In this document: one piece after another, positions 1 through 64,000 of the stretch | Position numbering within the stretch: the first letter of the stretch is position 1 | How the letters are laid out: every line of letters starts with the position of its first letter | Program-made: the position numbers and the translations under genes | DNA from: a virus | Taxonomy: Duplodnaviria > Caudoviricetes | Strand: one strand, 5' to 3' | IMG/VR virus record: IMGVR_UViG_3300029305_004678 | Span: 32,001 to 96,000 of that record | Length of the DNA: 64,000 bases | The notes under the pieces: model-generated | The model's database searches: none | What the model saw: only the letters and a program-made list of their open reading frames with translations | Told to the model about the DNA's origin: nothing

Positions 1-491
1 TATTTGCTGCTGAAGAATGCATTAATGAATTTCTTATTTACATAATAAAAATTCATGTATCTCATGTATTCTAATATAGATAAGCCATCTATACTCTTAA
101 TACCTATTTTATTCAAAGAACTTAGAGTAGATATTGCACATCGTATGATACTTATGCCTTTAACATTAACCAATACGTCTTTTTCATTAAGATACTCAAA
201 TATTTCAGCTTCGCTTGGAGCATCTCCGCATGCAGCTTTTATATCTAATTCAAATAATGATTCTAAGTACAATTTCAAAATATTTCTGTCAGACAATTTG
301 GAGAATTCAAATCTATTTACTATACACGCTTTAATTCTATCTGGAATACTATCTAGATTAAAGAATTGAAGAGTTTTATACTCTATATTTGATTTAGATG
401 AAAGAGCATAAACTATTATAATCTCATCAAGTTTAGTCATACTTTCAACAGAAATCACACAATTCTCAACCGTCATTGCTGCTTTATTCAT
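1..491 (-). CDS. Hypothetical early protein, 3' end runs off the window
   Basis: ATG at 491 with RBS GAAAGGA; frame open to the window edge; TATATTAT motif at 553-560. Confidence 0.7.
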   Translation of the reverse strand, partial: MNKAAMTVENCVISVESMTKLDEIIIVYALSSKSNIEYKTLQFFNLDSIPDRIKACIVNRFEFSKLSDRNILKLYLESLFELDIKAACGDAPSEAEIFEYLNEKDVLVNVKGISIIRCAISTLSSLNKIGIKSIDGLSILEYMRYMNFYYVNKKFINAFFSSK

Positions 492-589
492 ATTCTTAAT
501 TCATCCTTTCATTTTTATGCTTGTTTTAAATTCTTTCGTATTTTCCATTCCCATAATATATAAATCTATAATAGGAAATTTACAAAAAA

Positions 590-624
590 AAAATATGGTG
601 GAGATAATTTCTCCACCATATTTT
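590..624 (-). terminator. Intrinsic terminator
   Basis: aaaatatggtggaga/tctccaccatatttt plus U-tract. Confidence 0.8.
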
Positions 625-625
625 A

Positions 626-1090
626 TTAATCATTAATTCCAACTTTAAATGTCATGATAACCTTTGTACCCTTATCAGGTGTGGTTGTTGATACTTCAAA
701 TTCATCACAGAGAGAATCCATAATCGTGAAACCCATACCAGAAAATCCCTCTTTACTAGACCATCCAGATTGGAATGCTTGTTCAAGATTCTGAATTCCA
801 CAACCATTATCAATTATTGTAATTACAAGAGTATTATTATTTCTATAATTACAAATAATATGAACCATACCAGGAAATTCTTCAGTATATGCATGCTCTT
901 TGATATTGGTTATAGCTTCTCCTACACATGATAATATATTACTTATTTTCTCTAGACTAATTCCTATTATGTTTTCTTTGCAGAAAGCTTCAATTGTCAT
1001 AGTAGGCTTTAGATGATCATAATAATTGGTCATAAAGCTCAGGTGCATAGTAATATTACTTAGTAAGATACATTTTGATGGCTGTTTCAT
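626..1090 (-). CDS. spoIIAB: SpoIIAB-like anti-sigma factor / Ser kinase (GHKL ATPase fold)
   Basis: N-box EAITNIKEHAY, G1 DNGCGI, G2 SGMGFTIMD, KGTKV; N-terminal MHLSF resembles SpoIIAB MHLEF. Confidence 0.85.
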   Translation of the reverse strand: MKQPSKCILLSNITMHLSFMTNYYDHLKPTMTIEAFCKENIIGISLEKISNILSCVGEAITNIKEHAYTEEFPGMVHIICNYRNNNTLVITIIDNGCGIQNLEQAFQSGWSSKEGFSGMGFTIMDSLCDEFEVSTTTPDKGTKVIMTFKVGIND

Positions 1091-1096
1091 AATAAA

Positions 1097-1486
1097 TTAC
1101 TCCTTTATCTTTTTCATATTGATAATTAAATAATCACCTTTTACATCCATAGAATGAGCTTCATAGTTTAAAGGAATTGGATAATCTTTTAGATGATCAA
1201 CATCGAAATCTTTTACCCTTCCTTTAAATAATACAATACCTAGAATAGTTCTAACTAATACCTTTGGATTAGTAGATTCAAAGCATTCTAGAAAGTTGAT
1301 AAGATCTTCTACCTGCTCTGGTAGATCTTCACAGTCACAATCAGGCGTAGACTCTTCATCATTGTGTATAAGAATATTTTTAAAGTCTTCAGCGAGTGTA
1401 CCAAAACATGAAGATATAGTTATTGACTCGACTTCATGTAATGATTTAGTATTTATGTCTTTTACAGTTTTCATAAAAGATAACAT
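1097..1486 (-). CDS. Hypothetical protein, co-transcribed with the anti-sigma gene
   Basis: 129-aa ORF, RBS GAAAGGA, CATATTAT upstream. Confidence 0.7.
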   Translation of the reverse strand: MLSFMKTVKDINTKSLHEVESITISSCFGTLAEDFKNILIHNDEESTPDCDCEDLPEQVEDLINFLECFESTNPKVLVRTILGIVLFKGRVKDFDVDHLKDYPIPLNYEAHSMDVKGDYLIINMKKIKE

Positions 1487-1570
1487 CCTTTCTAAATATT
1501 TTCATATCTATAATATGTATCTAAATAAAAAATAAAGGCTACTAGAGGGATCCCTCTAGTAGCATTAATT

Positions 1571-3244
1571 TTAGAAAACAGGTGCAGAGATTTTTTCTTT
1601 ATCCGCATCTAGACACAATGTCAAACTATATAAGCTCTGAATAGCTTCTTTATCAGAAGTTCTAACACCCTTACCACCAAGATTAAAGTAGTGAGCTTTA
1701 GATTTAAGCTGTTCAGCAAGCTCTGCATTTGTCTCTTCTGTAAAGGCTCCCTTTACGGTTACCTGGTCACCATCATAATCTCCACCTATTCCATCTAGAT
1801 ATAGATTACTAATATTCAAAGTATCAATAAATTTATTAGAAGTATTAGTACCAATATCTTCTTGACGAATATAGGGATAATTTTTATAGAATTTACTACC
1901 TACAACCATAGGTTCAGTTCTTGTGGTAGAAGCTATTTTAATCTTGGTTGGAAACTGATTAAAATAAGTGTCTATAGGATACCTGGTAATCAGTATATGT
2001 TTATCTTTTGTAGCTTCTACTGCTGCTTGATAGAGTATATCACACCAAGTTAAGTCTCGTTCCATTATAGGCATCTTACCTATATCAGATTTTGCATACT
2101 CTTCAGCAGTCATATTATATCCTTTAAATCTATAGCGTACAGTAATACCTTCTACTGTAGGAACTTCTAAAGGAATAAATCTATTTGAGAAACCTGTCAA
2201 AAATCTATCTATTTCTTTCTTAATTCTTTCATCAGAAAATTCTACTTGATAATCTTTCGGATGTAAATAGGTTATACTCTTATCTTTATTTATATAGGGT
2301 ATAACCGCATCTCCAGAGAACTCATTTTCAAACATTCTTCTCACATGATATACTATGAACGGAAGGAAGTTTGCACAAGCAGATGCTAACGGAAGTACAG
2401 AATAATCGAGATCTGCTTCTACATCCTCTAACCGTTCAACCTTGAGTTCTGGAGCCGATAGAACTAGACGAGTAGCATAGTCTGTTGTTTTGGACATAAC
2501 ACCCTGTCTAATAATACCAAATTTGCCAGGAATAAGATTGCTAGTTTTCTCGCCATTTATAGTAGTACCAGATCCAAACCAGTCGTATATTTGAACAAGA
2601 GTTTCCTGTATACGACCACGAGTAGCAGAAGTTAGATTTAAACCATATTCGGAGGACTCTCTAAGAGCTCTAACAGAGATCAACAAAGACCTATACAATT
2701 CATTGATTGCTCCTAAAGATACTTTGCCTTTATCGTTATTAACGTCTCTATAGAATGCTGGGCATACTATATATTTCTTAATAAACATTTCAGGCTTACC
2801 GATATAGCTCTCTATAAAGTCTACACGCATGTCTCTTTGTTTAGATCCAGTACGCTTAATCTTAATTTTCTTAATATTGTCTCTAAGAAACCTAATACCA
2901 TTATCACCATTTTCCGGATCTTCTTCAAGTTCACCCTTATCATTTATCTTGAAATATTTTATACCATGAACGCATGCTTTAACATTAGAATCAACTTTGC
3001 ACCACATCTTATAAATTAGAGGGTTTAAAAACTCCTCATGAAGATCGATGTATGCAAATGTATTAGCGCGATCATATTTGGTAATTCCAAATATTTCATT
3101 AGATAATAATCCATCAGAGGTAGGAACTGAATTTCGAACGAATGAAATGGGATTGGTAATCTCTTTGAGATCATTGACTTTTACCAGTCTTTCGGGGTCT
3201 ATAAGACTCACTCTAAGGTGATCACCCCTTATTAAATCTGGCAT
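1571..3244 (-). CDS. Phage multisubunit RNA polymerase beta' N-terminal/catalytic subunit (probably virion RNAP)
   Basis: DGLLSNEIFG, TTDYATRLVLS, LITRYP, catalytic GGDYDGDQ, SDKEAIQSLYSLT; start MPDL at 3244 with RBS AGAGGTGA. Confidence 0.92.
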   Translation of the reverse strand: MPDLIRGDHLRVSLIDPERLVKVNDLKEITNPISFVRNSVPTSDGLLSNEIFGITKYDRANTFAYIDLHEEFLNPLIYKMWCKVDSNVKACVHGIKYFKINDKGELEEDPENGDNGIRFLRDNIKKIKIKRTGSKQRDMRVDFIESYIGKPEMFIKKYIVCPAFYRDVNNDKGKVSLGAINELYRSLLISVRALRESSEYGLNLTSATRGRIQETLVQIYDWFGSGTTINGEKTSNLIPGKFGIIRQGVMSKTTDYATRLVLSAPELKVERLEDVEADLDYSVLPLASACANFLPFIVYHVRRMFENEFSGDAVIPYINKDKSITYLHPKDYQVEFSDERIKKEIDRFLTGFSNRFIPLEVPTVEGITVRYRFKGYNMTAEEYAKSDIGKMPIMERDLTWCDILYQAAVEATKDKHILITRYPIDTYFNQFPTKIKIASTTRTEPMVVGSKFYKNYPYIRQEDIGTNTSNKFIDTLNISNLYLDGIGGDYDGDQVTVKGAFTEETNAELAEQLKSKAHYFNLGGKGVRTSDKEAIQSLYSLTLCLDADKEKISAPVF

Positions 3245-3261
3245 ATAAGCATCACCTCTTT

Positions 3262-3273
3262 TATTAATATGTG
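3262..3273 (-). promoter_or_regulatory. Late promoter variant CACA-N6-TA (also 54757); AACT variants at 10881 (+) and 18971 (-)
   Basis: Same spacing and position as the consensus copies. Confidence 0.6.
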
Positions 3274-3300
3274 AATTAAGTGGACAATAAAAGGAAAAAC

Positions 3301-3600
3301 AAAAAAAAAATAGTGGAGAGTGTTGTACACTCTCCATCTACTTCTTTATTGACTTTTCGACATCCCATAGTAGCGATTACGAGGAATACAGTCAATCACC
3401 TCTACAACTACTAATTGCTACGTCACTTTTGGGAACTATTAGTACCTGCGCAGGTAACTGGTTGATGTCACTAGTCCCCATAATGACTTATAATCAACCT
3501 GGTAGGATTTGCTCGTATTTATCGCCTCAATCACCTACCTTTATAGATGAGGCGTTTATTTTGAAGATATAGATATTTCCAATTGAAATATAATACCTTC
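3301..3600 (-). ncRNA. Candidate structured ncRNA: 5' hairpin, three tandem pseudoknots, intrinsic terminator
   Basis: No ORF; own AACA-N6-TG promoter (3600-3611); three stem-loops whose loops pair 6-7 bp with downstream segments; terminator with U10. Confidence 0.7.
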
Positions 3601-3625
3601 AAATATATGTTTATTAATTAATAAT

Positions 3626-3656
3626 AAAAAGGTAGGAATTAAATTCCTACCTTTTT
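3626..3656. terminator. Bidirectional terminator insulating the ncRNA
   Basis: aaaaaggtaggaatt/aattcctaccttttt. Confidence 0.8.
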
Positions 3657-3657
3657 A

Positions 3658-3960
3658 TTATATCTTTGTAATTACTGTAGTAATGGAAGATCCGGAAAGA
3701 GTCATACCAATAATGAAACGGTCACTGTATACAGAGAACTCCATATTGTTTAAGCTATTATATAGCTCTGTTGCACTTTCTTCACAATCCATCAAAAGTA
3801 TAAATTTTACAGTATCATTTGAACTATCTGTACAGATTTCAATATCCTGCCTACTGCCAACCAGGTTGTATAAAACCATTATTTCATCAAAATAATTAGT
3901 TACTATGTAGGGGATATTATCTGAATTTAGATTATGGACAAAGTCTTTAGTGGTTCCCAT
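3658..3960 (-). CDS. Hypothetical protein
   Basis: Start MGTTK at 3960 with GGAGG RBS. Confidence 0.7.
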   Translation of the reverse strand: MGTTKDFVHNLNSDNIPYIVTNYFDEIMVLYNLVGSRQDIEICTDSSNDTVKFILLMDCEESATELYNSLNNMEFSVYSDRFIIGMTLSGSSITTVITKI

Positions 3961-3964
3961 AGTA

Positions 3965-4231
3965 TTAGAATATTCCTCCTTCCGCGAAATCTTCAAAAGC
4001 TTCTTCCATAGCTTCAGCCGCTAAGGGGGATATAGTTTGGTTTTGGTTAGGTTGATTGTTTACATCAGTTGGCGGTTGTCGGTTTATTTGAGGATACTTA
4101 GGACCGCCCTTTCCATTTGCTTTTTCTTTTTCTTCTTTCTCTTGTCGTTCTTTCTCTGCCTTAGCTTGAGCTTCGGCACGAAGATACACTATGCGATAGA
4201 GTTCATGAAGCTCGTTGAAAGGGCGGTCCAT
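3965..4231 (-). CDS. Small gp51-like / tail-chaperone C-terminal ORF, possibly expressed by -1 frameshift from the upstream gene
   Basis: Frame open back to ~4333; no RBS at the ATG; SIQDLMDRPFNELHELY followed by a charged helix. Confidence 0.55.
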   Translation of the reverse strand: MDRPFNELHELYRIVYLRAEAQAKAEKERQEKEEKEKANGKGGPKYPQINRQPPTDVNNQPNQNQTISPLAAEAMEEAFEDFAEGGIF

Positions 4232-4287
4232 AAGATCTTGTATAGATACACGTCCTTTTAAAAAAGACGCTATCGATTCTACAAATT

Positions 4288-6111
4288 CTACATATTGCCG
4301 ATAGCTGCTAACTGATGCCGTGTAAAAAGCATTCTATCAGGAGTAATATTTTCTTCAGCGGGAATCTCAGTAGCACAATCGGGACAGGTACAAGCAGGAA
4401 TCATATAAGTAACCTGCTCACCCGGCTTATCATATTCCTTAATAGCTGCACCCAGGTTGAAATACTCTTCAGATGTCAACTGCTGGATAATGTCATAGAA
4501 TACTTTAATACGTCTAGCAGATGTCTTGGCCTGATCATTGTGATCTGGCTTAGTATCTACAGGAACTAGAGTCTGGTTAACATTGTCAATGTAGTAGATA
4601 CTATCAATATATGCAACAACATCAACAAGATCACCATGCTTCTCAAGGAAGCTATCAGACAGGCTAGCAGTCTCGATGATAACGTTCCATACAGAAGGAG
4701 CACGCAGACCAAATACATAAGAATCAGAGATCTGAACTAGATCGACAGGGTAAGTATCTTTGCTGGGAGAAGTGGTATCCAACTTCAGAATATCCTGAAC
4801 CTTCTTCTTTGCAGCATCATCAGCATACTTAACCATATCTTTGAATTCAATATCCTTAATGAATACCTTGTTACATTTATTGTTGGGGCAGCTAAAGCTC
4901 AGGAAGTTAGAACCACCAAATGTAGCCATATAGAGAGCAAAATAGATATGCTGAAGGTCGATAAATCTAACCTGCTTCAACCATGTCTCGAACTCTGGTT
5001 TATTAGCATCATATAAGTGGTCATAGATAACGCGATACATATCACGGAAAGTATTCAATCTATTACGATTAGAATTTTCGGGATTCAGTTTAAGAATTTC
5101 AGGACCAGACAGGCCTGTAACAGAAACAGGACGCTCTGCGGTAAACATAACCCAGTCTGCCACATTTCTGTGTGTCTGAACTGCAAGGCGCATAACCTTC
5201 TGAGCAGACTCGGACTTCTTTGCAATTGTAAATGCAGTCAGATCGATCTTATTACGAATAGGAGTAATTCTCTGCTTAACCTCAGCCTTCAGATCTTCAA
5301 TGATCTTATCACCATCTATGGTAGCAGAATCAGAATTTTCTGTTTCCTCTTCGAATAATTCTTCATTGGAAGTATGATCAAGAATTCTAAATGAGGGCTC
5401 AACAACGGTAGTTGCAGCTTCTTCCTTGGTAGGCTCATCAATAAAGGGCAGATCCTTAATCATTCCAACACGAGTAGATGCTGCAATATTTGCATCATTT
5501 CTCATAAATTCATCACCAGTTTTTTCTGTTAAAGGATTATAAGGTACAGTTGTTGAATTGGGATCAGCATGTGCAGAAGATGCCGAATCTTCTACCATAT
5601 TATGATTGATATGATTCATTTTAAAGTGATGATCATCTACTACATCAATATTTTCATCATCATATAAACCAAGATCATCATCTTCATCGATACTGGGAGC
5701 AATTCCCATATTAGTATTTACATTCTCAGCATCTTCAGCTTCCTGACGTTCCTCTTCCTGCTTAGAAGCAAGTTCTTCATGAAACTGAGAAATTCTATTT
5801 ATTTCTCTATCAACGGCAGCATCCAAATCAGCCATAATAGGATTATTTTCTGTCGACACACTAGCGGGTCTGCTAGGGAGTATCTGATGAATATCAACAG
5901 CCTGAGCATTAGAAAAATCTACAGGACCGTGGTTAATAGCTGTAGCTCTATACTGCTTTGCAGAATCTTCCTGATCGGGATTTGCTGTGGTAGCTTGCTG
6001 AGTCTTTGCAACATTATTAGGATTTTTTGCGGTGAGATCAAAACTCACACCAGAACCCGTGCGAGGTGCTTTAGACATCATTTCTTCTAAAGTAATTCTT
6101 TCATCAATCAT
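4288..6111 (-). CDS. T4 gp26-like baseplate hub assembly / tail chaperone with long acidic N-terminus
   Basis: Two Cys motifs (CPNNKC, CPDC) in the C-terminal domain; next to a gp25-like gene. Confidence 0.55.
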   Translation of the reverse strand: MIDERITLEEMMSKAPRTGSGVSFDLTAKNPNNVAKTQQATTANPDQEDSAKQYRATAINHGPVDFSNAQAVDIHQILPSRPASVSTENNPIMADLDAAVDREINRISQFHEELASKQEEERQEAEDAENVNTNMGIAPSIDEDDDLGLYDDENIDVVDDHHFKMNHINHNMVEDSASSAHADPNSTTVPYNPLTEKTGDEFMRNDANIAASTRVGMIKDLPFIDEPTKEEAATTVVEPSFRILDHTSNEELFEEETENSDSATIDGDKIIEDLKAEVKQRITPIRNKIDLTAFTIAKKSESAQKVMRLAVQTHRNVADWVMFTAERPVSVTGLSGPEILKLNPENSNRNRLNTFRDMYRVIYDHLYDANKPEFETWLKQVRFIDLQHIYFALYMATFGGSNFLSFSCPNNKCNKVFIKDIEFKDMVKYADDAAKKKVQDILKLDTTSPSKDTYPVDLVQISDSYVFGLRAPSVWNVIIETASLSDSFLEKHGDLVDVVAYIDSIYYIDNVNQTLVPVDTKPDHNDQAKTSARRIKVFYDIIQQLTSEEYFNLGAAIKEYDKPGEQVTYMIPACTCPDCATEIPAEENITPDRMLFTRHQLAAIGNM

Positions 6112-6129
6112 TTTTGTTTCCTCCTTTAA

Positions 6130-6510
6130 TTATAGATCAATCAGTTTGGTATAACCACTCTGAACGACTGTTGTATTTGTATCATAATAAATTCCATATA
6201 AAGTATCATCTATCTGTACAGAAATTTGGAATTGTTTATTTTTTTCTGTAACAGTTATTTGTGCGCCTTGAAATTGTGGTAAATATTTCTCAACTTGCCG
6301 CTGATACTCTCCTTGTAGTTGAACTCCTGCCCCTTCTACAGAATATCTATATTTAGATATGAGTCCAACTCCCATATCGGGATGTGATTGAATAGTTCCT
6401 GGCTCTAAAAGCAATAATCTTACCAATAGAGTAGAAACAGCTTCTGCATTTTTATAAATTTTCGGATTTTTGAAATCATCTACAGAAAACCCAAATTCGG
6501 TAATAGCCAA
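6130..6510 (-). CDS. Baseplate wedge protein, gp25/GpW-like
   Basis: LVRLLLLEPGTIQSHPDMGVGL signature; 126 aa; TTG start with GGAGG RBS. Confidence 0.75.
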   Translation of the reverse strand: MAITEFGFSVDDFKNPKIYKNAEAVSTLLVRLLLLEPGTIQSHPDMGVGLISKYRYSVEGAGVQLQGEYQRQVEKYLPQFQGAQITVTEKNKQFQISVQIDDTLYGIYYDTNTTVVQSGYTKLIDL

Positions 6511-6538
6511 TATACCATCCTCCTGTAGTAGAATTTTA

Positions 6539-6658
6539 TTAATCTGTTGTAGTAGTTAAAAAATACTCCCAAAAACCTGGCTTTTCAGTAACATATATGT
6601 AAGGGTTACTCAAATTGCCGTAATGGGTAGTCCGGTTCGCGGGATTGTTGTTTTTCAT
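6539..6658 (-). CDS. Small ORF, 39 aa (MKNNNPANRTTHYGNLSNPYIYVTEKPGFWEYFLTTTTD)
   Basis: TAGGAGGT RBS 6 nt before ATG; translated by hand. Confidence 0.4.
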   Translation of the reverse strand: MKNNNPANRTTHYGNLSNPYIYVTEKPGFWEYFLTTTTD

Positions 6659-6669
6659 TTTGATACCTC

Positions 6670-6702
6670 CTAAAAAATATATTTCTTTTCGTTCATTTTC
6701 AT
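6670..6702 (-). CDS. Micro-ORF, 10 aa (MKMNEKKYIF)
   Basis: AAGGAGGTG RBS; its stop codon overlaps the next RBS. Confidence 0.3.
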   Translation of the reverse strand: MKMNEKKYIF

Positions 6703-6781
6703 GTACACCTCCTTTTTCTTTGTTGTAGATACAAGACAGCTGTAGAAATACAGCTGTCTTGTCTTTGTTTCAAACACCCTC

Positions 6782-6793
6782 AACATAGTTGTA
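6782..6793 (+). promoter_or_regulatory. Late promoter AACA-N6-TA; other + strand copies at 15436, 24553, 28381, 48705, 52461, 59613, 60656
   Basis: Fixed spacing, just upstream of RBSs; matches the AR9 nvRNAP consensus. Confidence 0.8.
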
Positions 6794-6821
6794 ATAATAT
6801 TTAGGGAGGATCTATTAAGGT

Positions 6822-8270
6822 ATGAGCACACCAAATTATAAGACTTCCAAGAAGTATAAATGTCCTTATTGTGATTATAAGGGAATTAGATCTGATGTAA
6901 TAAATCATGTAGATAAAAAACATGAAGATCTTATCCCGCAAGGATACACTGCAGCTAGAGCTGTATATGATTTTATAAATCATACAGATCATGGTACTTG
7001 TATGATTTGTAAATCTCCTGTATATGAATGGAATACAAAGATTAATAGGTATTATAATCTTTGTAAGAATCCTGCATGCAAAGCTAAAGTTAGAGAAATT
7101 GCCTTAGAAAGGCATATGAAGGTATATAATAAACCTCATCTATTAGATGACCCTGAACAGCAAGAGAAGATGCTAGCCAATAGAAAAATTTCTGGTACAT
7201 ATACATTCAAAGATGGAATAAAGCATACATACACTGGTACTTATGAGAAAAATGCTTTAGAGTTTATGGATAAAGTGCTAGATATTCCTGGTAAAGACAT
7301 TCAATCTCCTGGTCCTGTTCTTGAGTATGAATATGGTGGAAAAACTCATAAGTGGATTACTGATATCTACTATATTCCTGCAAATTTGCTTATTGAAGTT
7401 AAAGACGGTGGATCTAATCCTAATAATAGATCTATGCAGTCTTACAGAGAGAAACAGGTTGCAAAAGAAACTATGGTTACATCTCTTGGTACGTTTAATT
7501 ATATCCGTTTGACGAATAATGACTTCTCTCAGTTATTAGAAATTCTCGCCGATATGAAAGAGGGAGCTTTAACAGAAGATGATGATTCTCGTAATATGAG
7601 AATCAGAATAAATGAAGAGGTTGGTGGGCTTCCTCCCCATCGCCCTCCAGAAGCTTATATTATTCCATATGGTATGAATAATGTTTTTGATGGATTCGCT
7701 TATGGAGATTCTGAAAGCGATGATATTGCTATTGTAGATGAAGACTATAAATCAGTTACCATGAGTCGAGAAGACTTTGAGAAAAAATATACAGTTCCTG
7801 ATATAGCACTTATCTATAATGAAGCTGATACTATGGAAAAAATAAAGGCTATTAAGAATGAAATAGGTACTGGCCGCTGCGTTAATCGTTTACATTTTGT
7901 TGAAATGATTATTGGTCGTCCTCTTCGTTGCTTCGAGCAAATCTTAATGAATGAATACTTTAAGCTTTATGATGATAAAAAAGAAAAGCAAATAAATAAA
8001 TTAATTGAAAATGGTGTAGTTATGCAATCTAAGGAGATTGTAACAGGAAGAGATATATCCGAATATAACGTGGTTAAACGTATCGGTGTTGTTTCTATCC
8101 ATCATACTCCTAATGGATTTTATGCTTCTACTCCTAATGATTTTTCTATGGCTAGTGAATATTTTCCAACACTAGAAGATTTAGAGAGATCCGATGTAGT
8201 TTCTCTTATGAATAATGTATTTAATTCTCGATTCAAAACACCTATACAGGATGGTGATAGTAATGCCTAA
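6822..8270 (+). CDS. Zn-finger plus PD-(D/E)XK (TnsA/gp4-like) nuclease-domain protein
   Basis: CPYC..H..H, CMIC, WITDIYY...LLIEVKDG. Confidence 0.65.
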   Translation: MSTPNYKTSKKYKCPYCDYKGIRSDVINHVDKKHEDLIPQGYTAARAVYDFINHTDHGTCMICKSPVYEWNTKINRYYNLCKNPACKAKVREIALERHMKVYNKPHLLDDPEQQEKMLANRKISGTYTFKDGIKHTYTGTYEKNALEFMDKVLDIPGKDIQSPGPVLEYEYGGKTHKWITDIYYIPANLLIEVKDGGSNPNNRSMQSYREKQVAKETMVTSLGTFNYIRLTNNDFSQLLEILADMKEGALTEDDDSRNMRIRINEEVGGLPPHRPPEAYIIPYGMNNVFDGFAYGDSESDDIAIVDEDYKSVTMSREDFEKKYTVPDIALIYNEADTMEKIKAIKNEIGTGRCVNRLHFVEMIIGRPLRCFEQILMNEYFKLYDDKKEKQINKLIENGVVMQSKEIVTGRDISEYNVVKRIGVVSIHHTPNGFYASTPNDFSMASEYFPTLEDLERSDVVSLMNNVFNSRFKTPIQDGDSNA

Positions 8271-10818
8271 TATGCTAGACAAAGAATTCATGGTATCCAG
8301 CTATATAAGTGGATCTAAGAACTTGAATAAAATAAATGCATCTAGTATTAGTGATGCTATTAATTGGTCTAATGATGCTATGCGTACTATTATTATTCCT
8401 ACGGAAGATCTTCAAGATCTAGAAGATCAGTGGATTAAATTTAATAGTATGATTAAGAAGCATCGTAGAGAATCTGACTGGAAGAGTATAGAGCTCTTCG
8501 GAATTACAAATCAAGATCATTATGAGATGATTAAGTCTAATCTACTTAAAAGAGATATAGATAATGAGATAGAAGATGGTGAATACCTAGTCACAGATGG
8601 GGGCTTTTCTCTTAGTGAGGGCGCTATCGATTTAGACTATACCGGTTCTTACTATGACTCAAATACACTTAATTATACAAGCTCAGATGTTGAGAAAGCT
8701 ATTAAGTGGGGAGAAGAGAGTTCTCGTATAATCATAACCCCTACTAGAAATCTTGAAGAGTTAGAATCTCTTTGGGATGCTTATAATGGTATGATTAAAA
8801 AGCATCGTAGAGAATCTGACTGGATGAGTCTAGAAGTATTTGGCGTCACAAATTTAAAACATTATGAGTATTTGAAATCCCAATTTTTACGTCAGGATAT
8901 CAGATCTAATGATGTTGATATGTATAGTGTGATCGAGAGTGGCAATATTGTTGGAGATTCTATAGAGCTTACTAGAGATTATCTTAAGGAATCTTGCAAG
9001 AATTCTCCTGGTATATCTATTGCTAATAAGCTACTATCTATATGCCTTGTTGATAAAGGTATATATGAGAATATGATTACAGACAATGTAATATCGGATG
9101 TGTTAGATACTTATGATGGAATAGTATCCAATATACCTAGTGCAGATATTGTTCATGGTGATATGCCGGCTATAACTCCTGATGAAGCTATAGATTCTGG
9201 AGTATTTGCTGATATTCCTAGTAATAATTTCTATGGAGTTCTTGCAGATAATAAAATGCTAACAGATGAAATTTCTGTTGCAGAGTGGTTTGAAATGTAT
9301 AAAGCTCATATTGATGGATTTTATACAGAATTCTCTACTTATATGCCAGCATGGATTCAGAAAGTTAGAGAGCTTACATTTGGATTAAAAGTGCTAGAAT
9401 CCTCTGAAAATGATAATGCTATTGCTGCAAGAAAGCAATCTATACTTGAGCTTTGTTGGAATCCTGATATTCCTTTTGAAAATAAAGAGCGCCTTATGGC
9501 TAAAGCTAGAATGGAATATTATATAAAAGAAAATTCTTCTAATACTAGATTTATAGATTTAAGAGGTATGATTTCTACGAGAAATGCTCCTCTTATTGAA
9601 TCTGCTTCTTCTAAGAATCTTAAACCTGTATATGTGATTCTCACTGAAGGAAAGAGACTCATTTCCAAGGCTATCAAGGCAGTCACTAAAGATATATATT
9701 CTCATATATCTATATCCTTCGATTATACATTAAAGAAAATGTATAGCTATGGCATAGACCAGTCTCCTAATGGAATAAAGGGAGGCTTTATTGAAGAGAA
9801 TATAGACAAGGTTCCTTTAGGATGCAGGATTAGAGTATATACTTTCTTCCTAAAGCCTAATGATTATAATGCTATTGTAAATATGGTAGCAGATCTGGAA
9901 TCTAAGGCTACGCAGACGAGATATTCTTATAAGAATCTATTTACTTACTTATTCAATATCCCATATAATAATGATTTGAATATGGTATGTTCTCAGTTTG
10001 TAGATAGATGTCTTAAGCTGTGTAATATAGATCTTACGCATAAAGATTCTTCTTTGGTATCTCCTCATGATATTAAAGATGCTATGAAAGCCAATAGAAG
10101 CATATTTACAATCTACGAAGGACTTGCTACCAAGTATGATTCAGAACAGGTTAAAAAGACTATTAATTCTTTAGTAGATACAGCTAAGCCTATTAAAGAA
10201 TCTATTAGAAGATATACACCTAGAGAATATATACATGAAGTGGTTAGTTCTGCTGGAGATATAGACAAGCTTAATATGCTTAGGCCTTATCTCGAATCTG
10301 TATTAAATAAAAATTCTGTAGAATATAAAGTGCTTAAAAATATGGTATTTATATCTACAGAAGCTGTAGTATATTGTGAGACCAAAGAGTTTCCTGTGCA
10401 ATTCGATAAAGATGGAAATATGCTTTTGAAGAATATCAAGTCTATCGATTATGATGAGGAATACAGAAAGTCTCATAATCTACTTAAAGAATATTATAAA
10501 AATGAAAATACTGTAGGTATGAAATATGAACTAGCAAAACTTTGGATGATTCTCTGTATTATTGAAAATAGAGTCCATTCTAAGAAGTTTATTAGCATGC
10601 CTGTAGAAGATCAGATAGCTTCTAATGAATATAAAGCTAAGTCTAAGATTATGAATGACTTTAAGCATTATATGAAGAAGCTTTTAGAACTAGAACCCGA
10701 ATTTAATTTTAGCGAGTATTTTGAAAATAGCCCTTTCAGTAGTGCAACTATTAAACTGAGAGCGACTACAGTAGAAACAGTTGCTAAACTTTTAAAGGGT
10801 TTTATTAGAAGGATTTAA
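8263..10818 (+). CDS. Probable virion protein with duplicated N-terminal module and permuted papain-like (NlpC/P60, YiiX-type) domain
   Basis: YSHISISFD precedes MVCSQFVDRCL and VSPHDI (His before Cys); two IKKHRRESDW repeats. Confidence 0.7.
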   Translation: MPNMLDKEFMVSSYISGSKNLNKINASSISDAINWSNDAMRTIIIPTEDLQDLEDQWIKFNSMIKKHRRESDWKSIELFGITNQDHYEMIKSNLLKRDIDNEIEDGEYLVTDGGFSLSEGAIDLDYTGSYYDSNTLNYTSSDVEKAIKWGEESSRIIITPTRNLEELESLWDAYNGMIKKHRRESDWMSLEVFGVTNLKHYEYLKSQFLRQDIRSNDVDMYSVIESGNIVGDSIELTRDYLKESCKNSPGISIANKLLSICLVDKGIYENMITDNVISDVLDTYDGIVSNIPSADIVHGDMPAITPDEAIDSGVFADIPSNNFYGVLADNKMLTDEISVAEWFEMYKAHIDGFYTEFSTYMPAWIQKVRELTFGLKVLESSENDNAIAARKQSILELCWNPDIPFENKERLMAKARMEYYIKENSSNTRFIDLRGMISTRNAPLIESASSKNLKPVYVILTEGKRLISKAIKAVTKDIYSHISISFDYTLKKMYSYGIDQSPNGIKGGFIEENIDKVPLGCRIRVYTFFLKPNDYNAIVNMVADLESKATQTRYSYKNLFTYLFNIPYNNDLNMVCSQFVDRCLKLCNIDLTHKDSSLVSPHDIKDAMKANRSIFTIYEGLATKYDSEQVKKTINSLVDTAKPIKESIRRYTPREYIHEVVSSAGDIDKLNMLRPYLESVLNKNSVEYKVLKNMVFISTEAVVYCETKEFPVQFDKDGNMLLKNIKSIDYDEEYRKSHNLLKEYYKNENTVGMKYELAKLWMILCIIENRVHSKKFISMPVEDQIASNEYKAKSKIMNDFKHYMKKLLELEPEFNFSEYFENSPFSSATIKLRATTVETVAKLLKGFIRRI

Positions 10819-10825
10819 TCATATA

Positions 10826-10860
10826 GGGGTGGAATATATTCCACCCCTCTTCCATTTTAT
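10826..10860 (+). terminator. Intrinsic terminator
   Basis: ggggtggaat/attccacccc. Confidence 0.75.
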
Positions 10861-10921
10861 TGTAAAACTATATGCTCTTAAACTTACTATTAAGAAATTT
10901 AAATAAATTGGAGGAAAAATC

Positions 10922-11935
10922 ATGTCATTATTTTCTAGAGATGGTATGCTTACCGGAACAGAAATTGAACGTAGGGTAAAGAAGGGCCACATCCAGATTA
11001 CTCCCTACGATCCTAAGTGTGTAAACCCCAATAGTTATAATTTAAAGCTTCACCCTCAGCTTCTTATTTATAAGAGAGATGCTGAGAGAGCAAATATTAC
11101 TCCCCATATCGCTAGGACATTTGAGAATACATCTATTAATATTTGTGATATGGTGCAGCATCAAGAAGGTGAAATTGGTATTGAAGTTGCTGATGCATCT
11201 AATATTTCTTATATTGATGAGCCTGCACGAAACAATGATGAAGGCGAAAACGTAAACACTGAATCTGTTCAAGAATCTGAAACTAAATATAGTGATTCTA
11301 ATAGTTCTGCTGATACAGAAATAAAGACTAGTTCCCATGGCATTAGTTTTATTACAGCCAATGTTATTACTGATAGATTTAAGGAGCTTGAGGGCGAATT
11401 TGATGAGAAGATAGACACTCTTGAAACCAAATGGAGCGGAGCATTCAATCAGCTTGGAGGTACTGTCGAGTATAATGACCGTAAGTCTCGTGAGAGAGAT
11501 GAAGAAATTAAATCTCTCCCTATTATTGATAGTAATTACTTACCTCCTCTCGATATGCATAAGAAAAATGAAACTATCGAGTTTGAGATTCCTGAAGAAG
11601 GATATGTCCTACAGCCTGGAGTTCTCTATATTGGTAGAACTGTAGAAAGAACTGCTACTGATAGATTTATCCCCATGATTAACGGTCGTTCTTCTGGCGG
11701 TAGATTAGGTATTTCTATACATATTTGTGCTGGTTTTGGAGATATCGGTTTTGATGGAACATGGACTCTTGAAATTACTGTGGTCGAACCCGTACGTATT
11801 TATCCTAATGAAGAAATTGCTCAAGTCTGTTTCTTTACCCCTGCAGGTAAAAAGGCAAAACTTTATAGAGGTAGATATTATAAACAGGAAGATGCTACAG
11901 CAAGTAGATTCTATCAGCCTAAAAAGGAGTATTGA
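10922..11935 (+). CDS. dcd: dCTP deaminase with ~155-aa internal insertion
   Basis: ITPYDPKCVNPNSYNLKL, GRSSGGRLG, AGFGDIGFDGTWTLEI, YRGRYYKQ. Confidence 0.9.
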   Translation: MSLFSRDGMLTGTEIERRVKKGHIQITPYDPKCVNPNSYNLKLHPQLLIYKRDAERANITPHIARTFENTSINICDMVQHQEGEIGIEVADASNISYIDEPARNNDEGENVNTESVQESETKYSDSNSSADTEIKTSSHGISFITANVITDRFKELEGEFDEKIDTLETKWSGAFNQLGGTVEYNDRKSRERDEEIKSLPIIDSNYLPPLDMHKKNETIEFEIPEEGYVLQPGVLYIGRTVERTATDRFIPMINGRSSGGRLGISIHICAGFGDIGFDGTWTLEITVVEPVRIYPNEEIAQVCFFTPAGKKAKLYRGRYYKQEDATASRFYQPKKEY

Positions 11936-11940
11936 TAATT

Positions 11941-12861
11941 ATGTCAACTCAACAGATTATTCGAGGTACTAAGTATTTTAGATATGAAGCTAATCAAGAT
12001 GAACCCGAAATTATTCGGGTTCGATCTTTTGATGAAGTTGCAAAGAAAATCGATTATTTCGATAAAGATAATAATAAGAAATCTATGACTTTAGATGAAT
12101 TGAAATCTAGATATAAGATGCTCAAGCCTGATGGATTGTTAAATGTAACTATCGCAAAGGTTGGCATCGGATCTGATGTAATTACATCAGTCGTATCTTA
12201 TGATGATAGAACTGCAGATCTTCCATTTGCGGTTTGTCGTCAATGTATTTATGATATCTTTACAAATATGACATCCAGAATGAACAAAACTATTCTAGGA
12301 CTATCAATCAATAAAGATTCTTGTCCTAGCAATATTGATTTTAAAGATATTTTTGTATGCGAAGGTATTAAAGAGACCGCAACTATTATGGTATATCTAG
12401 ATGATGTACTTGACGACATTCTTAGGTATTTGAATGTCAAAAAATACGATACAGTTTTGAGAAACACTGCAGGCCAGATTAGAGCGAATTACGTGACATA
12501 CCCCGACTCTGGATTATGCGAAACTTATAAGGAATTACTTGAAATTAATAATTTCATGTATGATTTTAGAAAGTGTTTTGGTATAGTAGAATTACCGTAC
12601 CACATTGAAGGTAAAGATGGTTATGGTGATTTAGATCACCTTACTTTCAATAATGTTGTATTCTTAGAAGATATCATAAAGAGAAATATCATGGCCACAT
12701 ATGTGGTGAAATATACTAGAGAGATTGATTTGAAGACAATTAAACGAGATTATATCTTAGTAACTTCTGCTGCCGAGAATCATAAGAATGTGTATATTGT
12801 TGGATATGATATGTCTGATAACGAATATATACCGCAAGTTCGGTTACACCCAGAATCATGA
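11941..12861 (+). CDS. Hypothetical protein
   Basis: 306-aa ORF with AAGGAG RBS. Confidence 0.75.
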   Translation: MSTQQIIRGTKYFRYEANQDEPEIIRVRSFDEVAKKIDYFDKDNNKKSMTLDELKSRYKMLKPDGLLNVTIAKVGIGSDVITSVVSYDDRTADLPFAVCRQCIYDIFTNMTSRMNKTILGLSINKDSCPSNIDFKDIFVCEGIKETATIMVYLDDVLDDILRYLNVKKYDTVLRNTAGQIRANYVTYPDSGLCETYKELLEINNFMYDFRKCFGIVELPYHIEGKDGYGDLDHLTFNNVVFLEDIIKRNIMATYVVKYTREIDLKTIKRDYILVTSAAENHKNVYIVGYDMSDNEYIPQVRLHPES

Positions 12862-12919
12862 TCTAATATATTCTTCAATAATAGTATTAAAAACAATCTG
12901 TTAAACTATTTATTAGGCA

Positions 12920-12927
12920 TATATTAT
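12920..12927 (+). promoter_or_regulatory. Early promoter YATATTAT; also 553(-), 1510(-), 24519(-), 51728(+), variant TATAGTAT 48638(-)
   Basis: Upstream of non-structural genes, usually followed by N4-RTR; resembles AR9 and phiKZ early motifs. Confidence 0.65.
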
Positions 12928-13009
12928 ACTCATGAGTTCAAGATACTAATTTACAGTGTCTTTAACAATTTTGTAATCAAATTTTATTTTAGAAAAGGAG
13001 CTACCAATT

Positions 13010-13771
13010 ATGAGCGAACAGAAATTGAATCCCCAGATTGAAACAAAGGATAAGCTGCGTATTAAGTTGCCCCAGAATCTCGAATTTACCGGCGACCTGA
13101 AGACCCAGCTGATCACCACAATCGATATGGCCGAGCTGATCGGTGAGATGTTCTCCGCTGTTATGCCCGACTATTATGGCTGCCGTATTCGTATCAATGA
13201 CGGCCGCGTGGACAATGGTTATCCCAATATCTCTGGTACTATGGAATTCGGCTCCCTGTATGCCGACCTGTATCTGAAGGATAGCAAGGGTAATTCTGAT
13301 GTCAAGAACCTGAAGCGCAATGGCGAAGCACCTGTTGCAGAAAATGGCGATAAGAAGCCTTCTCTGAGCTCTCGTTTCGTCAGTGTCGTTGGTGCACAGA
13401 GCAATCGTGCATTCACTGTTACTCCCGAGACCTATGAGATTCTCGAAGAGTTCATGCCTATGGGTGCACGTACCCGTTGGGCAGATCACACTGCTGAGAT
13501 CTTTACCCAGATCAATGCTCCCTATGGCCAGAATGAGGTTGTCGTTGTCATTTCCGGTCTGAGCCTGAATGCTCTGATCACCAAGATGTACGGCAAGAAG
13601 ACTGAAGAAGGCCAGTTTGAGTACATGGCTACTGCCAGCACTGCACTTCCCTATCGTAGCACTGAATTCATTATGCAGGTTGCTCAGCTGAATGCGGATA
13701 CTGTGCGTAAGCTGCAGCGTACTCTGGGTGTGTATACCCCCAATACTTCTATTCACACCTATAATCGATAA
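13010..13771 (+). CDS. Probably highly expressed early protein of unknown function
   Basis: TATATTAT promoter at 12920; strong C-ending and CTG codon bias; terminator downstream. Confidence 0.75.
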   Translation: MSEQKLNPQIETKDKLRIKLPQNLEFTGDLKTQLITTIDMAELIGEMFSAVMPDYYGCRIRINDGRVDNGYPNISGTMEFGSLYADLYLKDSKGNSDVKNLKRNGEAPVAENGDKKPSLSSRFVSVVGAQSNRAFTVTPETYEILEEFMPMGARTRWADHTAEIFTQINAPYGQNEVVVVISGLSLNALITKMYGKKTEEGQFEYMATASTALPYRSTEFIMQVAQLNADTVRKLQRTLGVYTPNTSIHTYNR

Positions 13772-13837
13772 CTGAAAAATCTATAAGTAAATCAATAGTT
13801 GTTTATTTATAAGCAGCATTGATTTACTTGAGATAAA

Positions 13838-13880
13838 GAAAGAAGGCGTGGAGTCCCGTATCTCCACGCCTTTCTTTTTT
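13838..13880 (+). terminator. Intrinsic terminator
   Basis: aaggcgtggag/ctccacgcctt plus T-tract. Confidence 0.8.
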
Positions 13881-13900
13881 AACAAGGAGGACTTCAAACA

Positions 13901-14308
13901 ATGGCTAAAGAATTACAACTCGAAATAGATCCATCTATAGATGAAGTTATTGACGAAGTTCCCGGCAGTAGCTTTATCGCATTAAGAAAGTTAAGATGGT
14001 CTCCAACATCTAATTTTAAATTAGATATTCGTAGATGGTATACTAGCAGTACTGGAGAAGAAATTGCTGGTAAAGGCGTATCATTTATGACAGAGCAAGG
14101 TCCGGATAATTTGATCCAGGCACTTCTTTCACATGGGTATGGAGATACAAGAAAAACTCTCGATGGTATTAAAAATAGGCCTGACTTCTTGGAAAATGTA
14201 AAAGATATCTTAGAAGAAAAGGAATCTGAACTCGGGAGTTTAATTATTGAACGTTCTGTACAACCTAAAGTAGAAGAACTCTTCTATGATCCTAAATCAA
14301 TTCTGTAA
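13901..14308 (+). CDS. PC4/YdbC-like ssDNA-binding protein
   Basis: LRWS...KLDIRRW...GKGVSF signature. Confidence 0.75.
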   Translation: MAKELQLEIDPSIDEVIDEVPGSSFIALRKLRWSPTSNFKLDIRRWYTSSTGEEIAGKGVSFMTEQGPDNLIQALLSHGYGDTRKTLDGIKNRPDFLENVKDILEEKESELGSLIIERSVQPKVEELFYDPKSIL

Positions 14309-14323
14309 AGGGGTGTAGTTCTT

Positions 14324-15421
14324 ATGAACGAAACTCTTATAGCAGATATCTTATACGGAAGCTATATAAGATATGACAGAATGTATGAGATGACTAAGTT
14401 TGCATTCTATGGTCGGACTGACAGTAATATGGTCAATGTCTATATAGACGCTTATTCATTCATACGCGGAATATTTAAGCGTGGAAATTCAATTCAAGTG
14501 GATGATTCGTTTTCCATTGCATCTTGTTTAATAAATCTTGCAATCCACATAAGAGCATATTTCGAATCAAGGCATAGAGTTTCTAGTAAAGTATATATTA
14601 TATATGGAGGAGCTAGACCAAGAGAAGCATTAAATTTGTTCCCCAGATATAACGAAAAAAATATATTAATGGAAGACTCTAACTCATTCTTACAAAATCT
14701 CATAAAAGATAATCTAGAGATTACACAATTGCTTTGTCAATATCTGTATGATATCTTTTGTATCGTAAATTTCGAGAATGAGTTTAATGTTATGGCATCC
14801 TATATAATGGATCTTAATGCCAAAGAAAATAAATCGAATATAACTATACCTAGTATAGTGTATAGCAAAGATCAATTGAGCTACCAATTAGTAGCATTCA
14901 AGCCATATACATTTCTATATAGACCGACAAAAAGTATGTCTCAAGATAATTCTTGGGTAGTTACAAAAAGCACATTATTTGCCGCATATAGAAATGGAGA
15001 ATTAAAGCTTTCAAAAGATATCCCAACGCAGTTGGATGTAAAAATGATAAGCTTATATCAGGCCATTTGTGGAGTAAGAACTAGAAGTTTTAATTCCATA
15101 CTAAATGCTAATCAAGCTCTTGTGTTGCTGGAAAGAGCAGTAAATGAAAATATATTGGCTAATGGCTATAACGCTAATTCCATTCTGTATATGCCTAATA
15201 CTTTGGAGCGTTTAGTTTCTCTTTCTCCTTCACTAAATGGAGAGATTATTAAATCTAGATTTGCTGCATTAGATCTCCCGTATCAGGAATCCATGAGATC
15301 CACTCAATTAGAGTGTATGAATATTGCAACAAATCTCGTAAATCTATATAATCCTCAAGAAATAAGAAACTTAAACGATCAATATTTCCGTAAGTACCCT
15401 TTAGACCTAAACAGAGTGTAA
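14324..15421 (+). CDS. Divergent 5'-3' exonuclease / flap-nuclease-like protein
   Basis: VNVYIDAYS start, size, YSKD; several catalytic acidic residues look altered. Confidence 0.4.
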   Translation: MNETLIADILYGSYIRYDRMYEMTKFAFYGRTDSNMVNVYIDAYSFIRGIFKRGNSIQVDDSFSIASCLINLAIHIRAYFESRHRVSSKVYIIYGGARPREALNLFPRYNEKNILMEDSNSFLQNLIKDNLEITQLLCQYLYDIFCIVNFENEFNVMASYIMDLNAKENKSNITIPSIVYSKDQLSYQLVAFKPYTFLYRPTKSMSQDNSWVVTKSTLFAAYRNGELKLSKDIPTQLDVKMISLYQAICGVRTRSFNSILNANQALVLLERAVNENILANGYNANSILYMPNTLERLVSLSPSLNGEIIKSRFAALDLPYQESMRSTQLECMNIATNLVNLYNPQEIRNLNDQYFRKYPLDLNRV

Positions 15422-15491
15422 ATCATAGATGCTTTAACATAAAGGTAGTGGATGGATCACTACCTTTATTTTTTTTTTCGAGGTGATTAAA

Positions 15492-16709
15492 ATGGCACCA
15501 CTAGATCAATATAATTCTTTGAATACTGCTAATAGTTATGGATATCAGGCATCTTTAAAATTTATATTTACAGATGGTACTATATATGATCTAGCATCTG
15601 ATAATATAATGAGTATTGTCATAGATAGTGATTATATAGGCAATAATATGCCTATGGTATTTGCAACCATTCATACAGAAGATGGCCTTCTTGATAAAAT
15701 TGTTCAAGAACAAGATACAGCTATTGCTATCTTAGATCTTAAGAAAAGAATATTTAATGATAATATAGATGGTTTTTTCACAGATTATATTTCTGGTAAA
15801 TTCATATATATTGTTTCTGAAGATACAAATAAAGATTTGGGTTTAGATAATGATGAAGTGGATAATGAATATGATACATTCACTATTGGTCTTTTAAACC
15901 TAGATCATGTAAATAAAAATAAACGAGATATAAATTGTGTAGTTAATGGCAAGCTCAGTTCTGTACTATACTATATTACTAGCCACCTTCCTATAGTTAT
16001 AGAACCGCCTAAAAATAATATAACTCTCACCAATCAATTTATTCCTCCAATGAATAGCGTTTCTAAAGCTCTATCCTATCTCAATAATATTTCTGTATTT
16101 TATCCTACTAGATATAGATTTTTCATTGATTTTGATTGTAGCTATTTAATATCATCTTCTGGAAAGGCAGTCCAGAAACAGGGTGAATTGGTAACTACAG
16201 TTATGATCAAATTGAAAAATAGCGTTCAGGAAGGTATTAAAGAGGGAGGTATGTGGGTAGATCCAAAAGAATCAATGTATGTCGTTGAAGTGGATGGATC
16301 TGATGTTGAGTTGTATGATAACCATGTGGCTCCCAGAAGTTATACAAAGATAAATGCTACAGATTCAAGTGGAACAAGGAGTAATGCCACTTTAAATTAT
16401 TCAGATTCTCTCGGCCCAGTTAAAGCAAAGAGTAGAAATATTAGAATTCATAACGATAATGCTGGAATGTTAAGTAACATTTCTAATAGGTTAGAATCTG
16501 GAAAAGTGCAGCTCATGATTCAAAAAACTGATACAGATTCTTCTATATTTACTTTAAATAAAGAATACATGGTACGCGCTGAAGAAGTTTATGATACTGA
16601 TAAATACGATGGACGCTATATCTTGGTCAATAAGAGGGAACTCTATATTAAAAATGGCGATACTATGAGAATGAATGTAATGCTACTACTGGAGAAATCT
16701 CCAGTTTAA
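15492..16709 (+). CDS. Baseplate hub / tail structural protein (gp27-like)
   Basis: Late promoter; beta-rich; DGRYIL near C-terminus. Confidence 0.45.
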   Translation: MAPLDQYNSLNTANSYGYQASLKFIFTDGTIYDLASDNIMSIVIDSDYIGNNMPMVFATIHTEDGLLDKIVQEQDTAIAILDLKKRIFNDNIDGFFTDYISGKFIYIVSEDTNKDLGLDNDEVDNEYDTFTIGLLNLDHVNKNKRDINCVVNGKLSSVLYYITSHLPIVIEPPKNNITLTNQFIPPMNSVSKALSYLNNISVFYPTRYRFFIDFDCSYLISSSGKAVQKQGELVTTVMIKLKNSVQEGIKEGGMWVDPKESMYVVEVDGSDVELYDNHVAPRSYTKINATDSSGTRSNATLNYSDSLGPVKAKSRNIRIHNDNAGMLSNISNRLESGKVQLMIQKTDTDSSIFTLNKEYMVRAEEVYDTDKYDGRYILVNKRELYIKNGDTMRMNVMLLLEKSPV

Positions 16710-16714
16710 AATAT

Positions 16715-16744
16715 TACGAGTAGGACTTTTATGTCCTACTCGTA
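16715..16744. terminator. Bidirectional terminator between convergent genes
   Basis: tacgagtaggac/gtcctactcgta. Confidence 0.8.
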
Positions 16745-16752
16745 TCTGTTTG

Positions 16753-18945
16753 TTAAGCACCTGCAGGAGCAGGATTAGGATTTTTATTAGTATTAGACTG
16801 AGCATTCTGCTGAGTGCTAGCATTTTTCTTCTTAGGATTATAATACTCGACATGAGCTTTCACTATATTTCCAAATTCAGAAATAATAGATCTAGCGGCA
16901 TTGATCTTTGCTTCATATACAATCTTATATGCCATCAGATAGTTTCTAATAGCAGTTTCTTCAGAAGCGTAGCTTCCATTCGGATTGCTATTAATTACAT
17001 TACCATCTTTATCTAATACTTCTACCTCTGCTTCTGTAATCCATGTTCCATAAAGGAAAGAGTATACAGATTCCTGTTTGGGTTCTTCTTTATTAGTAGA
17101 AGCTGCATTTTCAGGTATTTGCTTAGGTGCAGGTTGAGGTTTAGACATATTGCTTGCAGCTCTCTTTGCATTTGTTTCAAGCTGTGATAGGTCGGATCTC
17201 AACTTAGCAAATATCTCATTGGGAGAACTGATATACTTCAGCATAGCAGGCTTATTACGTTCAAGATCTTCTGCACTAAACTCTATTTCTTTAGGATTAT
17301 CTCCCACAGGTAATCCATAATAAGCTCTCATATATTGACCGATAGACATCTGATCATTAAATTGGACATTATTACGTACCTTGAAAGAAGACCTCTCCAA
17401 ATCAGGTAAAATATATTTCTTGAAGAAAGTTTCAACATGCTCCAAATCATTTTTCATCTTTTCATAGTCATAAGGAACAGGTCTAATCTCTTCTCGAACT
17501 CTATTCATACCATTAAAAAGATCAATCTTAGATGTGGCTTTAATAGCAAATCTATTAGCATAGATATCTTTTTCATGAGCTTTTGTATATACGGCATGAG
17601 GATTGAGTTTATCTAAAACGGCAGCTATAGCCTTATCAAGAATAGCAATTATATTCTTGATAAATTGATCTATGATAACTTTTGCCTTCTGCCACGTTTG
17701 AGCATTTAATGCCTCTAACTTCAGATATTTTTCGCTAATATTTAAACCTTCTTCTGTACGAATTAGGGCCTCTCTAATAGCAGCCAGCTTATGTTCTTCT
17801 GCTATATTATATTGCATAGAATAGAATTCGCTTTCTAGCTTTAGGTTGGCCCATTCAGTACTGTTAAAGTCTCTAATATCTTCATTATCGAATAATGTAT
17901 CAGAATCGAACAACTCACCATGAATTGTTCCGGATTCAGATACAGAACCACTATTATTTACAATATTATTATAAACTCTAATAACCTCTTTCATATGAGC
18001 ACGTCTCATATTAATAGTGGTATAAAGAAACCATTCATAAGATCTGATTATAGAGTTAGCCTGAGCTATATAAGCGTTTAAATTAGTACGCTGCAACTCA
18101 TCAAGAGTTTCCAATGTAGAAACCTTTTCTTTAATTCTCTCAAGCTTATCTGTAATATATCTCATTTTGCTATTAATAGCATCTCTACCAATATCGGAAA
18201 TAGGATCGATAAACTTATCTTTCCACGTATAATAGTGCATCTTTTCACGATATCTGAAAATGATATTATTATTGATAAACTTTACAAAACTTTCTTTATC
18301 TTCACGAGGACCAAGATATTCTCTTCTAATCACACTTATAGCATCAGATTTGACGCTATCTTCTATACTCTTAGACAGTTTAGAATAAGCAAGCTTCAAA
18401 GTTGTATCGCTAGCTTCAGGAAGATCTCTACCATTGCATATTTCATCAATATTGCTAAATATATCTTTCAGGGCATCATCACAAATCTTACTATCCAGAT
18501 TATCAAATCTTGGATAATTAAAGCATGTGAATGTATACTCTTTTTCTATATCAATATTTCTAACAAATCCCTTAGATGTCTTCTTTTTCATATTGAATTC
18601 GGTTTGAGACATCCTATTTATTTCAAATATATCTTGTAGTTTATTTTTTATCCATTCAATTATAGCTGTGACAATTTCACCTAATCTCTTTATTGCATTT
18701 ACGAGCATAGATTCATAAATACCTTCAAGCTTCGATTTATCACCATTAATGCTTTCAACCAAAGCTCTATAATAATCTATCTTATCTTCAATTTCTATTC
18801 TATGAAGTTTCTCATTAAATTCCAGAATAGAATAAATATAAGATTCATCTACTGAAGTTGTCATTTCTTTTATAGAAGAAACATTACTATCACTTAATAA
18901 GGTGCAAACCTTATTATCAGTCAAAACAGATGACACGAATGCCAT
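16753..18945 (-). CDS. Putative inner-head (ejection) protein, two paralogous modules
   Basis: Late-type promoter; helical; multiple hydrophobic-x-E sites. Confidence 0.5.
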   Translation of the reverse strand: MAFVSSVLTDNKVCTLLSDSNVSSIKEMTTSVDESYIYSILEFNEKLHRIEIEDKIDYYRALVESINGDKSKLEGIYESMLVNAIKRLGEIVTAIIEWIKNKLQDIFEINRMSQTEFNMKKKTSKGFVRNIDIEKEYTFTCFNYPRFDNLDSKICDDALKDIFSNIDEICNGRDLPEASDTTLKLAYSKLSKSIEDSVKSDAISVIRREYLGPREDKESFVKFINNNIIFRYREKMHYYTWKDKFIDPISDIGRDAINSKMRYITDKLERIKEKVSTLETLDELQRTNLNAYIAQANSIIRSYEWFLYTTINMRRAHMKEVIRVYNNIVNNSGSVSESGTIHGELFDSDTLFDNEDIRDFNSTEWANLKLESEFYSMQYNIAEEHKLAAIREALIRTEEGLNISEKYLKLEALNAQTWQKAKVIIDQFIKNIIAILDKAIAAVLDKLNPHAVYTKAHEKDIYANRFAIKATSKIDLFNGMNRVREEIRPVPYDYEKMKNDLEHVETFFKKYILPDLERSSFKVRNNVQFNDQMSIGQYMRAYYGLPVGDNPKEIEFSAEDLERNKPAMLKYISSPNEIFAKLRSDLSQLETNAKRAASNMSKPQPAPKQIPENAASTNKEEPKQESVYSFLYGTWITEAEVEVLDKDGNVINSNPNGSYASEETAIRNYLMAYKIVYEAKINAARSIISEFGNIVKAHVEYYNPKKKNASTQQNAQSNTNKNPNPAPAGA

Positions 18946-19033
18946 GTAAATACACCTCACTTAATAAGATTATTAATAAGTTCAATACAATAAAATAGAG
19001 TAGGCTCCGAAGAGCCTACTCTATAATTTTAGA

Positions 19034-20218
19034 TTAGATGAACCTCATGCTGGAGAAGATAACGGAACTAATCGGAGCAGATTCTACCTTAGGAGTTTCC
19101 TCAGCAGGCTGCTTCTCTTCCTTTACCTTACCGGCATTATAGTACTTATGAGCCAGAACGCGGTCACGAGCAGAACGAGTTCTCAGAGCACTCATAAAGA
19201 TAGCGCACTTGATATTCTCGACCTGGATGTCGTGCTTCATATCAGCCATGTAAGCTTCGCAGATAGCAATCTTCTTGCTAGCAATAGCTTCATCCTCTTC
19301 CTTGCTGCACAGTCTACGCATATCTTCGATCATCTTAATACGGGTAGCATAACGGCTCTTAATGATGTTGTAATGAGCTCTGACAGCACCAATCAATTCA
19401 GCAGACAGACGAGCGATAACTGCATCAGCAGACAGATTAGGACTATGGCTAATAGCAACAGTCTTCTTTTCACCACGCAGATATGCAGTAAGACGCTCCT
19501 TCAGATTTGCCATATTGGTATCTTCAGGAAGGATATCATAAATACCCATACGATCAAGGGAATCCTTTTCACGCATATCGGGATTATGATCAACAGCAGG
19601 ATTCTTACCATCCAGTTCAGCTTCCATGCGATGGTAATGATCGGAAGAATCATCCTGAGAGAAGTAATCGCTATTCTTGATTTCATCCATAGAATTACCC
19701 AGCTTGGGGAATTTAAATGTATCAATAGTAGCATCCTTATCAACCTTCAGCTTCTCATAACCAGCCTTGATTTCAGCATTATGCTTCTCCACAAACTTCT
19801 TGTCCATATGGAACTTCTCAGTCATCTCTGCGATAAAGTTGTGGAACATTTCGGAGATCTTAGCAAAGATACCCTTAAGCCATGTAATCATAGTGTGGAA
19901 GAAGCCATTCTTATCAGCTTCAGTAAAGACAAATTCCTTGCCCTCATTGAAAGACTTCAGCTCATTCATGCCAATACAACGCATAATCTGGTTGTAGTTG
20001 TATTCTGCCTCATAGATGATATTAAAAGCCTCTTCGAGGGGCTCACCTACGATACCAGAATTGGCGGCTTCAATTTCATCACGATGAGATTCGATACCAT
20101 CAGGGCCGCAAACAGCCTTTTCAATAGCATCGAGTTCTGCACCGATATCATCAGGAGTATTGATAACATCCTTGGGAGTAACTTCCTCACGAAGGATCTT
20201 GTTAGTATAAATGCTCAT
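19034..20218 (-). CDS. Putative abundant inner-head protein
   Basis: Acidic propeptide-like N-terminus, VFTEA site followed by an amphipathic helix; codon bias. Confidence 0.5.
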   Translation of the reverse strand: MSIYTNKILREEVTPKDVINTPDDIGAELDAIEKAVCGPDGIESHRDEIEAANSGIVGEPLEEAFNIIYEAEYNYNQIMRCIGMNELKSFNEGKEFVFTEADKNGFFHTMITWLKGIFAKISEMFHNFIAEMTEKFHMDKKFVEKHNAEIKAGYEKLKVDKDATIDTFKFPKLGNSMDEIKNSDYFSQDDSSDHYHRMEAELDGKNPAVDHNPDMREKDSLDRMGIYDILPEDTNMANLKERLTAYLRGEKKTVAISHSPNLSADAVIARLSAELIGAVRAHYNIIKSRYATRIKMIEDMRRLCSKEEDEAIASKKIAICEAYMADMKHDIQVENIKCAIFMSALRTRSARDRVLAHKYYNAGKVKEEKQPAEETPKVESAPISSVIFSSMRFI

Positions 20219-20241
20219 TATAAAGTCCCTCCTTTAAGTAA

Positions 20242-21312
20242 TTAAGCCTCGGGATTAGGATCGGCCTCAGGTTCAGATGCATCAATAAGAGCATTGACAG
20301 CATCACCAAACTGAGGATCGATCTCTTCCTGGCCGGGAACGGTTTCCATATCAGCATCGAATTCGGACTCAAAGACGGAAACAGCATAATCTACAGATTC
20401 CTTAACACCTTCGATATCCATGATAGCCTTCTGGATAACAGTATATGCCTTCTTCATGTCAAATCTGACAGACTTAATGTGAAGATTGGTAAATGCATTA
20501 ATAGCAGTCTGATATGCACTGGCAACAGCGCCAATAGCATCGGCATTGTTTTCAGGATTCTTATCCAATGCCTTCTTAACCTCATTAAGTTCCTTACCAA
20601 GTTCAGATTCTGTTTTACGCAATGCCTTAATTGCGTCATTCTTTCTAAGGATATCCAGCATAGGCTCAAGATCACTCTTATTCTTAATATCCTTAGTTTC
20701 AATAGACTTCTTCATAGCTTCCTCAATGAATTCCTTAGGTGCCTCTACTGTACCAACAGTAACACCAAGGTATTCACAGAAAATGGAGCTGCTAATGTTA
20801 TGAGCAGTGGCCTTATCGCCATTAGCATACTTATAACCAGCATACTGATCCATCATAGACATACCCTTATTAAATACACCATGAACGGAGTACTTATCAG
20901 AGAGCTTATCCATATCAATCCATTCGGTCTTAAGATCATTGAACTTAATACCCTCTCTCTTATGTGCATCATAAGTTTCATCAAACTTCTTGGTCAGAGG
21001 GGTGCCAGTCTTCAAAACAAACAGACCGATTGTCTTCATTGCATTGCCAAGAGCTTCAAGAATCTTCTCCCATGCTCTCTTAATGGCAGTCCAAACGATT
21101 CCCATATATTCCTTAGCAGTCTTCTCCTGCAGAGCAGACAGTTCGGAACTAACGATAGTGCCTTCACGCAAGCCCTTGATTTCATGGAAATCACATGCCA
21201 GCGCTGCTTCAAAAATCATCATATTATTCTGCTCAGATTCAAAAAGAATATCAGCAAAATTAGTATTCTTCTTGACAACTTTGCTGGCAGATTCATTCAC
21301 AGTATAAATCAT
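20242..21312 (-). CDS. Putative abundant inner-head protein, paralogue of 19034-20218
   Basis: VNESA, LFESE, LQEK sites followed by an amphipathic helix; late promoter. Confidence 0.5.
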   Translation of the reverse strand: MIYTVNESASKVVKKNTNFADILFESEQNNMMIFEAALACDFHEIKGLREGTIVSSELSALQEKTAKEYMGIVWTAIKRAWEKILEALGNAMKTIGLFVLKTGTPLTKKFDETYDAHKREGIKFNDLKTEWIDMDKLSDKYSVHGVFNKGMSMMDQYAGYKYANGDKATAHNISSSIFCEYLGVTVGTVEAPKEFIEEAMKKSIETKDIKNKSDLEPMLDILRKNDAIKALRKTESELGKELNEVKKALDKNPENNADAIGAVASAYQTAINAFTNLHIKSVRFDMKKAYTVIQKAIMDIEGVKESVDYAVSVFESEFDADMETVPGQEEIDPQFGDAVNALIDASEPEADPNPEA

Positions 21313-21403
21313 GAATTTATTTCCTCCTTATAATTTTATGAAAAGTCGTATTTCGTATTGACTTATTATAATGTTTTAGAAATACATTTGATATCCTTTA
21401 CTT

Positions 21404-22633
21404 TTAGAAGAGAGCGGATACGCTGTCAGGGATCTCATCTGAGATATCAGATAGCTTCATCTTCTTAGAATCAGCAGTAATCTCTCGAGTAGCCTTAACT
21501 TCTGCTTCCTTATTTGTATAAGAGATCTTATTGGCCATCTTACGGAACAGATCTACTACCTTCATCTGTTTATTGATAGTGCGCTCCTTCTCATCAGAAG
21601 GAATAGTAGGATCATTCTGCAGTTTGAAAGTATTCATCTGTAACAGATCAGCCTGTATGTCAAAGAAATCAGATACTCTTACTCTAGCATAGTAGAACAT
21701 GAATACCATATCTCTCAAAAGGGGGATAAGCACGGTGACCAAAGCAACCAAAGCTATAACACTAAGAGCTATCCAACCGCCGGGGCCAAGGCCTCCAAGG
21801 AATGCAGCAACTTTTACTCCAGCAGCCTTAATAACACCAACTGCAGCAGCAGCTCCAATAGCTTCATTAATAGCAGCTTCATTTTTACCACCGTGAATGT
21901 GAGCCTGAATAACTTCTTCCATAACCTTATCAAATTTACCATCTTCACAGATCTTATTAAATCTCTTCAGGTTAGTATAAAGCATGTTATTCTTGGTCTT
22001 ATTCAGAGCAACCTTATCGAGAGTAATCTGGAATGTATCACTATTCGGGGTCTTGATAAACTCAATGCAGGTTGCAATCATATAGGAGACACCATTAACA
22101 ATGGACAAAACAGTATTGTTATACATGATAATAGGCATCTCACATTTATATTTAAAAGCCCGACCGAAAAGATCCTTTCTAGACATGACATTAGCCATAG
22201 CTACAGAAAGAACCTCGATAGGACCAGTATCCTGTTTAAACTCCTTGAGAATATCTCTCAAAAGTTCAATACACTCACGGAGTTTTTCATAGGAAGGAAG
22301 TTTGGTAATATCGCCCTTAGAGTTGGGAATATCACCATAATCAATGTCGTCAACTTTAGTGATAATCTTGTCATAAAGCTTTGCTGTTAAAGAAGCCAGA
22401 ACAGAAGCCTGATCTGCCTCATTCATATAGGTAATAGCCTTACGAGTCATATTATCACCAATATCCATATGCTGAACAAATGCCTCCATAACAGCAGGGG
22501 GAACCTGACGCTCCAGCTCAGCATTTGCTTCAATAGGATTAGTGCCATCGGGGTTATAACCGATATAAGTTCCTAAATCCTTATCATGATTCTGAAAATC
22601 ATTTTCATTGAGGTAGTTAGAACTAATACTCAT
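21404..22633 (-). CDS. Virion protein with hydrophobic/TM segment
   Basis: INEA followed by an Ala/Gly-rich stretch and TM helix WIALSVIALVALVTVLIPLL. Confidence 0.55.
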   Translation of the reverse strand: MSISSNYLNENDFQNHDKDLGTYIGYNPDGTNPIEANAELERQVPPAVMEAFVQHMDIGDNMTRKAITYMNEADQASVLASLTAKLYDKIITKVDDIDYGDIPNSKGDITKLPSYEKLRECIELLRDILKEFKQDTGPIEVLSVAMANVMSRKDLFGRAFKYKCEMPIIMYNNTVLSIVNGVSYMIATCIEFIKTPNSDTFQITLDKVALNKTKNNMLYTNLKRFNKICEDGKFDKVMEEVIQAHIHGGKNEAAINEAIGAAAAVGVIKAAGVKVAAFLGGLGPGGWIALSVIALVALVTVLIPLLRDMVFMFYYARVRVSDFFDIQADLLQMNTFKLQNDPTIPSDEKERTINKQMKVVDLFRKMANKISYTNKEAEVKATREITADSKKMKLSDISDEIPDSVSALF

Positions 22634-22646
22634 TATTAACTCCTCC

Positions 22647-24005
22647 TTATCTTGCAATCTTGGTCATCAGATTGACGACCTTCTTATAGCTATTATCACT
22701 AGCTTCACGCTCCAGATGGGTGAAGGATACAGTCTCCCACATAGGATCATCAGAGTCAAAAGCAAACTTAGCAACTTCGAGGCTTTCATCGACAATAACT
22801 ACAGCCATTAAGTTAAGGGTATTGAATAGCGTGCGGATAGTAGAAATACTCTCCATATCTACATTATGATGTTTACGGAGATATTCTACTTCTTCCTGAG
22901 AAATACAAAGAGTAGTGATAGGACGAACATCGGACTTAGATGTCTGAGTCATATTCTTTATTTTTGCATTTGTAGCTCTGCGTTCAAGAACCTTCCAAAT
23001 CTTATCGGTAGTCTTTTTACGAGCAGAATGAGCAAGTGCATCGATCTTAGCACGATCAATAGCAAATAAGAAATCTTTAAAGAAAGAAATCTCACGAGTA
23101 GTTGCACGAATAAAGTTTGTAATCCAATTTTTATCTTCCAATCTCTTAGAAATATTTTCTACAATATCTTCAGAAGAAATAGGATACAATTTGGCTTTTA
23201 CACCAACAAGTGCATTATCAACAGGAATATTTCCATTCTCTGTCTCAACCTTGAAAGAAATAGTCATAGTTGTAGGCATTAATTCATTAGCCTTCTTATA
23301 ATCAGAGTCTATAACCTGTTTTGTAAAGAACTCTGCAGCAGTTTTCTTCGCATCTGCATCATCCTTAAGATCTTTAGCAGGAGAACTCTTTTTAAAGTCT
23401 CCATCATTTTTTACCCTAATATTGATATCTACGGAATTTCCATTCTTTGTTCCTCTTACACCAATATCATTCTCCGCTAAAGTATACATTGTAAGGGAAG
23501 TTTCATTTATATTAGAGGGTAATACAAAATTAATACGACCCATATCTGTCTTAATAGCGGATTCTTCTATAGAGGTTAAATATTCGGTACTTTCTGTTAT
23601 CTTGGCTATTTTAAGCACATCATCCATAGAAATCAGACGGCCATCTAAATTCTGATGGAAATCAGAGATATAACCTTCGACAGTTTTCCAGTCAGAAACT
23701 TGATGAGCAGCAAAGATTCTTTGAAGCATGCTTACAAAATTACGCTCCATAGCTTTAGAGACCATAGAGGCATTCTCAATACTAATTCCTCTAGAGCAGA
23801 GGATGGGGAAAACCATCGTCAAGTTAGAATCAATTCTTGCAATGGATTTTCCTGCATTATTAAAGCCATTCTTATTAATTCGATCTTTATAATTTTTTGC
23901 TAACTCTTTACCGTCTTTAGCATCCTTGGCAAGACTTCTAACATCGTCAATTATGTCAATAACGGTTCCGAGAGTGGTTTCGTGAATAGCATTACACTTA
24001 TCCAT
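22647..24005 (-). CDS. Virion structural protein
   Basis: 452 aa; late promoter at 24037; IHET/ITES/INET sites. Confidence 0.55.
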   Translation of the reverse strand: MDKCNAIHETTLGTVIDIIDDVRSLAKDAKDGKELAKNYKDRINKNGFNNAGKSIARIDSNLTMVFPILCSRGISIENASMVSKAMERNFVSMLQRIFAAHQVSDWKTVEGYISDFHQNLDGRLISMDDVLKIAKITESTEYLTSIEESAIKTDMGRINFVLPSNINETSLTMYTLAENDIGVRGTKNGNSVDINIRVKNDGDFKKSSPAKDLKDDADAKKTAAEFFTKQVIDSDYKKANELMPTTMTISFKVETENGNIPVDNALVGVKAKLYPISSEDIVENISKRLEDKNWITNFIRATTREISFFKDFLFAIDRAKIDALAHSARKKTTDKIWKVLERRATNAKIKNMTQTSKSDVRPITTLCISQEEVEYLRKHHNVDMESISTIRTLFNTLNLMAVVIVDESLEVAKFAFDSDDPMWETVSFTHLEREASDNSYKKVVNLMTKIAR

Positions 24006-24115
24006 AGGAACTTATTTCCTCCTTTTTACGAATATTTACTTCTATGTTCAAGACTAAAAAGAAAAAATAAAGGACTGAAGACTCCCAATTAGGCAAGATT
24101 AAGTAATCACACAAA

Positions 24116-24394
24116 TTACTTAATTTCTTGCGCAAATATTGTAGCAAACTTCTTCAAATCTTCATCATTACTTGCAATCAAATTCATTACTACTGGAGGA
24201 CGCCTATTAGCAGTAGCGGATGCAAGTTCTTTAATTGAATTAGAAAGATCAGTCATTACACCAATAAATGCCTGAAATCTTCTTTCATCAATTTCAAATT
24301 CTTCTCGCATTTGCTCTGTTTCTTTAAGTTTCTCTCTTTCATAATTCATTGCATGAGAATCTAGACGATCATTAGCTTTACCTATACGCCGCAT
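24116..24394 (-). CDS. Small early coiled-coil protein with structured leader
   Basis: RBS GAAAAGGAG; TATATTAT at 24519-24526. Confidence 0.6.
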   Translation of the reverse strand: MRRIGKANDRLDSHAMNYEREKLKETEQMREEFEIDERRFQAFIGVMTDLSNSIKELASATANRRPPVVMNLIASNDEDLKKFATIFAQEIK

Positions 24395-24594
24395 ATTTAT
24401 CAAACTCCTTTTCAATAGAGATTAAATTTTTTTAGAGACTTGCTATGTGATATGGAAAAGGAGTATTACTTAATTCATATGCCTCTTGAAAATCATTTAG
24501 ACCTTTATTTTCATCTTTATAATATACATTCAAGGACATATTTAACCTCGGCAACATTACATTAAGTAATTTGCCTGGAAGGGGGTAAATAGAA

Positions 24595-25656
24595 TTGCCT
24601 GCAAAAAGTTCTGGTAGCAATGCACATTCTAAAAGAAATGCTATTGGTACATCATTGACAATTAACAGCAGAAGTGATCTTAAATTCACATCATCTTCCA
24701 GTGATGTAAAATCTGCTATAATGGCCCATGGAATATATGATAGATATGACATGGACTGGCATAAGAAATTCACAAGATTTGGAATTATAGATCCAAATAA
24801 TACTATAACTACCACAAAAGAATATATCTTTATAACCAAACCAGACTTATGCTTATTCAATTATAATGGATCTGCTATAAGTCCTATTCTTTCTAATAAT
24901 ATCTTCTTTAGAGATGCTATAGAAAGATATACTAATGTAGCTAAGCAGTTACAGAGTTCTGTTAGTATTGGAGATGGCCCATTTATAAATATACTTTCAA
25001 ATTCTGTAACCAGTAGTCTAGATATACCTGGAATTACGGCTGATGAAGTAGATACCGGAAGTAATATTATGGGTACTAAAGTGACATATAGAGGTACATC
25101 GTATAAATCCGATATTGATCATAGCTTTAATCTAGAATTTGAGGATACAAAATATCTAGATGTATATATGCTATTCAAAATGTATGATGAATATGAAAAA
25201 TTAAAGTGGAATGGAGCACTAGATTTCACAAATTGTGATTCCGATAGATGGAATAATTATATCATTAATAGAGTGCTTCATGACCAAATGACCATATATA
25301 AATTTGTTGTAGCAGAAGATGGCTACAGAATAATTTATTGGGCTAGAATTACAGGATGCTATCCTAATTCGATTCCTAGAGAAGCATTTGGAGATATGAC
25401 GTCTGGTGGCCCGCAAAAATTAACAGTTGGTTGGAAGGGTCATTTCGTAAGAGATATGGACCCTGTTATTATATACCAATTTAATCAAATAGTATCTGAT
25501 ATTTTAAGTAAAGCTAAAGAAGATTTGCCATTGTTTAATACTTCTATGCATACCATGGAAGGCGAATGGGCTACAATTCCTTATATTGATATAAGAAATG
25601 TACCTACATCTAGTCATGGTAATAGAAAAGAGTATTATTTACGATGGAGAAAGTAA
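24595..25656 (+). CDS. Tail-tube-fold baseplate protein (gp19/gp54-like)
   Basis: SLDIPGI, FNLEFED, GCYPNSIP, LTVGW pattern; precedes a gp6-like gene. Confidence 0.55.
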   Translation: MPAKSSGSNAHSKRNAIGTSLTINSRSDLKFTSSSSDVKSAIMAHGIYDRYDMDWHKKFTRFGIIDPNNTITTTKEYIFITKPDLCLFNYNGSAISPILSNNIFFRDAIERYTNVAKQLQSSVSIGDGPFINILSNSVTSSLDIPGITADEVDTGSNIMGTKVTYRGTSYKSDIDHSFNLEFEDTKYLDVYMLFKMYDEYEKLKWNGALDFTNCDSDRWNNYIINRVLHDQMTIYKFVVAEDGYRIIYWARITGCYPNSIPREAFGDMTSGGPQKLTVGWKGHFVRDMDPVIIYQFNQIVSDILSKAKEDLPLFNTSMHTMEGEWATIPYIDIRNVPTSSHGNRKEYYLRWRK

Positions 25657-25677
25657 TAAAAGGAGGTTTCGTGATAT

Positions 25678-28380
25678 ATGGCTCTCAATATTGATACTAG
25701 CACGAATCTTACTTCTGATGTGTATGGTATAAATGCTTATGTGAATGAGATTAAAAAACGGTTTACACCAGATGTATCTGAAGATACTTTAATGCTTGGT
25801 ATTTTTGGCTATACTGGTCAAATGTTTTCTGATCTCTTGCAGAATAGCATAGTTATGGCATCGGAGTTTTCTAATGAATCCATACCTACAAAAGCAAAGT
25901 TCGAAAAGAATATTATAGCTCATGCTCTTGGGCTTGGTATCACAGATATCAATGCTGTTCCAGCTCAATTAGATGTATTACTGACATTTATTGAGGATGA
26001 TATCGTTACATGGTTCAATAGTGGAAAATCTAGAGCTAATATAGATGGATCGTGGACATTTATTTTTGATAAAGATACGCCCATTTATATAGGAGATTAT
26101 TGCTTCCATGTGGATTATGATATAGAAATAAGAAAAATCAGATTGAACAATTCTGGATCTGAAAACAAATATGCATATACAGCAAGATATTTAATCGGAG
26201 ATAAAGATAATCCTGATAATCCTATATCTGGAGTCACTAATCCTTATTTAACATCTCCTGTTAGTATGAAAGTAAATGGAATGAATATCATATTTACTAA
26301 ATGCACACTCCATCAGGTAGAGAAAAAGACTATCTATAAAACTGTGTTGAGTGATAACTCTATAGCATCTAAGGTAGTTTCTTTTACTTTCGATGGCCAG
26401 CTTGCTGCATTTGATATCGATGTTACGGAAGGTAATACTACTACACATTTAATTCCTATTTATGATGGATTAAATGTAGAAAATACAAAATATCCGTATT
26501 TCTATTATAATTATATGGATTCAAATACAATAAGAATCAAGTTCGATAGAACTTCTTATGCCCCTAGAATAAATAGTGAGGTAAAAATCAATCTACAGTT
26601 AACCTCTGGAGAATCTGGCAATTTCACATTTGATCCGGACATATATCCTGGATTTTCTTTCGAATCTGAGAGATTCGGATATAGTAATATAGGTTGTGAA
26701 ATTAGACCTGTTACTGGAGAATCTGCTTATGGATCTGATAAGAAATCTATTGAAAAACTTAAATCTCTAATTCCTAAAGAGGCTACATCTAGAGGAAGTA
26801 TTACAAACTTTAATGATCTTCAAAATTTCTTTAATATGATAGATACAGATGATTCGAAACTTTATTTCTATAAAAAGAGAGATAATGCCCTAGAACGTCT
26901 ATACTATTCTTTCATAGTGATGAGAGATCAGATGAATGTAATAGTTCCTACAAATACTATAGATATAAAGGTTTATCCATCCTCTCTTAAATCTGAAGAT
27001 GGAAGTAATAAGCTAATATTTGGTAGAGATCTTGCTATTAAACTTCTTGGCGATAATACTGGAGAGGTTATTCCAATTAGTGAAATTCAAGATGCTGATT
27101 ATTCTAATACTTTCTATTATAGAATTCCTTATAACTTTGCTATATGCAAAGATCCTTTATACGGCATGTACTATCTTAGCTGTATGGATACAAAGAAATT
27201 CTTAGACTTCTCATATATAAATGATCAGTGTGTATATCAATTCATTGCAACCAATATTTCTTGGTCTAGAAACTATATAACTGATCCCGATAGTTATTAT
27301 ATGAATATTTCCCTTGAGCAGAATATAGATGATGACTTCAGTGTTATTCATACTGATACTGATGGGAATACTATAGTAGATATCAGGTGTATTGCTGTTA
27401 TGTATGATGAGGAAGATAATCCTCATAGATGGGCAGAAGGAACTCTAAAGAATTTTGATAAAGCTGCAAATATATTCTCTTTCGAGTTCAAATTCACTTC
27501 TGAAGATTATATAGATACTAAAAATAGAATAAAAATTGATACCGGATTGTATGATCTTGGTAGCAATAATGAGAGTTATGCACATTTGCAGGGTAATACA
27601 AAGTGTGTAATTCATATTCTCTCTAAGCAGAATAATGTAGTCAATGATGATTCTTTCAATGCATTGAAACAAATTATTCCTAATATAGAAGATTTAACCC
27701 TGTCTAATAGCTACAATGTCGTGGATGGACTAGACTTCTTCCATGATTATTCTGAAATTGTATCCTCTACGGTAGTAGTAGATACAAAGCTGGAGGAGAA
27801 TGAAGATGGTACTAAAACCCCTGTATTCGATGGATATACGATAAAACAAGTACCTGTTGTAAAACATGATTATTTCACAGATGATGATACCGCTATATAT
27901 TTCTTTAAGGAATTGATAAAGCGGAAGAATTATATAGATTATGCTATTCAAATCCTTGAAGATGCATTTGGAATGGACTTCAAGTTCTTCAATACTTATG
28001 GTCCTTCTAGACTATTTGCACTTGATGAAAGCGAAAATCCCGAGCTTCTAAATAGTACTTCTGTAAGCCTTGCATTTAAGCTCAAGCTTAAGAAGAACTA
28101 TGATACAAATATAATAAATGATATAGTACAAGATATCAAAGCATATATAGAAGATATTAATGAAATAACTTCTCTTCATATGCCTAATCTTGTTACAGAT
28201 ATCACTACTAAATATCAAGAATCTATTGTATATTTTGAGTTTGTTGATATGAATGGATATGGCCCCGGTGTACAACATCTATATGCTTTAACTATGCCTA
28301 GTGAGGTTATTACTCCAGAATTCCTCAATATAGCATCCTTAGCAGATGGAACACCGAGCATCCTGATAAATATGATGTAG
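25678..28380 (+). CDS. Baseplate wedge protein (T4 gp6 / J-like)
   Basis: TSGESGN, YGSDKKSIEKLK..RGSITNFNDL; 900 aa. Confidence 0.7.
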   Translation: MALNIDTSTNLTSDVYGINAYVNEIKKRFTPDVSEDTLMLGIFGYTGQMFSDLLQNSIVMASEFSNESIPTKAKFEKNIIAHALGLGITDINAVPAQLDVLLTFIEDDIVTWFNSGKSRANIDGSWTFIFDKDTPIYIGDYCFHVDYDIEIRKIRLNNSGSENKYAYTARYLIGDKDNPDNPISGVTNPYLTSPVSMKVNGMNIIFTKCTLHQVEKKTIYKTVLSDNSIASKVVSFTFDGQLAAFDIDVTEGNTTTHLIPIYDGLNVENTKYPYFYYNYMDSNTIRIKFDRTSYAPRINSEVKINLQLTSGESGNFTFDPDIYPGFSFESERFGYSNIGCEIRPVTGESAYGSDKKSIEKLKSLIPKEATSRGSITNFNDLQNFFNMIDTDDSKLYFYKKRDNALERLYYSFIVMRDQMNVIVPTNTIDIKVYPSSLKSEDGSNKLIFGRDLAIKLLGDNTGEVIPISEIQDADYSNTFYYRIPYNFAICKDPLYGMYYLSCMDTKKFLDFSYINDQCVYQFIATNISWSRNYITDPDSYYMNISLEQNIDDDFSVIHTDTDGNTIVDIRCIAVMYDEEDNPHRWAEGTLKNFDKAANIFSFEFKFTSEDYIDTKNRIKIDTGLYDLGSNNESYAHLQGNTKCVIHILSKQNNVVNDDSFNALKQIIPNIEDLTLSNSYNVVDGLDFFHDYSEIVSSTVVVDTKLEENEDGTKTPVFDGYTIKQVPVVKHDYFTDDDTAIYFFKELIKRKNYIDYAIQILEDAFGMDFKFFNTYGPSRLFALDESENPELLNSTSVSLAFKLKLKKNYDTNIINDIVQDIKAYIEDINEITSLHMPNLVTDITTKYQESIVYFEFVDMNGYGPGVQHLYALTMPSEVITPEFLNIASLADGTPSILINMM

Positions 28381-28420
28381 AACATTAAAATAAATGAAAA
28401 TTAAGGAGGATCCAACTATT

Positions 28421-29365
28421 ATGAGTATGGAAAACGTTACTCTTTCGGATAGGGCAAAAAGATCTGCAAATGCATTCTTTGAGGCACTCGATGCCCATAT
28501 TAATGATAGAGCAAATAGTAATAAGCCCGAGACCGTAGAGACTTATACCGAAGATCATAAGATTTTTATCGAAAACCATCTTGCTAGTAAGAGACTCGCA
28601 GATAGATATAATTCTTTCACAGAAAGTGTAAGAAATATCTTGCTCACAGAAGCTTTGTATAAGATGTTTAGCGAAAGCGTGAATTCTGATATTGTTGCTG
28701 ATAAGGCTAATGCATCTGTTATGCGTTCTATTGTAATCGAGTATGTGAACGAAAATGGTTTCTACAAGATTACGGATACAATGAAGACCGCTTCTGTAGC
28801 AATGTCTGAGTTGTCTCAGATTATCACCAAGCATGCTAAGACTATTATCGAAGCTGCTGATAAGGATGATCCTGATACTTTTGTAATTAAGCCTGAGATG
28901 AAGGACTCTTTCTTCAATGCTCTTGATTATAGTAATACTGAAGAAATTACTGCTGCTATCCATGATCGCGTTTCTACTGCAATGCAGGATTTTGTTACAG
29001 CCAATACAAAGGATCATGAAGATATTACAGCTACTCTTCAGCAGGCTCAGGAAAAGATTGCTGAAGTTCCTGAAGAAGATGTTGAACTTAAGGAACACTA
29101 TGAGATGCGTGCTAAGCAGGAAATTGCTAAGATTCGTCGTGCTCCTAAGAGCATTCTCCATCATATGGTTACTTCTATGTGTGAGAGTGTTGTTAAGCAT
29201 CCCGATAGCCATGCAGAGTTTATGAACGAAGATCATCTTAATATGGATAAGATTGTTACTCGTACAACTCTTCTGTATACTTTCGTTGAGATGTTGAATA
29301 CTGCTCGTATTGAGAAGATTGATGAAGCTTTCTTAGAGAGCTTGATTATGGATCTCAAGAAATAA
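28421..29365 (+). CDS. Putative head/virion protein
   Basis: TAAGGAGG RBS before ATG 28421; late promoter at 28381; FTES/IIEA/MCES sites. Confidence 0.55.
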   Translation: MSMENVTLSDRAKRSANAFFEALDAHINDRANSNKPETVETYTEDHKIFIENHLASKRLADRYNSFTESVRNILLTEALYKMFSESVNSDIVADKANASVMRSIVIEYVNENGFYKITDTMKTASVAMSELSQIITKHAKTIIEAADKDDPDTFVIKPEMKDSFFNALDYSNTEEITAAIHDRVSTAMQDFVTANTKDHEDITATLQQAQEKIAEVPEEDVELKEHYEMRAKQEIAKIRRAPKSILHHMVTSMCESVVKHPDSHAEFMNEDHLNMDKIVTRTTLLYTFVEMLNTARIEKIDEAFLESLIMDLKK

Positions 29366-29372
29366 AAATACA

Positions 29373-29400
29373 TCCCCGTAGACATTATAGTCTACGGGGA
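29373..29400. terminator. Bidirectional terminator
   Basis: tccccgtagac/gtctacgggga. Confidence 0.8.
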
Positions 29401-29406
29401 TTTTCG

Positions 29407-29838
29407 TTATAATTTAAAGATGACAATATTGTCAGCAATACAGGTTACATGACACAGGTTAGATAAGCGCTGATTGTTCACTATCAGATTCTCTATTACC
29501 TGTGTTGCATTTTGAACACCTGTTGAAGAAAGCGTGTTAACCAATTCAGATCTATGATTAGCGATATAACCAGAAAAGATCTGAGGAGTAATTTGATAAT
29601 AGAAGTCAGGATTCTGCCGGAATCCATGGAATTTTCTCATTCCAGTCTTCTTAATACGAATATATATAGCAAACTCATTAGGAACAAATTCAATATTCAA
29701 CACATCTAAATGGCTAGCAATACGGTTCTGTAGTTCTGTCAGATAAATAGGATTGCAGTATAGAGTTGTGTGAAGAGCTGTTCTAATGGTATTTACATCA
29801 GCCAGATCTGTCTTATAATGATGATCTTGCAAGTACAT
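29407..29838 (-). CDS. Hypothetical protein
   Basis: 143-aa ORF with GGAG RBS. Confidence 0.7.
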   Translation of the reverse strand: MYLQDHHYKTDLADVNTIRTALHTTLYCNPIYLTELQNRIASHLDVLNIEFVPNEFAIYIRIKKTGMRKFHGFRQNPDFYYQITPQIFSGYIANHRSELVNTLSSTGVQNATQVIENLIVNNQRLSNLCHVTCIADNIVIFKL

Positions 29839-29855
29839 AATAATTCAACTCCAGT

Positions 29856-30572
29856 TCATTTGAAATATTGTACATTATAGGATTCATCATAATCGACTCT
29901 TTTTGTTATTGCACTGTATTGATGTCTGTTATAAAGCATATTTAAATATCGTATTCTTATTTCAACTCTAGGCAAGACAGAATAATATCTATGTATAGAT
30001 CCATCTATAACCATAATATCATCTAGCCATACATTAGAGTTAAACATATCGCTGTATTTTTTACCAATATTGTCCCAGTCTGGCTTGGTAATAGGTCTAT
30101 GTAGGCCTATCTCAGCTAGTATTGTATCTTCTTTATTAAATGCAGATGGAGTCTTAAAGTATGCATCTATATCTACAATACATGGTGTACATATCATTTG
30201 ATCTAGAGCATTAAAATCTTCTTGACTCATTAATCTTCTCATAAACTGGTTATCTTCCTTACCTGTTAATGAATATACATGAACAAAATTAGGATTAGAT
30301 AATGCCATATTTGAGAGATTTCTTCTATTTACTATTCTAAATCGTGGCCGAGGTGAACCCTCTGGGACTTCAAATAAAACAATTTTGGTGTCATGGAATC
30401 TAAGTGAATCCATCATTAAGTCTCGTTTGTTAAGTATATTAAATGCCTGTTCATCTGAGATATGAAGAGTATCATAAAGCCAACTTAGTCGCTGTTCGAA
30501 ATCAATAGGTATATCACCGAATTTCTCTTCATATTCATCATGTTTTTGTCTTCTAGTTTTTCGAGCTTTCAT
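29856..30572 (-). CDS. rusA: RusA-family Holliday junction resolvase
   Basis: PEGSPRPRF, TKPDWDNIGKKYSDMFN..VWLDD, PRVEIRI. Confidence 0.85.
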   Translation of the reverse strand: MKARKTRRQKHDEYEEKFGDIPIDFEQRLSWLYDTLHISDEQAFNILNKRDLMMDSLRFHDTKIVLFEVPEGSPRPRFRIVNRRNLSNMALSNPNFVHVYSLTGKEDNQFMRRLMSQEDFNALDQMICTPCIVDIDAYFKTPSAFNKEDTILAEIGLHRPITKPDWDNIGKKYSDMFNSNVWLDDIMVIDGSIHRYYSVLPRVEIRIRYLNMLYNRHQYSAITKRVDYDESYNVQYFK

Positions 30573-30661
30573 CTCAAAACACCATCTTTTATTGGAATGA
30601 GGATGTAGGACACCGCCTACATCCTCATTGATATGTTTTAACTTTAGTAAAACTCGAAAAA

Positions 30662-32335
30662 CTATCTGAATATATTCATTATTCCATTCTGGACTTTTTC
30701 TTGAATCTTTCCCCATATATCTAATTTGAAGAAGTCATCCACTCTATTTTCGAAATTGTTAACAAACCACATTTCGATTATACGAGAAATTTCAGGCTTA
30801 AATATATTTACACCACAAAGATTTGCAATATAATCCATAAGTGCTGTATTATTTAATGTATCATATTTAAGGCTTTCGCTAGAAGTAATAGCAAGCATAT
30901 TATATAGATCTTTAATAGTTAAGCTTACATCTACAGATGTAGGAAGTCCATCTGGTGTCCACCTGCATTCATCACCTTTACTTATAGTCAAGTCTGTAAT
31001 AATACCCATGTCTATGTTAAAGTGGCCCTTATAGATAGCACGAACTAAGAAAGGATTCGTATATCCATTAGGATTACTTAAAATAGTCTGAGGGCCTACC
31101 AGACTCAATATATGGAATAAAGGTACTAGAATATTTAAGTAAATACTTAGTTTAGATGGATCTGGCGATACTAATTTAATATTGACACTATACTGTCGAG
31201 AAAACTGAGAGTCTGCCCATATTTCAGGAAATACTAATTTACCGCCAGAAGCAACTGTAGCAATATGAGTAGCCAAATTACTAAAGAAACTTCCAGTTCC
31301 CAATATTTGCTTTATAGTATCATTTATATTTTCTATATTTGCTGCAACTTCTGCATCATTATTTATTAATTCTATTGCTCCAGTACCAGATTGTGTATAT
31401 CCTAACAGAAAGTTCAACTCTCTACCCATATCAGATATACCATTCACAGATGATGCTAGCATAGATTGCGTAACACTATTACTCCAGCTTTCAGAAATCT
31501 GTGTTTCGGTGTTTATATAAAAAGGTACAGAAGTATAAGTGCCAAAATCACCAATAGATTTGATACCAGATTTTGTATACTCTTCCCAGTTCATATTATC
31601 TAAATAGACTCCATCTATCTTTATATCTTGGATATTAAGAAATCTAGCAGCTATACGACACATAGGATTAACGAATTTATAGTATTTTACAGAATCATAT
31701 TCAAATGTGTAATATCTACCATTTTTATCTATAAGATCATCTATAGAAGTAGAATTAGTACTCACACCAGTACTCAATATTCTTTCAAGTATAGACTCTT
31801 TATCCTTTTTAGAATATTTTGTCATAAAACTTGCTTTACCTGGTGCAAGAAATAGAAGGGGTATTCTAGATATTATTTTATCAGCATATTCGTATCCTAT
31901 ATCTTGAGAATTACTAGATCCATATAATCTTGGATCTGCATTTGGTAAAAATTGATATGGGAGTCCCATTACTCCAGATACATTCTTTATTTTAGAAAAT
32001 TCGGAATCTGTAATTATTTGATTAGTATTTTCCTCTAGTATATGCTCTATAATTGGCTGATATCCATAGCTTTCACTATCTCCAGCATTAGATGTAGTTG
32101 TATTAATATCTATTTTTTTCTTAGATATATGCATATATTGATAACCACTAGACTCAGCACAAGTCCAACCATATTCATGCTCTATCCAAGTAGTACCATA
32201 TGTATTAGACTGTCTAGATACTTCTACTATTTCATCAGAATATCGTATATAACCTCTAATTTCGGCATATGTATCAGGATTGGAACGTATTGCCAGTTCC
32301 GATACGTCACAAGCCCAAATATCTCCAGTTGCCAT
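30662..32335 (-). CDS. Baseplate / tail-tube-initiator-like structural protein
   Basis: Directly after the TMP; FPEIWADSQFSRQY, GLPTSVDVSLTIKDL. Confidence 0.55.
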   Translation of the reverse strand: MATGDIWACDVSELAIRSNPDTYAEIRGYIRYSDEIVEVSRQSNTYGTTWIEHEYGWTCAESSGYQYMHISKKKIDINTTTSNAGDSESYGYQPIIEHILEENTNQIITDSEFSKIKNVSGVMGLPYQFLPNADPRLYGSSNSQDIGYEYADKIISRIPLLFLAPGKASFMTKYSKKDKESILERILSTGVSTNSTSIDDLIDKNGRYYTFEYDSVKYYKFVNPMCRIAARFLNIQDIKIDGVYLDNMNWEEYTKSGIKSIGDFGTYTSVPFYINTETQISESWSNSVTQSMLASSVNGISDMGRELNFLLGYTQSGTGAIELINNDAEVAANIENINDTIKQILGTGSFFSNLATHIATVASGGKLVFPEIWADSQFSRQYSVNIKLVSPDPSKLSIYLNILVPLFHILSLVGPQTILSNPNGYTNPFLVRAIYKGHFNIDMGIITDLTISKGDECRWTPDGLPTSVDVSLTIKDLYNMLAITSSESLKYDTLNNTALMDYIANLCGVNIFKPEISRIIEMWFVNNFENRVDDFFKLDIWGKIQEKVQNGIMNIFR

Positions 32336-32415
32336 AATATATACAACCTCCTTAAAGAGACTATTTTTAATATATTGTTGGAAGGGTCAAAATAACCCTT
32401 CCAACAACATTTAGT

Positions 32416-35400
32416 TTACTCTCTTGCAATAGCTTTAAGAGCGTCGAGTACATATTGAGTATCTCTATTATTTAGCATATTAGTCATATTGGCAGCTCCA
32501 CCCGAATTCTTTATAGCCTGATTTAATGCCTCTTGAGCACGAACTCTAGAGTTTGCAGATTTGGCAATCTGAGATTTATCTATATCGAGATTGAAGTTCT
32601 TAGACAATATTTCTAATATAGCATTCAGCAGTGTCGTATTATCAGAAATCTGCAGTAATACCGTTATAATAGTCTGCAAGAATGTCTCATAATCTACACC
32701 AGTATTATTCATACTACTAGATCCATTAGCATGAGCAATATTTACAGTTCTGGTAACTCCATCGGCATATGCGCTATTTGCATTAAGTGCCTTAGTAGCA
32801 CCACCAGTATGTCTATAGCCACCAGATCTAGACAGTATTCTAGCATCACCAACTGTTCTCTTATTACCTGCTCTGCCTCTAGCTTCAAAGGTATTTGATC
32901 TAGTTGCATCGAGATATGCTCTATAAGTAGAATAGTCAGAAGGATTTCCAGATACTATACCACTAGGAACACTGTACTCAACAGTATTACCCTCACTATC
33001 TAGGACAGATGTGGTATAATTCATATTAGGATTAATAGTAGCTGTTTTGTATTTATCATACCATTCTTTACTGAACTTACGACGATCGTCCCAATTCTTA
33101 ACTTTAGGATTCTCGAAATCTCTTAGAACTGTATCACTTGCAACATTATAATCTGCAGTGGTTTTCAAGATATTCGCTATTGCAGGGAAGTTCTTATCGA
33201 GTTCATTGGTAAGAGAATATAGCTGTCCACCCAGGTCTCCAATACTTATACCCTGTTCAACAGTATCCCTATATAGATTCCTCTTAAGACTATGATGTGT
33301 CCACTGAGCCAAGCCATATCCAGCTTTATCATTTATAAAGGAATCTTTACTATAAGTCTTCTTATTTACAGCATCAGTATAAGAATCATCAGTATGACCA
33401 AGTTTCACCTCATAACTATTTTGCAAGTTATTAGGTCTTAAGGAAGACTCTGCATGAAGATTTCCCATAAGGCCTGCAGCACCAGCAGCAGTATATCCAT
33501 GATTTCTTAAGTAATTCCAGATCTTTTCAGAAACTGTATTACCTATAAGAGCAGGACCACTACCAACGGTTTCATCTTCATAAATTTGATTAAGTTCATT
33601 AGATGTGTCGGTTTTACCAAACATCATTTGATAGGTATCTTCACCATACATTGCTTTAAAGACGCTGTTAGCAAGATTACCTATTTTTGTAAATATGGTT
33701 CCATCTGTAGAACTAGATGTTGTTCCATCATATATTCCACTCACATATTCCGTATCATCAGCAGATCCTCCTACGAATGCAGAATACTTATCTCCAGTCA
33801 TAGGTCCACCATTTGTTGCAATATGTTTGTAATCAGAGGTATCACCATATTTGCTCATATCAACAACTGTAGTATCATCATACTCATATGGATAATCTAT
33901 ATGACAGAATCCGATGACATTTTTAATATTACGAGTCTTTCTGGCAACTCTGTCACCAGTATTACCCTCAATAGTATAAATTTTGTCTCCTTTAACAGAT
34001 TCTACGATACCAGTATGCTGTTCTATACCACAGTTATCCCAGTCGAACATGACGATATCGCCAGGTTTGGGATTACTCTTATTGTATTTTCCCTTCTGTT
34101 TATAGTATTTTGCGCAATCGCTACATGCAACTGCCTTTCCGCCATTCATAAACAGAGAGGATGCACCTGCCTGATTGAACACCCACCATACAAATACACA
34201 GCACCACTGATAATAATCTTGACTATTATTATAGGTTTTGCTAGTACCGAGGTTATGCTCAGTCCAGTATGCATTATTATATTTTACTACATTAGGCTGA
34301 TGTTCCTTTACACCAATCTGGCTTCTAGCAACATTTAGGACAGCCTGAGCTCCGAGCTTCGTTCCACGTCCATAAAGAACGCGTCTCATTCCTCTCTTAG
34401 CTTTAGACTTTCCGCCTATAGAACTAGCTCTACGATTTATCTTCCTACCAGCATCTCCGGTGATAACAGAAGATATCATAGATTTCATTAAGGTATTGGG
34501 TTTATAGTATACTCTATTATCGGGAAGATCAGGATCTTCAACGATAATATCACCATTAGGTGCAACGCCAGTAGCAGTAACAAAGTGAGGATTAGTTCCA
34601 TAAGGAGCCTTCTTACTGTTATGCGAATCCTGACCAAGTAATATAACCTGTCTACCAGATCTTATAGCATCCAGAGCGGTTTTCTTATTACTAGTATTAG
34701 TGGTAGAAATACCCTTAGATGCTAGATAGCTATTAAAGTAGCTAATATCAGTTCCTTCTCGACCAATATAATTTCCTCTTTCTGCAAATCTTACAGCATC
34801 TGCGAGGTTAGATCCAGAAGTTCCCATATTATTTATGAGATTCGTAGCAGCAACGGGTGCGCATCCAGAATCTCCTATTGTACTATTACCGTACTTAACA
34901 TTTGCTATTGCACTATTGGATTGATATAAGTGCTCTCCATTTCCATTAGTTTTGTTTCTACCACTACCGGCAGATCTAGAACCACCAGAATTGGAGTTAC
35001 CTCCACCAAATAAACCAGTGAACCATTCCCATGCATCTACGAATCCACTAGAGATTTTATTAAATGCACTTTGAATTAGAACAATTGGTGCATTAAATAG
35101 TCTTTGGATAAATCCGACCGCTTTACCAATACCACTAAGAGGATTACTATCATCAGCTGTAATAGTCCAATATTTCTTATCAAATACAGATATATTTCCA
35201 GCCTTTGCCTCTAATATGATATTATCAGTCTCTTTTCCAATATCTCCGCAATCTATCATATCTAAGAAAGCATTCTTTACCTTTGTGCCTACCCATCCCA
35301 TCATAGCAGAAGGTGCGTTCATTACTCTAATAACAGTACCAAATACATCTCCAAGTATAGCCAAAGGATTATCTGTAGACTTGCTATCAGACCCCCAATA

Positions 35401-38400
35401 TTGCTTACTGAAAATGGTGTACTTACCAGCTTTGACCGCATTTATGTCGGATGTAGCATCAAGAGTGCCTTCTCGCACAGCTTTGATATAATTTGTAAAT
35501 GTTTCTCTTATCTTTGATCCAACATATCCCATCATAGCATTGGGAATATTCAGAACTTTATTGACTGTAGAGAAAATTGTTCCTAAGGTACTAAGAGGAT
35601 TCTCGTTATCTTTATTCTTCTTATTATCATCAGATTCAGACTTCCAATATTTTTTATCGAATACTGTATATTTACCAGCTCTGACATCTTTAATAACTTT
35701 AGAGGAATCGCTATAACCGCCTTTAATGCCTTCTGTTATAGCGCTAAATCCATTCTCTTTTATATCTGCAGTTACAGACTGTATTCCAGATTTAACATAG
35801 TCTATTGCTCCACTTACAGTCTGACCTATTTTGGAGTTCTTTGCATTCTCTATAAGATTACTTGCACCGGTTTTAACGCTATTCCAAGTATTCCCAGCCC
35901 ATTCCTTGGTAGCGTTCCAAGCATTACTTGCACCGGTTTTAACCTTATCTACAGCACTATTCCAAGCATTACTTACTCCAGTTTTAACCTTGTCCAAACC
36001 AGAGCTTATAGCTTTCTTAGCCTTTGTAGTCCATTTATCCTTATTATTAAAATCTTCAAGGTTAGTATAGGTTTCTTCTGGATGTTCCTTGTTCCATTCA
36101 TCGAGAATATTATCTGCACGATCCCGAGCCTCTTTCAAGGATGTAACATCCAATCCGAAAATTGGGAACAATACATCTACAAATATATCTATAATGACAT
36201 CTGTAGGAACCAAACCGAGAAGGAAAGCATTGTTTAAAGTATGCACCAAACCACAAATACATTTCTGGCCAATACCTATCTGATATTCATCTCCCTTGGC
36301 AATACCAAGAAGAGTATCAGCATTATTGTAACCCCATATAAAGTCTGCTACATACATTGCAATATTTAAGAACGGTACGAATTTAGCAGCAGCAGATGCA
36401 ATCTTGGTTAATGCCTTACTAGCAACCTTACCAAGTGCAGAACTAGCTACCTTTTCACCAAGTTCTTTAATAGTTTTCTTAATAATACCCTCGGAAACAT
36501 CACTCTTAGCAGCTTTCTTAAAGAAGCCGAGTATAGTACTATTCTCGGCAAGTTCAGCAAAGAAATTCTTTAGCTTAGATGTAATCTTTCCTATTAAACC
36601 CTTAGCATCATCAACAGCTCCAGTAACCTTTTTAACTACTGAATTATTTTTGACAGCATCCTTAGCTTTACCAACAGCAGTGGTTACTTTTTGCCCAGCT
36701 TTAGAGTCTGTTATCTTCTTACCAATATCGGTTAATTTACTCTTTGCTTTAGAAGAAATAGTAGGAGCTTTTACCACACTATCTGTAGCATCAATAGCCT
36801 TATTCAATAAAGACTCATTAGCTTCAGCGCTTAGCTTAGCCCCATCAATTCCTTCAAGTATATCATCAATACCTGCCGCACCATTCCATTTAATGCTCTT
36901 AGCCATCTTCTTAGCAGCCTTATTAGCCTTTTTACCAGTAAGACCCTGTGCTTCGACAGCAGCATTAATAAATTCATTCGTTGTTTTAGATCTATTACCA
37001 AGAATATTTCCAATCTTACTATTACTGAATTTATTCTTAGCATTTGTAATAGAACTTACTATCTTATTATTTGTAAATTTATTTTTTGTGGCTTTAGCGA
37101 TATCATCAATCTTGCTTGATATCTTACTCCTTACATTAGGATTCGAACCCATCAATGCTTCAGTAAGATTAGATGTAGATGTTCCGATAATTTCGGCTGC
37201 TTCATCTGTTAAAGAACTGGTATCAAGATTCATAATTACGTCATTTATTCCATCAACCCCTCTGATAGATACCTGACTAACTATCTGATCTTTTAGTTCT
37301 TTAGCAGCACTTCCAGTTAATCCAGATGCAGATACAACAGTGTCTGCATAATTTCTAATATCTGTTGCTCTATTAAGCATGGCATTTATACTAGCACCAG
37401 CTCCATGAGCAGCACCAGCAGCCTTGCCAGTAGCCTTAACTCCAGTTCCAAATATCTTCTTACCTACACCAAATATACCCTTACCACCCTTAGTAGAAAC
37501 ATTTGCCATCTTGTTAAGCAATTTATTTTTATTTCTACCAAGCAATCCATATGTGAAAGATCTACCAGTTGCATCCAATATCTTACTTCCAGCAGAATCA
37601 ACTGTATTCATGCGGTCATAAGATCTAAGAGCAATATTTCCATTCTCGTCATAGACCACGGTGTTGGTACTTTCTTTAGCTCCAAGCAGTCCAGATAATC
37701 CGCCAGCATTCTTATACATCAGATCTGTAGAAGTTTTGTTAAGATGATTTCCATCTTTATCATAGGTATCTTCTGCAGCAATGAAATTAGAATCTGTTAA
37801 ACTATTTATATCTATAGAGCTAGAGGCTGCTCCATAAACACTACTTGCTGTATTAGAGCTATATATTTTACTTATATTACTATCTAATCCAACATTTGTT
37901 TTTATTGCAGCAGCTGTACTATCTTCCAACTTCTTAAATTCAGAATTATCAGAAGTTACAGTATATCCGTCTCTAGAAATTTTTGCACTAGGAAATACAG
38001 CCGCTTTTATACCATTAAGAAGCGCTTTACCTAGAGAGCCGACCATACTCGGGAAATTCTTAATAAGTAGTGCAACAAGAGGAGTAACTATGTGATTCAT
38101 AGCCAATCCAAAACCGCCTATAAGATTAGGTACAACCTTAGATCCAATAAACTCATAAAGTTTACCACTCTTAAGCCAACCTAATAAGCCACCGGTTGGA
38201 TTATCCCAGCTCCCATTATCACCAAATAGCAAAGACTTACCGCCATTAATTAATTTGGCAACCAATCCGGGATTCTGAGGAGTTCCGTCACCGTGGATAA
38301 TATCATTAAATTTATTAGCCAGACCACTTAAAAGACCACCTGAATATTTACCATCATCATTTGTTTTTCCAAACATAGCAGTCTTGAGGGTAGGCCAAAC

Positions 38401-41400
38401 CTTGTTCTTAAACCAGTCAGTAGCAACACCAAGCAGCGAGAAACCAGCTCCAAGGCCTACTGCACCCAGTCCTATTTTAGCAATAGTACTTCCCTTAGCT
38501 CCAAGGAATTCATAAATTCCACCAAGAGCAGTGGAGAAGAATCCATCTTTATTTTTCTTTTTCTTCTTCTCAGCCTTATCTCCCATGAAGAAACCGACTA
38601 ATCTAGACATAAGAGAAGCAGTCTTTTCTGTGGAATCGGCAGTTTTATCTCTTGCTTCATCATCTTGCTGATCTTTTGTTTCAGCGTTTTTAGCTTCAAT
38701 GCTGTCATCATCACCCTTACCACTAGGAAGGGCCAATACTTTACCTTCTACACCAGAACTACTAGTATTTCCAGGAAGTTCGATAGCACCAGATGCTTTG
38801 GTTTTAAAAGATATAGGATTATCTACGATAACAGGAGTAGAACCGGGATTTGCTATAAGCTGAACACCCTGGCTAATTAGAGACAAATGTTGGAGGGCAG
38901 CGTCAGACTTATTCTCCATATTTTCTCTATAAATTTTAGTTAAATTACGATCATCTTCAATTTTCTGAAGAGCTAATTCTTCCTTTTTCTCAGCCTCTTC
39001 ATCAGGATCGTAACTCTCACCTTTTTTCTTAATGCGGTTAGCCAACTCGGCTTCCGCAGTCATCATAATTTGTCTTATGTCTTTTCTTCCAGATATTTTA
39101 CGTCCACCAAGAAGATCAGACAGTATCTTATTCTTCTCATCTTTATCCATATCAAAACTAGAAATTGCATCCATAGAAGTTTTGACAGTGGTAATTCTAG
39201 AAGCAATAAGTTTATTGAGTTCATTCATTTGGTCAGTAGATAATTCACCTTTATCTACTAACTTTCTAAGAGCAGCATCAAAAGCTGCAGCATCGCCATT
39301 AGCCGCAAGTTTAGTAAGCTTTGTAATTTTATTAACTCCTACTATTTCATATAGAGATCTACCATCTTTACCAGTATTCTTATTGAAATAGGAGGAAATA
39401 GTTTTACTACTAGCTTGTCTTGCCTCACCTAAATTTTCACCTAATTCTTTTCTAGAATTAAGCTGGTTTCCTGTGAGAGAAGCAAGATTCTGAAGATCTT
39501 CTATATCCATACCTGCAATGATCTCATCTTGCTCTCTCATCTTATCTCTACCAAAAGGCAGTTTAATATTATTATCCTTTCTCCACTGTAATCTCTCTTC
39601 AGCAGTCATATTATACGCAGTTCCCTTCTGTATCTGACGTGTCTTAATATGAGTACCAAGATTACCTATGGCTTTGAAAGGAAGTGCAAAAGCAGCTTTA
39701 CCAACGTTAAGGGGTACTTTTACTATACCACCTATAACTTTAGTCAGAGGTTTAAAAACTCTTTCTCTCATAAAATCAGCCGCAGGAATACCGATAGATC
39801 TTTCAAACATATCTGCTAAATGATCTTTGACTCCATTAGTGATATTATTGATGCCATTCTTAATCATCTGACTAAACGGATCTAAGAACTTCTTCAGATT
39901 ATCAAAGATATTTTTCTTTGCGTATTCTTTAAAGTCATCAATGATTTCATGAACCTTCTTGATAGCAGGATTGAGCATGCCTTCTTTAAAAGCACCAAAG
40001 ATACCATTATCATCAGGATCATCTTCCTTGCCAAACATTAATTCATGGAAGGTATTAGTAGATGTAATCATACCAAGACCTGCACCAAGAGCTGCATTTC
40101 CAAGCAGTCCAAAAGGTCCAGTCAAGATACCAATACCAGCACCCACTAATGCATTAGGGGCAGACTTCTTAATAAACTTAGAAATCTTTTCCTTATTTTC
40201 GGGGCCAATAACTCCATCTTCTCCGAAGAGGAAATTATTAACAGTCTCACTATTTTTCAGTAATCCAACACCAGCACCGACAGCAGCACCGGCCAAAGGA
40301 CCCATGCCAGTCACTAATCCAAGAATACCACCAGCAACACCAAAATCAATAGCATCGCCTCCAGCTTTCTTGAAATAATCCTGAATTTTCTTAGGAATAA
40401 TACCTCCAATATGTCCATCTTCAGTATCTTCACCAAAAACAATTCTCTGAAGTGTCTGACTATTATCGAGAATAGAAATACCAGCACCAGCAACAGCTCC
40501 AAGTAAAGGATTAATACCAGTTAATAAACCAGCACCAAGACCCAATACACCACCAGCTGCAACTTTAGATGCTCCAGCCTTATTCTCGTTATAAATCTTG
40601 TATAGAGAATCTTTAAGCTTATTCAAATCTACTGTACCCTTGGCATTTAAACCAATTTTACCACTCATAGACTTGAAAGCTCTTACTATTCTACTTCTAT
40701 CTTTTCTCTCACCTGCAAGCATCTTATTCTGCTTCTTACGATCAGAAGTTGCAGGAATAATTACTTCACCAGGAGAGATCATAGTTAAACCACGTTTGGT
40801 AACAACTCTACCATAAGCACTTTCAACAATATTGTCGTAGAACTCATCGTTATCCTGTACCATTTCGCGATTATCTATATTTTCCACTTCATCTGCAGTT
40901 ACTACTCCACCATTTGAAACTTTATTAGCAATATTGGTAAATTTAGCAGATGCAGATTTGAACGCCTTACCAAATGTATTACCTACTGCTGTTTTAGCTC
41001 TATTAAAACCTCTTCCTGCAGTAGATTTGATTTCATTCCATACGGGCTTTACGTATGGTTCAACTTTAGATTTAAGGAACTCTTCGAATTTATCAAACTT
41101 AAGAGCTTTGGCTATTTTTTCAGTAATATTATTAAAAGAGCTTTTCATTTCATTTAGCATCTTTTGCCATACACCGATCTTTTTACCATGCTCATCGACA
41201 AATTCTTCATTTTCTCCAAAGAATACTTTGAATAAGCTCTCATCTGCTTTTTCAAGCATCTTGGTCATATAATTTATGGGAGAAGAAAATACATCAGCAA
41301 GACCTTTACCAATAGTAGTAAACATTCTTCCTACTGGAGATTTATCAAATACACCAGATAATTTATCGAAGAACTCTTTTACTTTATTGGATTCTTCAAG

Positions 41401-43407
41401 TTCTTTTGCACGCTTTTTGTCCAATTCTTCCCATATAGAATCATCTATATATCCTTCCGACTCAGGGTCACCATCCCCATCACCGTCAGAATCAGAACTA
41501 TCAGAAGAAGTTGTATTTGTTGTAGTAGACTGACGCTTAGAGCGATTTCTACTATGTCTAGTTCTAGAATTATTATTTTTATTCTTAGGTCTATTTCCCA
41601 TTCTACCCAAGATTTCTCTCAAGTAATAGAAAACATTTTTGCCTTCTTCATCATAGCTGAGAGATAGTAATCCAGTACCTTTAATCATAGATCTAGATTT
41701 GCTAGATGTGAAATCATAGTCTTGAGAATTATTGAAGATCTGACGCTCGATTGCATGAGCCCCTTCTTTTCCCCTCATCCTTCTGGAGAAATCTTCCTTA
41801 GCCATCATATTCTTTCTGGCCAGATCACGAATAGTAGATTTGGATAGATTTTTTACTATTACTTCATCAAATATCTTTTTACTCTTGAATCCATAATAGC
41901 TCCATGCCGGTTCACTACCAACCTTATCTATTCTAAAATATCCATTATCACTATAGATCTTATTCATCATATAATCTATAGACTTTTGTATAGATTCTGC
42001 ATTTCTAGGATCCTTGGATCTTAAATCACGCATAGTATTAGAAAGATCATCTCTGATACCTCTGTTTGCACTAGCTATATTGGTTTTTTTCTCATGTTCG
42101 AATCTATCAAGTATAGCGTCAAACTTAGTCCAACGACCTTCCTCATAATCATAATATCTTTCATTCATACCAGTTAATGCAGCTTCAATTCTAGACAGAT
42201 AACCAGGTATTGTCTCTATAATTGCTTGCTTGGTTATACCATCAAAAGGTATGGCGTTTTTAAAATATTCTTTCGGATTTATAGTAGTCTTATTATCGAG
42301 ATTAATACCGAATATGGATGCTATAGAACCAAGAGTATTTCCTTCAAACTTCTTTCTATTTAATGCAGCAATTAGCTGAGAAAACATAGAAGCTAAGGCT
42401 TTATCCATAGAAGCAATATTACTCTTGAATGCTTTAGGAAGCATTTTATTCATAAATGCTTTTGTAATCATCTTGGTAGGATCCATGATGGCGGTCAACA
42501 ACATATTTATCGGACTACCAGCATCATTGTCGAATAGACCCATAAGCCCAAGATTATTTTCAATATTCTTTTTAATATTCTTCAGATAACCATCTAATTT
42601 TATATTACCATAGCCATCCATAGACGAAGACAATGCAGTGCCTCTATTGCCATATCTATTATATTTATTTGGAGCATATAGAGATCTTTGCATGTCTACT
42701 AATTCTCTCATTAAAGCAACCTGTTCTCTAAAAAGATCATTGGTTGCTTCATAGAATTTATTAGAATTTTCAACATGAGTCTGAATGCTTTTATTAGTTA
42801 TACTAATATTAGAATAGACAGATGCTAAGCCAGCACTAATATTTACTCCCAATTTATCCATATTAGCAACAAGCAATTTAGTAGAAGCTTTATTAGCACC
42901 AATTACTAATTCTGTACCCTGAGCAACTGCAGTAGCATGAGTTTGTGCAGCTGCCCCGATAGCTACACTATAGCTATCGGATACAGCAGAAGTTCCAGAT
43001 GCTGATCTATCTCCATCATTCCAATTAAAGTCATCAGACTCTGACATGTCATCGAATCCCATCTCTTTATTAAACTCATCTAGCATATGAGCCTGAGCTT
43101 TGGAATCATTATACATGTCTCCAGTTAAAACATCATTTTTAAATTTATTTAATCCACTACCAACAGCTTGATAGACTTTACTTACCAAAGTCTGTCTCTC
43201 GGCCCTATCTGTAGCGGCTCTGGGATTCTTTATATATGCGAATCCCTTCTTGATATATTCATCGCTTTCTTGAAGGAAAATCTTCATAGCAGGAGCATTG
43301 TCAGAAATTACATCTACAGATGCCAATGCAAGAGACTTACCAACATTTTTTACATATCTGGCGACGCTTGTCTTAGTGACAGGCGGTCGTCTTGTATTAG
43401 TAGGCAT
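32416..43407 (-). CDS. Tape measure protein with C-terminal C39-like peptidase, CHAP and phage tail lysozyme domains
   Basis: ~3660 aa; Gly/Ala-rich TM blocks; W-spaced helical repeats; DSGCAPVA; WCCVFV..HTGIVE..TIEGNT; GLMGNLHAES..GYGLAQWT. Confidence 0.88.
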   Translation of the reverse strand: MPTNTRRPPVTKTSVARYVKNVGKSLALASVDVISDNAPAMKIFLQESDEYIKKGFAYIKNPRAATDRAERQTLVSKVYQAVGSGLNKFKNDVLTGDMYNDSKAQAHMLDEFNKEMGFDDMSESDDFNWNDGDRSASGTSAVSDSYSVAIGAAAQTHATAVAQGTELVIGANKASTKLLVANMDKLGVNISAGLASVYSNISITNKSIQTHVENSNKFYEATNDLFREQVALMRELVDMQRSLYAPNKYNRYGNRGTALSSSMDGYGNIKLDGYLKNIKKNIENNLGLMGLFDNDAGSPINMLLTAIMDPTKMITKAFMNKMLPKAFKSNIASMDKALASMFSQLIAALNRKKFEGNTLGSIASIFGINLDNKTTINPKEYFKNAIPFDGITKQAIIETIPGYLSRIEAALTGMNERYYDYEEGRWTKFDAILDRFEHEKKTNIASANRGIRDDLSNTMRDLRSKDPRNAESIQKSIDYMMNKIYSDNGYFRIDKVGSEPAWSYYGFKSKKIFDEVIVKNLSKSTIRDLARKNMMAKEDFSRRMRGKEGAHAIERQIFNNSQDYDFTSSKSRSMIKGTGLLSLSYDEEGKNVFYYLREILGRMGNRPKNKNNNSRTRHSRNRSKRQSTTTNTTSSDSSDSDGDGDGDPESEGYIDDSIWEELDKKRAKELEESNKVKEFFDKLSGVFDKSPVGRMFTTIGKGLADVFSSPINYMTKMLEKADESLFKVFFGENEEFVDEHGKKIGVWQKMLNEMKSSFNNITEKIAKALKFDKFEEFLKSKVEPYVKPVWNEIKSTAGRGFNRAKTAVGNTFGKAFKSASAKFTNIANKVSNGGVVTADEVENIDNREMVQDNDEFYDNIVESAYGRVVTKRGLTMISPGEVIIPATSDRKKQNKMLAGERKDRSRIVRAFKSMSGKIGLNAKGTVDLNKLKDSLYKIYNENKAGASKVAAGGVLGLGAGLLTGINPLLGAVAGAGISILDNSQTLQRIVFGEDTEDGHIGGIIPKKIQDYFKKAGGDAIDFGVAGGILGLVTGMGPLAGAAVGAGVGLLKNSETVNNFLFGEDGVIGPENKEKISKFIKKSAPNALVGAGIGILTGPFGLLGNAALGAGLGMITSTNTFHELMFGKEDDPDDNGIFGAFKEGMLNPAIKKVHEIIDDFKEYAKKNIFDNLKKFLDPFSQMIKNGINNITNGVKDHLADMFERSIGIPAADFMRERVFKPLTKVIGGIVKVPLNVGKAAFALPFKAIGNLGTHIKTRQIQKGTAYNMTAEERLQWRKDNNIKLPFGRDKMREQDEIIAGMDIEDLQNLASLTGNQLNSRKELGENLGEARQASSKTISSYFNKNTGKDGRSLYEIVGVNKITKLTKLAANGDAAAFDAALRKLVDKGELSTDQMNELNKLIASRITTVKTSMDAISSFDMDKDEKNKILSDLLGGRKISGRKDIRQIMMTAEAELANRIKKKGESYDPDEEAEKKEELALQKIEDDRNLTKIYRENMENKSDAALQHLSLISQGVQLIANPGSTPVIVDNPISFKTKASGAIELPGNTSSSGVEGKVLALPSGKGDDDSIEAKNAETKDQQDDEARDKTADSTEKTASLMSRLVGFFMGDKAEKKKKKNKDGFFSTALGGIYEFLGAKGSTIAKIGLGAVGLGAGFSLLGVATDWFKNKVWPTLKTAMFGKTNDDGKYSGGLLSGLANKFNDIIHGDGTPQNPGLVAKLINGGKSLLFGDNGSWDNPTGGLLGWLKSGKLYEFIGSKVVPNLIGGFGLAMNHIVTPLVALLIKNFPSMVGSLGKALLNGIKAAVFPSAKISRDGYTVTSDNSEFKKLEDSTAAAIKTNVGLDSNISKIYSSNTASSVYGAASSSIDINSLTDSNFIAAEDTYDKDGNHLNKTSTDLMYKNAGGLSGLLGAKESTNTVVYDENGNIALRSYDRMNTVDSAGSKILDATGRSFTYGLLGRNKNKLLNKMANVSTKGGKGIFGVGKKIFGTGVKATGKAAGAAHGAGASINAMLNRATDIRNYADTVVSASGLTGSAAKELKDQIVSQVSIRGVDGINDVIMNLDTSSLTDEAAEIIGTSTSNLTEALMGSNPNVRSKISSKIDDIAKATKNKFTNNKIVSSITNAKNKFSNSKIGNILGNRSKTTNEFINAAVEAQGLTGKKANKAAKKMAKSIKWNGAAGIDDILEGIDGAKLSAEANESLLNKAIDATDSVVKAPTISSKAKSKLTDIGKKITDSKAGQKVTTAVGKAKDAVKNNSVVKKVTGAVDDAKGLIGKITSKLKNFFAELAENSTILGFFKKAAKSDVSEGIIKKTIKELGEKVASSALGKVASKALTKIASAAAKFVPFLNIAMYVADFIWGYNNADTLLGIAKGDEYQIGIGQKCICGLVHTLNNAFLLGLVPTDVIIDIFVDVLFPIFGLDVTSLKEARDRADNILDEWNKEHPEETYTNLEDFNNKDKWTTKAKKAISSGLDKVKTGVSNAWNSAVDKVKTGASNAWNATKEWAGNTWNSVKTGASNLIENAKNSKIGQTVSGAIDYVKSGIQSVTADIKENGFSAITEGIKGGYSDSSKVIKDVRAGKYTVFDKKYWKSESDDNKKNKDNENPLSTLGTIFSTVNKVLNIPNAMMGYVGSKIRETFTNYIKAVREGTLDATSDINAVKAGKYTIFSKQYWGSDSKSTDNPLAILGDVFGTVIRVMNAPSAMMGWVGTKVKNAFLDMIDCGDIGKETDNIILEAKAGNISVFDKKYWTITADDSNPLSGIGKAVGFIQRLFNAPIVLIQSAFNKISSGFVDAWEWFTGLFGGGNSNSGGSRSAGSGRNKTNGNGEHLYQSNSAIANVKYGNSTIGDSGCAPVAATNLINNMGTSGSNLADAVRFAERGNYIGREGTDISYFNSYLASKGISTTNTSNKKTALDAIRSGRQVILLGQDSHNSKKAPYGTNPHFVTATGVAPNGDIIVEDPDLPDNRVYYKPNTLMKSMISSVITGDAGRKINRRASSIGGKSKAKRGMRRVLYGRGTKLGAQAVLNVARSQIGVKEHQPNVVKYNNAYWTEHNLGTSKTYNNSQDYYQWCCVFVWWVFNQAGASSLFMNGGKAVACSDCAKYYKQKGKYNKSNPKPGDIVMFDWDNCGIEQHTGIVESVKGDKIYTIEGNTGDRVARKTRNIKNVIGFCHIDYPYEYDDTTVVDMSKYGDTSDYKHIATNGGPMTGDKYSAFVGGSADDTEYVSGIYDGTTSSSTDGTIFTKIGNLANSVFKAMYGEDTYQMMFGKTDTSNELNQIYEDETVGSGPALIGNTVSEKIWNYLRNHGYTAAGAAGLMGNLHAESSLRPNNLQNSYEVKLGHTDDSYTDAVNKKTYSKDSFINDKAGYGLAQWTHHSLKRNLYRDTVEQGISIGDLGGQLYSLTNELDKNFPAIANILKTTADYNVASDTVLRDFENPKVKNWDDRRKFSKEWYDKYKTATINPNMNYTTSVLDSEGNTVEYSVPSGIVSGNPSDYSTYRAYLDATRSNTFEARGRAGNKRTVGDARILSRSGGYRHTGGATKALNANSAYADGVTRTVNIAHANGSSSMNNTGVDYETFLQTIITVLLQISDNTTLLNAILEILSKNFNLDIDKSQIAKSANSRVRAQEALNQAIKNSGGAANMTNMLNNRDTQYVLDALKAIARE

Positions 43408-43513
43408 AAAATTATCCTCCTCATACAAAGAGATAAAGAATTTTATTAGTATGTTCTGCTAGTCAAAGAAGCCACGGTAGGAGCTATACTCTCCTACCGT
43501 GGTTAAATTAGAA

Positions 43514-43861
43514 TCATTCATTCTCAGAATCGGAATAATCTCCATACTGGAATCCACCAGTAACAGTATTCTTAAATTTAATAGTTCTAGCAAAGAGCTG
43601 ATTAGAACCAGTGGCTGCAGCACCAGAAAGAGCACCACATATAAATGCCTGTAGAGGGTCTGTAATTGTTTCAGAAAGACCAGCAGGATATACATAGAAC
43701 AATAAAATTGCAAGCAATCCGCCGATGAGAAGGCATATATGAGGAATAAGGTCTCTATAACCTTCTGCTTTAATCTTAACCATGATTTTCTTAGCTATTT
43801 CTGCAAGAATGTAAGTTACGATTAAAATGAATAAATTAAAGTAAGCATTCATCTTATGCAT
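43514..43861 (-). CDS. Holin, 3 TM, Gram-positive phage type
   Basis: IPHICLLIGG, GALSGAAATGSNQL; late promoter. Confidence 0.75.
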   Translation of the reverse strand: MHKMNAYFNLFILIVTYILAEIAKKIMVKIKAEGYRDLIPHICLLIGGLLAILLFYVYPAGLSETITDPLQAFICGALSGAAATGSNQLFARTIKFKNTVTGGFQYGDYSDSENE

Positions 43862-44042
43862 CTCCTTAGAAAAATATTTATTAATATGTTTTAAAATTAA
43901 TCGAGTATGGTAAATAAACCATACTCGATTAATAATTTATTTAATTAATAGCAATATAGACACAATTATAGGAATTAGGACAAATAATACCAATACAGCT
44001 CTAGAGATTGTATGCTTATCCATTTTTATTTTCTTTCTTCTT

Positions 44043-47000
44043 TTACTCATTGTACATATCCTCCAAATATTTTGGCTCAATACCCATAATATCCTTTACC
44101 TGTCTATCGAGTTCTATCATAGCTTTATTTATAGCTCCAGATACCCAAACAGATGTGACCATTCGAGCATTGAAAGAACGAGCTGCAAACAAAGCATGAA
44201 TGTTCTCATCAGGATGATATTCAGAGAAAGGCTCTTTTCCTTCAGGGAAAATATTTTTAACAACACCTTTATTGGCTGATTGGGCGACGCACTTATCTCC
44301 AACAGAAAGCATATCATTATACTTGATATAGAATACAATCATAACACCATCTATAGTATTTTTCATAATACCAGTGGTATCCATTTTGTAGTCAGGATCG
44401 AGTATATTTGCTCCATCGGCATTGTATTTCTTATACAATGCTTTTCGCCTCTTAATATCTTTCTCATATTCTACTACAATCTTACTCAGACTTTCAGACA
44501 TATCTTCAATCTCACAAGTTCTATAGATCTTGATATCCTGAATAGTTCCGGTATATTTACTCTTGAGCCTAATGCGTCCAAGATCAGAGACAAATTCAGG
44601 ATCAGTAATATTCTTCAAAAGAAGGTTAGCATCCTTCTCATCAAATGCATTCTGGAATATGATTAAAGGATCACCTTCTTGTATATACTGACCTACTTTT
44701 ACTAAAGAATATACATTAGCATTCTTTGAAATAGTGACGTCTTTCTGAACTACAACGTCGGTAGCCATAGCAGAAGAAAGCCAACTAGAAACTGATGTGG
44801 AATCTTCAAATCCTTCATCAGTATTCAATATTGCAACCTTAGCTAAAACACCTAAGTTATAAGCAAGATTATCACTTTCGCCAACAGAATTAGAATACGA
44901 TGTTTTATCATATGCTACTATATCATCTTTCTTAAACCTATCTCCAGCTTTAAGATCTGTATCTAGCTTAAGAGTAATATAGAAGCCGCCATCAGAATTC
45001 TTTTTAACCTGTTCTCTAAGATCTATTAATTCATTTGTAATTCCTGTACTACCACCAATAGCTGCTGTATATACAGAATTATCATAATGAATGACCATAA
45101 AATCTTTAGTAACTTCCAATACTTCTCCATTTTCTTTTGCCTTAAATGCAAACGTATCAGAAGATATATATGGCATAGCCTCATCTGCACCATTAGTAAT
45201 TAACAGAGGCATAGATTTAGCTGTACGCATAGAGTGCTTGGATGTCTGAATAAATGTCATTGCGGACCTGAAGGGATCGTCATGGCTTGTTCCGAATGGT
45301 GTTACTGCTTCACTCATACTCAGAGTCTTAGAGACGGACATATCGTCAGGATTGGTCTGCTTTATATATCCACGTATGCCAGCAACATCCATATCAATAG
45401 TAGTCTGTCTATTGATACCAACATTAGCAGCAAAACCTGTAGACATAGCAAGCTTATTAATCATAGAATCATCATATGTACGCTTATCAAGACTATAAGA
45501 TCTATCAGAGTTCATGCCAGAGAGACCTTTAAAGGAAACCGAGTTATTTGCTTCTATCTCAAGCAAAGGATTAAGAATAGAAAGATCAGAAGACATAGGA
45601 TCAGACATAATACCATCAATAACAGCACTACGCTTCATACTAATACCAACTTTTCTTCCATGCTTAACCTGAGATTTATAATCAGCATATGCTTTAGTAA
45701 TAGCCTTATAGAAATAACCAGCAATAATTTCACTTGTTCTATATCTATTACCGGAAATATCTGTATGACGATTATACTTGTTATCTGCTAAAAGATTATT
45801 AGCATACATAAGCATATCGAAATAATTGGAAGGAATTCTACAATCTCTACAGACTTCTGCAGTAATCGGATCTATAAATAGATCTGCGAAGTTATCAAGA
45901 CCGTCAGATAGAATTCTACCACCAAATTCATCCAAGAAATCTAACCACATAGATCTCTTATTAAGATCTTCAAGAGAATATGTCTCAGTAGGACAAACTG
46001 AAAGACCATTTAAGAGCATAGATGTAGCATAATTTACTGGATATCTGATATAGCCATCTGAGAATCTTATAATAGCCTCGGTATCAGGATTGAAGCTCTT
46101 TTTATCATCACTTCTATATTCTCCAGAAATGCCACAAAGTTTCATAACTCCATCCATACCAAGAGAATACCCAATAACAACAACCAGAGGTATTCTATTA
46201 GCCATAACGCTAGCTTCAGAATAATTTAATCTAGTAGCGGATTTTTGAGCTTTAAATAAATCATCAAATTTTATCGACATTGAGGATATTTCATCAGCGA
46301 TCACATAGCTTAACATAGCAGATTGATCTTTATAATATCTCACAGAGCTATCAATTTTATTTATAGCATATGGAATACCGTTTTTCTTATCTGCATCAAA
46401 TTTAGTGTAATATATATCCTGATCAAAATAGTATATTGCTTCTTCGGTTTCTATTCTCATTACATTCTTCGCCACATCTATATAGTCTGTAGGAAGCTCA
46501 TGCTTAGAACAGATAGCACCATTATCGCCAAACACTATCTTTATATCAGAACCATTATACTTACGTAAAGCCTTAATCAATCTATCAGAAGTTGGATAAG
46601 ATCTTCCCTCTAATCCTTTACGTCTGATAAATATCTTGTTATAGTTACTGACACACTGTACAGTGTCCTCATCAGTTTTAAGACAAGGCAATAATAGTAG
46701 CTGACCAGAAACAACTTTCTCATTACCTCTTAATCTCATAAATCTATGATTTATTAATTTAGGTATATCGAATACCAATGTAGATCTCTTTCCATATCCA
46801 TCTTCAGTTACTACAGTATAAGTATAGAGATAATCCATATTATTAGATGTATCCTCAATATTAATATCTACAACAGAGATAGGATATGACTTATTAGCAA
46901 ATGAATGGATAATTTTAATTATATCATTATTTGCATCATAAGCAGCATTAAAGTTAATAAACTTTATGTCATCCCATTCTTCATTTATAGAAGATATATT

Positions 47001-47822
47001 GAGGTGCTTTGAGGGGATAGGAATTTCACTAGTTTTATATACAATATCGCTTATTTTAGTATCGCCAAGCTTTTTATCAAGGAATTCATCATTAAGTTTG
47101 GCTATACGACTAGTACGTGCATTATTAAACTGAGGTTTACCATCATCCTCTTCTTCGAGATCGAGAATAATCTGTTTAATATATTCATCTTCTTCTATAG
47201 CAGACCATGCTTCATCCTCATTCTCCGCATCCTCTGCAGCATTAGCTATCGCTGCTACCAGTTCCTGTTTCTTATCATCTCTTTCAGATTTCTTACTTTC
47301 AAATGTATCAGATACTACATCCTTAACAGGAGACTTCAATCCAGAAACATTAGTAAAATGAGGAATAGAATGCTGAACTAATGTATTTAATAAGAATTCG
47401 ACAGTTCTGAATTCAGAAGATTTATAATCATCTGCATATAAACTAAACGATTCTCTATTATCATTATAAAAAATAAATACGATATTAGAGAACTGCCTTT
47501 TAAATTCATCCGGATTAGATTTAATATAACGGCAGATAGTGCCTAATGGTGTCTTAGACTCTATCAGTCTATTAGTACCCTTTCTATACCATTTAGATAC
47601 AGGTATATAGATGATTCTCTTGGAATAATTACTAACCTCTTTACAAGTTAAAGCTAATAATTTCATAAAAGAAGAATCTTCTAATTTTTGATACTGCTTG
47701 GTATCGATTATAGCACCACGACCATCAAGTTCTTTTATACTGTCGGTTGTGGCTTTGATACCCCTTTTCTTTAATTTAGAATCTATTTCTTGAGTTAATG
47801 CATTTTCATTAAAATAATTCAT
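44043..47822 (-). CDS. Phage multisubunit RNA polymerase beta subunit lacking the C-terminal segment (probably virion RNAP)
   Basis: TPFGTSHDDPFRSAM, EGFEDS, GDKCVAQSANKGVV, NARM. Confidence 0.92.
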   Translation of the reverse strand: MNYFNENALTQEIDSKLKKRGIKATTDSIKELDGRGAIIDTKQYQKLEDSSFMKLLALTCKEVSNYSKRIIYIPVSKWYRKGTNRLIESKTPLGTICRYIKSNPDEFKRQFSNIVFIFYNDNRESFSLYADDYKSSEFRTVEFLLNTLVQHSIPHFTNVSGLKSPVKDVVSDTFESKKSERDDKKQELVAAIANAAEDAENEDEAWSAIEEDEYIKQIILDLEEEDDGKPQFNNARTSRIAKLNDEFLDKKLGDTKISDIVYKTSEIPIPSKHLNISSINEEWDDIKFINFNAAYDANNDIIKIIHSFANKSYPISVVDINIEDTSNNMDYLYTYTVVTEDGYGKRSTLVFDIPKLINHRFMRLRGNEKVVSGQLLLLPCLKTDEDTVQCVSNYNKIFIRRKGLEGRSYPTSDRLIKALRKYNGSDIKIVFGDNGAICSKHELPTDYIDVAKNVMRIETEEAIYYFDQDIYYTKFDADKKNGIPYAINKIDSSVRYYKDQSAMLSYVIADEISSMSIKFDDLFKAQKSATRLNYSEASVMANRIPLVVVIGYSLGMDGVMKLCGISGEYRSDDKKSFNPDTEAIIRFSDGYIRYPVNYATSMLLNGLSVCPTETYSLEDLNKRSMWLDFLDEFGGRILSDGLDNFADLFIDPITAEVCRDCRIPSNYFDMLMYANNLLADNKYNRHTDISGNRYRTSEIIAGYFYKAITKAYADYKSQVKHGRKVGISMKRSAVIDGIMSDPMSSDLSILNPLLEIEANNSVSFKGLSGMNSDRSYSLDKRTYDDSMINKLAMSTGFAANVGINRQTTIDMDVAGIRGYIKQTNPDDMSVSKTLSMSEAVTPFGTSHDDPFRSAMTFIQTSKHSMRTAKSMPLLITNGADEAMPYISSDTFAFKAKENGEVLEVTKDFMVIHYDNSVYTAAIGGSTGITNELIDLREQVKKNSDGGFYITLKLDTDLKAGDRFKKDDIVAYDKTSYSNSVGESDNLAYNLGVLAKVAILNTDEGFEDSTSVSSWLSSAMATDVVVQKDVTISKNANVYSLVKVGQYIQEGDPLIIFQNAFDEKDANLLLKNITDPEFVSDLGRIRLKSKYTGTIQDIKIYRTCEIEDMSESLSKIVVEYEKDIKRRKALYKKYNADGANILDPDYKMDTTGIMKNTIDGVMIVFYIKYNDMLSVGDKCVAQSANKGVVKNIFPEGKEPFSEYHPDENIHALFAARSFNARMVTSVWVSGAINKAMIELDRQVKDIMGIEPKYLEDMYNE

Positions 47823-47844
47823 AGGACAATGCCTCCTTATTATT

Positions 47845-47856
47845 TATTTATTTGTT
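47845..47856 (-). promoter_or_regulatory. Late promoter AACA-N6-TA; other - strand copies at 6537, 21364, 24037, 32368, 43444, 43879, 51594, 59544, 62586
   Basis: Same motif upstream of RNAP beta, TMP, holin and other structural genes. Confidence 0.8.
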
Positions 47857-47950
47857 CATCTATAAGAAAAATATAAGTATCAGCAGAAATGGGTAGGATG
47901 GTTTCCATCCTACCCACTCCTTTTATATATTAATTTTATTTATGTTTGAT

Positions 47951-48532
47951 TTATACAAACGTTATATTTTCGAAATAATTATGGAATCCTATATTAAATG
48001 ATTCCTCATAAGGTTTTAGGTTCTTATAGAATCTGGAGAAGTCTTTTCCTTCAGAACCTAGTTTAAATCTCTTGGGCTGATCGGAAGCTCTATAATAGGC
48101 AGCCTCCCACTGTAACCAAGATCTATTTCTGTGCTTATCATCATGACAAGCCCATACTAAAGTAGAATGGAATTTTCTACAGTAACCTAAAATGATTCGT
48201 CTATCGAGCTCATCGAATTCTCTCAAGGCGAATTTTTTGGTGATTGGTTGGAAGCTTACGCCTCCATCAACGTGGAGAATTATTGGAATATAATTTCCTG
48301 ATTTAGGTAATTTTACATACAAGAATGAGTCTCTTCTTGTTTGTACAGATCCAATCTGTTTCGTGATATAGAGTTCGTAATGATCGATCTCTTTAATATC
48401 TTCGAACTTTCTAGTTCTTACATCTGTTTCCTCTCGAGCATATGCTCTAGGAATTAATATAGGATATCCTTCAAATTCAGATTCGGATACCATTTCATTC
48501 AATACTGCCATATAATTATTCTTATAAATCAT
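47951..48532 (-). CDS. Hypothetical protein
   Basis: 193 aa, GAAAGGAG RBS. Confidence 0.7.
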   Translation of the reverse strand: MIYKNNYMAVLNEMVSESEFEGYPILIPRAYAREETDVRTRKFEDIKEIDHYELYITKQIGSVQTRRDSFLYVKLPKSGNYIPIILHVDGGVSFQPITKKFALREFDELDRRIILGYCRKFHSTLVWACHDDKHRNRSWLQWEAAYYRASDQPKRFKLGSEGKDFSRFYKNLKPYEESFNIGFHNYFENITFV

Positions 48533-48537
48533 TATTA

Positions 48538-48612
48538 TTATCTCCTTTCATCAGCAGTATATATGAAATTTAATTTTAATGAGGGTCTTGCAAAAAATAA
48601 ATGCAAAACCAT
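48538..48612 (-). CDS. 24-aa leader ORF (MVLHLFFARPSLKLNFIYTADERR)
   Basis: AAAGGAGGTG RBS inside a hairpin; stop lies just before the next start. Confidence 0.35.
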   Translation of the reverse strand: MVLHLFFARPSLKLNFIYTADERR

Positions 48613-48761
48613 TACAAGACACCTCCTTTCTACATATATACTATACAATCGAAGGGGATAATAATTTCATATAAATAAGGCATTAAGATAAATTGCCTAT
48701 CTAGAACATTCTAATAAATACTTTTTATAAGTATTCAATCTATTTTGGAGGTAAAAATATT

Positions 48762-49454
48762 ATGACTATTAAGCAGAAACAATGGCAGCTTTATTATCTT
48801 GCATACTATGGTGGAGACATCGATGGTATCTGGGGTCCTATGTCTGAAGCTGCAACAATTGCTTTCCAAAAAGATAATGGTCTTGATCCTGATGGTATTT
48901 ATGGACCTCTTACAGAAAACAAATCTATTGAGGTTATTAAGGCTATTCAGGAAGTAGTCGGATCCTATGCAGATGGCTTAGCTGGTAATAATACTAAGAA
49001 TGCTACAGCAGTATGGCAGAGAGATCATGGCCTTGATGCTGATGGTATTGCTGGTCCTATCACTAGAGCCAAGATTCAGGAAGTTCTTGAAGACGAAGAT
49101 CAGTCCTGGTGGGATGATATTAAATACTTCGATAAGTCCGAATTTAAATGTAAGTGTGGTGGAAGATATTGTAACGGTTTCCCCTATAATCCTAAGAAGA
49201 AGTTAGTTCAGACAGCTGATAGGGTTAGAGAGTACTTTGGATCTCCTGCAATAATTTCTAGTGGTGTAAGATGCGAAGTTCATAATGCCAACGTTGGTGG
49301 TGTTTCTAATAGCTTACATATGTATGGTAAGGCTATGGACTTCTGTGTATCTGGTAAGAGAGCGCAGGAAGTTCTCAATTATGTACTTAAGCAGCCTGAA
49401 ATTAATTATGCATATATCATAGATGCAAATTATGTCCATATAGACATACTGTAA
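48762..49454 (+). CDS. Endolysin: two PG-binding-1 repeats plus peptidase M15A
   Basis: DGIWGP, DGIYGP, DGIAGP; SSGVRC..HN..VGG..NSLHMYGKAMD..YVHID. Confidence 0.88.
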   Translation: MTIKQKQWQLYYLAYYGGDIDGIWGPMSEAATIAFQKDNGLDPDGIYGPLTENKSIEVIKAIQEVVGSYADGLAGNNTKNATAVWQRDHGLDADGIAGPITRAKIQEVLEDEDQSWWDDIKYFDKSEFKCKCGGRYCNGFPYNPKKKLVQTADRVREYFGSPAIISSGVRCEVHNANVGGVSNSLHMYGKAMDFCVSGKRAQEVLNYVLKQPEINYAYIIDANYVHIDIL

Positions 49455-49459
49455 ATAAA

Positions 49460-49489
49460 ATAAGGGATGGAGAAATTCTCCATCCCTTA
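49460..49489. terminator. Bidirectional terminator
   Basis: taagggatggaga/tctccatccctta. Confidence 0.8.
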
Positions 49490-49494
49490 ATAGT

Positions 49495-51570
49495 TTATCC
49501 GCCTATCTTCCATTTAGTACCATCAAATAGTCTAGGAAGAACCTGTCTCCATTTAGTACCATCAAATACCCATACTAGGCACTTTTTCCATAAATTATTA
49601 GCGTTTACCCCAATTAAACCTTTTGCTTTATATATAGCATATAAAATAATACTAGATGTGGGTGTATAGTTATATCCTCCAGCATATTCAGATCCAGTAC
49701 CACTCTTAGCTGTATTCCAGCTTATAAAGTCATATCCCTTTCGAGTAATATTACTTGCTGTAGGTAAAATTACACTTTCAGTCCTAGTAGAACTATTCCA
49801 GTTAGCATATAGTGTAGTAGCGGAAGTGAATGCGCTAGATTTAGTATATTCTGTTCCAGTACCGTTATTTCCAGAGAACCAACCATCAAATGAATATGAT
49901 GTGATCTTATTAGCACTCTTACTGCCTACAGAGCAAGTACCACCATTTCCATTAAATGTTACAGTATAAGTATCATCTACAACATCTGATTTAGATAGAG
50001 ACCACCAATTATTACTGCTAATTACATTATTAGAATACGTATAATTATAGCTATATATTGCATATAGGCTCAGACTTCCAGTTAGTTTATAGGATCCTCC
50101 AGCATTATAAGATGTACCCGAACCATCTGGCTTGGTATTCCATCCAGTAAAAGTAAATACTTGAGTCCTTGTAGCAGTTTGAACAATATCAGATGCTCCA
50201 TTATTTGACTTACCAGTTATATTGAAATTAGTATTTACACTGCTTCTACTTACCTTATCTGATGCTGGTAATATCATACTTTCTGTATCTGTAGAACTAT
50301 TCCAATCAGCATATATTGTAGTAGCAGAAGTAAACGCACTATTACTATTGTACTTGGTGCCTAAGCCGCCATTATTAGCATACCATCCATCAAAAGAATA
50401 AGAAGTTATATTTCTAGAACTAAGACTACTTACAGAGCAACTACCTCCATTGCCATTAAATGTGGCATTATAAGTAGCATTCACTACAGCATCTCGAGCT
50501 ATAGACCACCATGTATTACTACTAATTACATTATTTGAATAAGCATAGCTAGAATTATATATAGCATATAAAGTTATATTACCATCTAAATTATATGCCC
50601 CTCCAGCATAATAAGTTGTACCAGAACCATCTGGTTTAGTATTCCAAGTAGTAAATGTAAAATTTTCTGTTCTTGTAGCTGTTTGTATTATATCAGATTT
50701 CCCATTATTGGGCTTACCTGTTATATTGAAATTCGTATTTACACTACTCTTAGAAGGAGTATTAGTAGAGTCACTCGGAAGAGTAAGAGATATACCTTCC
50801 CATTTTGTTAATGCTTTGGCACTCCCGCTGGAAAATGATCCACCATTTCCATTCAATGTTATAGTATAAGGTAGAGAATAGTTTGCTGTAATACTCATAG
50901 ATGTTATGCTTAAATAATCATAGCTATACCAGTATTTAGTACCATCAGCAGCAGCTGATCCATCGTAATATTTATTGGTTTCATCAGCATTATAGAATAC
51001 TATTGTATCATTACCAGCTTCTATATATTCTTTTAAATGACTGAAAAGATCTGGATAGGAAGATTCGGTAAGAGTATATGTAGCTGTTGTATTCCGAAAA
51101 GTTCCTGAAAGAATACCTAAAATATCACTATCATAATCGTAACAAGTCTTTCCAGGGTCTGGATTAACAATCTTCTGTGCATACGTATCTGCAGCAGGTG
51201 TTGTTCCAACAGCACCAAATCCAGCATAATCTCGAGGTGTTTTAGAAGTATTTATTCCACCCTGCACATGAGATTTTCTAAGAATTAATTTTTTATTTAC
51301 AGATGCACCAGCACTGCTAAAAGTAATACTTAAATTTATAGAATTAATCTTGGTTCCTTTTAAAGCGCTTAGACCAGTAAAGCTTATAACACCTATACGC
51401 TGCTGCCATGACATAGGATCAGGGGATTCGCTACCTGCATATTTTCCTTGAAATGCCTGATCCATATCACGCCAAGTATTATTTGCCCATGCATAACAGC
51501 CAGGATAACCAGGCCAGCCTGTATTAATTTTTGTTTTATCTGCACTAACGGTATAACTATATTGACTCAT
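49495..51570 (-). CDS. Virion adhesin/appendage protein with InlB B-type (Listeria-Bacteroides) repeats
   Basis: Repeated TFNGNGG..F.GWNTK.DGSGT.Y..LYAIY; ~170-aa internal duplication. Confidence 0.75.
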   Translation of the reverse strand: MSQYSYTVSADKTKINTGWPGYPGCYAWANNTWRDMDQAFQGKYAGSESPDPMSWQQRIGVISFTGLSALKGTKINSINLSITFSSAGASVNKKLILRKSHVQGGINTSKTPRDYAGFGAVGTTPAADTYAQKIVNPDPGKTCYDYDSDILGILSGTFRNTTATYTLTESSYPDLFSHLKEYIEAGNDTIVFYNADETNKYYDGSAAADGTKYWYSYDYLSITSMSITANYSLPYTITLNGNGGSFSSGSAKALTKWEGISLTLPSDSTNTPSKSSVNTNFNITGKPNNGKSDIIQTATRTENFTFTTWNTKPDGSGTTYYAGGAYNLDGNITLYAIYNSSYAYSNNVISSNTWWSIARDAVVNATYNATFNGNGGSCSVSSLSSRNITSYSFDGWYANNGGLGTKYNSNSAFTSATTIYADWNSSTDTESMILPASDKVSRSSVNTNFNITGKSNNGASDIVQTATRTQVFTFTGWNTKPDGSGTSYNAGGSYKLTGSLSLYAIYSYNYTYSNNVISSNNWWSLSKSDVVDDTYTVTFNGNGGTCSVGSKSANKITSYSFDGWFSGNNGTGTEYTKSSAFTSATTLYANWNSSTRTESVILPTASNITRKGYDFISWNTAKSGTGSEYAGGYNYTPTSSIILYAIYKAKGLIGVNANNLWKKCLVWVFDGTKWRQVLPRLFDGTKWKIGG

Positions 51571-51737
51571 TATACCATCCTCCTTAATTAATTTAATTAA
51601 ATGTTCATAGAGGGACTTTTAGCCTAATTAATGAAAAAAAAAAGAATCCATATGGATGGGGAGCTCTATATGGATTCTTTCTATAGACATAGGAATAGCT
51701 ATATGTAATTCTATTTCATAGTAAGCACATATTATAG

Positions 51738-52003
51738 TTGTAGAGCTATAAAGATATTGAGATAATGATTTAAATGTCGCATAAAAGTAAGGGGAACTTT
51801 TGATATTTTTATTTTATATCGATATCAAAATACTTTGCTCTACTGGAGGTGCAAAACTATGGATAACTGGGGTGTAGGTAATGGCTAAATACACTTATCT
51901 AGTTATCAGTAGAATTTTATAAATGCATTTCCTAATACTATAAATGATAAGAAGAATTCTAAATGGGCTTGCTTCCCCACAAGCCCTACATTTATTTTTT
52001 TTT
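51738..52003 (+). ncRNA. Candidate early sRNA (three hairpins plus terminator) containing a 9-aa micro-ORF
   Basis: CATATTAT at 51728; stems GTAGAGC/GCTCTAC, GATAACTGG/CTAGTTATC, TAGAATT/AATTCTA; GGGCTTG/CAAGCCC plus U-tract. Confidence 0.5.
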
Positions 52004-52496
52004 AGAAGAATGAGCCACCGGATGAGTACATGTCCGGTGGCTCATCGAGAATAGGTATAGATGTCTTTCGCTAAATTAACAAAATTCTTTCAATCTCATA
52101 TAAAGTAAACACAAACCACAAATGATTACAATATACTTGTACTACATTATTGCTTGGTGAAGAATGATAATAGAAAATAGATTTATACTATTGGAACAGA
52201 TTTACTTATTATGTAGTACCGAGATTGTATATTAGTATAATACCATTTAGGTAAGGAGAATGAATAACCTAAAATAATTCTTATACTAATATAATTTTGG
52301 ATGAGACCGCGCTATACCCATAACTCGCAGGAGAGTAGAAAGAAGAATAAATATTTTGTGTTGTTTTACAAAACATCTATTTTCTTCATCGCAATTATAT
52401 CTAAAGGAAATTTGATAATATTACGATTTATAACTAATCCTTGCTTTAAGTAATTATTTCAACATTTAAATAAATTAATCCTAGGAGGTTAGTATA

Positions 52497-53342
52497 ATGA
52501 GTGAATCTGGATATACATATTCTGCAACGTCTAGAATTCCTACTAGACCGTTGTCTTACGCTAATAGAAGTCTTGCTCTTCCAAGAGAATTGATATTAGA
52601 TTATGAAAAAGCTAGAATTTATATCTGTAATTTGAGTGGTAAAATTGTTGATATAACTCAGGGTATTCTCGACCAGACAAATACCATGATTGAAGAAAAT
52701 CTTAAGAGTGAAGATACTGCTTCTACTATTAAGAATATAAGTATCGAATTAGAAGATGGCGATACAGTAACTATTGGGTCTGGTATAGTCGAATTATTCT
52801 CTAAAATTACTTCTTTGAATAATATTTATAATGAATATAAAAAAACTACGGATGAAGCTATTAAGAATATTAACGATAGCATGCCCTCTAAGGCAACAGC
52901 TATTCCATTAGCAAGTACAGAGAAAGGATCTGTGGGCACTCAGAGTAAGAAGTTTGCTCTTGAGGATCATGCCCATCCTAAGGGATTAGCAACCATTGCA
53001 GATAGGGCTAATGCTATAGATTGGACTAAGATTGAAAATAAGCCGTTTACATTTCCTCCTGAAGATCACAATCATGATAATGTATACTTTAAGAAAACTG
53101 GAGGTACTGTTGATGGTGATGTTACACTTCCAAATGATAAATCTATAGTCGGAACATTGTTGTCTGGTACTACTGCAAAGATGCTCCGTATGGATACTGA
53201 TGATATTCTACATATAGGTGTTGGAAGTCATCCTATTTTTGCTGATGGAAAATTGATATTGAATTCTGATAATTATGGTACAGCAGAACCTTCTGTTGAG
53301 GGTGCTAAAACTGGTCAGATTTACCTTCAGATAATTGACTAA
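52497..53342 (+). CDS. Tail fibre-related structural protein
   Basis: FALEDHAHP, WTKIENKP, HNHD..YFKKTGGTVDGD, GQIYLQI fibre motifs. Confidence 0.7.
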   Translation: MSESGYTYSATSRIPTRPLSYANRSLALPRELILDYEKARIYICNLSGKIVDITQGILDQTNTMIEENLKSEDTASTIKNISIELEDGDTVTIGSGIVELFSKITSLNNIYNEYKKTTDEAIKNINDSMPSKATAIPLASTEKGSVGTQSKKFALEDHAHPKGLATIADRANAIDWTKIENKPFTFPPEDHNHDNVYFKKTGGTVDGDVTLPNDKSIVGTLLSGTTAKMLRMDTDDILHIGVGSHPIFADGKLILNSDNYGTAEPSVEGAKTGQIYLQIID

Positions 53343-53346
53343 AAGA

Positions 53347-53376
53347 AAAGAGCTAGGAGAAATCTCCTAGCTCTTT
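53347..53376. terminator. Bidirectional terminator
   Basis: aaagagctaggaga/tctcctagctcttt. Confidence 0.8.
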
Positions 53377-53384
53377 ATATTATA

Positions 53385-54725
53385 TCACTCTAGACCGAGA
53401 AGCTTCTTCCAAGTCTTATTACCCTTAGTAATCTCGCCATCCTGATAACAACCATTATCAGCCTGATACTTCACAACACATTCATGAGTATTGGGGCCAA
53501 AGTCACCATCGGTCCACTTGATATTGTAACCAAGTTCCTTCAGACGCTTCTGGACAGGCAAAACTACAGGATGCTGATTGTTAATATGCATAGAAATAGT
53601 AACAGTCTTAGACAAAGTTTCAGGACCAGCAATACCATCAACACCAGCACCAGTAACCTTCTGAACATCTGCAACAAATTCCTTCAGAGTATACTCATCC
53701 TTAGTAACAGGAGTTTCCACAGGAGTCTGTTCAACCTTCTTACCTTCATTAGTCCATACAGGCTCGCCATGCCAATCATATACAGTATACCCTTCAGGAC
53801 ATTCAGACTTAGCACCTTCGAGATTCAGATAAGCACCAATCTGGCTGGAAGGATCATCCCAGCTCTTACGGATACGATACCAACGATCTGCCTCAGGAGT
53901 CTCATCAATGGGTTCGGGGTAAACAACATTACCCTCCCAGTCAAATACCTTGTAGCCTTCAGGACATTCAGACTTAGCACCTTCGAGATTCAGATAAGCA
54001 CCAATCTGGCTGGAAGGATCATCCCAGCTCTTACGGATGCGATACCACTTCTTCTCAACAGGCTCTACATTGGTTTCAGGAGTAATAGCAGGGCCATTAT
54101 AGTCAAACCATTCGCAGATAGAATCTGCTTCCAGTTCTGCAAGTGCTTCAAGATTCTTATCATCAAGCAACCACATAGTATTCTTTACATTGGTATGGAA
54201 GCCATGTTCAATAATGACACCAGGAGTTCCGACAGAGTGAGCTCCACGCAGAACACCATAGTAGTCGTCCTTATAACCATTACCATCTCTATCATGAGCA
54301 GACTGCTGAGTATAGATCTGACGGCCAACACCCATAAGAGTAGCTACACGAGCACTGATAAAATCAGCAAATTCATAGCTCTGCTCATCGATGCAACCGC
54401 AATTGTCATCAACAAAGTACATGCTAACAACCCAGTCAGGAGCTTCACGGCCAGCAGCATTACTATGCAAGCTGATAAACAGATCGGAATCCTTAGAAGC
54501 TCTACCACGAGGCTCAAGATCAAGAACCTGATTCACCTGAGACTTGGTGCCAATAACCTTAATACCTCTAGCCTCGAGCTTGGGACGCAGAAGATTGTAC
54601 AGATCCCACATTCTCTGACCTTCATAGTAACCAGCCACGACAGTAGAAGGATTATAATACATACTATCATGACCAGGATCGAGACACACGACAGGAGTTG
54701 TATGTCCATTTTTTACATTTCTCAT
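53385..54725 (-). CDS. Endolysin: amidase_3, duplicated cell-wall-binding module and PG-binding-1
   Basis: VCLDPGH, FISLHSNA, VIIEHGFHTN; two WYRIRKSW repeats; DGDFGP. Confidence 0.9.
   Translation of the reverse strand: MRNVKNGHTTPVVCLDPGHDSMYYNPSTVVAGYYEGQRMWDLYNLLRPKLEARGIKVIGTKSQVNQVLDLEPRGRASKDSDLFISLHSNAAGREAPDWVVSMYFVDDNCGCIDEQSYEFADFISARVATLMGVGRQIYTQQSAHDRDGNGYKDDYYGVLRGAHSVGTPGVIIEHGFHTNVKNTMWLLDDKNLEALAELEADSICEWFDYNGPAITPETNVEPVEKKWYRIRKSWDDPSSQIGAYLNLEGAKSECPEGYKVFDWEGNVVYPEPIDETPEADRWYRIRKSWDDPSSQIGAYLNLEGAKSECPEGYTVYDWHGEPVWTNEGKKVEQTPVETPVTKDEYTLKEFVADVQKVTGAGVDGIAGPETLSKTVTISMHINNQHPVVLPVQKRLKELGYNIKWTDGDFGPNTHECVVKYQADNGCYQDGEITKGNKTWKKLLGLE
53791..54047. repeat. Direct repeat, 92 bp x2 (53791-53882 and 53956-54047), 1 mismatch
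   Basis: Read directly from the sequence. Confidence 0.9.
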
Positions 54726-54842
54726 AAATATAACCTCCATTATTTTTTTTTTGATTTATTAATATGTGAATTTAATCAAAATGGAGTATAAAATATTTAT
54801 AAATAGAAATTGTATTAATAACTGACATTTGATATATTAATC

Positions 54843-56255
54843 TTATTCTATACCTCTAGAATCGAAATAAACAATACCAATATCGGTATAATCATTAACA
54901 ACTACCCATATTCCATCAGAATATTTTATATATGGTATGCCGCCTAAATTAATATTTAAACGTTCAAATGTTATACCATCTGTAGAGTATAAACCATTAC
55001 CCGCTATATAAATTCCATTATTACATTGCATACTTCCAATATCACTAAGTGACTGATCAATATAACCACCGCATAGTATACACGGCTTAAATACTATTCC
55101 ATCAGTGGTATACAGAATACAAGATTTTAAAGAATACGTGTCATAGAATGCAAAATGAACTATACCATTATCATTATTATTATTATAGCATTTTAATTCG
55201 CTACTATAATCTAATTTACAACCAATCATATCCTCCGCGTCACTAATATCTATCGCTATCCATTCAGTAAAATCTGTAGAATAAGCGGGATACTTTATAT
55301 ATATTCCATTGATACGATAAGGATCATTGCTATTATAAAAACTAAAATAAGAAGTAGGAGTATTAGACTTTATCCATTCTCTACCATCTGTTGAATGATA
55401 ACTACCGCATGTCCATATTCCATTTATACGACAGAAACCATTTGATACATCGGTATTAATATCAGCAGCGGTAGATTGTGTCCATGTCTTTCCATCAGTA
55501 GAATAATAAAAATAATCTATATTACCAGAATCTTCCATATAACCACAAACCCACATTCCATCAGCATATCCGACAGATTGAATATATCCTCTTGTAATAT
55601 TAGATTGCGTCCATGTCTTTCCATCTGTAGAATAATATAAGCCTGGATTAGTTGTGGCATTATAATTAGTCTTATAATTGCTATATCCAATCCATAATCC
55701 ATTAAGATATTCAAATTTAAAAAAGGTCCATGATGTAATATTAGATTGTGTCCATGTCTTTCCATCTGTAGAATAACAGACAGCACCATTACTACTACGG
55801 TCAATAATTACCCATATTCCACCACCATATTTAATAGTAGTAGTATATCCGCTTGTAATATTAGATTGTGTCCATATCTTTCCATCTGTAGAATAATAGT
55901 AACCGACATCGTTATTATTTCCTTCTGCTACCCATATTCCATTATTATACGAGACATTTTTAAATTTATCGTCTGTAATATTAGATTGTGTCCATGTCTT
56001 TCCATCAGTAGAATAGTAGACACCACTTTTTCCATATACTACCCATACTCCATTATTGTGCAAAACACTTCTAAAATTACCACTTGTAATATTAGATTGT
56101 GTAAATTCTATCTTTTTAGACCCTTCTATATTTCTTATTTGATTAGGAAAATCTTCTAATGCAATCTTATCTTGCAGATCAGTCTTTTCTCTAATAGCAT
56201 CTGCTATATTAGTCAAAGTCTCACCTTGAATTATGAATAATCCATTATTACTCAT
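54843..56255 (-). CDS. Receptor-binding protein with Asp-box/BNR beta-propeller repeats
   Basis: LTNIADAIREKT anchor; 5 near-identical YYSTDGKTWTQS repeats plus degenerate copies. Confidence 0.75.
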   Translation of the reverse strand: MSNNGLFIIQGETLTNIADAIREKTDLQDKIALEDFPNQIRNIEGSKKIEFTQSNITSGNFRSVLHNNGVWVVYGKSGVYYSTDGKTWTQSNITDDKFKNVSYNNGIWVAEGNNNDVGYYYSTDGKIWTQSNITSGYTTTIKYGGGIWVIIDRSSNGAVCYSTDGKTWTQSNITSWTFFKFEYLNGLWIGYSNYKTNYNATTNPGLYYSTDGKTWTQSNITRGYIQSVGYADGMWVCGYMEDSGNIDYFYYSTDGKTWTQSTAADINTDVSNGFCRINGIWTCGSYHSTDGREWIKSNTPTSYFSFYNSNDPYRINGIYIKYPAYSTDFTEWIAIDISDAEDMIGCKLDYSSELKCYNNNNDNGIVHFAFYDTYSLKSCILYTTDGIVFKPCILCGGYIDQSLSDIGSMQCNNGIYIAGNGLYSTDGITFERLNINLGGIPYIKYSDGIWVVVNDYTDIGIVYFDSRGIE

Positions 56256-56353
56256 TATTTATTCTCTCCTCATTTATTTAGATTGATTTAAAATGAGAGG
56301 CAAAGGTATAATTACTAGATAAATATAGTAATTATACCTTTGCCTTTATTATT

Positions 56354-56485
56354 TTATTCTACACTAGCAGGCTGCAGGATTTCTAAAGACTGCTCCTCAG
56401 TAATAACTCCCTTAGAAACAGCATTCTGTACCATAGTAGTAGTCCATAAGCCCTGCTTATACCATTTCTTGATCTTTTCAAACAT
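56354..56485 (-). CDS. xkdX: XkdX-family small protein, 43 aa
   Basis: MFEKIKKWYKQGLWTTTMVQNAVSKGVITEEQ, translated by hand. Confidence 0.8.
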   Translation of the reverse strand: MFEKIKKWYKQGLWTTTMVQNAVSKGVITEEQSLEILQPASVE

Positions 56486-56488
56486 AGC

Positions 56489-56752
56489 TTATTCCTCCAA
56501 TAAAGTGTCAGTCATCATAGCAGTATATGTGACTTGAGCTTCAATGATATCTAACTGAGTAGGAGTAGAAACTTCCTCTACACCATCATCCTCAATAGTA
56601 TATTCGCCATTGTAAGCTTCTTTCTTGGCGATTTCCTCGTTGGCTTCGCTGTATGTCATAATTACGTCAAGAAAAAGCTGTTCAATATTGGGCTGTTCTT
56701 CTGTGTCGTGATTGATTTCAGCGGACAGGAATCTATATTTAATATGCTTCAT
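56489..56752 (-). CDS. Tail fibre assembly chaperone (XkdW-like)
   Basis: Lies between fibre and XkdX genes; paralogue of 57806-58069. Confidence 0.6.
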   Translation of the reverse strand: MKHIKYRFLSAEINHDTEEQPNIEQLFLDVIMTYSEANEEIAKKEAYNGEYTIEDDGVEEVSTPTQLDIIEAQVTYTAMMTDTLLEE

Positions 56753-56765
56753 TGATTAGACCTCC

Positions 56766-57665
56766 TTAATCTTTGACATACCAAATTGTCACATCAACAG
56801 TTTGCGAACTTAAATCTCTACCTGCGACAATACGAATAGTTGAACCAAACGCAGATACTCTTACATCACCTTCTTGTGCTATGATAGGCATTGCCCATCC
56901 GTCACTTGAACAACCCTCGCAACGAATAATTTTTTGTTGTGTTGGAATCACATTTGGTATATCTCTCTCTCCAGATGCAGGCAGATTTCCACAATTCACC
57001 AGTTTCGTATAAACAATCTTTCCATTCCACCGCTCCGTTGTGATATATTCCACACCAGGAAGCATGTCTGGTGTACTGTCTGCGTATACATTCGCTATGG
57101 TTAATGCACTTGATTCATCAAAATCAGTAACTAATTCAAAGTTTATCGGCGTAAAAATTGTTGTCATTTCTCTTATAGTAATATATACTTGATTATCATA
57201 ATTTAAATTATAGAAGGCGTATATTGTATACTCATATTCATTAGATTTCTTAACTGCTATTTTACTTAATCCATAAGTAGATGGATTAGCAGGCACAATA
57301 GTTCTAGCATTTGCCCAATAATATCCGCTTGTAATTTCAATTAATGCACTTACTGGAGTATTATTATAATAACTACCACCAATATGAAGTTTTACACTCG
57401 CACTATAAGCGTTTTCAGAAATAAAGGTACCAATCTTATACCATCCAGCTGTTACTAGTCGTGATTCCAATTTATGGTCTTGTGGAGCAGCGCCTACTTT
57501 ATCAGCAGTAGTTGGAATTTCATTTCTGTCAGCCTTATTCTCTAGAATTACATTCAAACCAGTACCATCATCATCACTAACAGCACTTATTTTAGTTCTA
57601 GGAAACAGTGCTTCTGATTTATCTTTATCAGAAAATAGAGTTTTAATTTTACCAACTATACTCAT
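56766..57665 (-). CDS. Tail fibre / receptor-binding protein
   Basis: LFPRTKISAV..DGTGL, GWYKIG, TTERWNGKIVYTKLVNCGNLP, TIWYVKD. Confidence 0.75.
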   Translation of the reverse strand: MSIVGKIKTLFSDKDKSEALFPRTKISAVSDDDGTGLNVILENKADRNEIPTTADKVGAAPQDHKLESRLVTAGWYKIGTFISENAYSASVKLHIGGSYYNNTPVSALIEITSGYYWANARTIVPANPSTYGLSKIAVKKSNEYEYTIYAFYNLNYDNQVYITIREMTTIFTPINFELVTDFDESSALTIANVYADSTPDMLPGVEYITTERWNGKIVYTKLVNCGNLPASGERDIPNVIPTQQKIIRCEGCSSDGWAMPIIAQEGDVRVSAFGSTIRIVAGRDLSSQTVDVTIWYVKD

Positions 57666-57668
57666 TTA

Positions 57669-57803
57669 TTACTCCTCCTTTTCTGCAAGAATTTCATTTG
57701 CTTCTTCTTCAGTTAGAATGCCTTTTTTAACAGACATTTTAACTAACTGAGGACTCCAAAGTCCTCTTTTATAAAAACTTTTAATAGTTTCAAAATCCAG
57801 CAT
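57669..57803 (-). CDS. xkdX: XkdX-family small protein, 44 aa
   Basis: MLDFETIKSFYKRGLWSPQLVKMSVKKGILTEEE, translated by hand. Confidence 0.8.
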   Translation of the reverse strand: MLDFETIKSFYKRGLWSPQLVKMSVKKGILTEEEANEILAEKEE

Positions 57804-57805
57804 AT

Positions 57806-58069
57806 TTATACCTCACTCACATCTGGCATACAGAGCATAGTAACTGCTGCTTCTAGTGCCTCAAATCTTTCTTCTGTAGTAGGAGTAGAAACTTCCTCTA
57901 CACCATCATCCTCAATAGTATATTCGCCATTATAGGCTTCTTTCTTTGCGATTTCCTCGTTGATTTCATTCCAGCCCATTTCTACAGGGGAAAGAATTTC
58001 AACAATCTTTGGCTCTGCCTCTGTGCCGTGGTTGACCTTGGTACAAAGGTTGTATTTTAAGATTTTCAT
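57806..58069 (-). CDS. Tail fibre assembly chaperone (XkdW-like)
   Basis: Shares EEIAKKEAYNGEYTIEDDGVEEVSTPT with 56489-56752. Confidence 0.6.
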   Translation of the reverse strand: MKILKYNLCTKVNHGTEAEPKIVEILSPVEMGWNEINEEIAKKEAYNGEYTIEDDGVEEVSTPTTEERFEALEAAVTMLCMPDVSEV

Positions 58070-58082
58070 AATTCGTCCCCCT

Positions 58083-58880
58083 TTAGTCTATTGTGAACTT
58101 ATAAAACACTTCTGCGGTAACGCTGCTTGCATCATAGTCCGTATTTATTGCAATTGCACCGCCAAAAGATGTCACCATAATGTGCGCCCCGCTTACATGG
58201 TTATTCGCATCGTAGCCAACACCATTCACCAAAACACCACTGGATAATTTTGCAGTAAGACCTCCGACAATTTGAAAGTTAGCACCATCAAGAATATTGG
58301 CATAACATGTCTTTCTGCTATTGTTCGGCAATGCTCCAAAATTGATATTTGCATAATAGACAGCTTTGCCGTTATACCGCTCTGTGGTGCGGTATGCCAC
58401 GCCAACAAACATGGGTGGGTTTTCAACTTCCCATTCTCCAATATATTCCGTACCGTAAATTGTTCGTTGCACTCTTACACCTGCAACATGCGGATTGCTA
58501 CCCATATCTACAATTTCTTGCATGCATACACCACCATTGAATGTCCAAACACGGCAAGCTTGGAATTCTCTCCATGCGTATTCTGCGGGAAAATTAGCTG
58601 GTGCGTTGTTCGTGTACCACATATACCAACCATTTGCCTTGATATTATTCAAATCATCAGCAGATGTCAGCAGTTTGGATTCAACGCCCAAACCATATCC
58701 AGCAGGAGCGAATTCAGTAGGCAATTTACCACCGAAAGTATCGGCATTTATAGGTACAGTTGCGATTTCAGTTTCAGATTCTTCTGAGTAAACTACACCA
58801 TCTAAATCAGGCTTATAAATTCCAGGTAAACCAAATACTGAAAAATCCAAGCCATTTAATACTTTATTATTATCAGACAT
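58083..58880 (-). CDS. Tail fibre / receptor-binding protein
   Basis: NADTFGGK, FAPAGYGLG, DLNNIKANGWY, TTERYNGKAVY..FGALP. Confidence 0.75.
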   Translation of the reverse strand: MSDNNKVLNGLDFSVFGLPGIYKPDLDGVVYSEESETEIATVPINADTFGGKLPTEFAPAGYGLGVESKLLTSADDLNNIKANGWYMWYTNNAPANFPAEYAWREFQACRVWTFNGGVCMQEIVDMGSNPHVAGVRVQRTIYGTEYIGEWEVENPPMFVGVAYRTTERYNGKAVYYANINFGALPNNSRKTCYANILDGANFQIVGGLTAKLSSGVLVNGVGYDANNHVSGAHIMVTSFGGAIAINTDYDASSVTAEVFYKFTID

Positions 58881-58913
58881 AATTTATATTACCCCCTTAA
58901 TTAATGTGAATCA

Positions 58914-59516
58914 TCAGAAGGATGTTCCTTCAGCAGAAGGAAGCGATGTAGCGATACCAAATCTTACTATACCATCACCGCTATCTTCTGCAGTAATAAC
59001 AATAGGAGAATCAGTCCATATAGCTGCACCATTAGATACATATAAGAACTGACCTTCATTTTCTTCAGTTATTTCAGGAAGCTCACTACCAGATTCTTCT
59101 GCGAGCTTCTGTGTAAACTCTTCTTCAGTACCAGTATAACCACCATCTTGGGCATACTGATATGCGCTTTTACCAGTAGCACCTGTAGGACCAATAGAAC
59201 CAGTAGCACCCGTAGGACCAACAGGGCCGGTAGGACCAATAGAACCAGTAGCACCCGTAGGACCAACAGGGCCGGTAGGACCAATAGAACCAGTAGCACC
59301 CGTAGGACCAACAGGGCCGGTAGGACCAATAGAACCAGTAGCACCCGTAGGACCAACAGGTCCTCTAAGATTCAATAGAATATCAGAGGAGTCGTCACTA
59401 CTCCTCATATAAAGATTACCATTTTCTTCATCGACAGATAACTCCCTAGGATAGTACTTCGCGCCACTCTCATAAGGAGCTACTCTAGTTGGATGACGAA
59501 TATCTTCAACAGACAT
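58914..59516 (-). CDS. Collagen-like fibre protein
   Basis: About 22 Gly-X-Y triplets; [17 protein letters not shown]. Confidence 0.85.
59172..59360. repeat. 45-bp tandem repeat x~4 encoding [15 protein letters not shown]
   Basis: Unit gtaggaccaatagaaccagtagcacccgtaggaccaacagggccg. Confidence 0.9.
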
Positions 59517-59649
59517 AAGTTATTTTCCTCCTTCGAGTAATTTTATTTATATGTTTTCTGGCATTAAGTTCACAAGGCATAGATCTGAGAGCATCTTGGC
59601 AGGCACTCTCCAAACATATGAATAAGAATTTAGAGAGGACTGAGTTGCA

Positions 59650-60612
59650 ATGAATTACATTGATTTTGTATCTAAACCACTTTTCTTAACTAATGTAACT
59701 GATGGAGTTGGAGATGCATCTGATGCTGTTGTCTCTATATCCAAAGCTATTTCTGAATACGGCCCTCTTATCGTTATTATGGCAGTTTTTGTTATTGTTT
59801 TTGTATTGATGGCTATATTGATACTTAGAAATAATGCAAAAATGATGAATCAGCTAATGACTGATAAAGAAACGGCGGAATCTAATAACCAACAGATGAT
59901 AGAAAAATTTGTAACAGCTGCACTTGAAAATCATGGAGTTAGTTCTAATAACACAAATGTTGAAGATCTTATAAAAGATATGAAGAAGAGTGTTGATGAG
60001 CTAAATAATCAAAAGAAGAAAGAAGAAAAAGAAGATGATCCAGATGATTATCATAAAGATATTGTTGGAGCCTATATTGATGTAAATATGGCCTTCAAGG
60101 ATGCATCTAGGAAAACTCTTTCAATTCTTGATTGCCAAAGAGTTGGAATTTATGTATTTCATAATGGAAATAATTCTTTGCACGGATTACCATTTTTTAA
60201 AATGTCTTGTATCCATGAATGGACTACTCGTGGATGCAATACGTTAAGAGGTAAATCTCATATAGATATGCCTCTTCATTTATTCAATGATTTTATTGAA
60301 GATTTATATAATCATGGAATTTATAAATCTCAAGATGTCTCTAAGGGTAAGGAAGAAGATCCTTCTCTTGAGGAGTTTATAGAGTTCTCTCATACAAAAG
60401 CTCTCTATATGATCGCCATTAAAGATGCTGACGGTGTTCTTGTTGGATTTGTAATAGCAGAATTTGAGAACGTTGATAATTTTGAACAAGACGAAGCCCG
60501 AGATAAATTTATACGGGAAAACCTTAATGCTATGGTGTTCAATGTTTCTCCATTCGTTGCCAACAAATATGTATTTAGAAGAATACAAGATCAGCATAAT
60601 AATAATGGGTAG
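59650..60612 (+). CDS. Single-TM protein with GAF-like domain (T4 holin T-like)
   Basis: TM helix, coiled coil, then RVGIYVFHNG..LPFFKMSCIHE..LVGFVIAEF. Confidence 0.55.
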   Translation: MNYIDFVSKPLFLTNVTDGVGDASDAVVSISKAISEYGPLIVIMAVFVIVFVLMAILILRNNAKMMNQLMTDKETAESNNQQMIEKFVTAALENHGVSSNNTNVEDLIKDMKKSVDELNNQKKKEEKEDDPDDYHKDIVGAYIDVNMAFKDASRKTLSILDCQRVGIYVFHNGNNSLHGLPFFKMSCIHEWTTRGCNTLRGKSHIDMPLHLFNDFIEDLYNHGIYKSQDVSKGKEEDPSLEEFIEFSHTKALYMIAIKDADGVLVGFVIAEFENVDNFEQDEARDKFIRENLNAMVFNVSPFVANKYVFRRIQDQHNNNG

Positions 60613-60691
60613 AAGCAGGTTATCCTGCTTCTACCCCTTCTCTTTTTATATGTATAACATTTTAATAAATTAAAAAAATGGAGGACTAAAA

Positions 60692-61186
60692 ATGGATTAT
60701 TTAGGTTTAATCGCTGGATTGATTTTGATCCTTGCAGCAGCTATAATAATTGGCATTAAGCTTTATAAGAAAAATAAAGAGACTGGTACTACTATCTCTT
60801 TTGATGAGTTTATTGAAGCATATGGACAGCAGATTATCCAAGTTCTTATCGACATTATCCAGTTACTGAAATTGGATCAGGGGTCCTATGAGAATAAGGA
60901 AGAATATGAGTATACTGTAATCTATATGACTATAGATAAATTGAAAGAAAATTCTGTAGAACTTGGTATCGATAAAGAGATAATTAATATGATTGATACA
61001 GAGACATTGACTGGAATAGTACAGAAAGTTCTTCATAATGAGGTTATGGAAATCTTTAATGAATCCACTCAGTCTGTAACTATTGGAGATGGTTCTTCTC
61101 TTGATGAGAATGATACAGGTACATCTAATTCTTTATTGAATGAGGTTCCTTATACTGATGAAGTAAATAATTCTGAATCTGAATAA
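60692..61186 (+). CDS. N-terminal TM protein, possible holin or lysis regulator
   Basis: One TM helix plus acidic helical domain; late promoter. Confidence 0.45.
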   Translation: MDYLGLIAGLILILAAAIIIGIKLYKKNKETGTTISFDEFIEAYGQQIIQVLIDIIQLLKLDQGSYENKEEYEYTVIYMTIDKLKENSVELGIDKEIINMIDTETLTGIVQKVLHNEVMEIFNESTQSVTIGDGSSLDENDTGTSNSLLNEVPYTDEVNNSESE

Positions 61187-61228
61187 TTAAAAAATATAGG
61201 AGAAGCTTTTAAGGCTTCTCCTATTTAT

Positions 61229-62566
61229 TTATTTCTTATCACTTTCAGATATTCTGTTTTTATTAGCAGATGTTTTAGTAATTACATAGTCATTTATATA
61301 ATCACCATCTACATATACTCCTATAAAAGTACCAGTATTTCTAATAGGTGTATTACTCTTAAATGTAAGAGTTTCCCAATCAAATTTACCGGTTATATAT
61401 TCTCCACCATTGAAGAAAATTAGATCACAGAATATAGCAGGAGATACTCCTTTTGACAAGCAATCTGCTATACATTCTCCTATATCTCCCTCAAGAAGTT
61501 CAGAAAAGTCTACTTCTAGTGGAAGATTGATTTTGTCTTCATCATCTTCATAAGTTGTAGACATATATAAAGGCCAATTATATTTATTCTTATCAGGAAC
61601 GACAGATCCTTTAAATGTATAACATGTACTTACTGGGCCATTGGGTTGATACCATGCTCCATAAACTGTTTTAAGTTTATGAGCATTATCAGAATAATAT
61701 GCATACATTTTAGGAGCAGGAAATCTAACTTCTACAGAGAATTCGATTCCAAAATTATTAGTCATCTGTCCTTCTCTTTCTCCATCATCTGCAGAAAGAT
61801 CTTGAGGTCTTAAATGCACATACATATTTCTCATTCTAATAAAGAATTCATTATTTCCATTAAGTGTACGATGTTTATATAAGAAAGGTAATGTACTATG
61901 CATATTTAACCATCTTAAGAATCCAGGTACATTCTTAATTGTCTCTTTAATATTTCCTTCAGAGACAGTTTCAGTCTGTACTTCAAAACCATTATCCCTA
62001 GCCAATTGAATCATGAGGGTATAGGGAATGTGAAAATCCAAATCTACGTCTTCACCACATGTGAATCCAATTCTACATGCAAGCTTTATAAATTTGAAAA
62101 TATCAAGCTGCTGAGCCCTAGTTTCTACTTTAAGACGGAAATTAAATCTCATTAACATAGTCTCCATACCTATTCCCATATAAGAGGAATTAGAAGGAGC
62201 ATTAAAGAATGAATTCTTAAATTTACCAGTCTGTACGTAAAGATCCATTCCATAAGGATAAGAATCAATACTTTCATTATCAAAATCCCATGATATGGAA
62301 GGTGTGATTGTAAGCGCAGGCTTTTGTCTTTTCAACAGCTCTAACTTACTAAGAGATCTGAAATCATCGTATATATTCTTTCCATCTATATAGATGGATT
62401 TAAATGTATCTTTAGGGAATTTAGATAAAAACCATTTTTTCATGTACTCTATACAAAGAGAATATGCTTGAACTGTACTAGGTACACATATACTTCTATA
62501 AAGAGTCTTAGAATGTTGCTGCCTAAAAGTATTTATATCAATGGGTTTAAGATTAGACATATCCAT
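61229..62566 (-). CDS. Virion structural protein, possibly tail completion
   Basis: 445 aa; late promoter at 62586. Confidence 0.5.
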   Translation of the reverse strand: MDMSNLKPIDINTFRQQHSKTLYRSICVPSTVQAYSLCIEYMKKWFLSKFPKDTFKSIYIDGKNIYDDFRSLSKLELLKRQKPALTITPSISWDFDNESIDSYPYGMDLYVQTGKFKNSFFNAPSNSSYMGIGMETMLMRFNFRLKVETRAQQLDIFKFIKLACRIGFTCGEDVDLDFHIPYTLMIQLARDNGFEVQTETVSEGNIKETIKNVPGFLRWLNMHSTLPFLYKHRTLNGNNEFFIRMRNMYVHLRPQDLSADDGEREGQMTNNFGIEFSVEVRFPAPKMYAYYSDNAHKLKTVYGAWYQPNGPVSTCYTFKGSVVPDKNKYNWPLYMSTTYEDDEDKINLPLEVDFSELLEGDIGECIADCLSKGVSPAIFCDLIFFNGGEYITGKFDWETLTFKSNTPIRNTGTFIGVYVDGDYINDYVITKTSANKNRISESDKK

Positions 62567-62612
62567 AAATTAAACCTCCTTTAATTATTTTTATGTTCTA
62601 GTATAAAAAATA

Positions 62613-62643
62613 AACGGTAGAGAGCGATACGCTCTCTACCGTT
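62613..62643 (-). terminator. Intrinsic terminator
   Basis: aacggtagagagcg/cgctctctaccgtt plus U-tract. Confidence 0.8.
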
Positions 62644-62649
62644 ATATAT

Positions 62650-63201
62650 TTAGCAATTTGCAAAATAAGACATTACGTCAATTACATACCGATCTGTGCA
62701 AATTACCATATCAGCAGGAGAATTGAGGACATCATTTCTAAAATTCTCGAAATTCTTAGTAAGAGTTTCGATAAATGCTTCAGAGCTTCCTCTTTCCTTG
62801 TAACGACGAATAGTCTCTTCTTTATCCTTGGGACAAATAGCTATAAACTTAAGCCCTCTCTCATGAAGTCCATTCAATACTTCAGCATGAGTAGAAGTAC
62901 ATACACAAAGTATTGTACTTTCTACAGGTGTTTCTCTATATGCCCTCTCTACAGCATCAAGATAATTATTGGGCCAATCTGGATGGCATTTCTTAATGCC
63001 ATGTTCTACAACCCAATGATAATCAGAACTCTCCATATCAATGAATTCATGAGGGAAATATTTACCACCAAAGGATTTGCCAGTTCCAGGGAAACCTGCT
63101 ACAATATACTTATTTTCACAGGTAGGAATATTTTTAGTTACCATAGTTCTCATACCACTCTTGATATCTTCTTCTAACTCTTTAATTCTTTTAGTTTCCA
63201 T
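62650..63201 (-). CDS. Small P-loop NTPase / NMP-kinase-like protein
   Basis: AGFPGTGKS, FIDMESS, RYKERG. Confidence 0.75.
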   Translation of the reverse strand: METKRIKELEEDIKSGMRTMVTKNIPTCENKYIVAGFPGTGKSFGGKYFPHEFIDMESSDYHWVVEHGIKKCHPDWPNNYLDAVERAYRETPVESTILCVCTSTHAEVLNGLHERGLKFIAICPKDKEETIRRYKERGSSEAFIETLTKNFENFRNDVLNSPADMVICTDRYVIDVMSYFANC

Positions 63202-63202
63202 T

Positions 63203-63802
63203 TTATACACTCCTGTTAAATTGATCGATTATAATCCTATATATTGCTGATGGACCCATAGAACCTAAGAAAATATCTAAAATATTATTAGTAGATCCTG
63301 TAGCAATCGCTATTCTATTACATAACTCATAAAGAGTTGAGTTATATTGAGCATAATTGTCTCTAAAATAGTCTATTATATGATTGCAATATCTAGCTCT
63401 TTTTAAGCCATCTATACAAGCACCATGAGTAGAAAACATAACGCAGAATTTTATCTTACGATCTCTGAGTTCTTGAGCTACTTCTAAATGATTACAAACA
63501 AGAACAATACTTGCTTTAATAGTAGAATCTGCAAGAACCTCTTCAATCTTATCGACATAATTCTTAGGAAATTCGCCCATATCATCTAGAAGTGGCAAGC
63601 CAGCCCAATAATAATCAGAAGCATCCACTTCTACAAATATATCTGGATATTTATTTGCAGCCTCAGTCTTTCCAGTGCCAGGGAAAGACATAACCACAAC
63701 TTTATCTCCTAATACATAATTTTTCTTATCTCTATAGAAAGTGGATATAGTATTACCAGGTGGATCAGTCCATTCCCATTCAGTTTTAAAAGAATTATTC
63801 AT
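63203..63802 (-). CDS. Paralogous small P-loop protein, divergent
   Basis: SFPGTGKT, VEVDASDY, FPKNYVDKI. Confidence 0.7.
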   Translation of the reverse strand: MNNSFKTEWEWTDPPGNTISTFYRDKKNYVLGDKVVVMSFPGTGKTEAANKYPDIFVEVDASDYYWAGLPLLDDMGEFPKNYVDKIEEVLADSTIKASIVLVCNHLEVAQELRDRKIKFCVMFSTHGACIDGLKRARYCNHIIDYFRDNYAQYNSTLYELCNRIAIATGSTNNILDIFLGSMGPSAIYRIIIDQFNRSV

Positions 63803-63807
63803 ATGAA

Positions 63808-63999
63808 TTATTTATCCTCCTGATCTGGATAGGTCTCATAGCTTGGACGAATTTCTGCGTACATCACTGTATTACCTTCATAATTAACTATCTCATGAAT
63901 ATTGAGCTCAGATTGCTCATCTTCAATATAGATATAATCAAAAGGATATTCAGGATGCGATTCCTGAAGACAAGGTTCTGTATGGACAATCTTACCATA
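63808..63999 (-). CDS. 3' end of a hypothetical gene
   Basis: Open frame from the window edge to TAA at 63808. Confidence 0.55.
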   Translation of the reverse strand, partial: YGKIVHTEPCLQESHPEYPFDYIYIEDEQSELNIHEIVNYEGNTVMYAEIRPSYETYPDQEDK

Positions 64000-64000
64000 C

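Follow-up and report, generated by a model that had tools for sequence, protein, structure and literature searches.

An uncultured jumbo phage was found to carry a gene for a 154-aa protein which descends, in a phage-specific form, from the SpoIIAB branch in the HATPase_c_2 anti-sigma/serine-kinase superfamily, and as read from the alignment with cellular SpoIIABs, its ATP pocket is complete while the face turned to its partners, that is helix alpha1, the start of alpha2 and a shortened lid, has been rebuilt. We have high confidence in both the SpoIIAB-derived identity of this protein and its non-canonical character. As for its role, a mechanism directed at a host sigma factor and blocking sporulation is a serious candidate from the sequence, which we would call possible rather than probable.

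The two-gene cassette and its neighbourhood

The window, which means herein the whole stretch of 64,000 nucleotides that was analysed, covers bases 32,001-96,000 of a 159,799-bp IMG/VR virus contig with a G+C content of roughly 34% and a completeness of ~65% as estimated by CheckV. Judged by its genes, the source phage is an AR9-like jumbo phage with multisubunit RNA polymerase (RNAP) genes, which bears out the remark in an earlier note on this DNA that the phage has RNAPs of its own; among isolates, its beta' gene (Table 1) is closest, with 31-34% identity, to those of Listeria phage LPJP1, AR9-like Bacillus phages and Staphylococcus jumbo phages. No tRNA gene is present in the window.

Table 1. 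Features in and around the two-gene cassette, with their coordinates in the window
Feature	Position	Strand	Details
RNAP beta' gene, N-terminal part, jumbo-phage multisubunit type	1571-3337	(-)	phrog_2986, 2e-79
Intrinsic terminator ending the upstream RNAP beta' gene	1538..1563	(-)	11-bp stem, T-run
Early-type (AR9 vRNAP-like) promoter motif CATATTAT-AGATAT-G	1503..1517	(-)	predicted +1 G = 1503
Upstream acidic ORFan, 129 aa as listed	1097..1486	(-)	pI 4.7
SpoIIAB-derived GHKL ATP-binding protein, 154 aa	626..1090	(-)	intact ATP pocket, without Arg20 and Arg105
Intrinsic terminator closing the two-gene unit	590..624	(-)	15-bp stem, T-run, immediately 3' of the stop codon

As seen in Table 1, the SpoIIAB-like gene follows an ORFan gene, with a gap of 6 nt between the two and with its own AAGGAG ribosome-binding site sitting within the last codons of the ORFan. 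The terminator at the end of the beta' gene would insulate the cassette from beta' read-through, and the terminators on both sides together with a promoter motif of its own make the cassette a clean, insulated two-gene unit. Both open reading frames and the GHKL motifs including SGMGFTIM, as described before from the letters alone, are confirmed. The description of the pair as a two-gene unit is borne out by the terminators, and its early character is predicted from a motif match with one mismatch.

In phage AR9, the early promoters used by the virion RNAP (vRNAP) have the form AAATATATATTAT-N6-G(+1), and this enzyme is reportedly sensitive to single deviations from the early consensus (PMC5312081). 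The cassette motif CATATTAT-N6-G, placed 17-29 nt upstream of the start codon, differs by one mismatch (C for T at the first base) from the TATATTAT-N6-G that recurs in the present phage, and the position of the mismatch is T in 26/26 strict TATATTAT-N6-G sites of the genome. The strict sites also have extended preferences, namely A following the octamer, A-T preceding the G and A following the G, and the cassette copy satisfies all of them; the extended pattern was found 5 times in the window where 0.47 is expected. Moreover, 11 of the 26 strict sites lie 5-80 nt upstream of a same-strand ORF of at least 80 aa, compared with a mean of 1.6 and a maximum of 5 at random. For the late-type pattern AACA-N6-TR, none was found on the strand of the cassette, and the loose form of this pattern is not enriched window-wide (68 found vs 92 expected). 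Because the early-type motif class is enriched and positioned ahead of ORFs, early expression of the cassette is a reasonable prediction based on the motif.

The upstream ORFan has no family in Pfam, NCBIfam, PHROG or PADLOC, and two relatives were found among 1.84 billion representatives, with 75% and 48% identity; its AlphaFold model is unusable (pLDDT 44) and its ESM Atlas neighbours are all <0.8. Its start is most likely ATG 1474, giving 125 aa, because its homologues as well as the Atlas record begin at the fifth codon of the listed ORF 1097-1486 and a GAAAGG ribosome-binding site stands at the right distance from this ATG. The idea that the ORFan is a cryptic SpoIIAA, that is a STAS protein standing in the spoIIAA position, is unsupported, as hhalign gives <1% probability against the SpoIIAA, SigF and SpoIIAB profiles. 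The contigs recorded for ORFan homologues agree exactly in length with contigs recorded for homologues of the SpoIIAB-like protein, 2,178 bp for one pair (P0008, P0012) and 69,959 bp for another (P0023, P0013), which suggests that the pair travels together, and the co-transcribed acidic ORFan is probably a cognate cofactor or adaptor of the SpoIIAB-like protein.

The genomic context was searched with Pfam models and with HMMs built from cellular spoIIAA-spoIIAB-sigF operons. No STAS/SpoIIAA, sigma-70 region 2, SigF or SpoIIE/PP2C was found by them in the 160 kb of this ~65%-complete record, and Sigma70_r4 gave two weak matches only; the earlier observation that neither spoIIAA nor sigF lies nearby can thus be extended to the 160 kb searched. 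By means of the beta' gene, six related jumbo-phage contigs were collected with 51-82% identity. Neither cassette gene occurs within 10 kb in any of these six contigs, nor anywhere in the five related records that were searched whole, among which one is 90% and another 97% complete, while the synteny with the relatives is kept on both flanks of the cassette. It follows that the cassette is placed in a variable island directly downstream of beta' and is an accessory module, and as the two near-complete relatives do without both genes, its function is dispensable.

Descent and remodelling of the SpoIIAB-like protein

The 154-aa protein bears the GHKL motifs (N box EAITNIKEHAY, G1 IIDNGCGI, G2 SGMGFTIM) and matches Pfam HATPase_c_2 (PF13581) at 9.4e-16 over profile positions 21-127/127, with 58.4 bits vs a gathering threshold of 27.4. 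In NCBIfam the SpoIIAB equivalog TIGR01925 comes first (93.6 bits and E 9.3e-27 over positions 3-135/137), and with the RsbW models NF003144 and TIGR01924 it obtains 45.6 and 30.3 bits, below both cut-offs of 145 and 155. The TIGR01925 cut-off of 135 bits, however, is not reached either. In our calibration of TIGR01925, three true SpoIIABs from spoIIAA-spoIIAB-sigF operons scored 203-215 bits and two true RsbWs 80-85 bits, so that the score of the 154-aa protein is only slightly above those which true RsbWs obtain on the SpoIIAB model; P0007, the most SpoIIAB-like member of the phage clade described below, reaches 114.6 bits. The top significant sequence matches in the PDB are all SpoIIAB (1TH8, 1TIL, 1TID and 1L0O; E about 2e-12). 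The BLASTP identities are 37% with a true SpoIIAB and 28% with the nearest of the other paralogues, and the identity to any cellular SpoIIAB is ~30-43%. The AlphaFold (AF2) model, made from an alignment of 41 sequences with a mean pLDDT of 88, fits 1L0O/1TIL with TM 0.82-0.91 and rmsd 1.8-1.9 A, and RsbW ranks next.

Among 5.8 billion clusters, the protein has five close relatives with 38-89% identity, and a tree of 94 rows unites the six phage proteins in a single clade (SH-aLRT 96) with a long stem. One homologue, P0003, is truncated. Neither the protein nor the clade alignment, when scanned against viral contigs, gave any relative outside the window's own record, and the metagenome scan yielded canonical cellular-type SpoIIABs only. 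In the IQ-TREE analysis the phage clade groups with SpoIIAB, apart from RsbW and other paralogues, with support 95/88; the branching inside the group made of the phage clade and SpoIIAB is a polytomy, and a placement of the phage clade outside all cellular SpoIIABs is retained by the AU test (p 0.34). Two very long-branched paralogues fall in the same polytomy and are best disregarded. The comparison with SpoIIAB and RsbW by HMM search and phylogeny, which had been proposed as a check on the family assignment, thus comes out in favour of SpoIIAB, with TIGR01925 as the best model, and not of unrelated HATPases. In other words the label SpoIIAB-like stands by sequence, fold and tree, but the protein is no SpoIIAB in the equivalog sense of TIGR01925.

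To see what has been changed, the phage clade was compared with 153 cellular SpoIIABs, of which 79 come from species-representative genomes (Clostridia, Erysipelotrichales and Bacilli) and 74, all full-length, from metagenomes, the residues being numbered by HMMER alignment according to G. stearothermophilus SpoIIAB (1TH8/1L0O). This alignment (E 2e-12) agrees with the residue calls of the earlier note, namely that E46 is kept, R20 is Thr and the lid E-R is gone. In SpoIIAB, Mg-ATP is held by Asn50, His54, Gly55, Thr99, Gly107, Gly109 and Thr130, Glu46 is the catalytic base, and the phosphotransfer transition state is stabilised by Arg105 (PMC10345196; PMC4166321). The nucleotide-site residues N50 (N62 in the window protein), H54, D81, G83, G85, G107, G109 and T130 are present in 6/6 of the phage clade, and the replacement of Gly55 by Ala and the Ser or Thr at Thr99 are both inside the variation of cellular SpoIIABs. 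Glu46, invariant in 153/153 cellular SpoIIABs, is kept in five of the six phage proteins (E58 in the window protein) and replaced by Ala in the sixth, P0006.

At the partner face the comparison turns out differently. Arg20 and Arg105 are invariant in the cellular SpoIIABs, in 79/79 from genomes and 74/74 from metagenomes (153/153), and occur in 0/6 of the phage clade, where the Arg20 column holds Thr, Ala or Ser (T30 in the window protein) and the Arg105 column Phe, Leu or His in all six. The lid of the 154-aa protein is 2 residues shorter and lacks the Glu104-Arg105 pair ahead of SGMG, the Glu104 position being deleted or changed in the phage proteins. In the cellular set from genomes, where alone they were tallied, Glu16 is found in 78/79 and Lys41 in 77/79, and Lys41 is kept in 2/6 phage proteins. 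The changes are concentrated in helix alpha1, in the loop between alpha1 and alpha2, at the start of alpha2 and in the lid. For example, the alpha1-alpha2 loop carries a 2-residue insertion (...CKENI...) and the charge at Glu36 is reversed to Lys in the phage protein, and the clade-specific residues I13, N40, I44, K48 and F148 are each found in 6/6. As many substitutions of the partner face are fixed inside the phage clade, they point to a new constraint or function and not to decay.

These positions are those by which the cellular protein meets its partners. Arg20 and Lys41 mediate the interaction with sigmaF, and Arg20, Thr49, Glu104, Glu16, Ser45 and Glu39 make up the cluster of the SpoIIAA-binding site (PMC10345196); Arg20 is essential for the interaction with SpoIIAA (PMC4166321). 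With the loss of Arg20, which is said to mediate the sigmaF contact, canonical binding of sigmaF is unlikely, and as Arg20 is invariant in 153 cellular SpoIIABs, the earlier suggestion of a deregulated anti-sigma becomes doubtful in the simple form of a protein that keeps to the canonical way of binding sigmaF. The phage clade can also be seen as a natural experiment, in which the ATP pocket is fixed and invariant arginines are replaced, and which tests the nucleotide-loaded scaffold deprived of its canonical docking and catalytic residues.

Possible function and competing explanations

Spore formation gives shelter from phages, and it also traps them. In the reading that we prefer, the SpoIIAB-like protein would be made soon after infection as an ATP-binding and partner-binding protein, and its target would be a component of the SigF/SigG/SigB-type partner-switching circuit of the host, most likely the sigma factor. 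The target would be engaged by binding, with no need for the phosphorylation of SpoIIAA, and because the SpoIIAA-docking residues are gone, the host antagonist SpoIIAA would be unable to reverse this engagement. The host would then be held back before it expresses its forespore or stress genes, and lytic growth could run to completion. Stated in full, the proposal is that the phage has captured the anti-sigma/kinase arm and remade its partner face, and that together with the ORFan the ATP-loaded protein, expressed early, locks a sigma factor or its switch beyond reversal by SpoIIAA; in this form we put it forward tentatively, as a rather unlikely whole. A precedent for the interference of phages with sporulation regulators is given by the phage sigF/sigG homologues, which reduce spore yield (PMC10294663). 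Canonical binding of sigmaF meets a real obstacle in the missing Arg20, and for this reason the mechanism is held with reserve and three live rivals are kept beside it. Against the mechanism there also count the retention of Lys41 in just 2/6, the mismatch in the promoter motif, the dispensability of the cassette, the Ala of P0006, the truncation of P0003 and the closeness of the TIGR01925 score to those of true RsbWs.

The protein might instead be a Ser/Thr kinase with a new substrate, which would phosphorylate the ORFan or a host protein and not sequester anything; going by its residues we find this improbable, yet still live. The retention of Glu46 in five of the six proteins and of the Mg/ATP residues in all six would suit a kinase, and so would the likeness to L095, a paralogue that takes the RsbT place in an rsb operon, is also without both arginines and has a short lid, and to another RsbT-type paralogue, whose lid motif the GWS(S/T) of the phage lid resembles. 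RsbT-type proteins are active kinases. On the other hand, the transition-state Arg105 is missing throughout the clade, P0006 has Ala at the very position of the catalytic base, and as for substrates, the ORFan has no STAS similarity (hhalign <1%) and no STAS or PP2C partner was found in the 160 kb searched.

It is usual for anti-sigma genes to share a transcript with their partners. The tight coupling of the two genes, with the 6-nt gap and the ribosome-binding site inside the upstream gene, as well as the homologues of both on same-sized contigs and the swap of the canonical partner face for a clade-conserved one, would then also fit a self-contained phage module, in which the SpoIIAB-derived protein gates the ORFan or another phage protein in an ATP-dependent manner and times a phage process, with no host sigma involved. 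We regard this too as unlikely but worth keeping: with no recognisable fold or family (pLDDT 44), the ORFan gives no link to any process, and near-complete relatives do without either gene.

A third possibility, which we rate as quite improbable, is a dominant-negative effect, where a heterodimer with the host SpoIIAB cannot dock sigmaF or SpoIIAA, sigmaF is released prematurely and sporulation is derailed. It would make sense of a core fold that is retained (TM about 0.9) when both partner-contact arginines are lost, and the mis-timed activation of the sporulation sigma regulon by phage genes does lower spore yield (PMC10294663); however, an identity of just ~30-43% to any cellular SpoIIAB speaks against such pairing, and the clade-conserved new surface and the partner ORFan would be left unexplained. 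Finally, a functionless origin, as a recently captured host gene drifting to loss or as mis-binned bacterial DNA, is largely refuted and very improbable, for although close relatives lack the gene, P0003 is truncated and 13 'Bacteriophage sp.' database matches, with ordinary spoIIAA-spoIIAB-sigF operons in the three examined, are probably bacterial DNA, the present gene lies between syntenic phage blocks in a 160-kb phage contig with a phage-type promoter motif and terminators, and its clade unites six intact proteins which share a long stem, a conserved ATP pocket and substitutions seen in 0/153 cellular sequences. We also weighed whether the protein might counteract MZA, a sigma-containing defence system, and dropped the idea, as there is no link of MZA to a SpoIIAB-type partner and no PADLOC match.

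Returning to the full form of the proposal, such a protein would, if this is true, be the first anti-sigma of a phage to descend from an anti-sigma of a host, and it would act directly as a viral brake on the formation of endospores. If moreover the protein blocks sigmaF-type sigma factors irreversibly, it could serve as a compact genetic tool that halts sporulation at stage II, and phages infecting spore-forming gut Clostridia could be recognised by it as a marker.

Comparison with known systems

Compared with cellular SpoIIAB, the phage protein has the same size class of ~145-155 aa, the Bergerat fold (TM 0.82-0.91), the N/G1/G2/G3 boxes and the SGMGFTIMD signature; it keeps Glu46, Asn50, His54, Asp81 and Thr130, and SpoIIAB is its best family by sequence, fold and tree. 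It differs in staying under the 135-bit cut-off, in being without Arg20/Arg105, and in having the 2-residue insertion after alpha1 and a lid 2 residues shorter. The setting differs as well, since the phage gene stands outside a spoIIAA-spoIIAB-sigF operon and beside an ORFan in a jumbo phage. Among the cellular operons, the 3/3 that were checked by NCBIfam have spoIIAA, spoIIAB and sigF, and judged by ORF size and position, the cellular SpoIIAB loci have a SpoIIAA-sized ORF upstream in 53/79 and a sigma-sized ORF downstream in 66/79.

With the RsbW/RsbT-type proteins, the phage protein has in common the single-domain GHKL partner-switching architecture, and with the RsbT-position paralogue also the missing arginines and the short lid. 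RsbW in contrast retains both arginines, the phage protein is far below the RsbW cut-offs, and the tree separates them at 95/88. Phage anti-sigmas of the T4 AsiA type are early proteins which bind the host sigma and redirect or silence host transcription. Unlike the present protein they are small and unrelated, bind no nucleotide and do not come from a host anti-sigma.

In the full-text literature, nothing relevant was found on a phage-encoded SpoIIAB or anti-sigma F, and by tblastn among 50,697 phage records no isolate phage was found to have such a gene. The matches in these records are 13 unverified human-faecal virome scaffolds only; the three of them that were examined hold ordinary spoIIAA-spoIIAB-sigF operons, with ~200 bits on the cellular SpoIIAB profile. 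With whole operons in 3/3, the 13 scaffolds are probably bacterial DNA and were rejected as phage precedents. A survey from 2023, 'Human-Gut Phages Harbor Sporulation Genes', describes 31 validated phage-carried homologues, including sigF/G/E/K, spo0A, spoVT and spoIIID, and neither spoIIA/SpoIIAB nor anti-sigma F appears in its main text or its Table 1. In the sigmaF switch, the anti-sigma/kinase arm thus appears not to have been described from a phage so far, unlike the phage-carried sigma factors.

The nearest parallel in kind is offered by the sigF/sigG-like, spo0A, spoVT and spoIIID genes of phages (Schwartz et al. 2022, 2023), which are likewise host-derived sporulation regulators and are thought to manipulate dormancy. 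Those genes, however, encode transcription and sigma factors, whereas the gene described herein represents the anti-sigma/kinase component, and in a remodelled form.

Accessory island and the beta' gene

The cassette, a two-gene unit of an acidic ORFan and the SpoIIAB-like gene, lies in a variable accessory island together with several small ORFs that have weak or no matches in the related contigs. The island (own -2745..1571 vs L183:12556-17988, L183 being a jumbo-phage contig related through its RNA polymerase beta' gene) is flanked on both sides by blocks kept in synteny with these relatives. In L183 (10001-12556) and two further related contigs, L186 and L188, the match to the beta' part at window 1571-3337 spreads 557 residues over 2,556 nt, which corresponds to an insertion of about 885 nt; the window's copy is uninterrupted. 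Within the insertion sits an ORF (L183:11589-12215) with 28% identity to an ORF of the window's genome that is found 7.3-8.4 kb before the window begins, and the insertion in the three contigs is probably an intron or a mobile endonuclease element.

Features in and around the island and elsewhere in the record (G000:C1, the whole record)
Feature	Position	Strand	Remark
Variable accessory island	window 1-1570 plus ~2.7 kb ahead of window start (G000:C1:29255-33570)		between two syntenic blocks
Second early-type motif, TATATTAT-GGGAAT-G	window 546-568	-	pattern match
Next minus-strand ORF	ATG at 491, extends beyond window start	-	no family
Late-type match, AACA-N6-TA	window 1405-1416	+	antisense, within ORFan gene
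Weak Sigma70_r4 match	G000:C1:5383-5475, outside window	-	E 0.004, under cut-off
Weak Sigma70_r4 match	G000:C1:111554-111664, outside window	-	E 0.04, under cut-off

Promoter-type motifs and sigma-like signals

The second early-type motif stands immediately past the cassette terminator and ahead of the next ORF, so that early-type units seem to follow one another in a head-to-tail series here. As for the antisense late-type match, it could be a chance occurrence, since the window as a whole shows no excess of this loose pattern (68 observed vs 92 expected). Searching the whole record for sigma-like signals gave none beyond the two weak Sigma70_r4 matches, the latter of which falls within a 741-aa ORF; both are possible candidates for a phage-side partner of the SpoIIAB-like protein.

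Phage homologues and virome scaffolds

Two members of the phage SpoIIAB-like clade from public assemblies depart from the others. P0003, encoded on a 42.8-kb contig, has only 120 aa with a shortened N-terminus and a frameshift-like C-terminus, and in P0006 the catalytic Glu46 is replaced by Ala, so that in some lineages the gene seems to be eroding or to have become independent of kinase activity. Whole cellular-type spoIIAA-spoIIAB-sigF operons are found on each of MT835480.1, MT835652.1 and MT837369.1, three human faecal virome scaffolds that are recorded as UNVERIFIED 'Bacteriophage sp.'. These are likely to be bacterial DNA within virome preparations, and their operons serve as a warning for surveys of sporulation genes carried by phages.

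Follow-up and report, generated by a model that had tools for sequence, protein, structure and literature searches.

AR9-type late promoters in an uncultured jumbo phage that probably has thymine DNA

Late genes of the AR9/PBS1 phages are transcribed by a five-subunit non-virion RNA polymerase (nvRNAP) holoenzyme containing gp226 (PMC5312081, PMC5449584, PMC9209446), from promoters with the consensus AACA-(6N)-TA/G, the last base being the transcription start site (PMC5312081, PMC9209446). In AR9 gp226, the C-beta of Val206 lies 3.9 Å from C5 of uracil, and V206G is the only change shown to admit thymine, the engineered protein accepting T and U at position -10 equally (PMC9209446). Among cultured phages other than AR9/PBS1, a gp226 homolog is confined to Staphylococcus phages S6, MarsHill, Madawaska and Machias, Listeria phage LPJP1, Bacillus phage BpSp and Yersinia phage phiR1-37 (21 records). 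The early motif TATATTAT has been reported for MarsHill, whereas published work on MarsHill and phiR1-37 did not recover the late motif de novo. A further multisubunit phage polymerase with a sigma-like fifth subunit, the phiKZ nvRNAP with gp68, works on thymine DNA and, unlike the system described here, uses the late promoter TATG.

Here, we analyse a 64-kb window (the whole stretch of DNA under study) from an IMG/VR fragment of 159.8 kb, contig C1, that derives from an uncultured phage. The fragment is ~65% complete and its relatives have genomes of 215-290 kb, in agreement with the initial annotation, which had called it a probable jumbo phage. Among cultured phages it is related to the group of AR9/PBS1, S6, LPJP1 and phiR1-37, sharing ~30% identity with them in RNAP beta, and for this group DNA with deoxyuridine (dU) has been shown or is presumed (PMC7598289). 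Genes on the contig are crude ORF calls and do not come from a trained gene finder; coordinates given with C1 (the gp226-like exons and ThyX) refer to the contig, and all other positions to the window. For comparison we used 20 near-complete relatives, each at least 90% complete, and a cultured dU-DNA set consisting of AR9, BpSp, S6 and phiR1-37 together with LPJP1, a presumed member.

Late promoter sites and their enrichment

The window contains 19 exact copies of AACA-N6-TA that each lie at most 90 nt upstream of an ORF start on the same strand, mostly 31-57 nt from the start codon; the initial annotation had counted 18. On the plus strand, the sites are found at 6782..6793, before the operon 6822-12861 (an endonuclease-like protein, an 867-aa protein, a dCTP-deaminase-like (DCD) protein and a 309-aa protein); at 12964..12975, before 13010-13771, a gene with both promoter classes, its early-type TATATTAT-6N-G lying at 12920-12934; at 24553..24564, before the virion structural gene 24595-25656 and a 900-aa gene; at 28381..28392, before 28394/28421-29365; at 48705..48716, before the endolysin gene 48762-49454; at 52461..52472, before 52497-53342; at 59613..59624, before 59650-60612; and at 60656..60667, before 60692-61186. 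The plus-strand motif at 15436..15447, before 15483-16709, is less certain because it overlaps a terminator-like hairpin.

On the minus strand, the sites lie at 6537..6548 (AACAGATTAATA), before the ORF 6130-6510; at 21364..21375, before 20242-21312; at 24037..24048, before the virion structural genes 22647-24005 and 21404-22657; at 32368..32379, before the virion structural gene 30662-32335; at 43444..43455, before the gene for a 3670-aa tape-measure/lysin protein (32416-43428); at 43879..43890, before 43514-43861; at 47845..47856, before the RNAP beta-like gene 44043..47822; at 51594..51605, before 49495-51570; at 59544..59555, divergent from 59613..59624(+) and before a tail-fibre-like (collagen-like) gene, 58914-59516; and at 62586..62597, before 61229-62566. 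A 20th exact copy, 63206-63217(-), overlaps a Shine-Dalgarno sequence within a gene and is probably due to chance.

Five variants that had been proposed in addition could all be located, and none of the five alters the C or the second A, in line with what had been claimed. The CACA form CACATATTAATA is present twice on the minus strand, at 3262..3273 before the RNAP beta'-N-like gene and at 54757..54768 before the endolysin-like gene 53385-54740. The AACT forms are AACTTACTATTA at 10881..10892(+), before the DCD-like gene 10922..11935, and AACTTATTAATA at 18971..18982(-), directly past a terminator hairpin and before 16753-18960. The form with a TG ending, AACATATATTTG at 3600..3611(-), also stands directly past a terminator hairpin and is followed by a stretch free of ORFs.

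The raw count of the motif in the window is not enriched (42 against 57.2±7.6 expected) because the motif is depleted within genes, approximately 2-fold, with 26 copies on the coding strand and 20 on the antisense strand compared to 50.4±5.3 and 36.3±5.4, respectively, in synonymous-codon shuffles. The initial annotation had suggested comparing intergenic DNA with shuffled sequence, and such a comparison across the 159.8-kb contig, using 90-nt windows upstream of 175 crude gene calls and 1000 dinucleotide shuffles, gave 34 sense and 3 antisense copies against 8.7±2.9 (maximum 21). In these windows, most motifs cluster 31-48 nt ahead of the start codon. The same test applied to 84 kb of AR9 as a positive control gave 36 sense and 12 antisense copies (shuffles 8.4±2.6). 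Among the relatives, it gave 42 sense and 4 antisense copies in G003 (shuffles 10.3±3.1), and 38 sense and 12 antisense copies in G029 (shuffles 12.0±3.6), a complete relative with both ThyX and dUTPase.

The logo of the aligned sites reads AACA-[T/A]-W-N-W-A-A-T-A-A and contains no -35-like element. The conserved AACA and TA and their spacing are identical to those of AR9/PBS1, where a -35 is likewise absent and genes for virion proteins, lysis and the virion RNAP also follow the late motif. The sites lie on the coding strand, and their placement before such late-type units was described correctly in the initial annotation. Together with a gp226-family subunit, consensus, spacing and downstream genes support its claim of an AR9-type late promoter: the AACA-N6-TA signal before ~24 late genes is well supported as a real one.

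RNA polymerase genes and the gp226-like subunit

The RNAP beta-like subunit (44043..47822, minus strand; 1259 aa; PHROG 3148, E 1.7e-148) is probably a virion RNAP subunit, since a late promoter drives its gene. Its best cultured matches are S6, MarsHill, LPJP1, Goe21 and phiR1-37, at ~30% identity; it differs from its AR9/PBS1 counterpart, to which it is also only ~30% identical, in being a single chain, and its identity to phiKZ-type RNAP beta is only ~24%. The RNAP beta'-N-like subunit (1571..3337, minus strand, with 3244 as the better start; PHROG 2986, E 2.3e-79) carries the DYDGDQ catalytic motif, can be aligned to bacterial beta' and is probably a virion RNAP subunit as well.

A search for an AR9 gp226-like specificity subunit, suggested in the initial annotation, recovered a homolog as collinear exons at C1:22463-26771(-). 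The gene is riddled with introns, and interruption of transcription genes by group I introns is shared with AR9/PBS1. The exons match an HMM built from seven known homologs (E 5e-9, 5e-7 and 0.014), the match to phiR1-37 g245 is reciprocal, and G003 has an uninterrupted ORF that shares 74-95% identity with the exons. When a family member was modelled with AF2 (pLDDT 88.7), the best structural match was AR9 gp226 (7S01_A, E 8.7e-16), followed by phiKZ gp68 (8QUE_B, E 7.8e-6); in both fold and sequence the family is clearly nearer AR9 gp226 than gp68. An early promoter, TATATTAT-6N-G, stands 39 nt upstream of exon 1; this early promoter is common to both this phage and AR9/PBS1, and in both the gp226-like gene is placed under it. 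Neither gp105 nor gp089, the beta subunits of the AR9 nvRNAP, has a detectable homolog on the ~65%-complete contig; we assume that these homologs lie in its missing part because the relatives G003 and G029 carry both, with Arg363 of the -10 pocket kept.

Unlike AR9 gp226, the subunit has Ala in place of Val206 and Met in place of Tyr210, and all seven aligned cultured homologs keep Val206 and Tyr/Phe210. Position 206, invariant in the seven known homologs, is hypervariable in 42 relatives (G, A, T, P and others), and it has little predictive value within this clade since some relatives with Val also carry ThyX and dUTPase. As in the engineered AR9 V206G protein, a small residue would abut C5 of the -10 pyrimidine, though here it is Ala, not Gly, and Ala retains the C-beta (PMC9209446). 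Because the natural proteins are only ~20-30% identical to AR9 gp226, the geometry of the pocket may differ. The cultured phages that carry a gp226 homolog all sit in the dU-DNA group, an observation that speaks against thymine DNA in the present phage.

In the scheme that we propose, a virion-packaged RNAP would read the early promoters, including the one before the gp226-like gene, and a phage non-virion multisubunit RNAP with the gp226-family sigma-like subunit would then read the late promoters AACA-N6-TA(A), presumably by recognition of the template strand. This holoenzyme would start transcripts at the A of TA(A), giving leaders of ~20-35 nt that carry a Shine-Dalgarno sequence, and would transcribe the genes for virion proteins, tape-measure/lysin, endolysins, tail fibre and the virion-RNAP subunits.

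Thymidylate genes and the chemistry of the DNA

The contig encodes a ThyX (C1:125615-127015(-)) that keeps RHR..SQRY and the other canonical motifs, lies above the Pfam cut-off and scores 96.6 bits against an equivalog cut-off of 87.9 (TIGR02170). The DCD-like protein (10922..11935, plus strand; 337 aa) matches PF22769 with 122 bits and TIGR02274 with 93.8 against a cut-off of 92.8, and its best PDB matches are 2QXX, 2QLP and 1OGH. Its closest solved relatives are bifunctional dUMP-forming enzymes, and the protein is probably a dUMP-forming DCD-DUT that feeds ThyX. Were it a dCTP deaminase only, dUTP levels would rise, favouring dU-DNA over thymine DNA. A dUTPase was found neither on the contig, where the DCD-like gene stands in for it, nor in the three nearest relatives, and ThyA was not found on the contig. 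Thus, of the dUTPase and thymidylate synthase that the initial annotation had named together as evidence against uracil DNA, only the latter is seen. Among relatives, DCD (7) and dUTPase (13) are mutually exclusive, with none carrying both and three carrying neither.

These genes suggest a route dCTP -> dUMP -> dTMP through the dCTP-deaminase/dUTPase-like enzyme and a presumably active ThyX, with an unusual insert in the latter as a point against, and because both are encoded the DNA is probably ordinary thymine DNA, unlike that of AR9. A specificity subunit that lacks the thymine-excluding valine, on thymine DNA, implies that AR9-type recognition appears to work on T-DNA. We therefore favour, with reasonable but far from complete confidence, an AR9-like transcription system operating on thymine DNA. 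Since the same motif is enriched in G029, which bears ThyX and dUTPase, an AR9-type promoter motif alone is not diagnostic of dU-DNA.

The initial annotation had instead proposed uracil-substituted DNA read by a uracil-dependent AR9-like polymerase, which now appears unlikely. The promoter consensus is that of AR9, both RNAP beta and gp226 have their nearest cultured relatives solely within the shown or presumed dU-DNA group (PMC7598289), the window has a DCD-like gene on a contig with no detected dUTPase or ThyA, and the C-beta of Ala206 could clash with the methyl group of thymine. However, ThyX is present and above its equivalog cut-off, and ThyX, ThyA, dUTPase and DCD are found in none of the five cultured genomes of the dU-DNA set. 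Of the 20 near-complete relatives, 17 have a thymidylate synthase (ThyX in 15, ThyA in two) and 12 a dUTPase. The "absolutely conserved" Val206 is not retained, and homologs of AR9 Ugi, which the annotation had led us to look for, and of its dCMP deaminase are lacking on the contig, a further difference from AR9/PBS1, and were not found in G000, G003 or G029. A weaker argument is that ordinary metagenomes yielded assemblies of over 40 relatives, including several that carry terminal repeats, although the DNA of dU phages is refractory to standard library preparation (bioRxiv 10.1101/2020.12.14.422802).

Somewhat less probable still is a pyrimidine modified at C5, distinct from both plain T and plain U, made by an insert-bearing ThyX-like enzyme and accommodated by a position-206 pocket shaped accordingly. 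The ThyX does have an unusual insert of ~145 aa that is found clade-wide, the relatives having open frames of 398-580 aa, and YerA41, the DNA of which is heavily modified, is among the few phage matches of the DCD-like protein. Against this, the enzyme keeps all canonical motifs and passes the TIGR02170 equivalog cut-off, an ordinary ThyA replaces ThyX in some relatives, and an unsystematic look noticed no hydroxymethylase or other modification genes.

It is very improbable that the motif acts at the RNA level, or that the host RNAP and a sigma factor, from phage or host, use it as an AT-rich element of extended -10 type. The AT-rich spacer and downstream bases (for example TATTAATAA) loosely resemble a -10 hexamer, but AACA and TA are invariant at fixed spacing with neither a TATAAT hexamer nor a -35, and the AR9 nvRNAP consensus mapped by experiment is the same. 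In addition, a gp226-family subunit is encoded here and nvRNAP beta subunits in relatives, and the motif is kept even in relatives that share only ~35% identity with this phage in the gp226-like exon B.

Late promoter motif and the genes behind it

The non-virion RNA polymerase (nvRNAP) of phage AR9 is the textbook case of an enzyme that reads the template strand of its promoters and needs uracil. The late consensus of AR9 comprises AACA at positions -11 to -8, six free bases and a T followed by A or G, the last base being the transcription start site (PMC5312081). A logo of 32 sites on the 159,799-bp contig of the phage studied here, positions 32,001-96,000 of which form the window, reads AACA-[T/A]-W-N-W-A-A-T-A-A and includes this consensus, and with no conserved upstream element in the alignment of these sites, the motif matches AR9 late promoters in bases, spacing and the absence of a -35 element. 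Across the whole contig, the 90-nt windows upstream of 175 ORFs (our own crude calls) contain the motif 34 times in sense and 3 times in antisense orientation, compared with 8.7±2.9 (maximum 21) in 1000 dinucleotide-preserving shuffles of the same windows, so that the motif is enriched over shuffled upstream DNA. Applied to 84 kb of AR9 as a control, this test gave 36 sense and 12 antisense copies against 8.4±2.6 in shuffles. Spacing from motif to start codon on the contig is concentrated at 31-48 nt, and 19 of the 48 crude ORFs in the window have an exact motif on the coding strand at most 100 nt upstream.

As a raw word, AACA-N6-TA is not enriched in the window, where a plain search of both strands returned 42 matches compared with 57.2±7.6 expected in shuffles. 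This low count arises because the motif is depleted inside genes: in the coding regions of the contig it is about two-fold rarer on both strands than in synonymous-codon shuffles, with 26 copies versus 50.4±5.3 on the coding strand and 20 versus 36.3±5.4 on the antisense strand. The depletion suggests selection against stray promoters, and its two-fold size suggests that the six motif bases are functionally sufficient. All five variant motifs listed in the initial annotation were located in the window, namely CACA at 3262-3273 and 54757-54768, AACT at 10881-10892 and 18971-18982, and a TG ending at 3600-3611 (-), the last one after a terminator hairpin and before an ORF-free stretch (region 3301-3611 including the variant). 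Two of the five directly follow terminator-like hairpins.

According to PHROG annotations, the motif stands upstream of, and co-oriented with, virion, lysis and putative virion-RNAP genes. Among the downstream products, four proteins are annotated as 'virion structural' and two are endolysin-like; a 3670-aa tape-measure/lysin and a collagen-like tail fibre also occur. In the 3670-aa protein (32416-43428, -), tape-measure-like regions are joined to a pair of endolysin-type domains close to the C-terminus (PHROGs 167/58 and 20388/21357). Additionally, an 867-aa late-operon protein (8215-10818, +) has a weak ClpP/enoyl-CoA-hydratase-like PHROG match (E 9.5e-13) and no Pfam match, and may be a prohead protease or scaffold fusion.

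Late motifs also precede both RNAP genes of the window, a placement that virion-packaged RNAP subunits would be predicted to have; one gene encodes a 1259-aa beta-like protein (44043-47822, -; PHROG 3148, E 1.7e-148) and the other a beta'-N-like protein with the catalytic motif DYDGDQ (1571-3337, -). A PDB sequence search returned no match for the former and only bacterial beta' for the latter, with no AR9 nvRNAP chains among the matches. Because of this outcome and the late promoters, there is a hint that the two proteins are virion-RNAP subunits. The best cultured matches of the beta-like protein, at about 30% identity, are Staphylococcus jumbo phages (PB50, S6, MarsHill and others), Listeria LPJP1, Bacillus Goe21 and Yersinia phiR1-37, followed by Fusobacterium phages (26%) and then phiKZ-like phages (about 24%). 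A megablast search with the RNAP beta gene found no close match to this phage among 50,697 cultured phage records. The IMG/VR record is listed as a linear contig with about 65% completeness, and the full genome should therefore be roughly 245 kb.

A gp226-like specificity subunit and its position 206

In the AR9 late holoenzyme, binding of the template strand at 3'-UUGU-N6-AU-5' is the task of gp226, the fifth subunit, and depends on U at -11 and -10; Val206 of gp226 lies against C5 of the uracil at -10, and a V206G mutant accepts T (PMC9209446). The counterpart of this specificity subunit was found by tblastn with AR9 gp226 (E 7e-7) at contig positions 22463-26771 (-), equivalent to 2463-6771 of locus L002 and roughly 5-9.5 kb upstream of the window. 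A gp226 HMM built from seven known homologs matched four collinear pieces of the gene (E 5e-9, 0.014 and 5e-7, and one weak), so that homology to AR9 gp226 extends along its length over four exons, and the match to g245 of phiR1-37 is reciprocal. Five or more group I introns (Rfam RF00028) split the gene, and the exon map was confirmed by the uninterrupted ORF of a near-complete relative (G003), with 74-95% identity. Exon 1 carries the N-terminal signature of the family, as seen when its translation is compared with the consensus, and begins 39 nt downstream of an early promoter.

An AF2 model (pLDDT 88.7) of P0013, a full-length family member 49% identical to exon B of this phage, matched AR9 gp226 best (7S01_A, E 8.7e-16, probability 1.00) and phiKZ gp68 second. 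By way of this model, the subunit is predicted to have the gp226 fold, with an N-terminal domain including a sigma2-like part and a C-terminal domain. Together with the logo, the 34 to 3 orientation bias and the late genes downstream, the gp226 homolog strengthens the initial annotation's interpretation of the motif as an AR9-type late promoter, which holds as a sequence-based assignment.

The introns have features of their own. One of them contains a 369-aa HNH-like ORF (L002:3577-4686), and an intron directly after the same gp226-like exon is also found in many relatives. Between exons 1 and 2, a tRNA-Leu(UAA) (L002:5958-6045, -; ARAGORN; Rfam tRNA 54.8 bits) sits within a group I intron called by Rfam.

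The 2.1bis helix reads A-I-W-N-M in this phage versus V-[I/M]-W-x-[Y/F] in all seven known homologs, and both the invariant Val206 and the aromatic residue at 210 are absent. When 1.84 billion representatives were searched exhaustively with HMMER, 106 homologs of the gp226-like exon emerged, in which the tryptophan beside position 206 is almost invariant and position 206 itself is occupied by V (25), G (17), T (15), a gap (13), I (7), A (6), K (6), P (5) and others. In 42 relatives from IMG/VR the equivalent position is hypervariable (A, T, G, V, I, R, P, L, K or H), and the four closest relatives, with 68-79% identity, already differ from one another there. Residue 206 was rejected as a predictor of U or T because valine co-occurs with the thymidylate synthase ThyX and dUTPase in relatives. 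If confirmed, the clade would represent a natural substitution series (A, G, T, P, V, I, K, R) at the position that discriminates U from T.

Thymidylate synthesis and the base of the DNA

The contig encodes a ThyX at 125615-127015 (L014:1303-2703, -), which scores 108 bits against Pfam Thy1 and 96.6 bits against TIGR02170 (equivalog cut-off 87.9 bits) and retains the GHTSVMEH, RHR..SQRY and Arg motifs. An insert of about 145 aa lies between the GHTSVMEH and RHR motifs; given that the open frames of ThyX in relatives span 398-580 aa, the insert appears to be clade-wide. The window additionally encodes a 337-aa protein of the dCTP deaminase (DCD) family at 10922-11935 (PF22769, 122 bits; TIGR02274, 93.8 against a cut-off of 92.8). 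Among solved structures, 2QXX/2QLP and 1OGH come closest, with E. coli Dcd scoring far lower. The closest structures are the bifunctional, dUMP-forming dCTP deaminase-dUTPases of M. tuberculosis and M. jannaschii.

Thymidylate synthase and dUTPase would be expected to be lacking in jumbo phages with uracil-substituted DNA (dU-DNA) of the PBS1/AR9, S6 and phiR1-37 type, and none of ThyX, ThyA, dUTPase and DCD was found in the five genomes of the cultured group (AR9, BpSp, LPJP1, S6 and phiR1-37). In contrast, the contig has ThyX, while ThyA, dUTPase, dCMP deaminase (PF00383) and UDG are absent from this roughly 65% of the genome. The initial annotation had expected dUTPase and ThyA to be missing, and both are indeed absent from the contig; it had also regarded a genome encoding thymidylate synthase and dUTPase as contrary to its view, of which the synthase is present in the form of ThyX and the dUTPase is absent from the fragment. 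The absence of UDG is uninformative, as is that of thymidylate kinase, which is missing from the contig and the cultured dU-DNA genomes alike. AR9 encodes a UDG inhibitor (g104) and a dCMP deaminase (g221), whereas tblastn at E<=1e-3 found no counterparts, including the UDG inhibitor that had been anticipated, in this phage or in the relatives G003 and G029, which is weak evidence given the fast divergence of Ugi-like proteins and the incomplete genome of this phage. Likewise, tblastn against the recovered contig returned nothing for AR9 gp105 and gp089 (nvRNAP beta subunits), Ugi, dCMP deaminase, N-glycosylase and guanylate kinase. Homologs of nvRNAP beta were found only in G003 and G029, which have both beta-N and beta-C and retain Arg363 of the -10 pocket.

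The 42 IMG/VR loci with gp226-like genes (L016-L057) were fetched with a family alignment from the exhaustive HMMER search; single-protein queries (gp226 exon B, RNAP beta) returned no related loci, and a mixed alignment with known gp226 homologs was too diverse to use as a query. Many of these contigs are 215-290 kb long and several have terminal repeats. In counts that are phylogenetically non-independent, ThyX is encoded by 19 of the 42 relatives and by 15 of the 20 that are at least 90% complete, ThyA by five (including two more of these 20), and dUTPase-family genes by 18 (12 of the 20). The possibility that the dUTPase matches are dCTP deaminases was considered and rejected; the G029 protein best fits dut models, though below curated cut-offs. 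Among 23 records at least 75% complete, seven have DCD only, 13 dUTPase only, three neither and none both, and because the two never co-occur there, they are suggested to be interchangeable suppliers of dUMP to thymidylate synthase. The motif is in plain use in such genomes: G003, the nearest near-complete relative, with ThyX and DCD, has 42 sense and 4 antisense copies (shuffles 10.3±3.1), and the complete G029, with ThyX and a dut-like gene, has 38 and 12 (shuffles 12.0±3.6).

Based on this gene content, the phage probably has thymine DNA. Plain uracil DNA, as proposed in the initial annotation from the motif, was not borne out and is unlikely: ThyX and the DCD-like protein are the equipment of a thymine-making phage, the uracil-selective Val206 is not retained, and relatives encoding thymidylate synthase and dUTPase use the same motif. 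These points also count indirectly against a need for deoxyuridine at template positions -11 and -10. That the DNA contains some other C5-modified base is very unlikely. Beyond thymine DNA in this phage, there is a slightly better than even chance that a large and wholly uncultured jumbo-phage clade, with no fewer than 42 IMG/VR contigs and, for the gp226-like subunit, 106 protein-cluster representatives, operates the AR9-type system (gp226-like subunit and AACA-N6-TA) on ordinary thymine DNA.

In the cited reviews and primary papers, gp226 homologs are described only for phages with demonstrated or presumed uracil DNA (PMC9209446; PMC7598289; PMC13282480), and a targeted, non-exhaustive search found no literature description of an AR9-type promoter system in phages encoding thymidylate synthase. 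The clade described here is large and uncultured, has this promoter and this specificity-subunit family, and mostly encodes thymidylate synthase, often together with dUTPase. If thymine DNA is the rule in this clade, the uracil dependence of AR9 would be a specialisation of one cultured branch rather than a property of the system, and the thymine-tolerant pocket engineered as V206G would already have been explored by nature. The clade would further need other means against the firing of a six-base promoter on host DNA. Confirmation would decouple the promoter system from DNA chemistry and reopen the question of how so short a promoter is phage-specific without uracil. In practice, AACA-N6-TA alone is unfit for calling dU-DNA phages in metagenomes.

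Early promoters

The MarsHill study (bioRxiv 10.1101/2020.12.14.422802) found the early motif TATATTAT but no late motif de novo, and noted that dU-DNA is refractory to standard library preparation. On our contig, the AR9 early consensus TATATTAT-6N-G has 13 sense and 3 antisense copies in the upstream windows. Early and late motifs stand in tandem at 12920-12934 and 12964-12975 (+) before ORF 13010-13771, an arrangement likewise known from AR9, where continuously expressed genes have both promoter classes (PMC5312081). A further early motif at 24512-24526 (-) is predicted to drive a small gene surrounded by late structural genes.

Follow-up and report, generated by a model that had tools for sequence, protein, structure and literature searches.

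A small family of putative non-coding RNAs with three consecutive pseudoknots upstream of a beta'-like RNA polymerase gene in uncultured jumbo phages

The stretch of DNA analysed here (the window, 64,000 nucleotides) comprises bases 32,001-96,000 of a 159.8-kb IMG/VR contig, the completeness rating of which (65%) implies a phage genome of about 245 kb. A gene on its minus strand encodes a 557-aa protein that matches PHROG 2986 ('RNA polymerase beta subunit') and contains the invariant motif GDYDGDQ, which resembles the catalytic NADFDGD motif of beta'. Given the match and the motif, the label beta' gene, already used in a preliminary description of this DNA, is reasonable. Among beta' proteins that are at least 90% identical (cluster P0125-P0137) the called lengths are 428, 510-513 or 557 aa, so the 3' end of the gene presumably varies among very close phages, perhaps by insertion, split or intron. 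Upstream of beta' lies a gap (3245-3657) preceded by genes for proteins of 100 and 88 aa to which no function is assigned. According to the preliminary description, this gap encodes an RNA with a promoter and a terminator of its own, folded into a 5' hairpin followed by three pseudoknots. The locus contains the following features.

1571-3244, minus strand: gene for the beta'-like RNA polymerase subunit, 557 aa, downstream of the RNA element
3244-3272, minus strand: late promoter of beta' itself (CACATATTAATA, 15.2 bits), ribosome-binding site AGAGGUGAU and start codon (ATG 3244), all outside the RNA
3301-3336, minus strand: intrinsic terminator, hairpin UGGAGAGUGU/ACACUCUCCA followed by U10 (3310-3301), the predicted 3' end of the RNA; pair probability 0.98
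3348-3425, minus strand: pseudoknot 3, with stems P3a (3421-3412/3379-3370) and P3b (3402-3399/3384-3381)
3396-3390 with 3354-3348, minus strand: K3 of pseudoknot 3, loop AUUGACU with tail AGUCAAU
3425-3420 with 3363-3358, minus strand: closing stem S1 of pseudoknot 3, UGAC(GU) with (AU)GUCG, added here to the model of the preliminary description
3359-3370, minus strand: invariant 3' strand of the third knot, CUAUGGGAUGUC, in which CUAUGGGA is invariant and the next 4 nt, which form the 3' arm of S1, covary
3411-3426, minus strand: invariant 5' strand of the third knot, GUGACGUAGCAAUUAG, in which GUAGCAAUUAG is invariant in nine of nine aligned members
3430-3499, minus strand: pseudoknot 2, with stems P2a (3499-3493/3466-3460) and P2b (3487-3481/3473-3467)
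3480-3474 with 3436-3430, minus strand: K2 of pseudoknot 2, loop UGGGGAC with GUUCCCA
3456-3443, minus strand: small hairpin inserted in pseudoknot 2
3501-3554, minus strand: pseudoknot 1, with stem P1 (3554-3548/3529-3523) and K1, loop GGUAGG (3539-3534) with CCUACC (3506-3501)
3563-3600, minus strand: 5' clamp hairpin H5, GAAGGUAU/AUAUCUUC plus AUAUUUC/GAAAUAU, starting at +1; pair probability 0.99
3600-3611, minus strand: late-type promoter AACA-TATATT-TG (AACATATATTTG), predicted start G3600
3626-3656, minus strand: upstream boundary terminator hairpin, perfect and bidirectional, which ends the preceding 100-aa gene

All 24 stem and loop motifs named in the preliminary description are present on the minus strand where it had placed them, almost every one of them only once; GAGG and CCUC, of 4 nt each, occur twice. 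The 10-bp stem P3a is present as well but contains one A.C mismatch. Both of the terminators between which the RNA had been placed were recovered by a consensus scan, which found three sites with 0.1 expected. The upstream one is an inverted repeat (I1) with 20-nt arms that match at 100%; in relatives of the L016/L105 kind its place is held by a differently spelled hairpin. The core of the RNA has a GC content of 0.40 compared with 0.30 in intergenic DNA.

In phage AR9 the late promoter reads AACA-(6N)-T[A/G], and transcription starts at its last base (PMC5312081). The sequence at 3611-3600 that had been proposed as the promoter conforms to this formula, and G3600, the start it predicts, is the first base of H5. 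The late consensus of the present phage, which is enriched upstream of its genes, is AACAT-N3-AATAAA (about 30 sites). Scored with a position weight matrix of the phage's own late promoters, the promoter of the RNA reaches 8.5 bits and ranks 84th among 319,534 positions; it is weaker than typical late promoters of the phage, which mostly reach at least 10 bits, and it ends in TG, not TA. The string AACATATAT[T/A]TG was found in 12 of the 12 loci that extend that far, with differing flanks. Late expression, as claimed in the preliminary description, is predicted from the promoter motif only.

Promoters of both AR9-like classes, early and late, occur in the phage (e.g. window 1516 (-), 24526 (-) and 12920 (+)). 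The early class reads TATATTAT-N6-G(A); its core TATATTAT occurs 63 times in the whole contig and the full pattern at approximately a dozen sites. A SpoIIAB-like HATPase unit (626-1486) has an early-type site with one mismatch. An early promoter for the RNA was rejected, as the element contains no match to TATATTAT-N6-G, and so was a promoter of the sigma-70 type, for which only weak 9/12 matches exist.

The RNA had been described as ORF-free, and the longest frame on its strand that starts with ATG, GTG or TTG indeed encodes only 39 aa and has no usable ribosome-binding site. The several ORFs of 29-39 aa on the RNA strand of the gap have no Pfam or PHROG match, no usable ribosome-binding site and no homologues, nor are they conserved. 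On the opposite strand a stop-free frame of 93 codons (window 3291-3572 (+)) runs antisense to almost the entire RNA, a rare length in DNA with such a composition (P = 0.013 in shuffles). It has no start codon with a ribosome-binding site, no real homologue and no Pfam or PHROG match; the three matches obtained with the translated opposite strand are to repetitive proteins and consist of summed weak matches. The frame may be a by-product of the base composition of the RNA. The RNA contains two copies of AGGUGAUUGA, one in pseudoknot 1 (3536-3527) and one in pseudoknot 3 (3401-3392), both on the minus strand, and AGAGGUGAU in pseudoknot 3 is identical to the Shine-Dalgarno region of beta' (3259-3251, minus strand). 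No ORF follows these Shine-Dalgarno-like sequences, and their probability of arising by chance is about 0.01-0.1.

The fold of the window copy was evaluated with single-sequence statistics. With shuffled linkers the three pairings of a loop with a downstream strand have P values of 0.02, 0.01 and 0.05 and are each modest; combined by the Fisher method they give 8e-4. Relative to shuffles the RNA as a whole has a folding z value of -6.3 to -7.9, but most of this excess stems from the 5' hairpin and the terminator; without these two, the 221-nt core reaches z = -2.5 only, and the opposite strand -2.3. In the nested ensemble H5, P1, P2a, P2b and the terminator have probabilities of 0.75-0.99, and the inserted hairpin, P3a and P3b of about 0 in the window copy, because a rival long imperfect hairpin wins; locally its energy is -31.0 kcal/mol compared with -12.6 kcal/mol for the P3 stems, a difference of 18 kcal/mol. 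The nearest-neighbour minimum free energy (MFE) structure thus contradicts pseudoknots 2 and 3. The weak z value of the core, the modest pairing probabilities and the conflict with the MFE render the single sequence suggestive but not decisive. Three other JGI assemblies contain the element with 100% identity, and it is therefore not an assembly artefact; these copies offer no sequence variation.

Sequence variation was provided by the contigs that encode members of the beta' cluster at 90% identity. They contain twelve further loci (labelled L105-L108 and L114-L122), of which the eleven that reach far enough upstream have a gene-free gap of 400-530 nt before beta'. The loci come from independent assemblies and, together with the window, amount to about eight distinct sequences: the window, L105/L116/L117, L107, L118 (= L106), L122, L114/115, L119/121 and L108. 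In all of them the homologue occupies the slot just upstream of beta'. By blastn, the 3' third of the window element (3429-3200) aligns to three loci at 76-78%. In every locus with sufficient upstream sequence, AACATATAT[T/A]TG and then the 5'-terminal hairpin open the gap; every gap contains GUAGCAAUUAG followed at a distance by CUAUGGGA, ends with a GC-rich hairpin and U-run, spelled differently in each homologue, that serves as the terminator, and leads into the promoter and ribosome-binding site of beta'. About eight homologues thus keep promoter, helices and terminator, which bears out the earlier view of a stand-alone non-coding RNA with its own transcription signals.

In nine sequences the order of the helices and the topology of their crossings are the same but the spellings differ. 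H5 has a counterpart of different sequence in every homologue, and four of five counted pairs change on both sides. P1 is spelled CGCCUCA/UGAGGCG, ACCCGC/GCGGGU, ACACCC/GGGUGU, UUCUC/GAGGA or AUCCGGU/ACCGGGU, and K1 GGUAGG/CCUACC, GGCAAG/CUUGCC, GGGCAAG/CUUGUCC or GGCAG/CUGCC; changes on both sides affect three pairs of P1 and two of K1. P2a occurs in five spellings and P2b in four, each with changes on both sides, and P3b in five to six. K3 has six spellings (AUUGACU/AGUCAAU, UGCUGAC/GUCAGCA, GUCAGCA/UGCUGAC, GGCUC/GAGCC, GUUGGC/GUCAAC and GCGAAUA/UAUUCGC), among them a pair in which the strands are swapped: L105 has the loop UGCUGAC and the tail GUCAGCA, L114 the loop GUCAGCA and the tail UGCUGAC. 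S1 (UGAC/GUCR) is 100% paired and changes from C-G to U-A in L108. K2, UGGGGAC/GUUCCCA in the window, is replaced elsewhere by UGAAUUCG with CGAAUUCA or UGAAUUCA at the same relative places; in L108 it was not found. Four of the seven K2 pairs differ between the non-palindromic window version and the others, and each is still a standard pair. As the GAAUUC of the other members is palindromic, the covariation of K2 rests on the comparison of the window with the rest in a hand alignment.

Covariation in syntenic relatives, which had been named as a check in the preliminary description, was formally counted in a plain MAFFT alignment (A9) that was not fitted to the structure, using a model of 60 pairs and 500 shuffles. 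Of the cells, 88.8% were paired compared with 81.8 +/- 0.7% after shuffling, 21 pairs had changed on both sides compared with 8.4 +/- 2.1, and the covariation score was 0.251 compared with 0.146; none of the 500 shuffles reached any of the observed values. When the partners were slid by 1-3 columns, pairing fell to 24-43%. In nine of the ten helices, one or more pairs differ in both partners or in one of them; P3a is largely invariant. The helices had initially been selected by eye, a crude matrix of cognate and non-cognate duplex energies did not discriminate, and, because the members are few and closely related, some of the seemingly independent changes are common by descent. The changes on both sides of P1, K1, P2a, P2b, P3b and K3 in an unfitted alignment are those of H-type pseudoknots; for K2 this assignment is supported only by the hand-aligned comparison of the window with the rest. 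The rival MFE hairpin has no counterpart in the other members, and it is therefore the thermodynamic prediction that is wrong, not the model of the preliminary description, whose hairpin and three consecutive pseudoknots recur in the same crossing order, with compensatory changes, in about eight homologues. At the level of sequence comparison, these results show that the window RNA is a member of a small family that keeps one architecture by means of compensatory mutations. They also illustrate that the MFE of a single sequence can mislead: the optimum contradicted two knots that are supported by evolution.

In contrast to the drifting helices, about 28 nt on both strands of the third knot are invariant, and elsewhere the lineages diverge by more than 40%. 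This patch points to a candidate binding site, and with its approximately 300 nt the RNA is small enough for structure determination.

The family has a narrow distribution. Searches of Rfam 15 at the gathering thresholds gave no match in the 64-kb window and none in L105-L108, in agreement with the earlier remark that no family was recognised; in E-value mode they returned only terminator-like or miRNA-like noise of at most 24 bits, far under the cut-offs. Neither the element nor the L105-type RNA had a blastn match in collections of cultured phages and plasmids, and none was obtained either by blastn or nhmmer against 6 + 80 related viral loci or by BLAST against five whole related records. 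A covariance model (R1) of pseudoknots 1 and 2, based on no other sequence than the window copy, gave no match in 43 whole related records; in hindsight, R1 modelled the most diverged part of the RNA. With a model of the 3' module (R2) all members score 77-94 bits, and L108 40 bits. R2 matches of 19-25 bits in 46 whole related viral records were rejected, as they were found on inspection to lack the P3a stem. Exact 20-22-mers of the element did not occur in metagenome contigs; a single 20-mer in genome contigs was dismissed as a chance match inside an unrelated actinobacterial gene. Five matches of the pattern GTAGCAATTAG-N-CTATGGGA in IMG/VR lie in unrelated small contigs and are unsupported by R2. 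The known range is thus uncultured jumbo phages with a beta' at least 90% identical, always in the same slot, and the RNA is a new family of narrow distribution among the orphan structured phage RNAs.

The slot between the 100-aa gene and beta' is a swap site that is empty in four lineages. In relatives whose beta' is 82% identical (L002/5/7) it measures 72 bp, it is also empty in those with 87-88% identity (L017-19), and the empty slots of the 82-88% relatives span 72-76 bp. Relatives with 78-79% identity (L003/4) carry a small gene, weakly Tad2-like, and L016, a 98% relative, carries a 106-aa gene and a gene for a 69-aa XRE-type helix-turn-helix (HTH) protein together with a mere 3'-end remnant of the RNA. 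The cargo of the slot lies at the following coordinates.

L003:3725-3925, L004:3740-3967, L016:741-1281, L105:1389-1598 and L006:3654-3833

The slot proteins of L003 and L004 are homologous, 66-75 aa long, and match PF11195 (Tad2-like) at E = 2e-4, which is under the cut-off; the gene has no sequence match in the PDB. The 69-aa HTH protein, found in several slots, resembles 'control proteins' of restriction-modification systems in PADLOC (E = 8e-7). Other cargo includes a 106-aa protein without assigned function and a 59-aa reverse-strand ORF. The HTH gene is located just upstream of the RNA in five members and is absent in the others, including the window. As the HTH gene occurs with or without the RNA and the RNA with or without the HTH gene, the two are separable cargo. 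A derivation of the RNA from a slot protein gene was rejected because tblastn revealed no similarity.

In the model we favour, to which we assign a probability of roughly 60%, window 3600 to about 3305 on the minus strand is the gene for a stable non-coding RNA of approximately 295 nt that acts in trans as a folded molecule and the invariant pocket of which binds a protein or a ligand; the mode of binding is pure inference. The RNA would be transcribed late by the non-virion RNA polymerase of the phage, and its paired 5' and 3' ends would render it long-lived. As a compact folded particle it would then act through the pocket of pseudoknot 3 on a protein or small ligand, neither by antisense pairing nor as a leader in cis, and it would be accessory cargo of the hypervariable slot. 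The case for a folded, binding RNA is made by the compensated drift of nearly every helix, approximately 28 nt that are fixed in one knot, and the pairing of both ends. The case for an accessory role is made by the slot, which in relatives houses small regulatory or possibly anti-defence genes; as it is empty there or occupied by a small gene, either XRE-type HTH or weakly Tad2-like, the tuning of infection or of a conflict with the host is likelier than a core function. Its place in this swap site, next to such genes, makes the RNA amenable to study as a possible accessory factor in the conflict between phage and host.

A more specific version, which we regard as doubtful, holds that a new ribonucleoprotein or ligand-sensing device operates through this RNA, the pocket of pseudoknot 3 binding a phage or host protein. 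The partner might be the virion RNA polymerase whose beta' gene always follows the RNA, or else a factor of host defence or translation, and the fast-evolving three knots might form a nuclease-proof scaffold. If so, the slot for accessory genes would contain an RNA of a new class, used by the phage for counter-defence or takeover.

The position of the RNA, always directly upstream of beta' and with a terminator about 60 nt before the ribosome-binding site, recalls a cis leader, i.e. a riboswitch, an attenuator or an antiterminator that binds RNA polymerase and governs read-through of the terminator into beta'. The pocket-like invariant region and the identity of AGAGGUGAU in the RNA with the ribosome-binding site of beta' could be read in the same way. 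A riboswitch or attenuator would lie in the 5' UTR of the gene with which it co-occurs, with no promoter in between. Arguing against a leader is the conserved 15.2-bit late promoter between the terminator and the ribosome-binding site in every relative, a promoter that, like the ribosome-binding site, is kept in relatives with and without the RNA. Moreover, beta' genes of 82-88% identity occur without the RNA, the 98% relative L016 has only the remnant, and there is no conserved alternative pairing for antitermination, all of which makes a cis leader improbable. We consider it equally improbable that the RNA silences a host, competitor or phage transcript by base-pairing, with the invariant strands of 11-12 nt as the seed. 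Short conserved strands in an otherwise fast-drifting RNA would be expected of such a regulator, and the 93-codon stop-free frame on the opposite strand could mark a gene to which the RNA is antisense, but in the predicted fold these strands are paired (S1 and P3a) and the frame yields only the repetitive-protein matches mentioned above. In the phage contig (160 kb), which was covered by the target search, no complementarity exceeds 14 nt, and matches to the invariant strands occur at chance level.

That the RNA is a ribozyme or some other catalytic or mobile RNA, for instance one that cleaves itself or that derives from or assists the group-I-like introns of this genome, seems very unlikely. 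Its architecture is rich in pseudoknots with a small invariant core, the genome contains group-I-intron-like sequences, and a complementarity of 9 nt exists between AGCAAUUAG and CUAAUUGCU, which lies at the 5' edge of two intron-like elements (G000:C1:25041 and 26249, minus strand), but matches of this length occur at chance frequency in the contig, Rfam ribozyme and intron models find nothing even at E <=10, and the RNA is intergenic, not located within a gene. Least probable of all is that the gap has no function as an RNA and consists of recombination filler with incidental hairpins or encodes a very small protein. Hypervariability of the slot, the low core z value and the presence of several short ORFs would be compatible with this possibility. 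It is largely refuted by the covariation count, with changes on one or both sides in nine of ten helices, and is difficult to reconcile with a promoter and 28 nt that are invariant across lineages that diverge by more than 40% elsewhere; the short ORFs are devoid of conservation, ribosome-binding sites and homologues.

Among known RNAs, tmRNA offers an architectural comparison, which the preliminary description had also drawn. Like the arc of pseudoknots PK1-PK4 of tmRNA (SsrA), the window RNA is presumably stable, in a size range of approximately 300-360 nt, and largely a string of consecutive H-type pseudoknots. Unlike tmRNA it has neither a tRNA-like domain nor a reading frame for a tag; ARAGORN detected no tRNA or tmRNA in the window, and the Rfam tmRNA models did not match the RNA even at E <=10. 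The resemblance is architectural only. Type III antitoxins (ToxI) are likewise phage-relevant RNAs composed of pseudoknot units, and an antitoxin mimic was one of the candidate roles put forward in the preliminary description, alongside a packaged, polymerase-associated or nuclease-resistant RNA and a decoy. The window RNA differs from them in that it has no tandem direct repeats, only two direct repeats of 10 nt, none of its three knots is a copy of another, and no ToxN/AbiQ-like gene is located nearby; the neighbouring genes have no toxin or PADLOC match. Both hallmarks of a ToxI-like system, tandem direct repeats and an endoribonuclease toxin gene, are thus missing.

In giant phages with their own RNA polymerases several structured RNAs are coming to light. 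GOLLD (RF01998), ROOL (RF03087) and raiA are among the orphan 'ornate' structured RNAs tied to phages and prophages. The window RNA shares with them that it is an orphan, phage-borne, pseudoknotted and protein-less RNA supported by covariation. It differs in size, approximately 300 nt compared with 500-800 nt, in the absence of any sequence or structure match, and in its confinement to a single slot in the genomes of one narrow clade of phages. Intergenic small RNAs of jumbo phages have been mapped by dRNA-seq or ONT-cappable-seq in AR9 (PMC5312081), 201phi2-1 (PMC11512511) and PA5oct (PMC7318152). These are also short non-coding units between genes, but they are defined by transcript mapping and are mostly without a supported fold, whereas the window RNA is defined by its covarying fold alone. 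With the late units of AR9 it shares the AACA-(6N)-T[A/G] promoter, the intrinsic terminator and a phage that has multisubunit RNA polymerases of its own.

Two further regions of the contig, both outside the window, deserve mention. Group I intron-like sequences are located at G000:C1 24600-25100 and 96760-98680 (window about -7400..-6900 and 64760..66680); they contain the repeated motifs AAUUGCUGG[GA]A..GCUAAUCAGCAGC, AACGACUA and GAUAUAGUC and fold at z = -4.5 to -6.4. The gap at G000:C1:146013-146551 bears no similarity to the RNA element. It is gene-free, has a z value of about -10 on the minus strand and three terminator-like hairpins, and may contain one or two more small RNA units.
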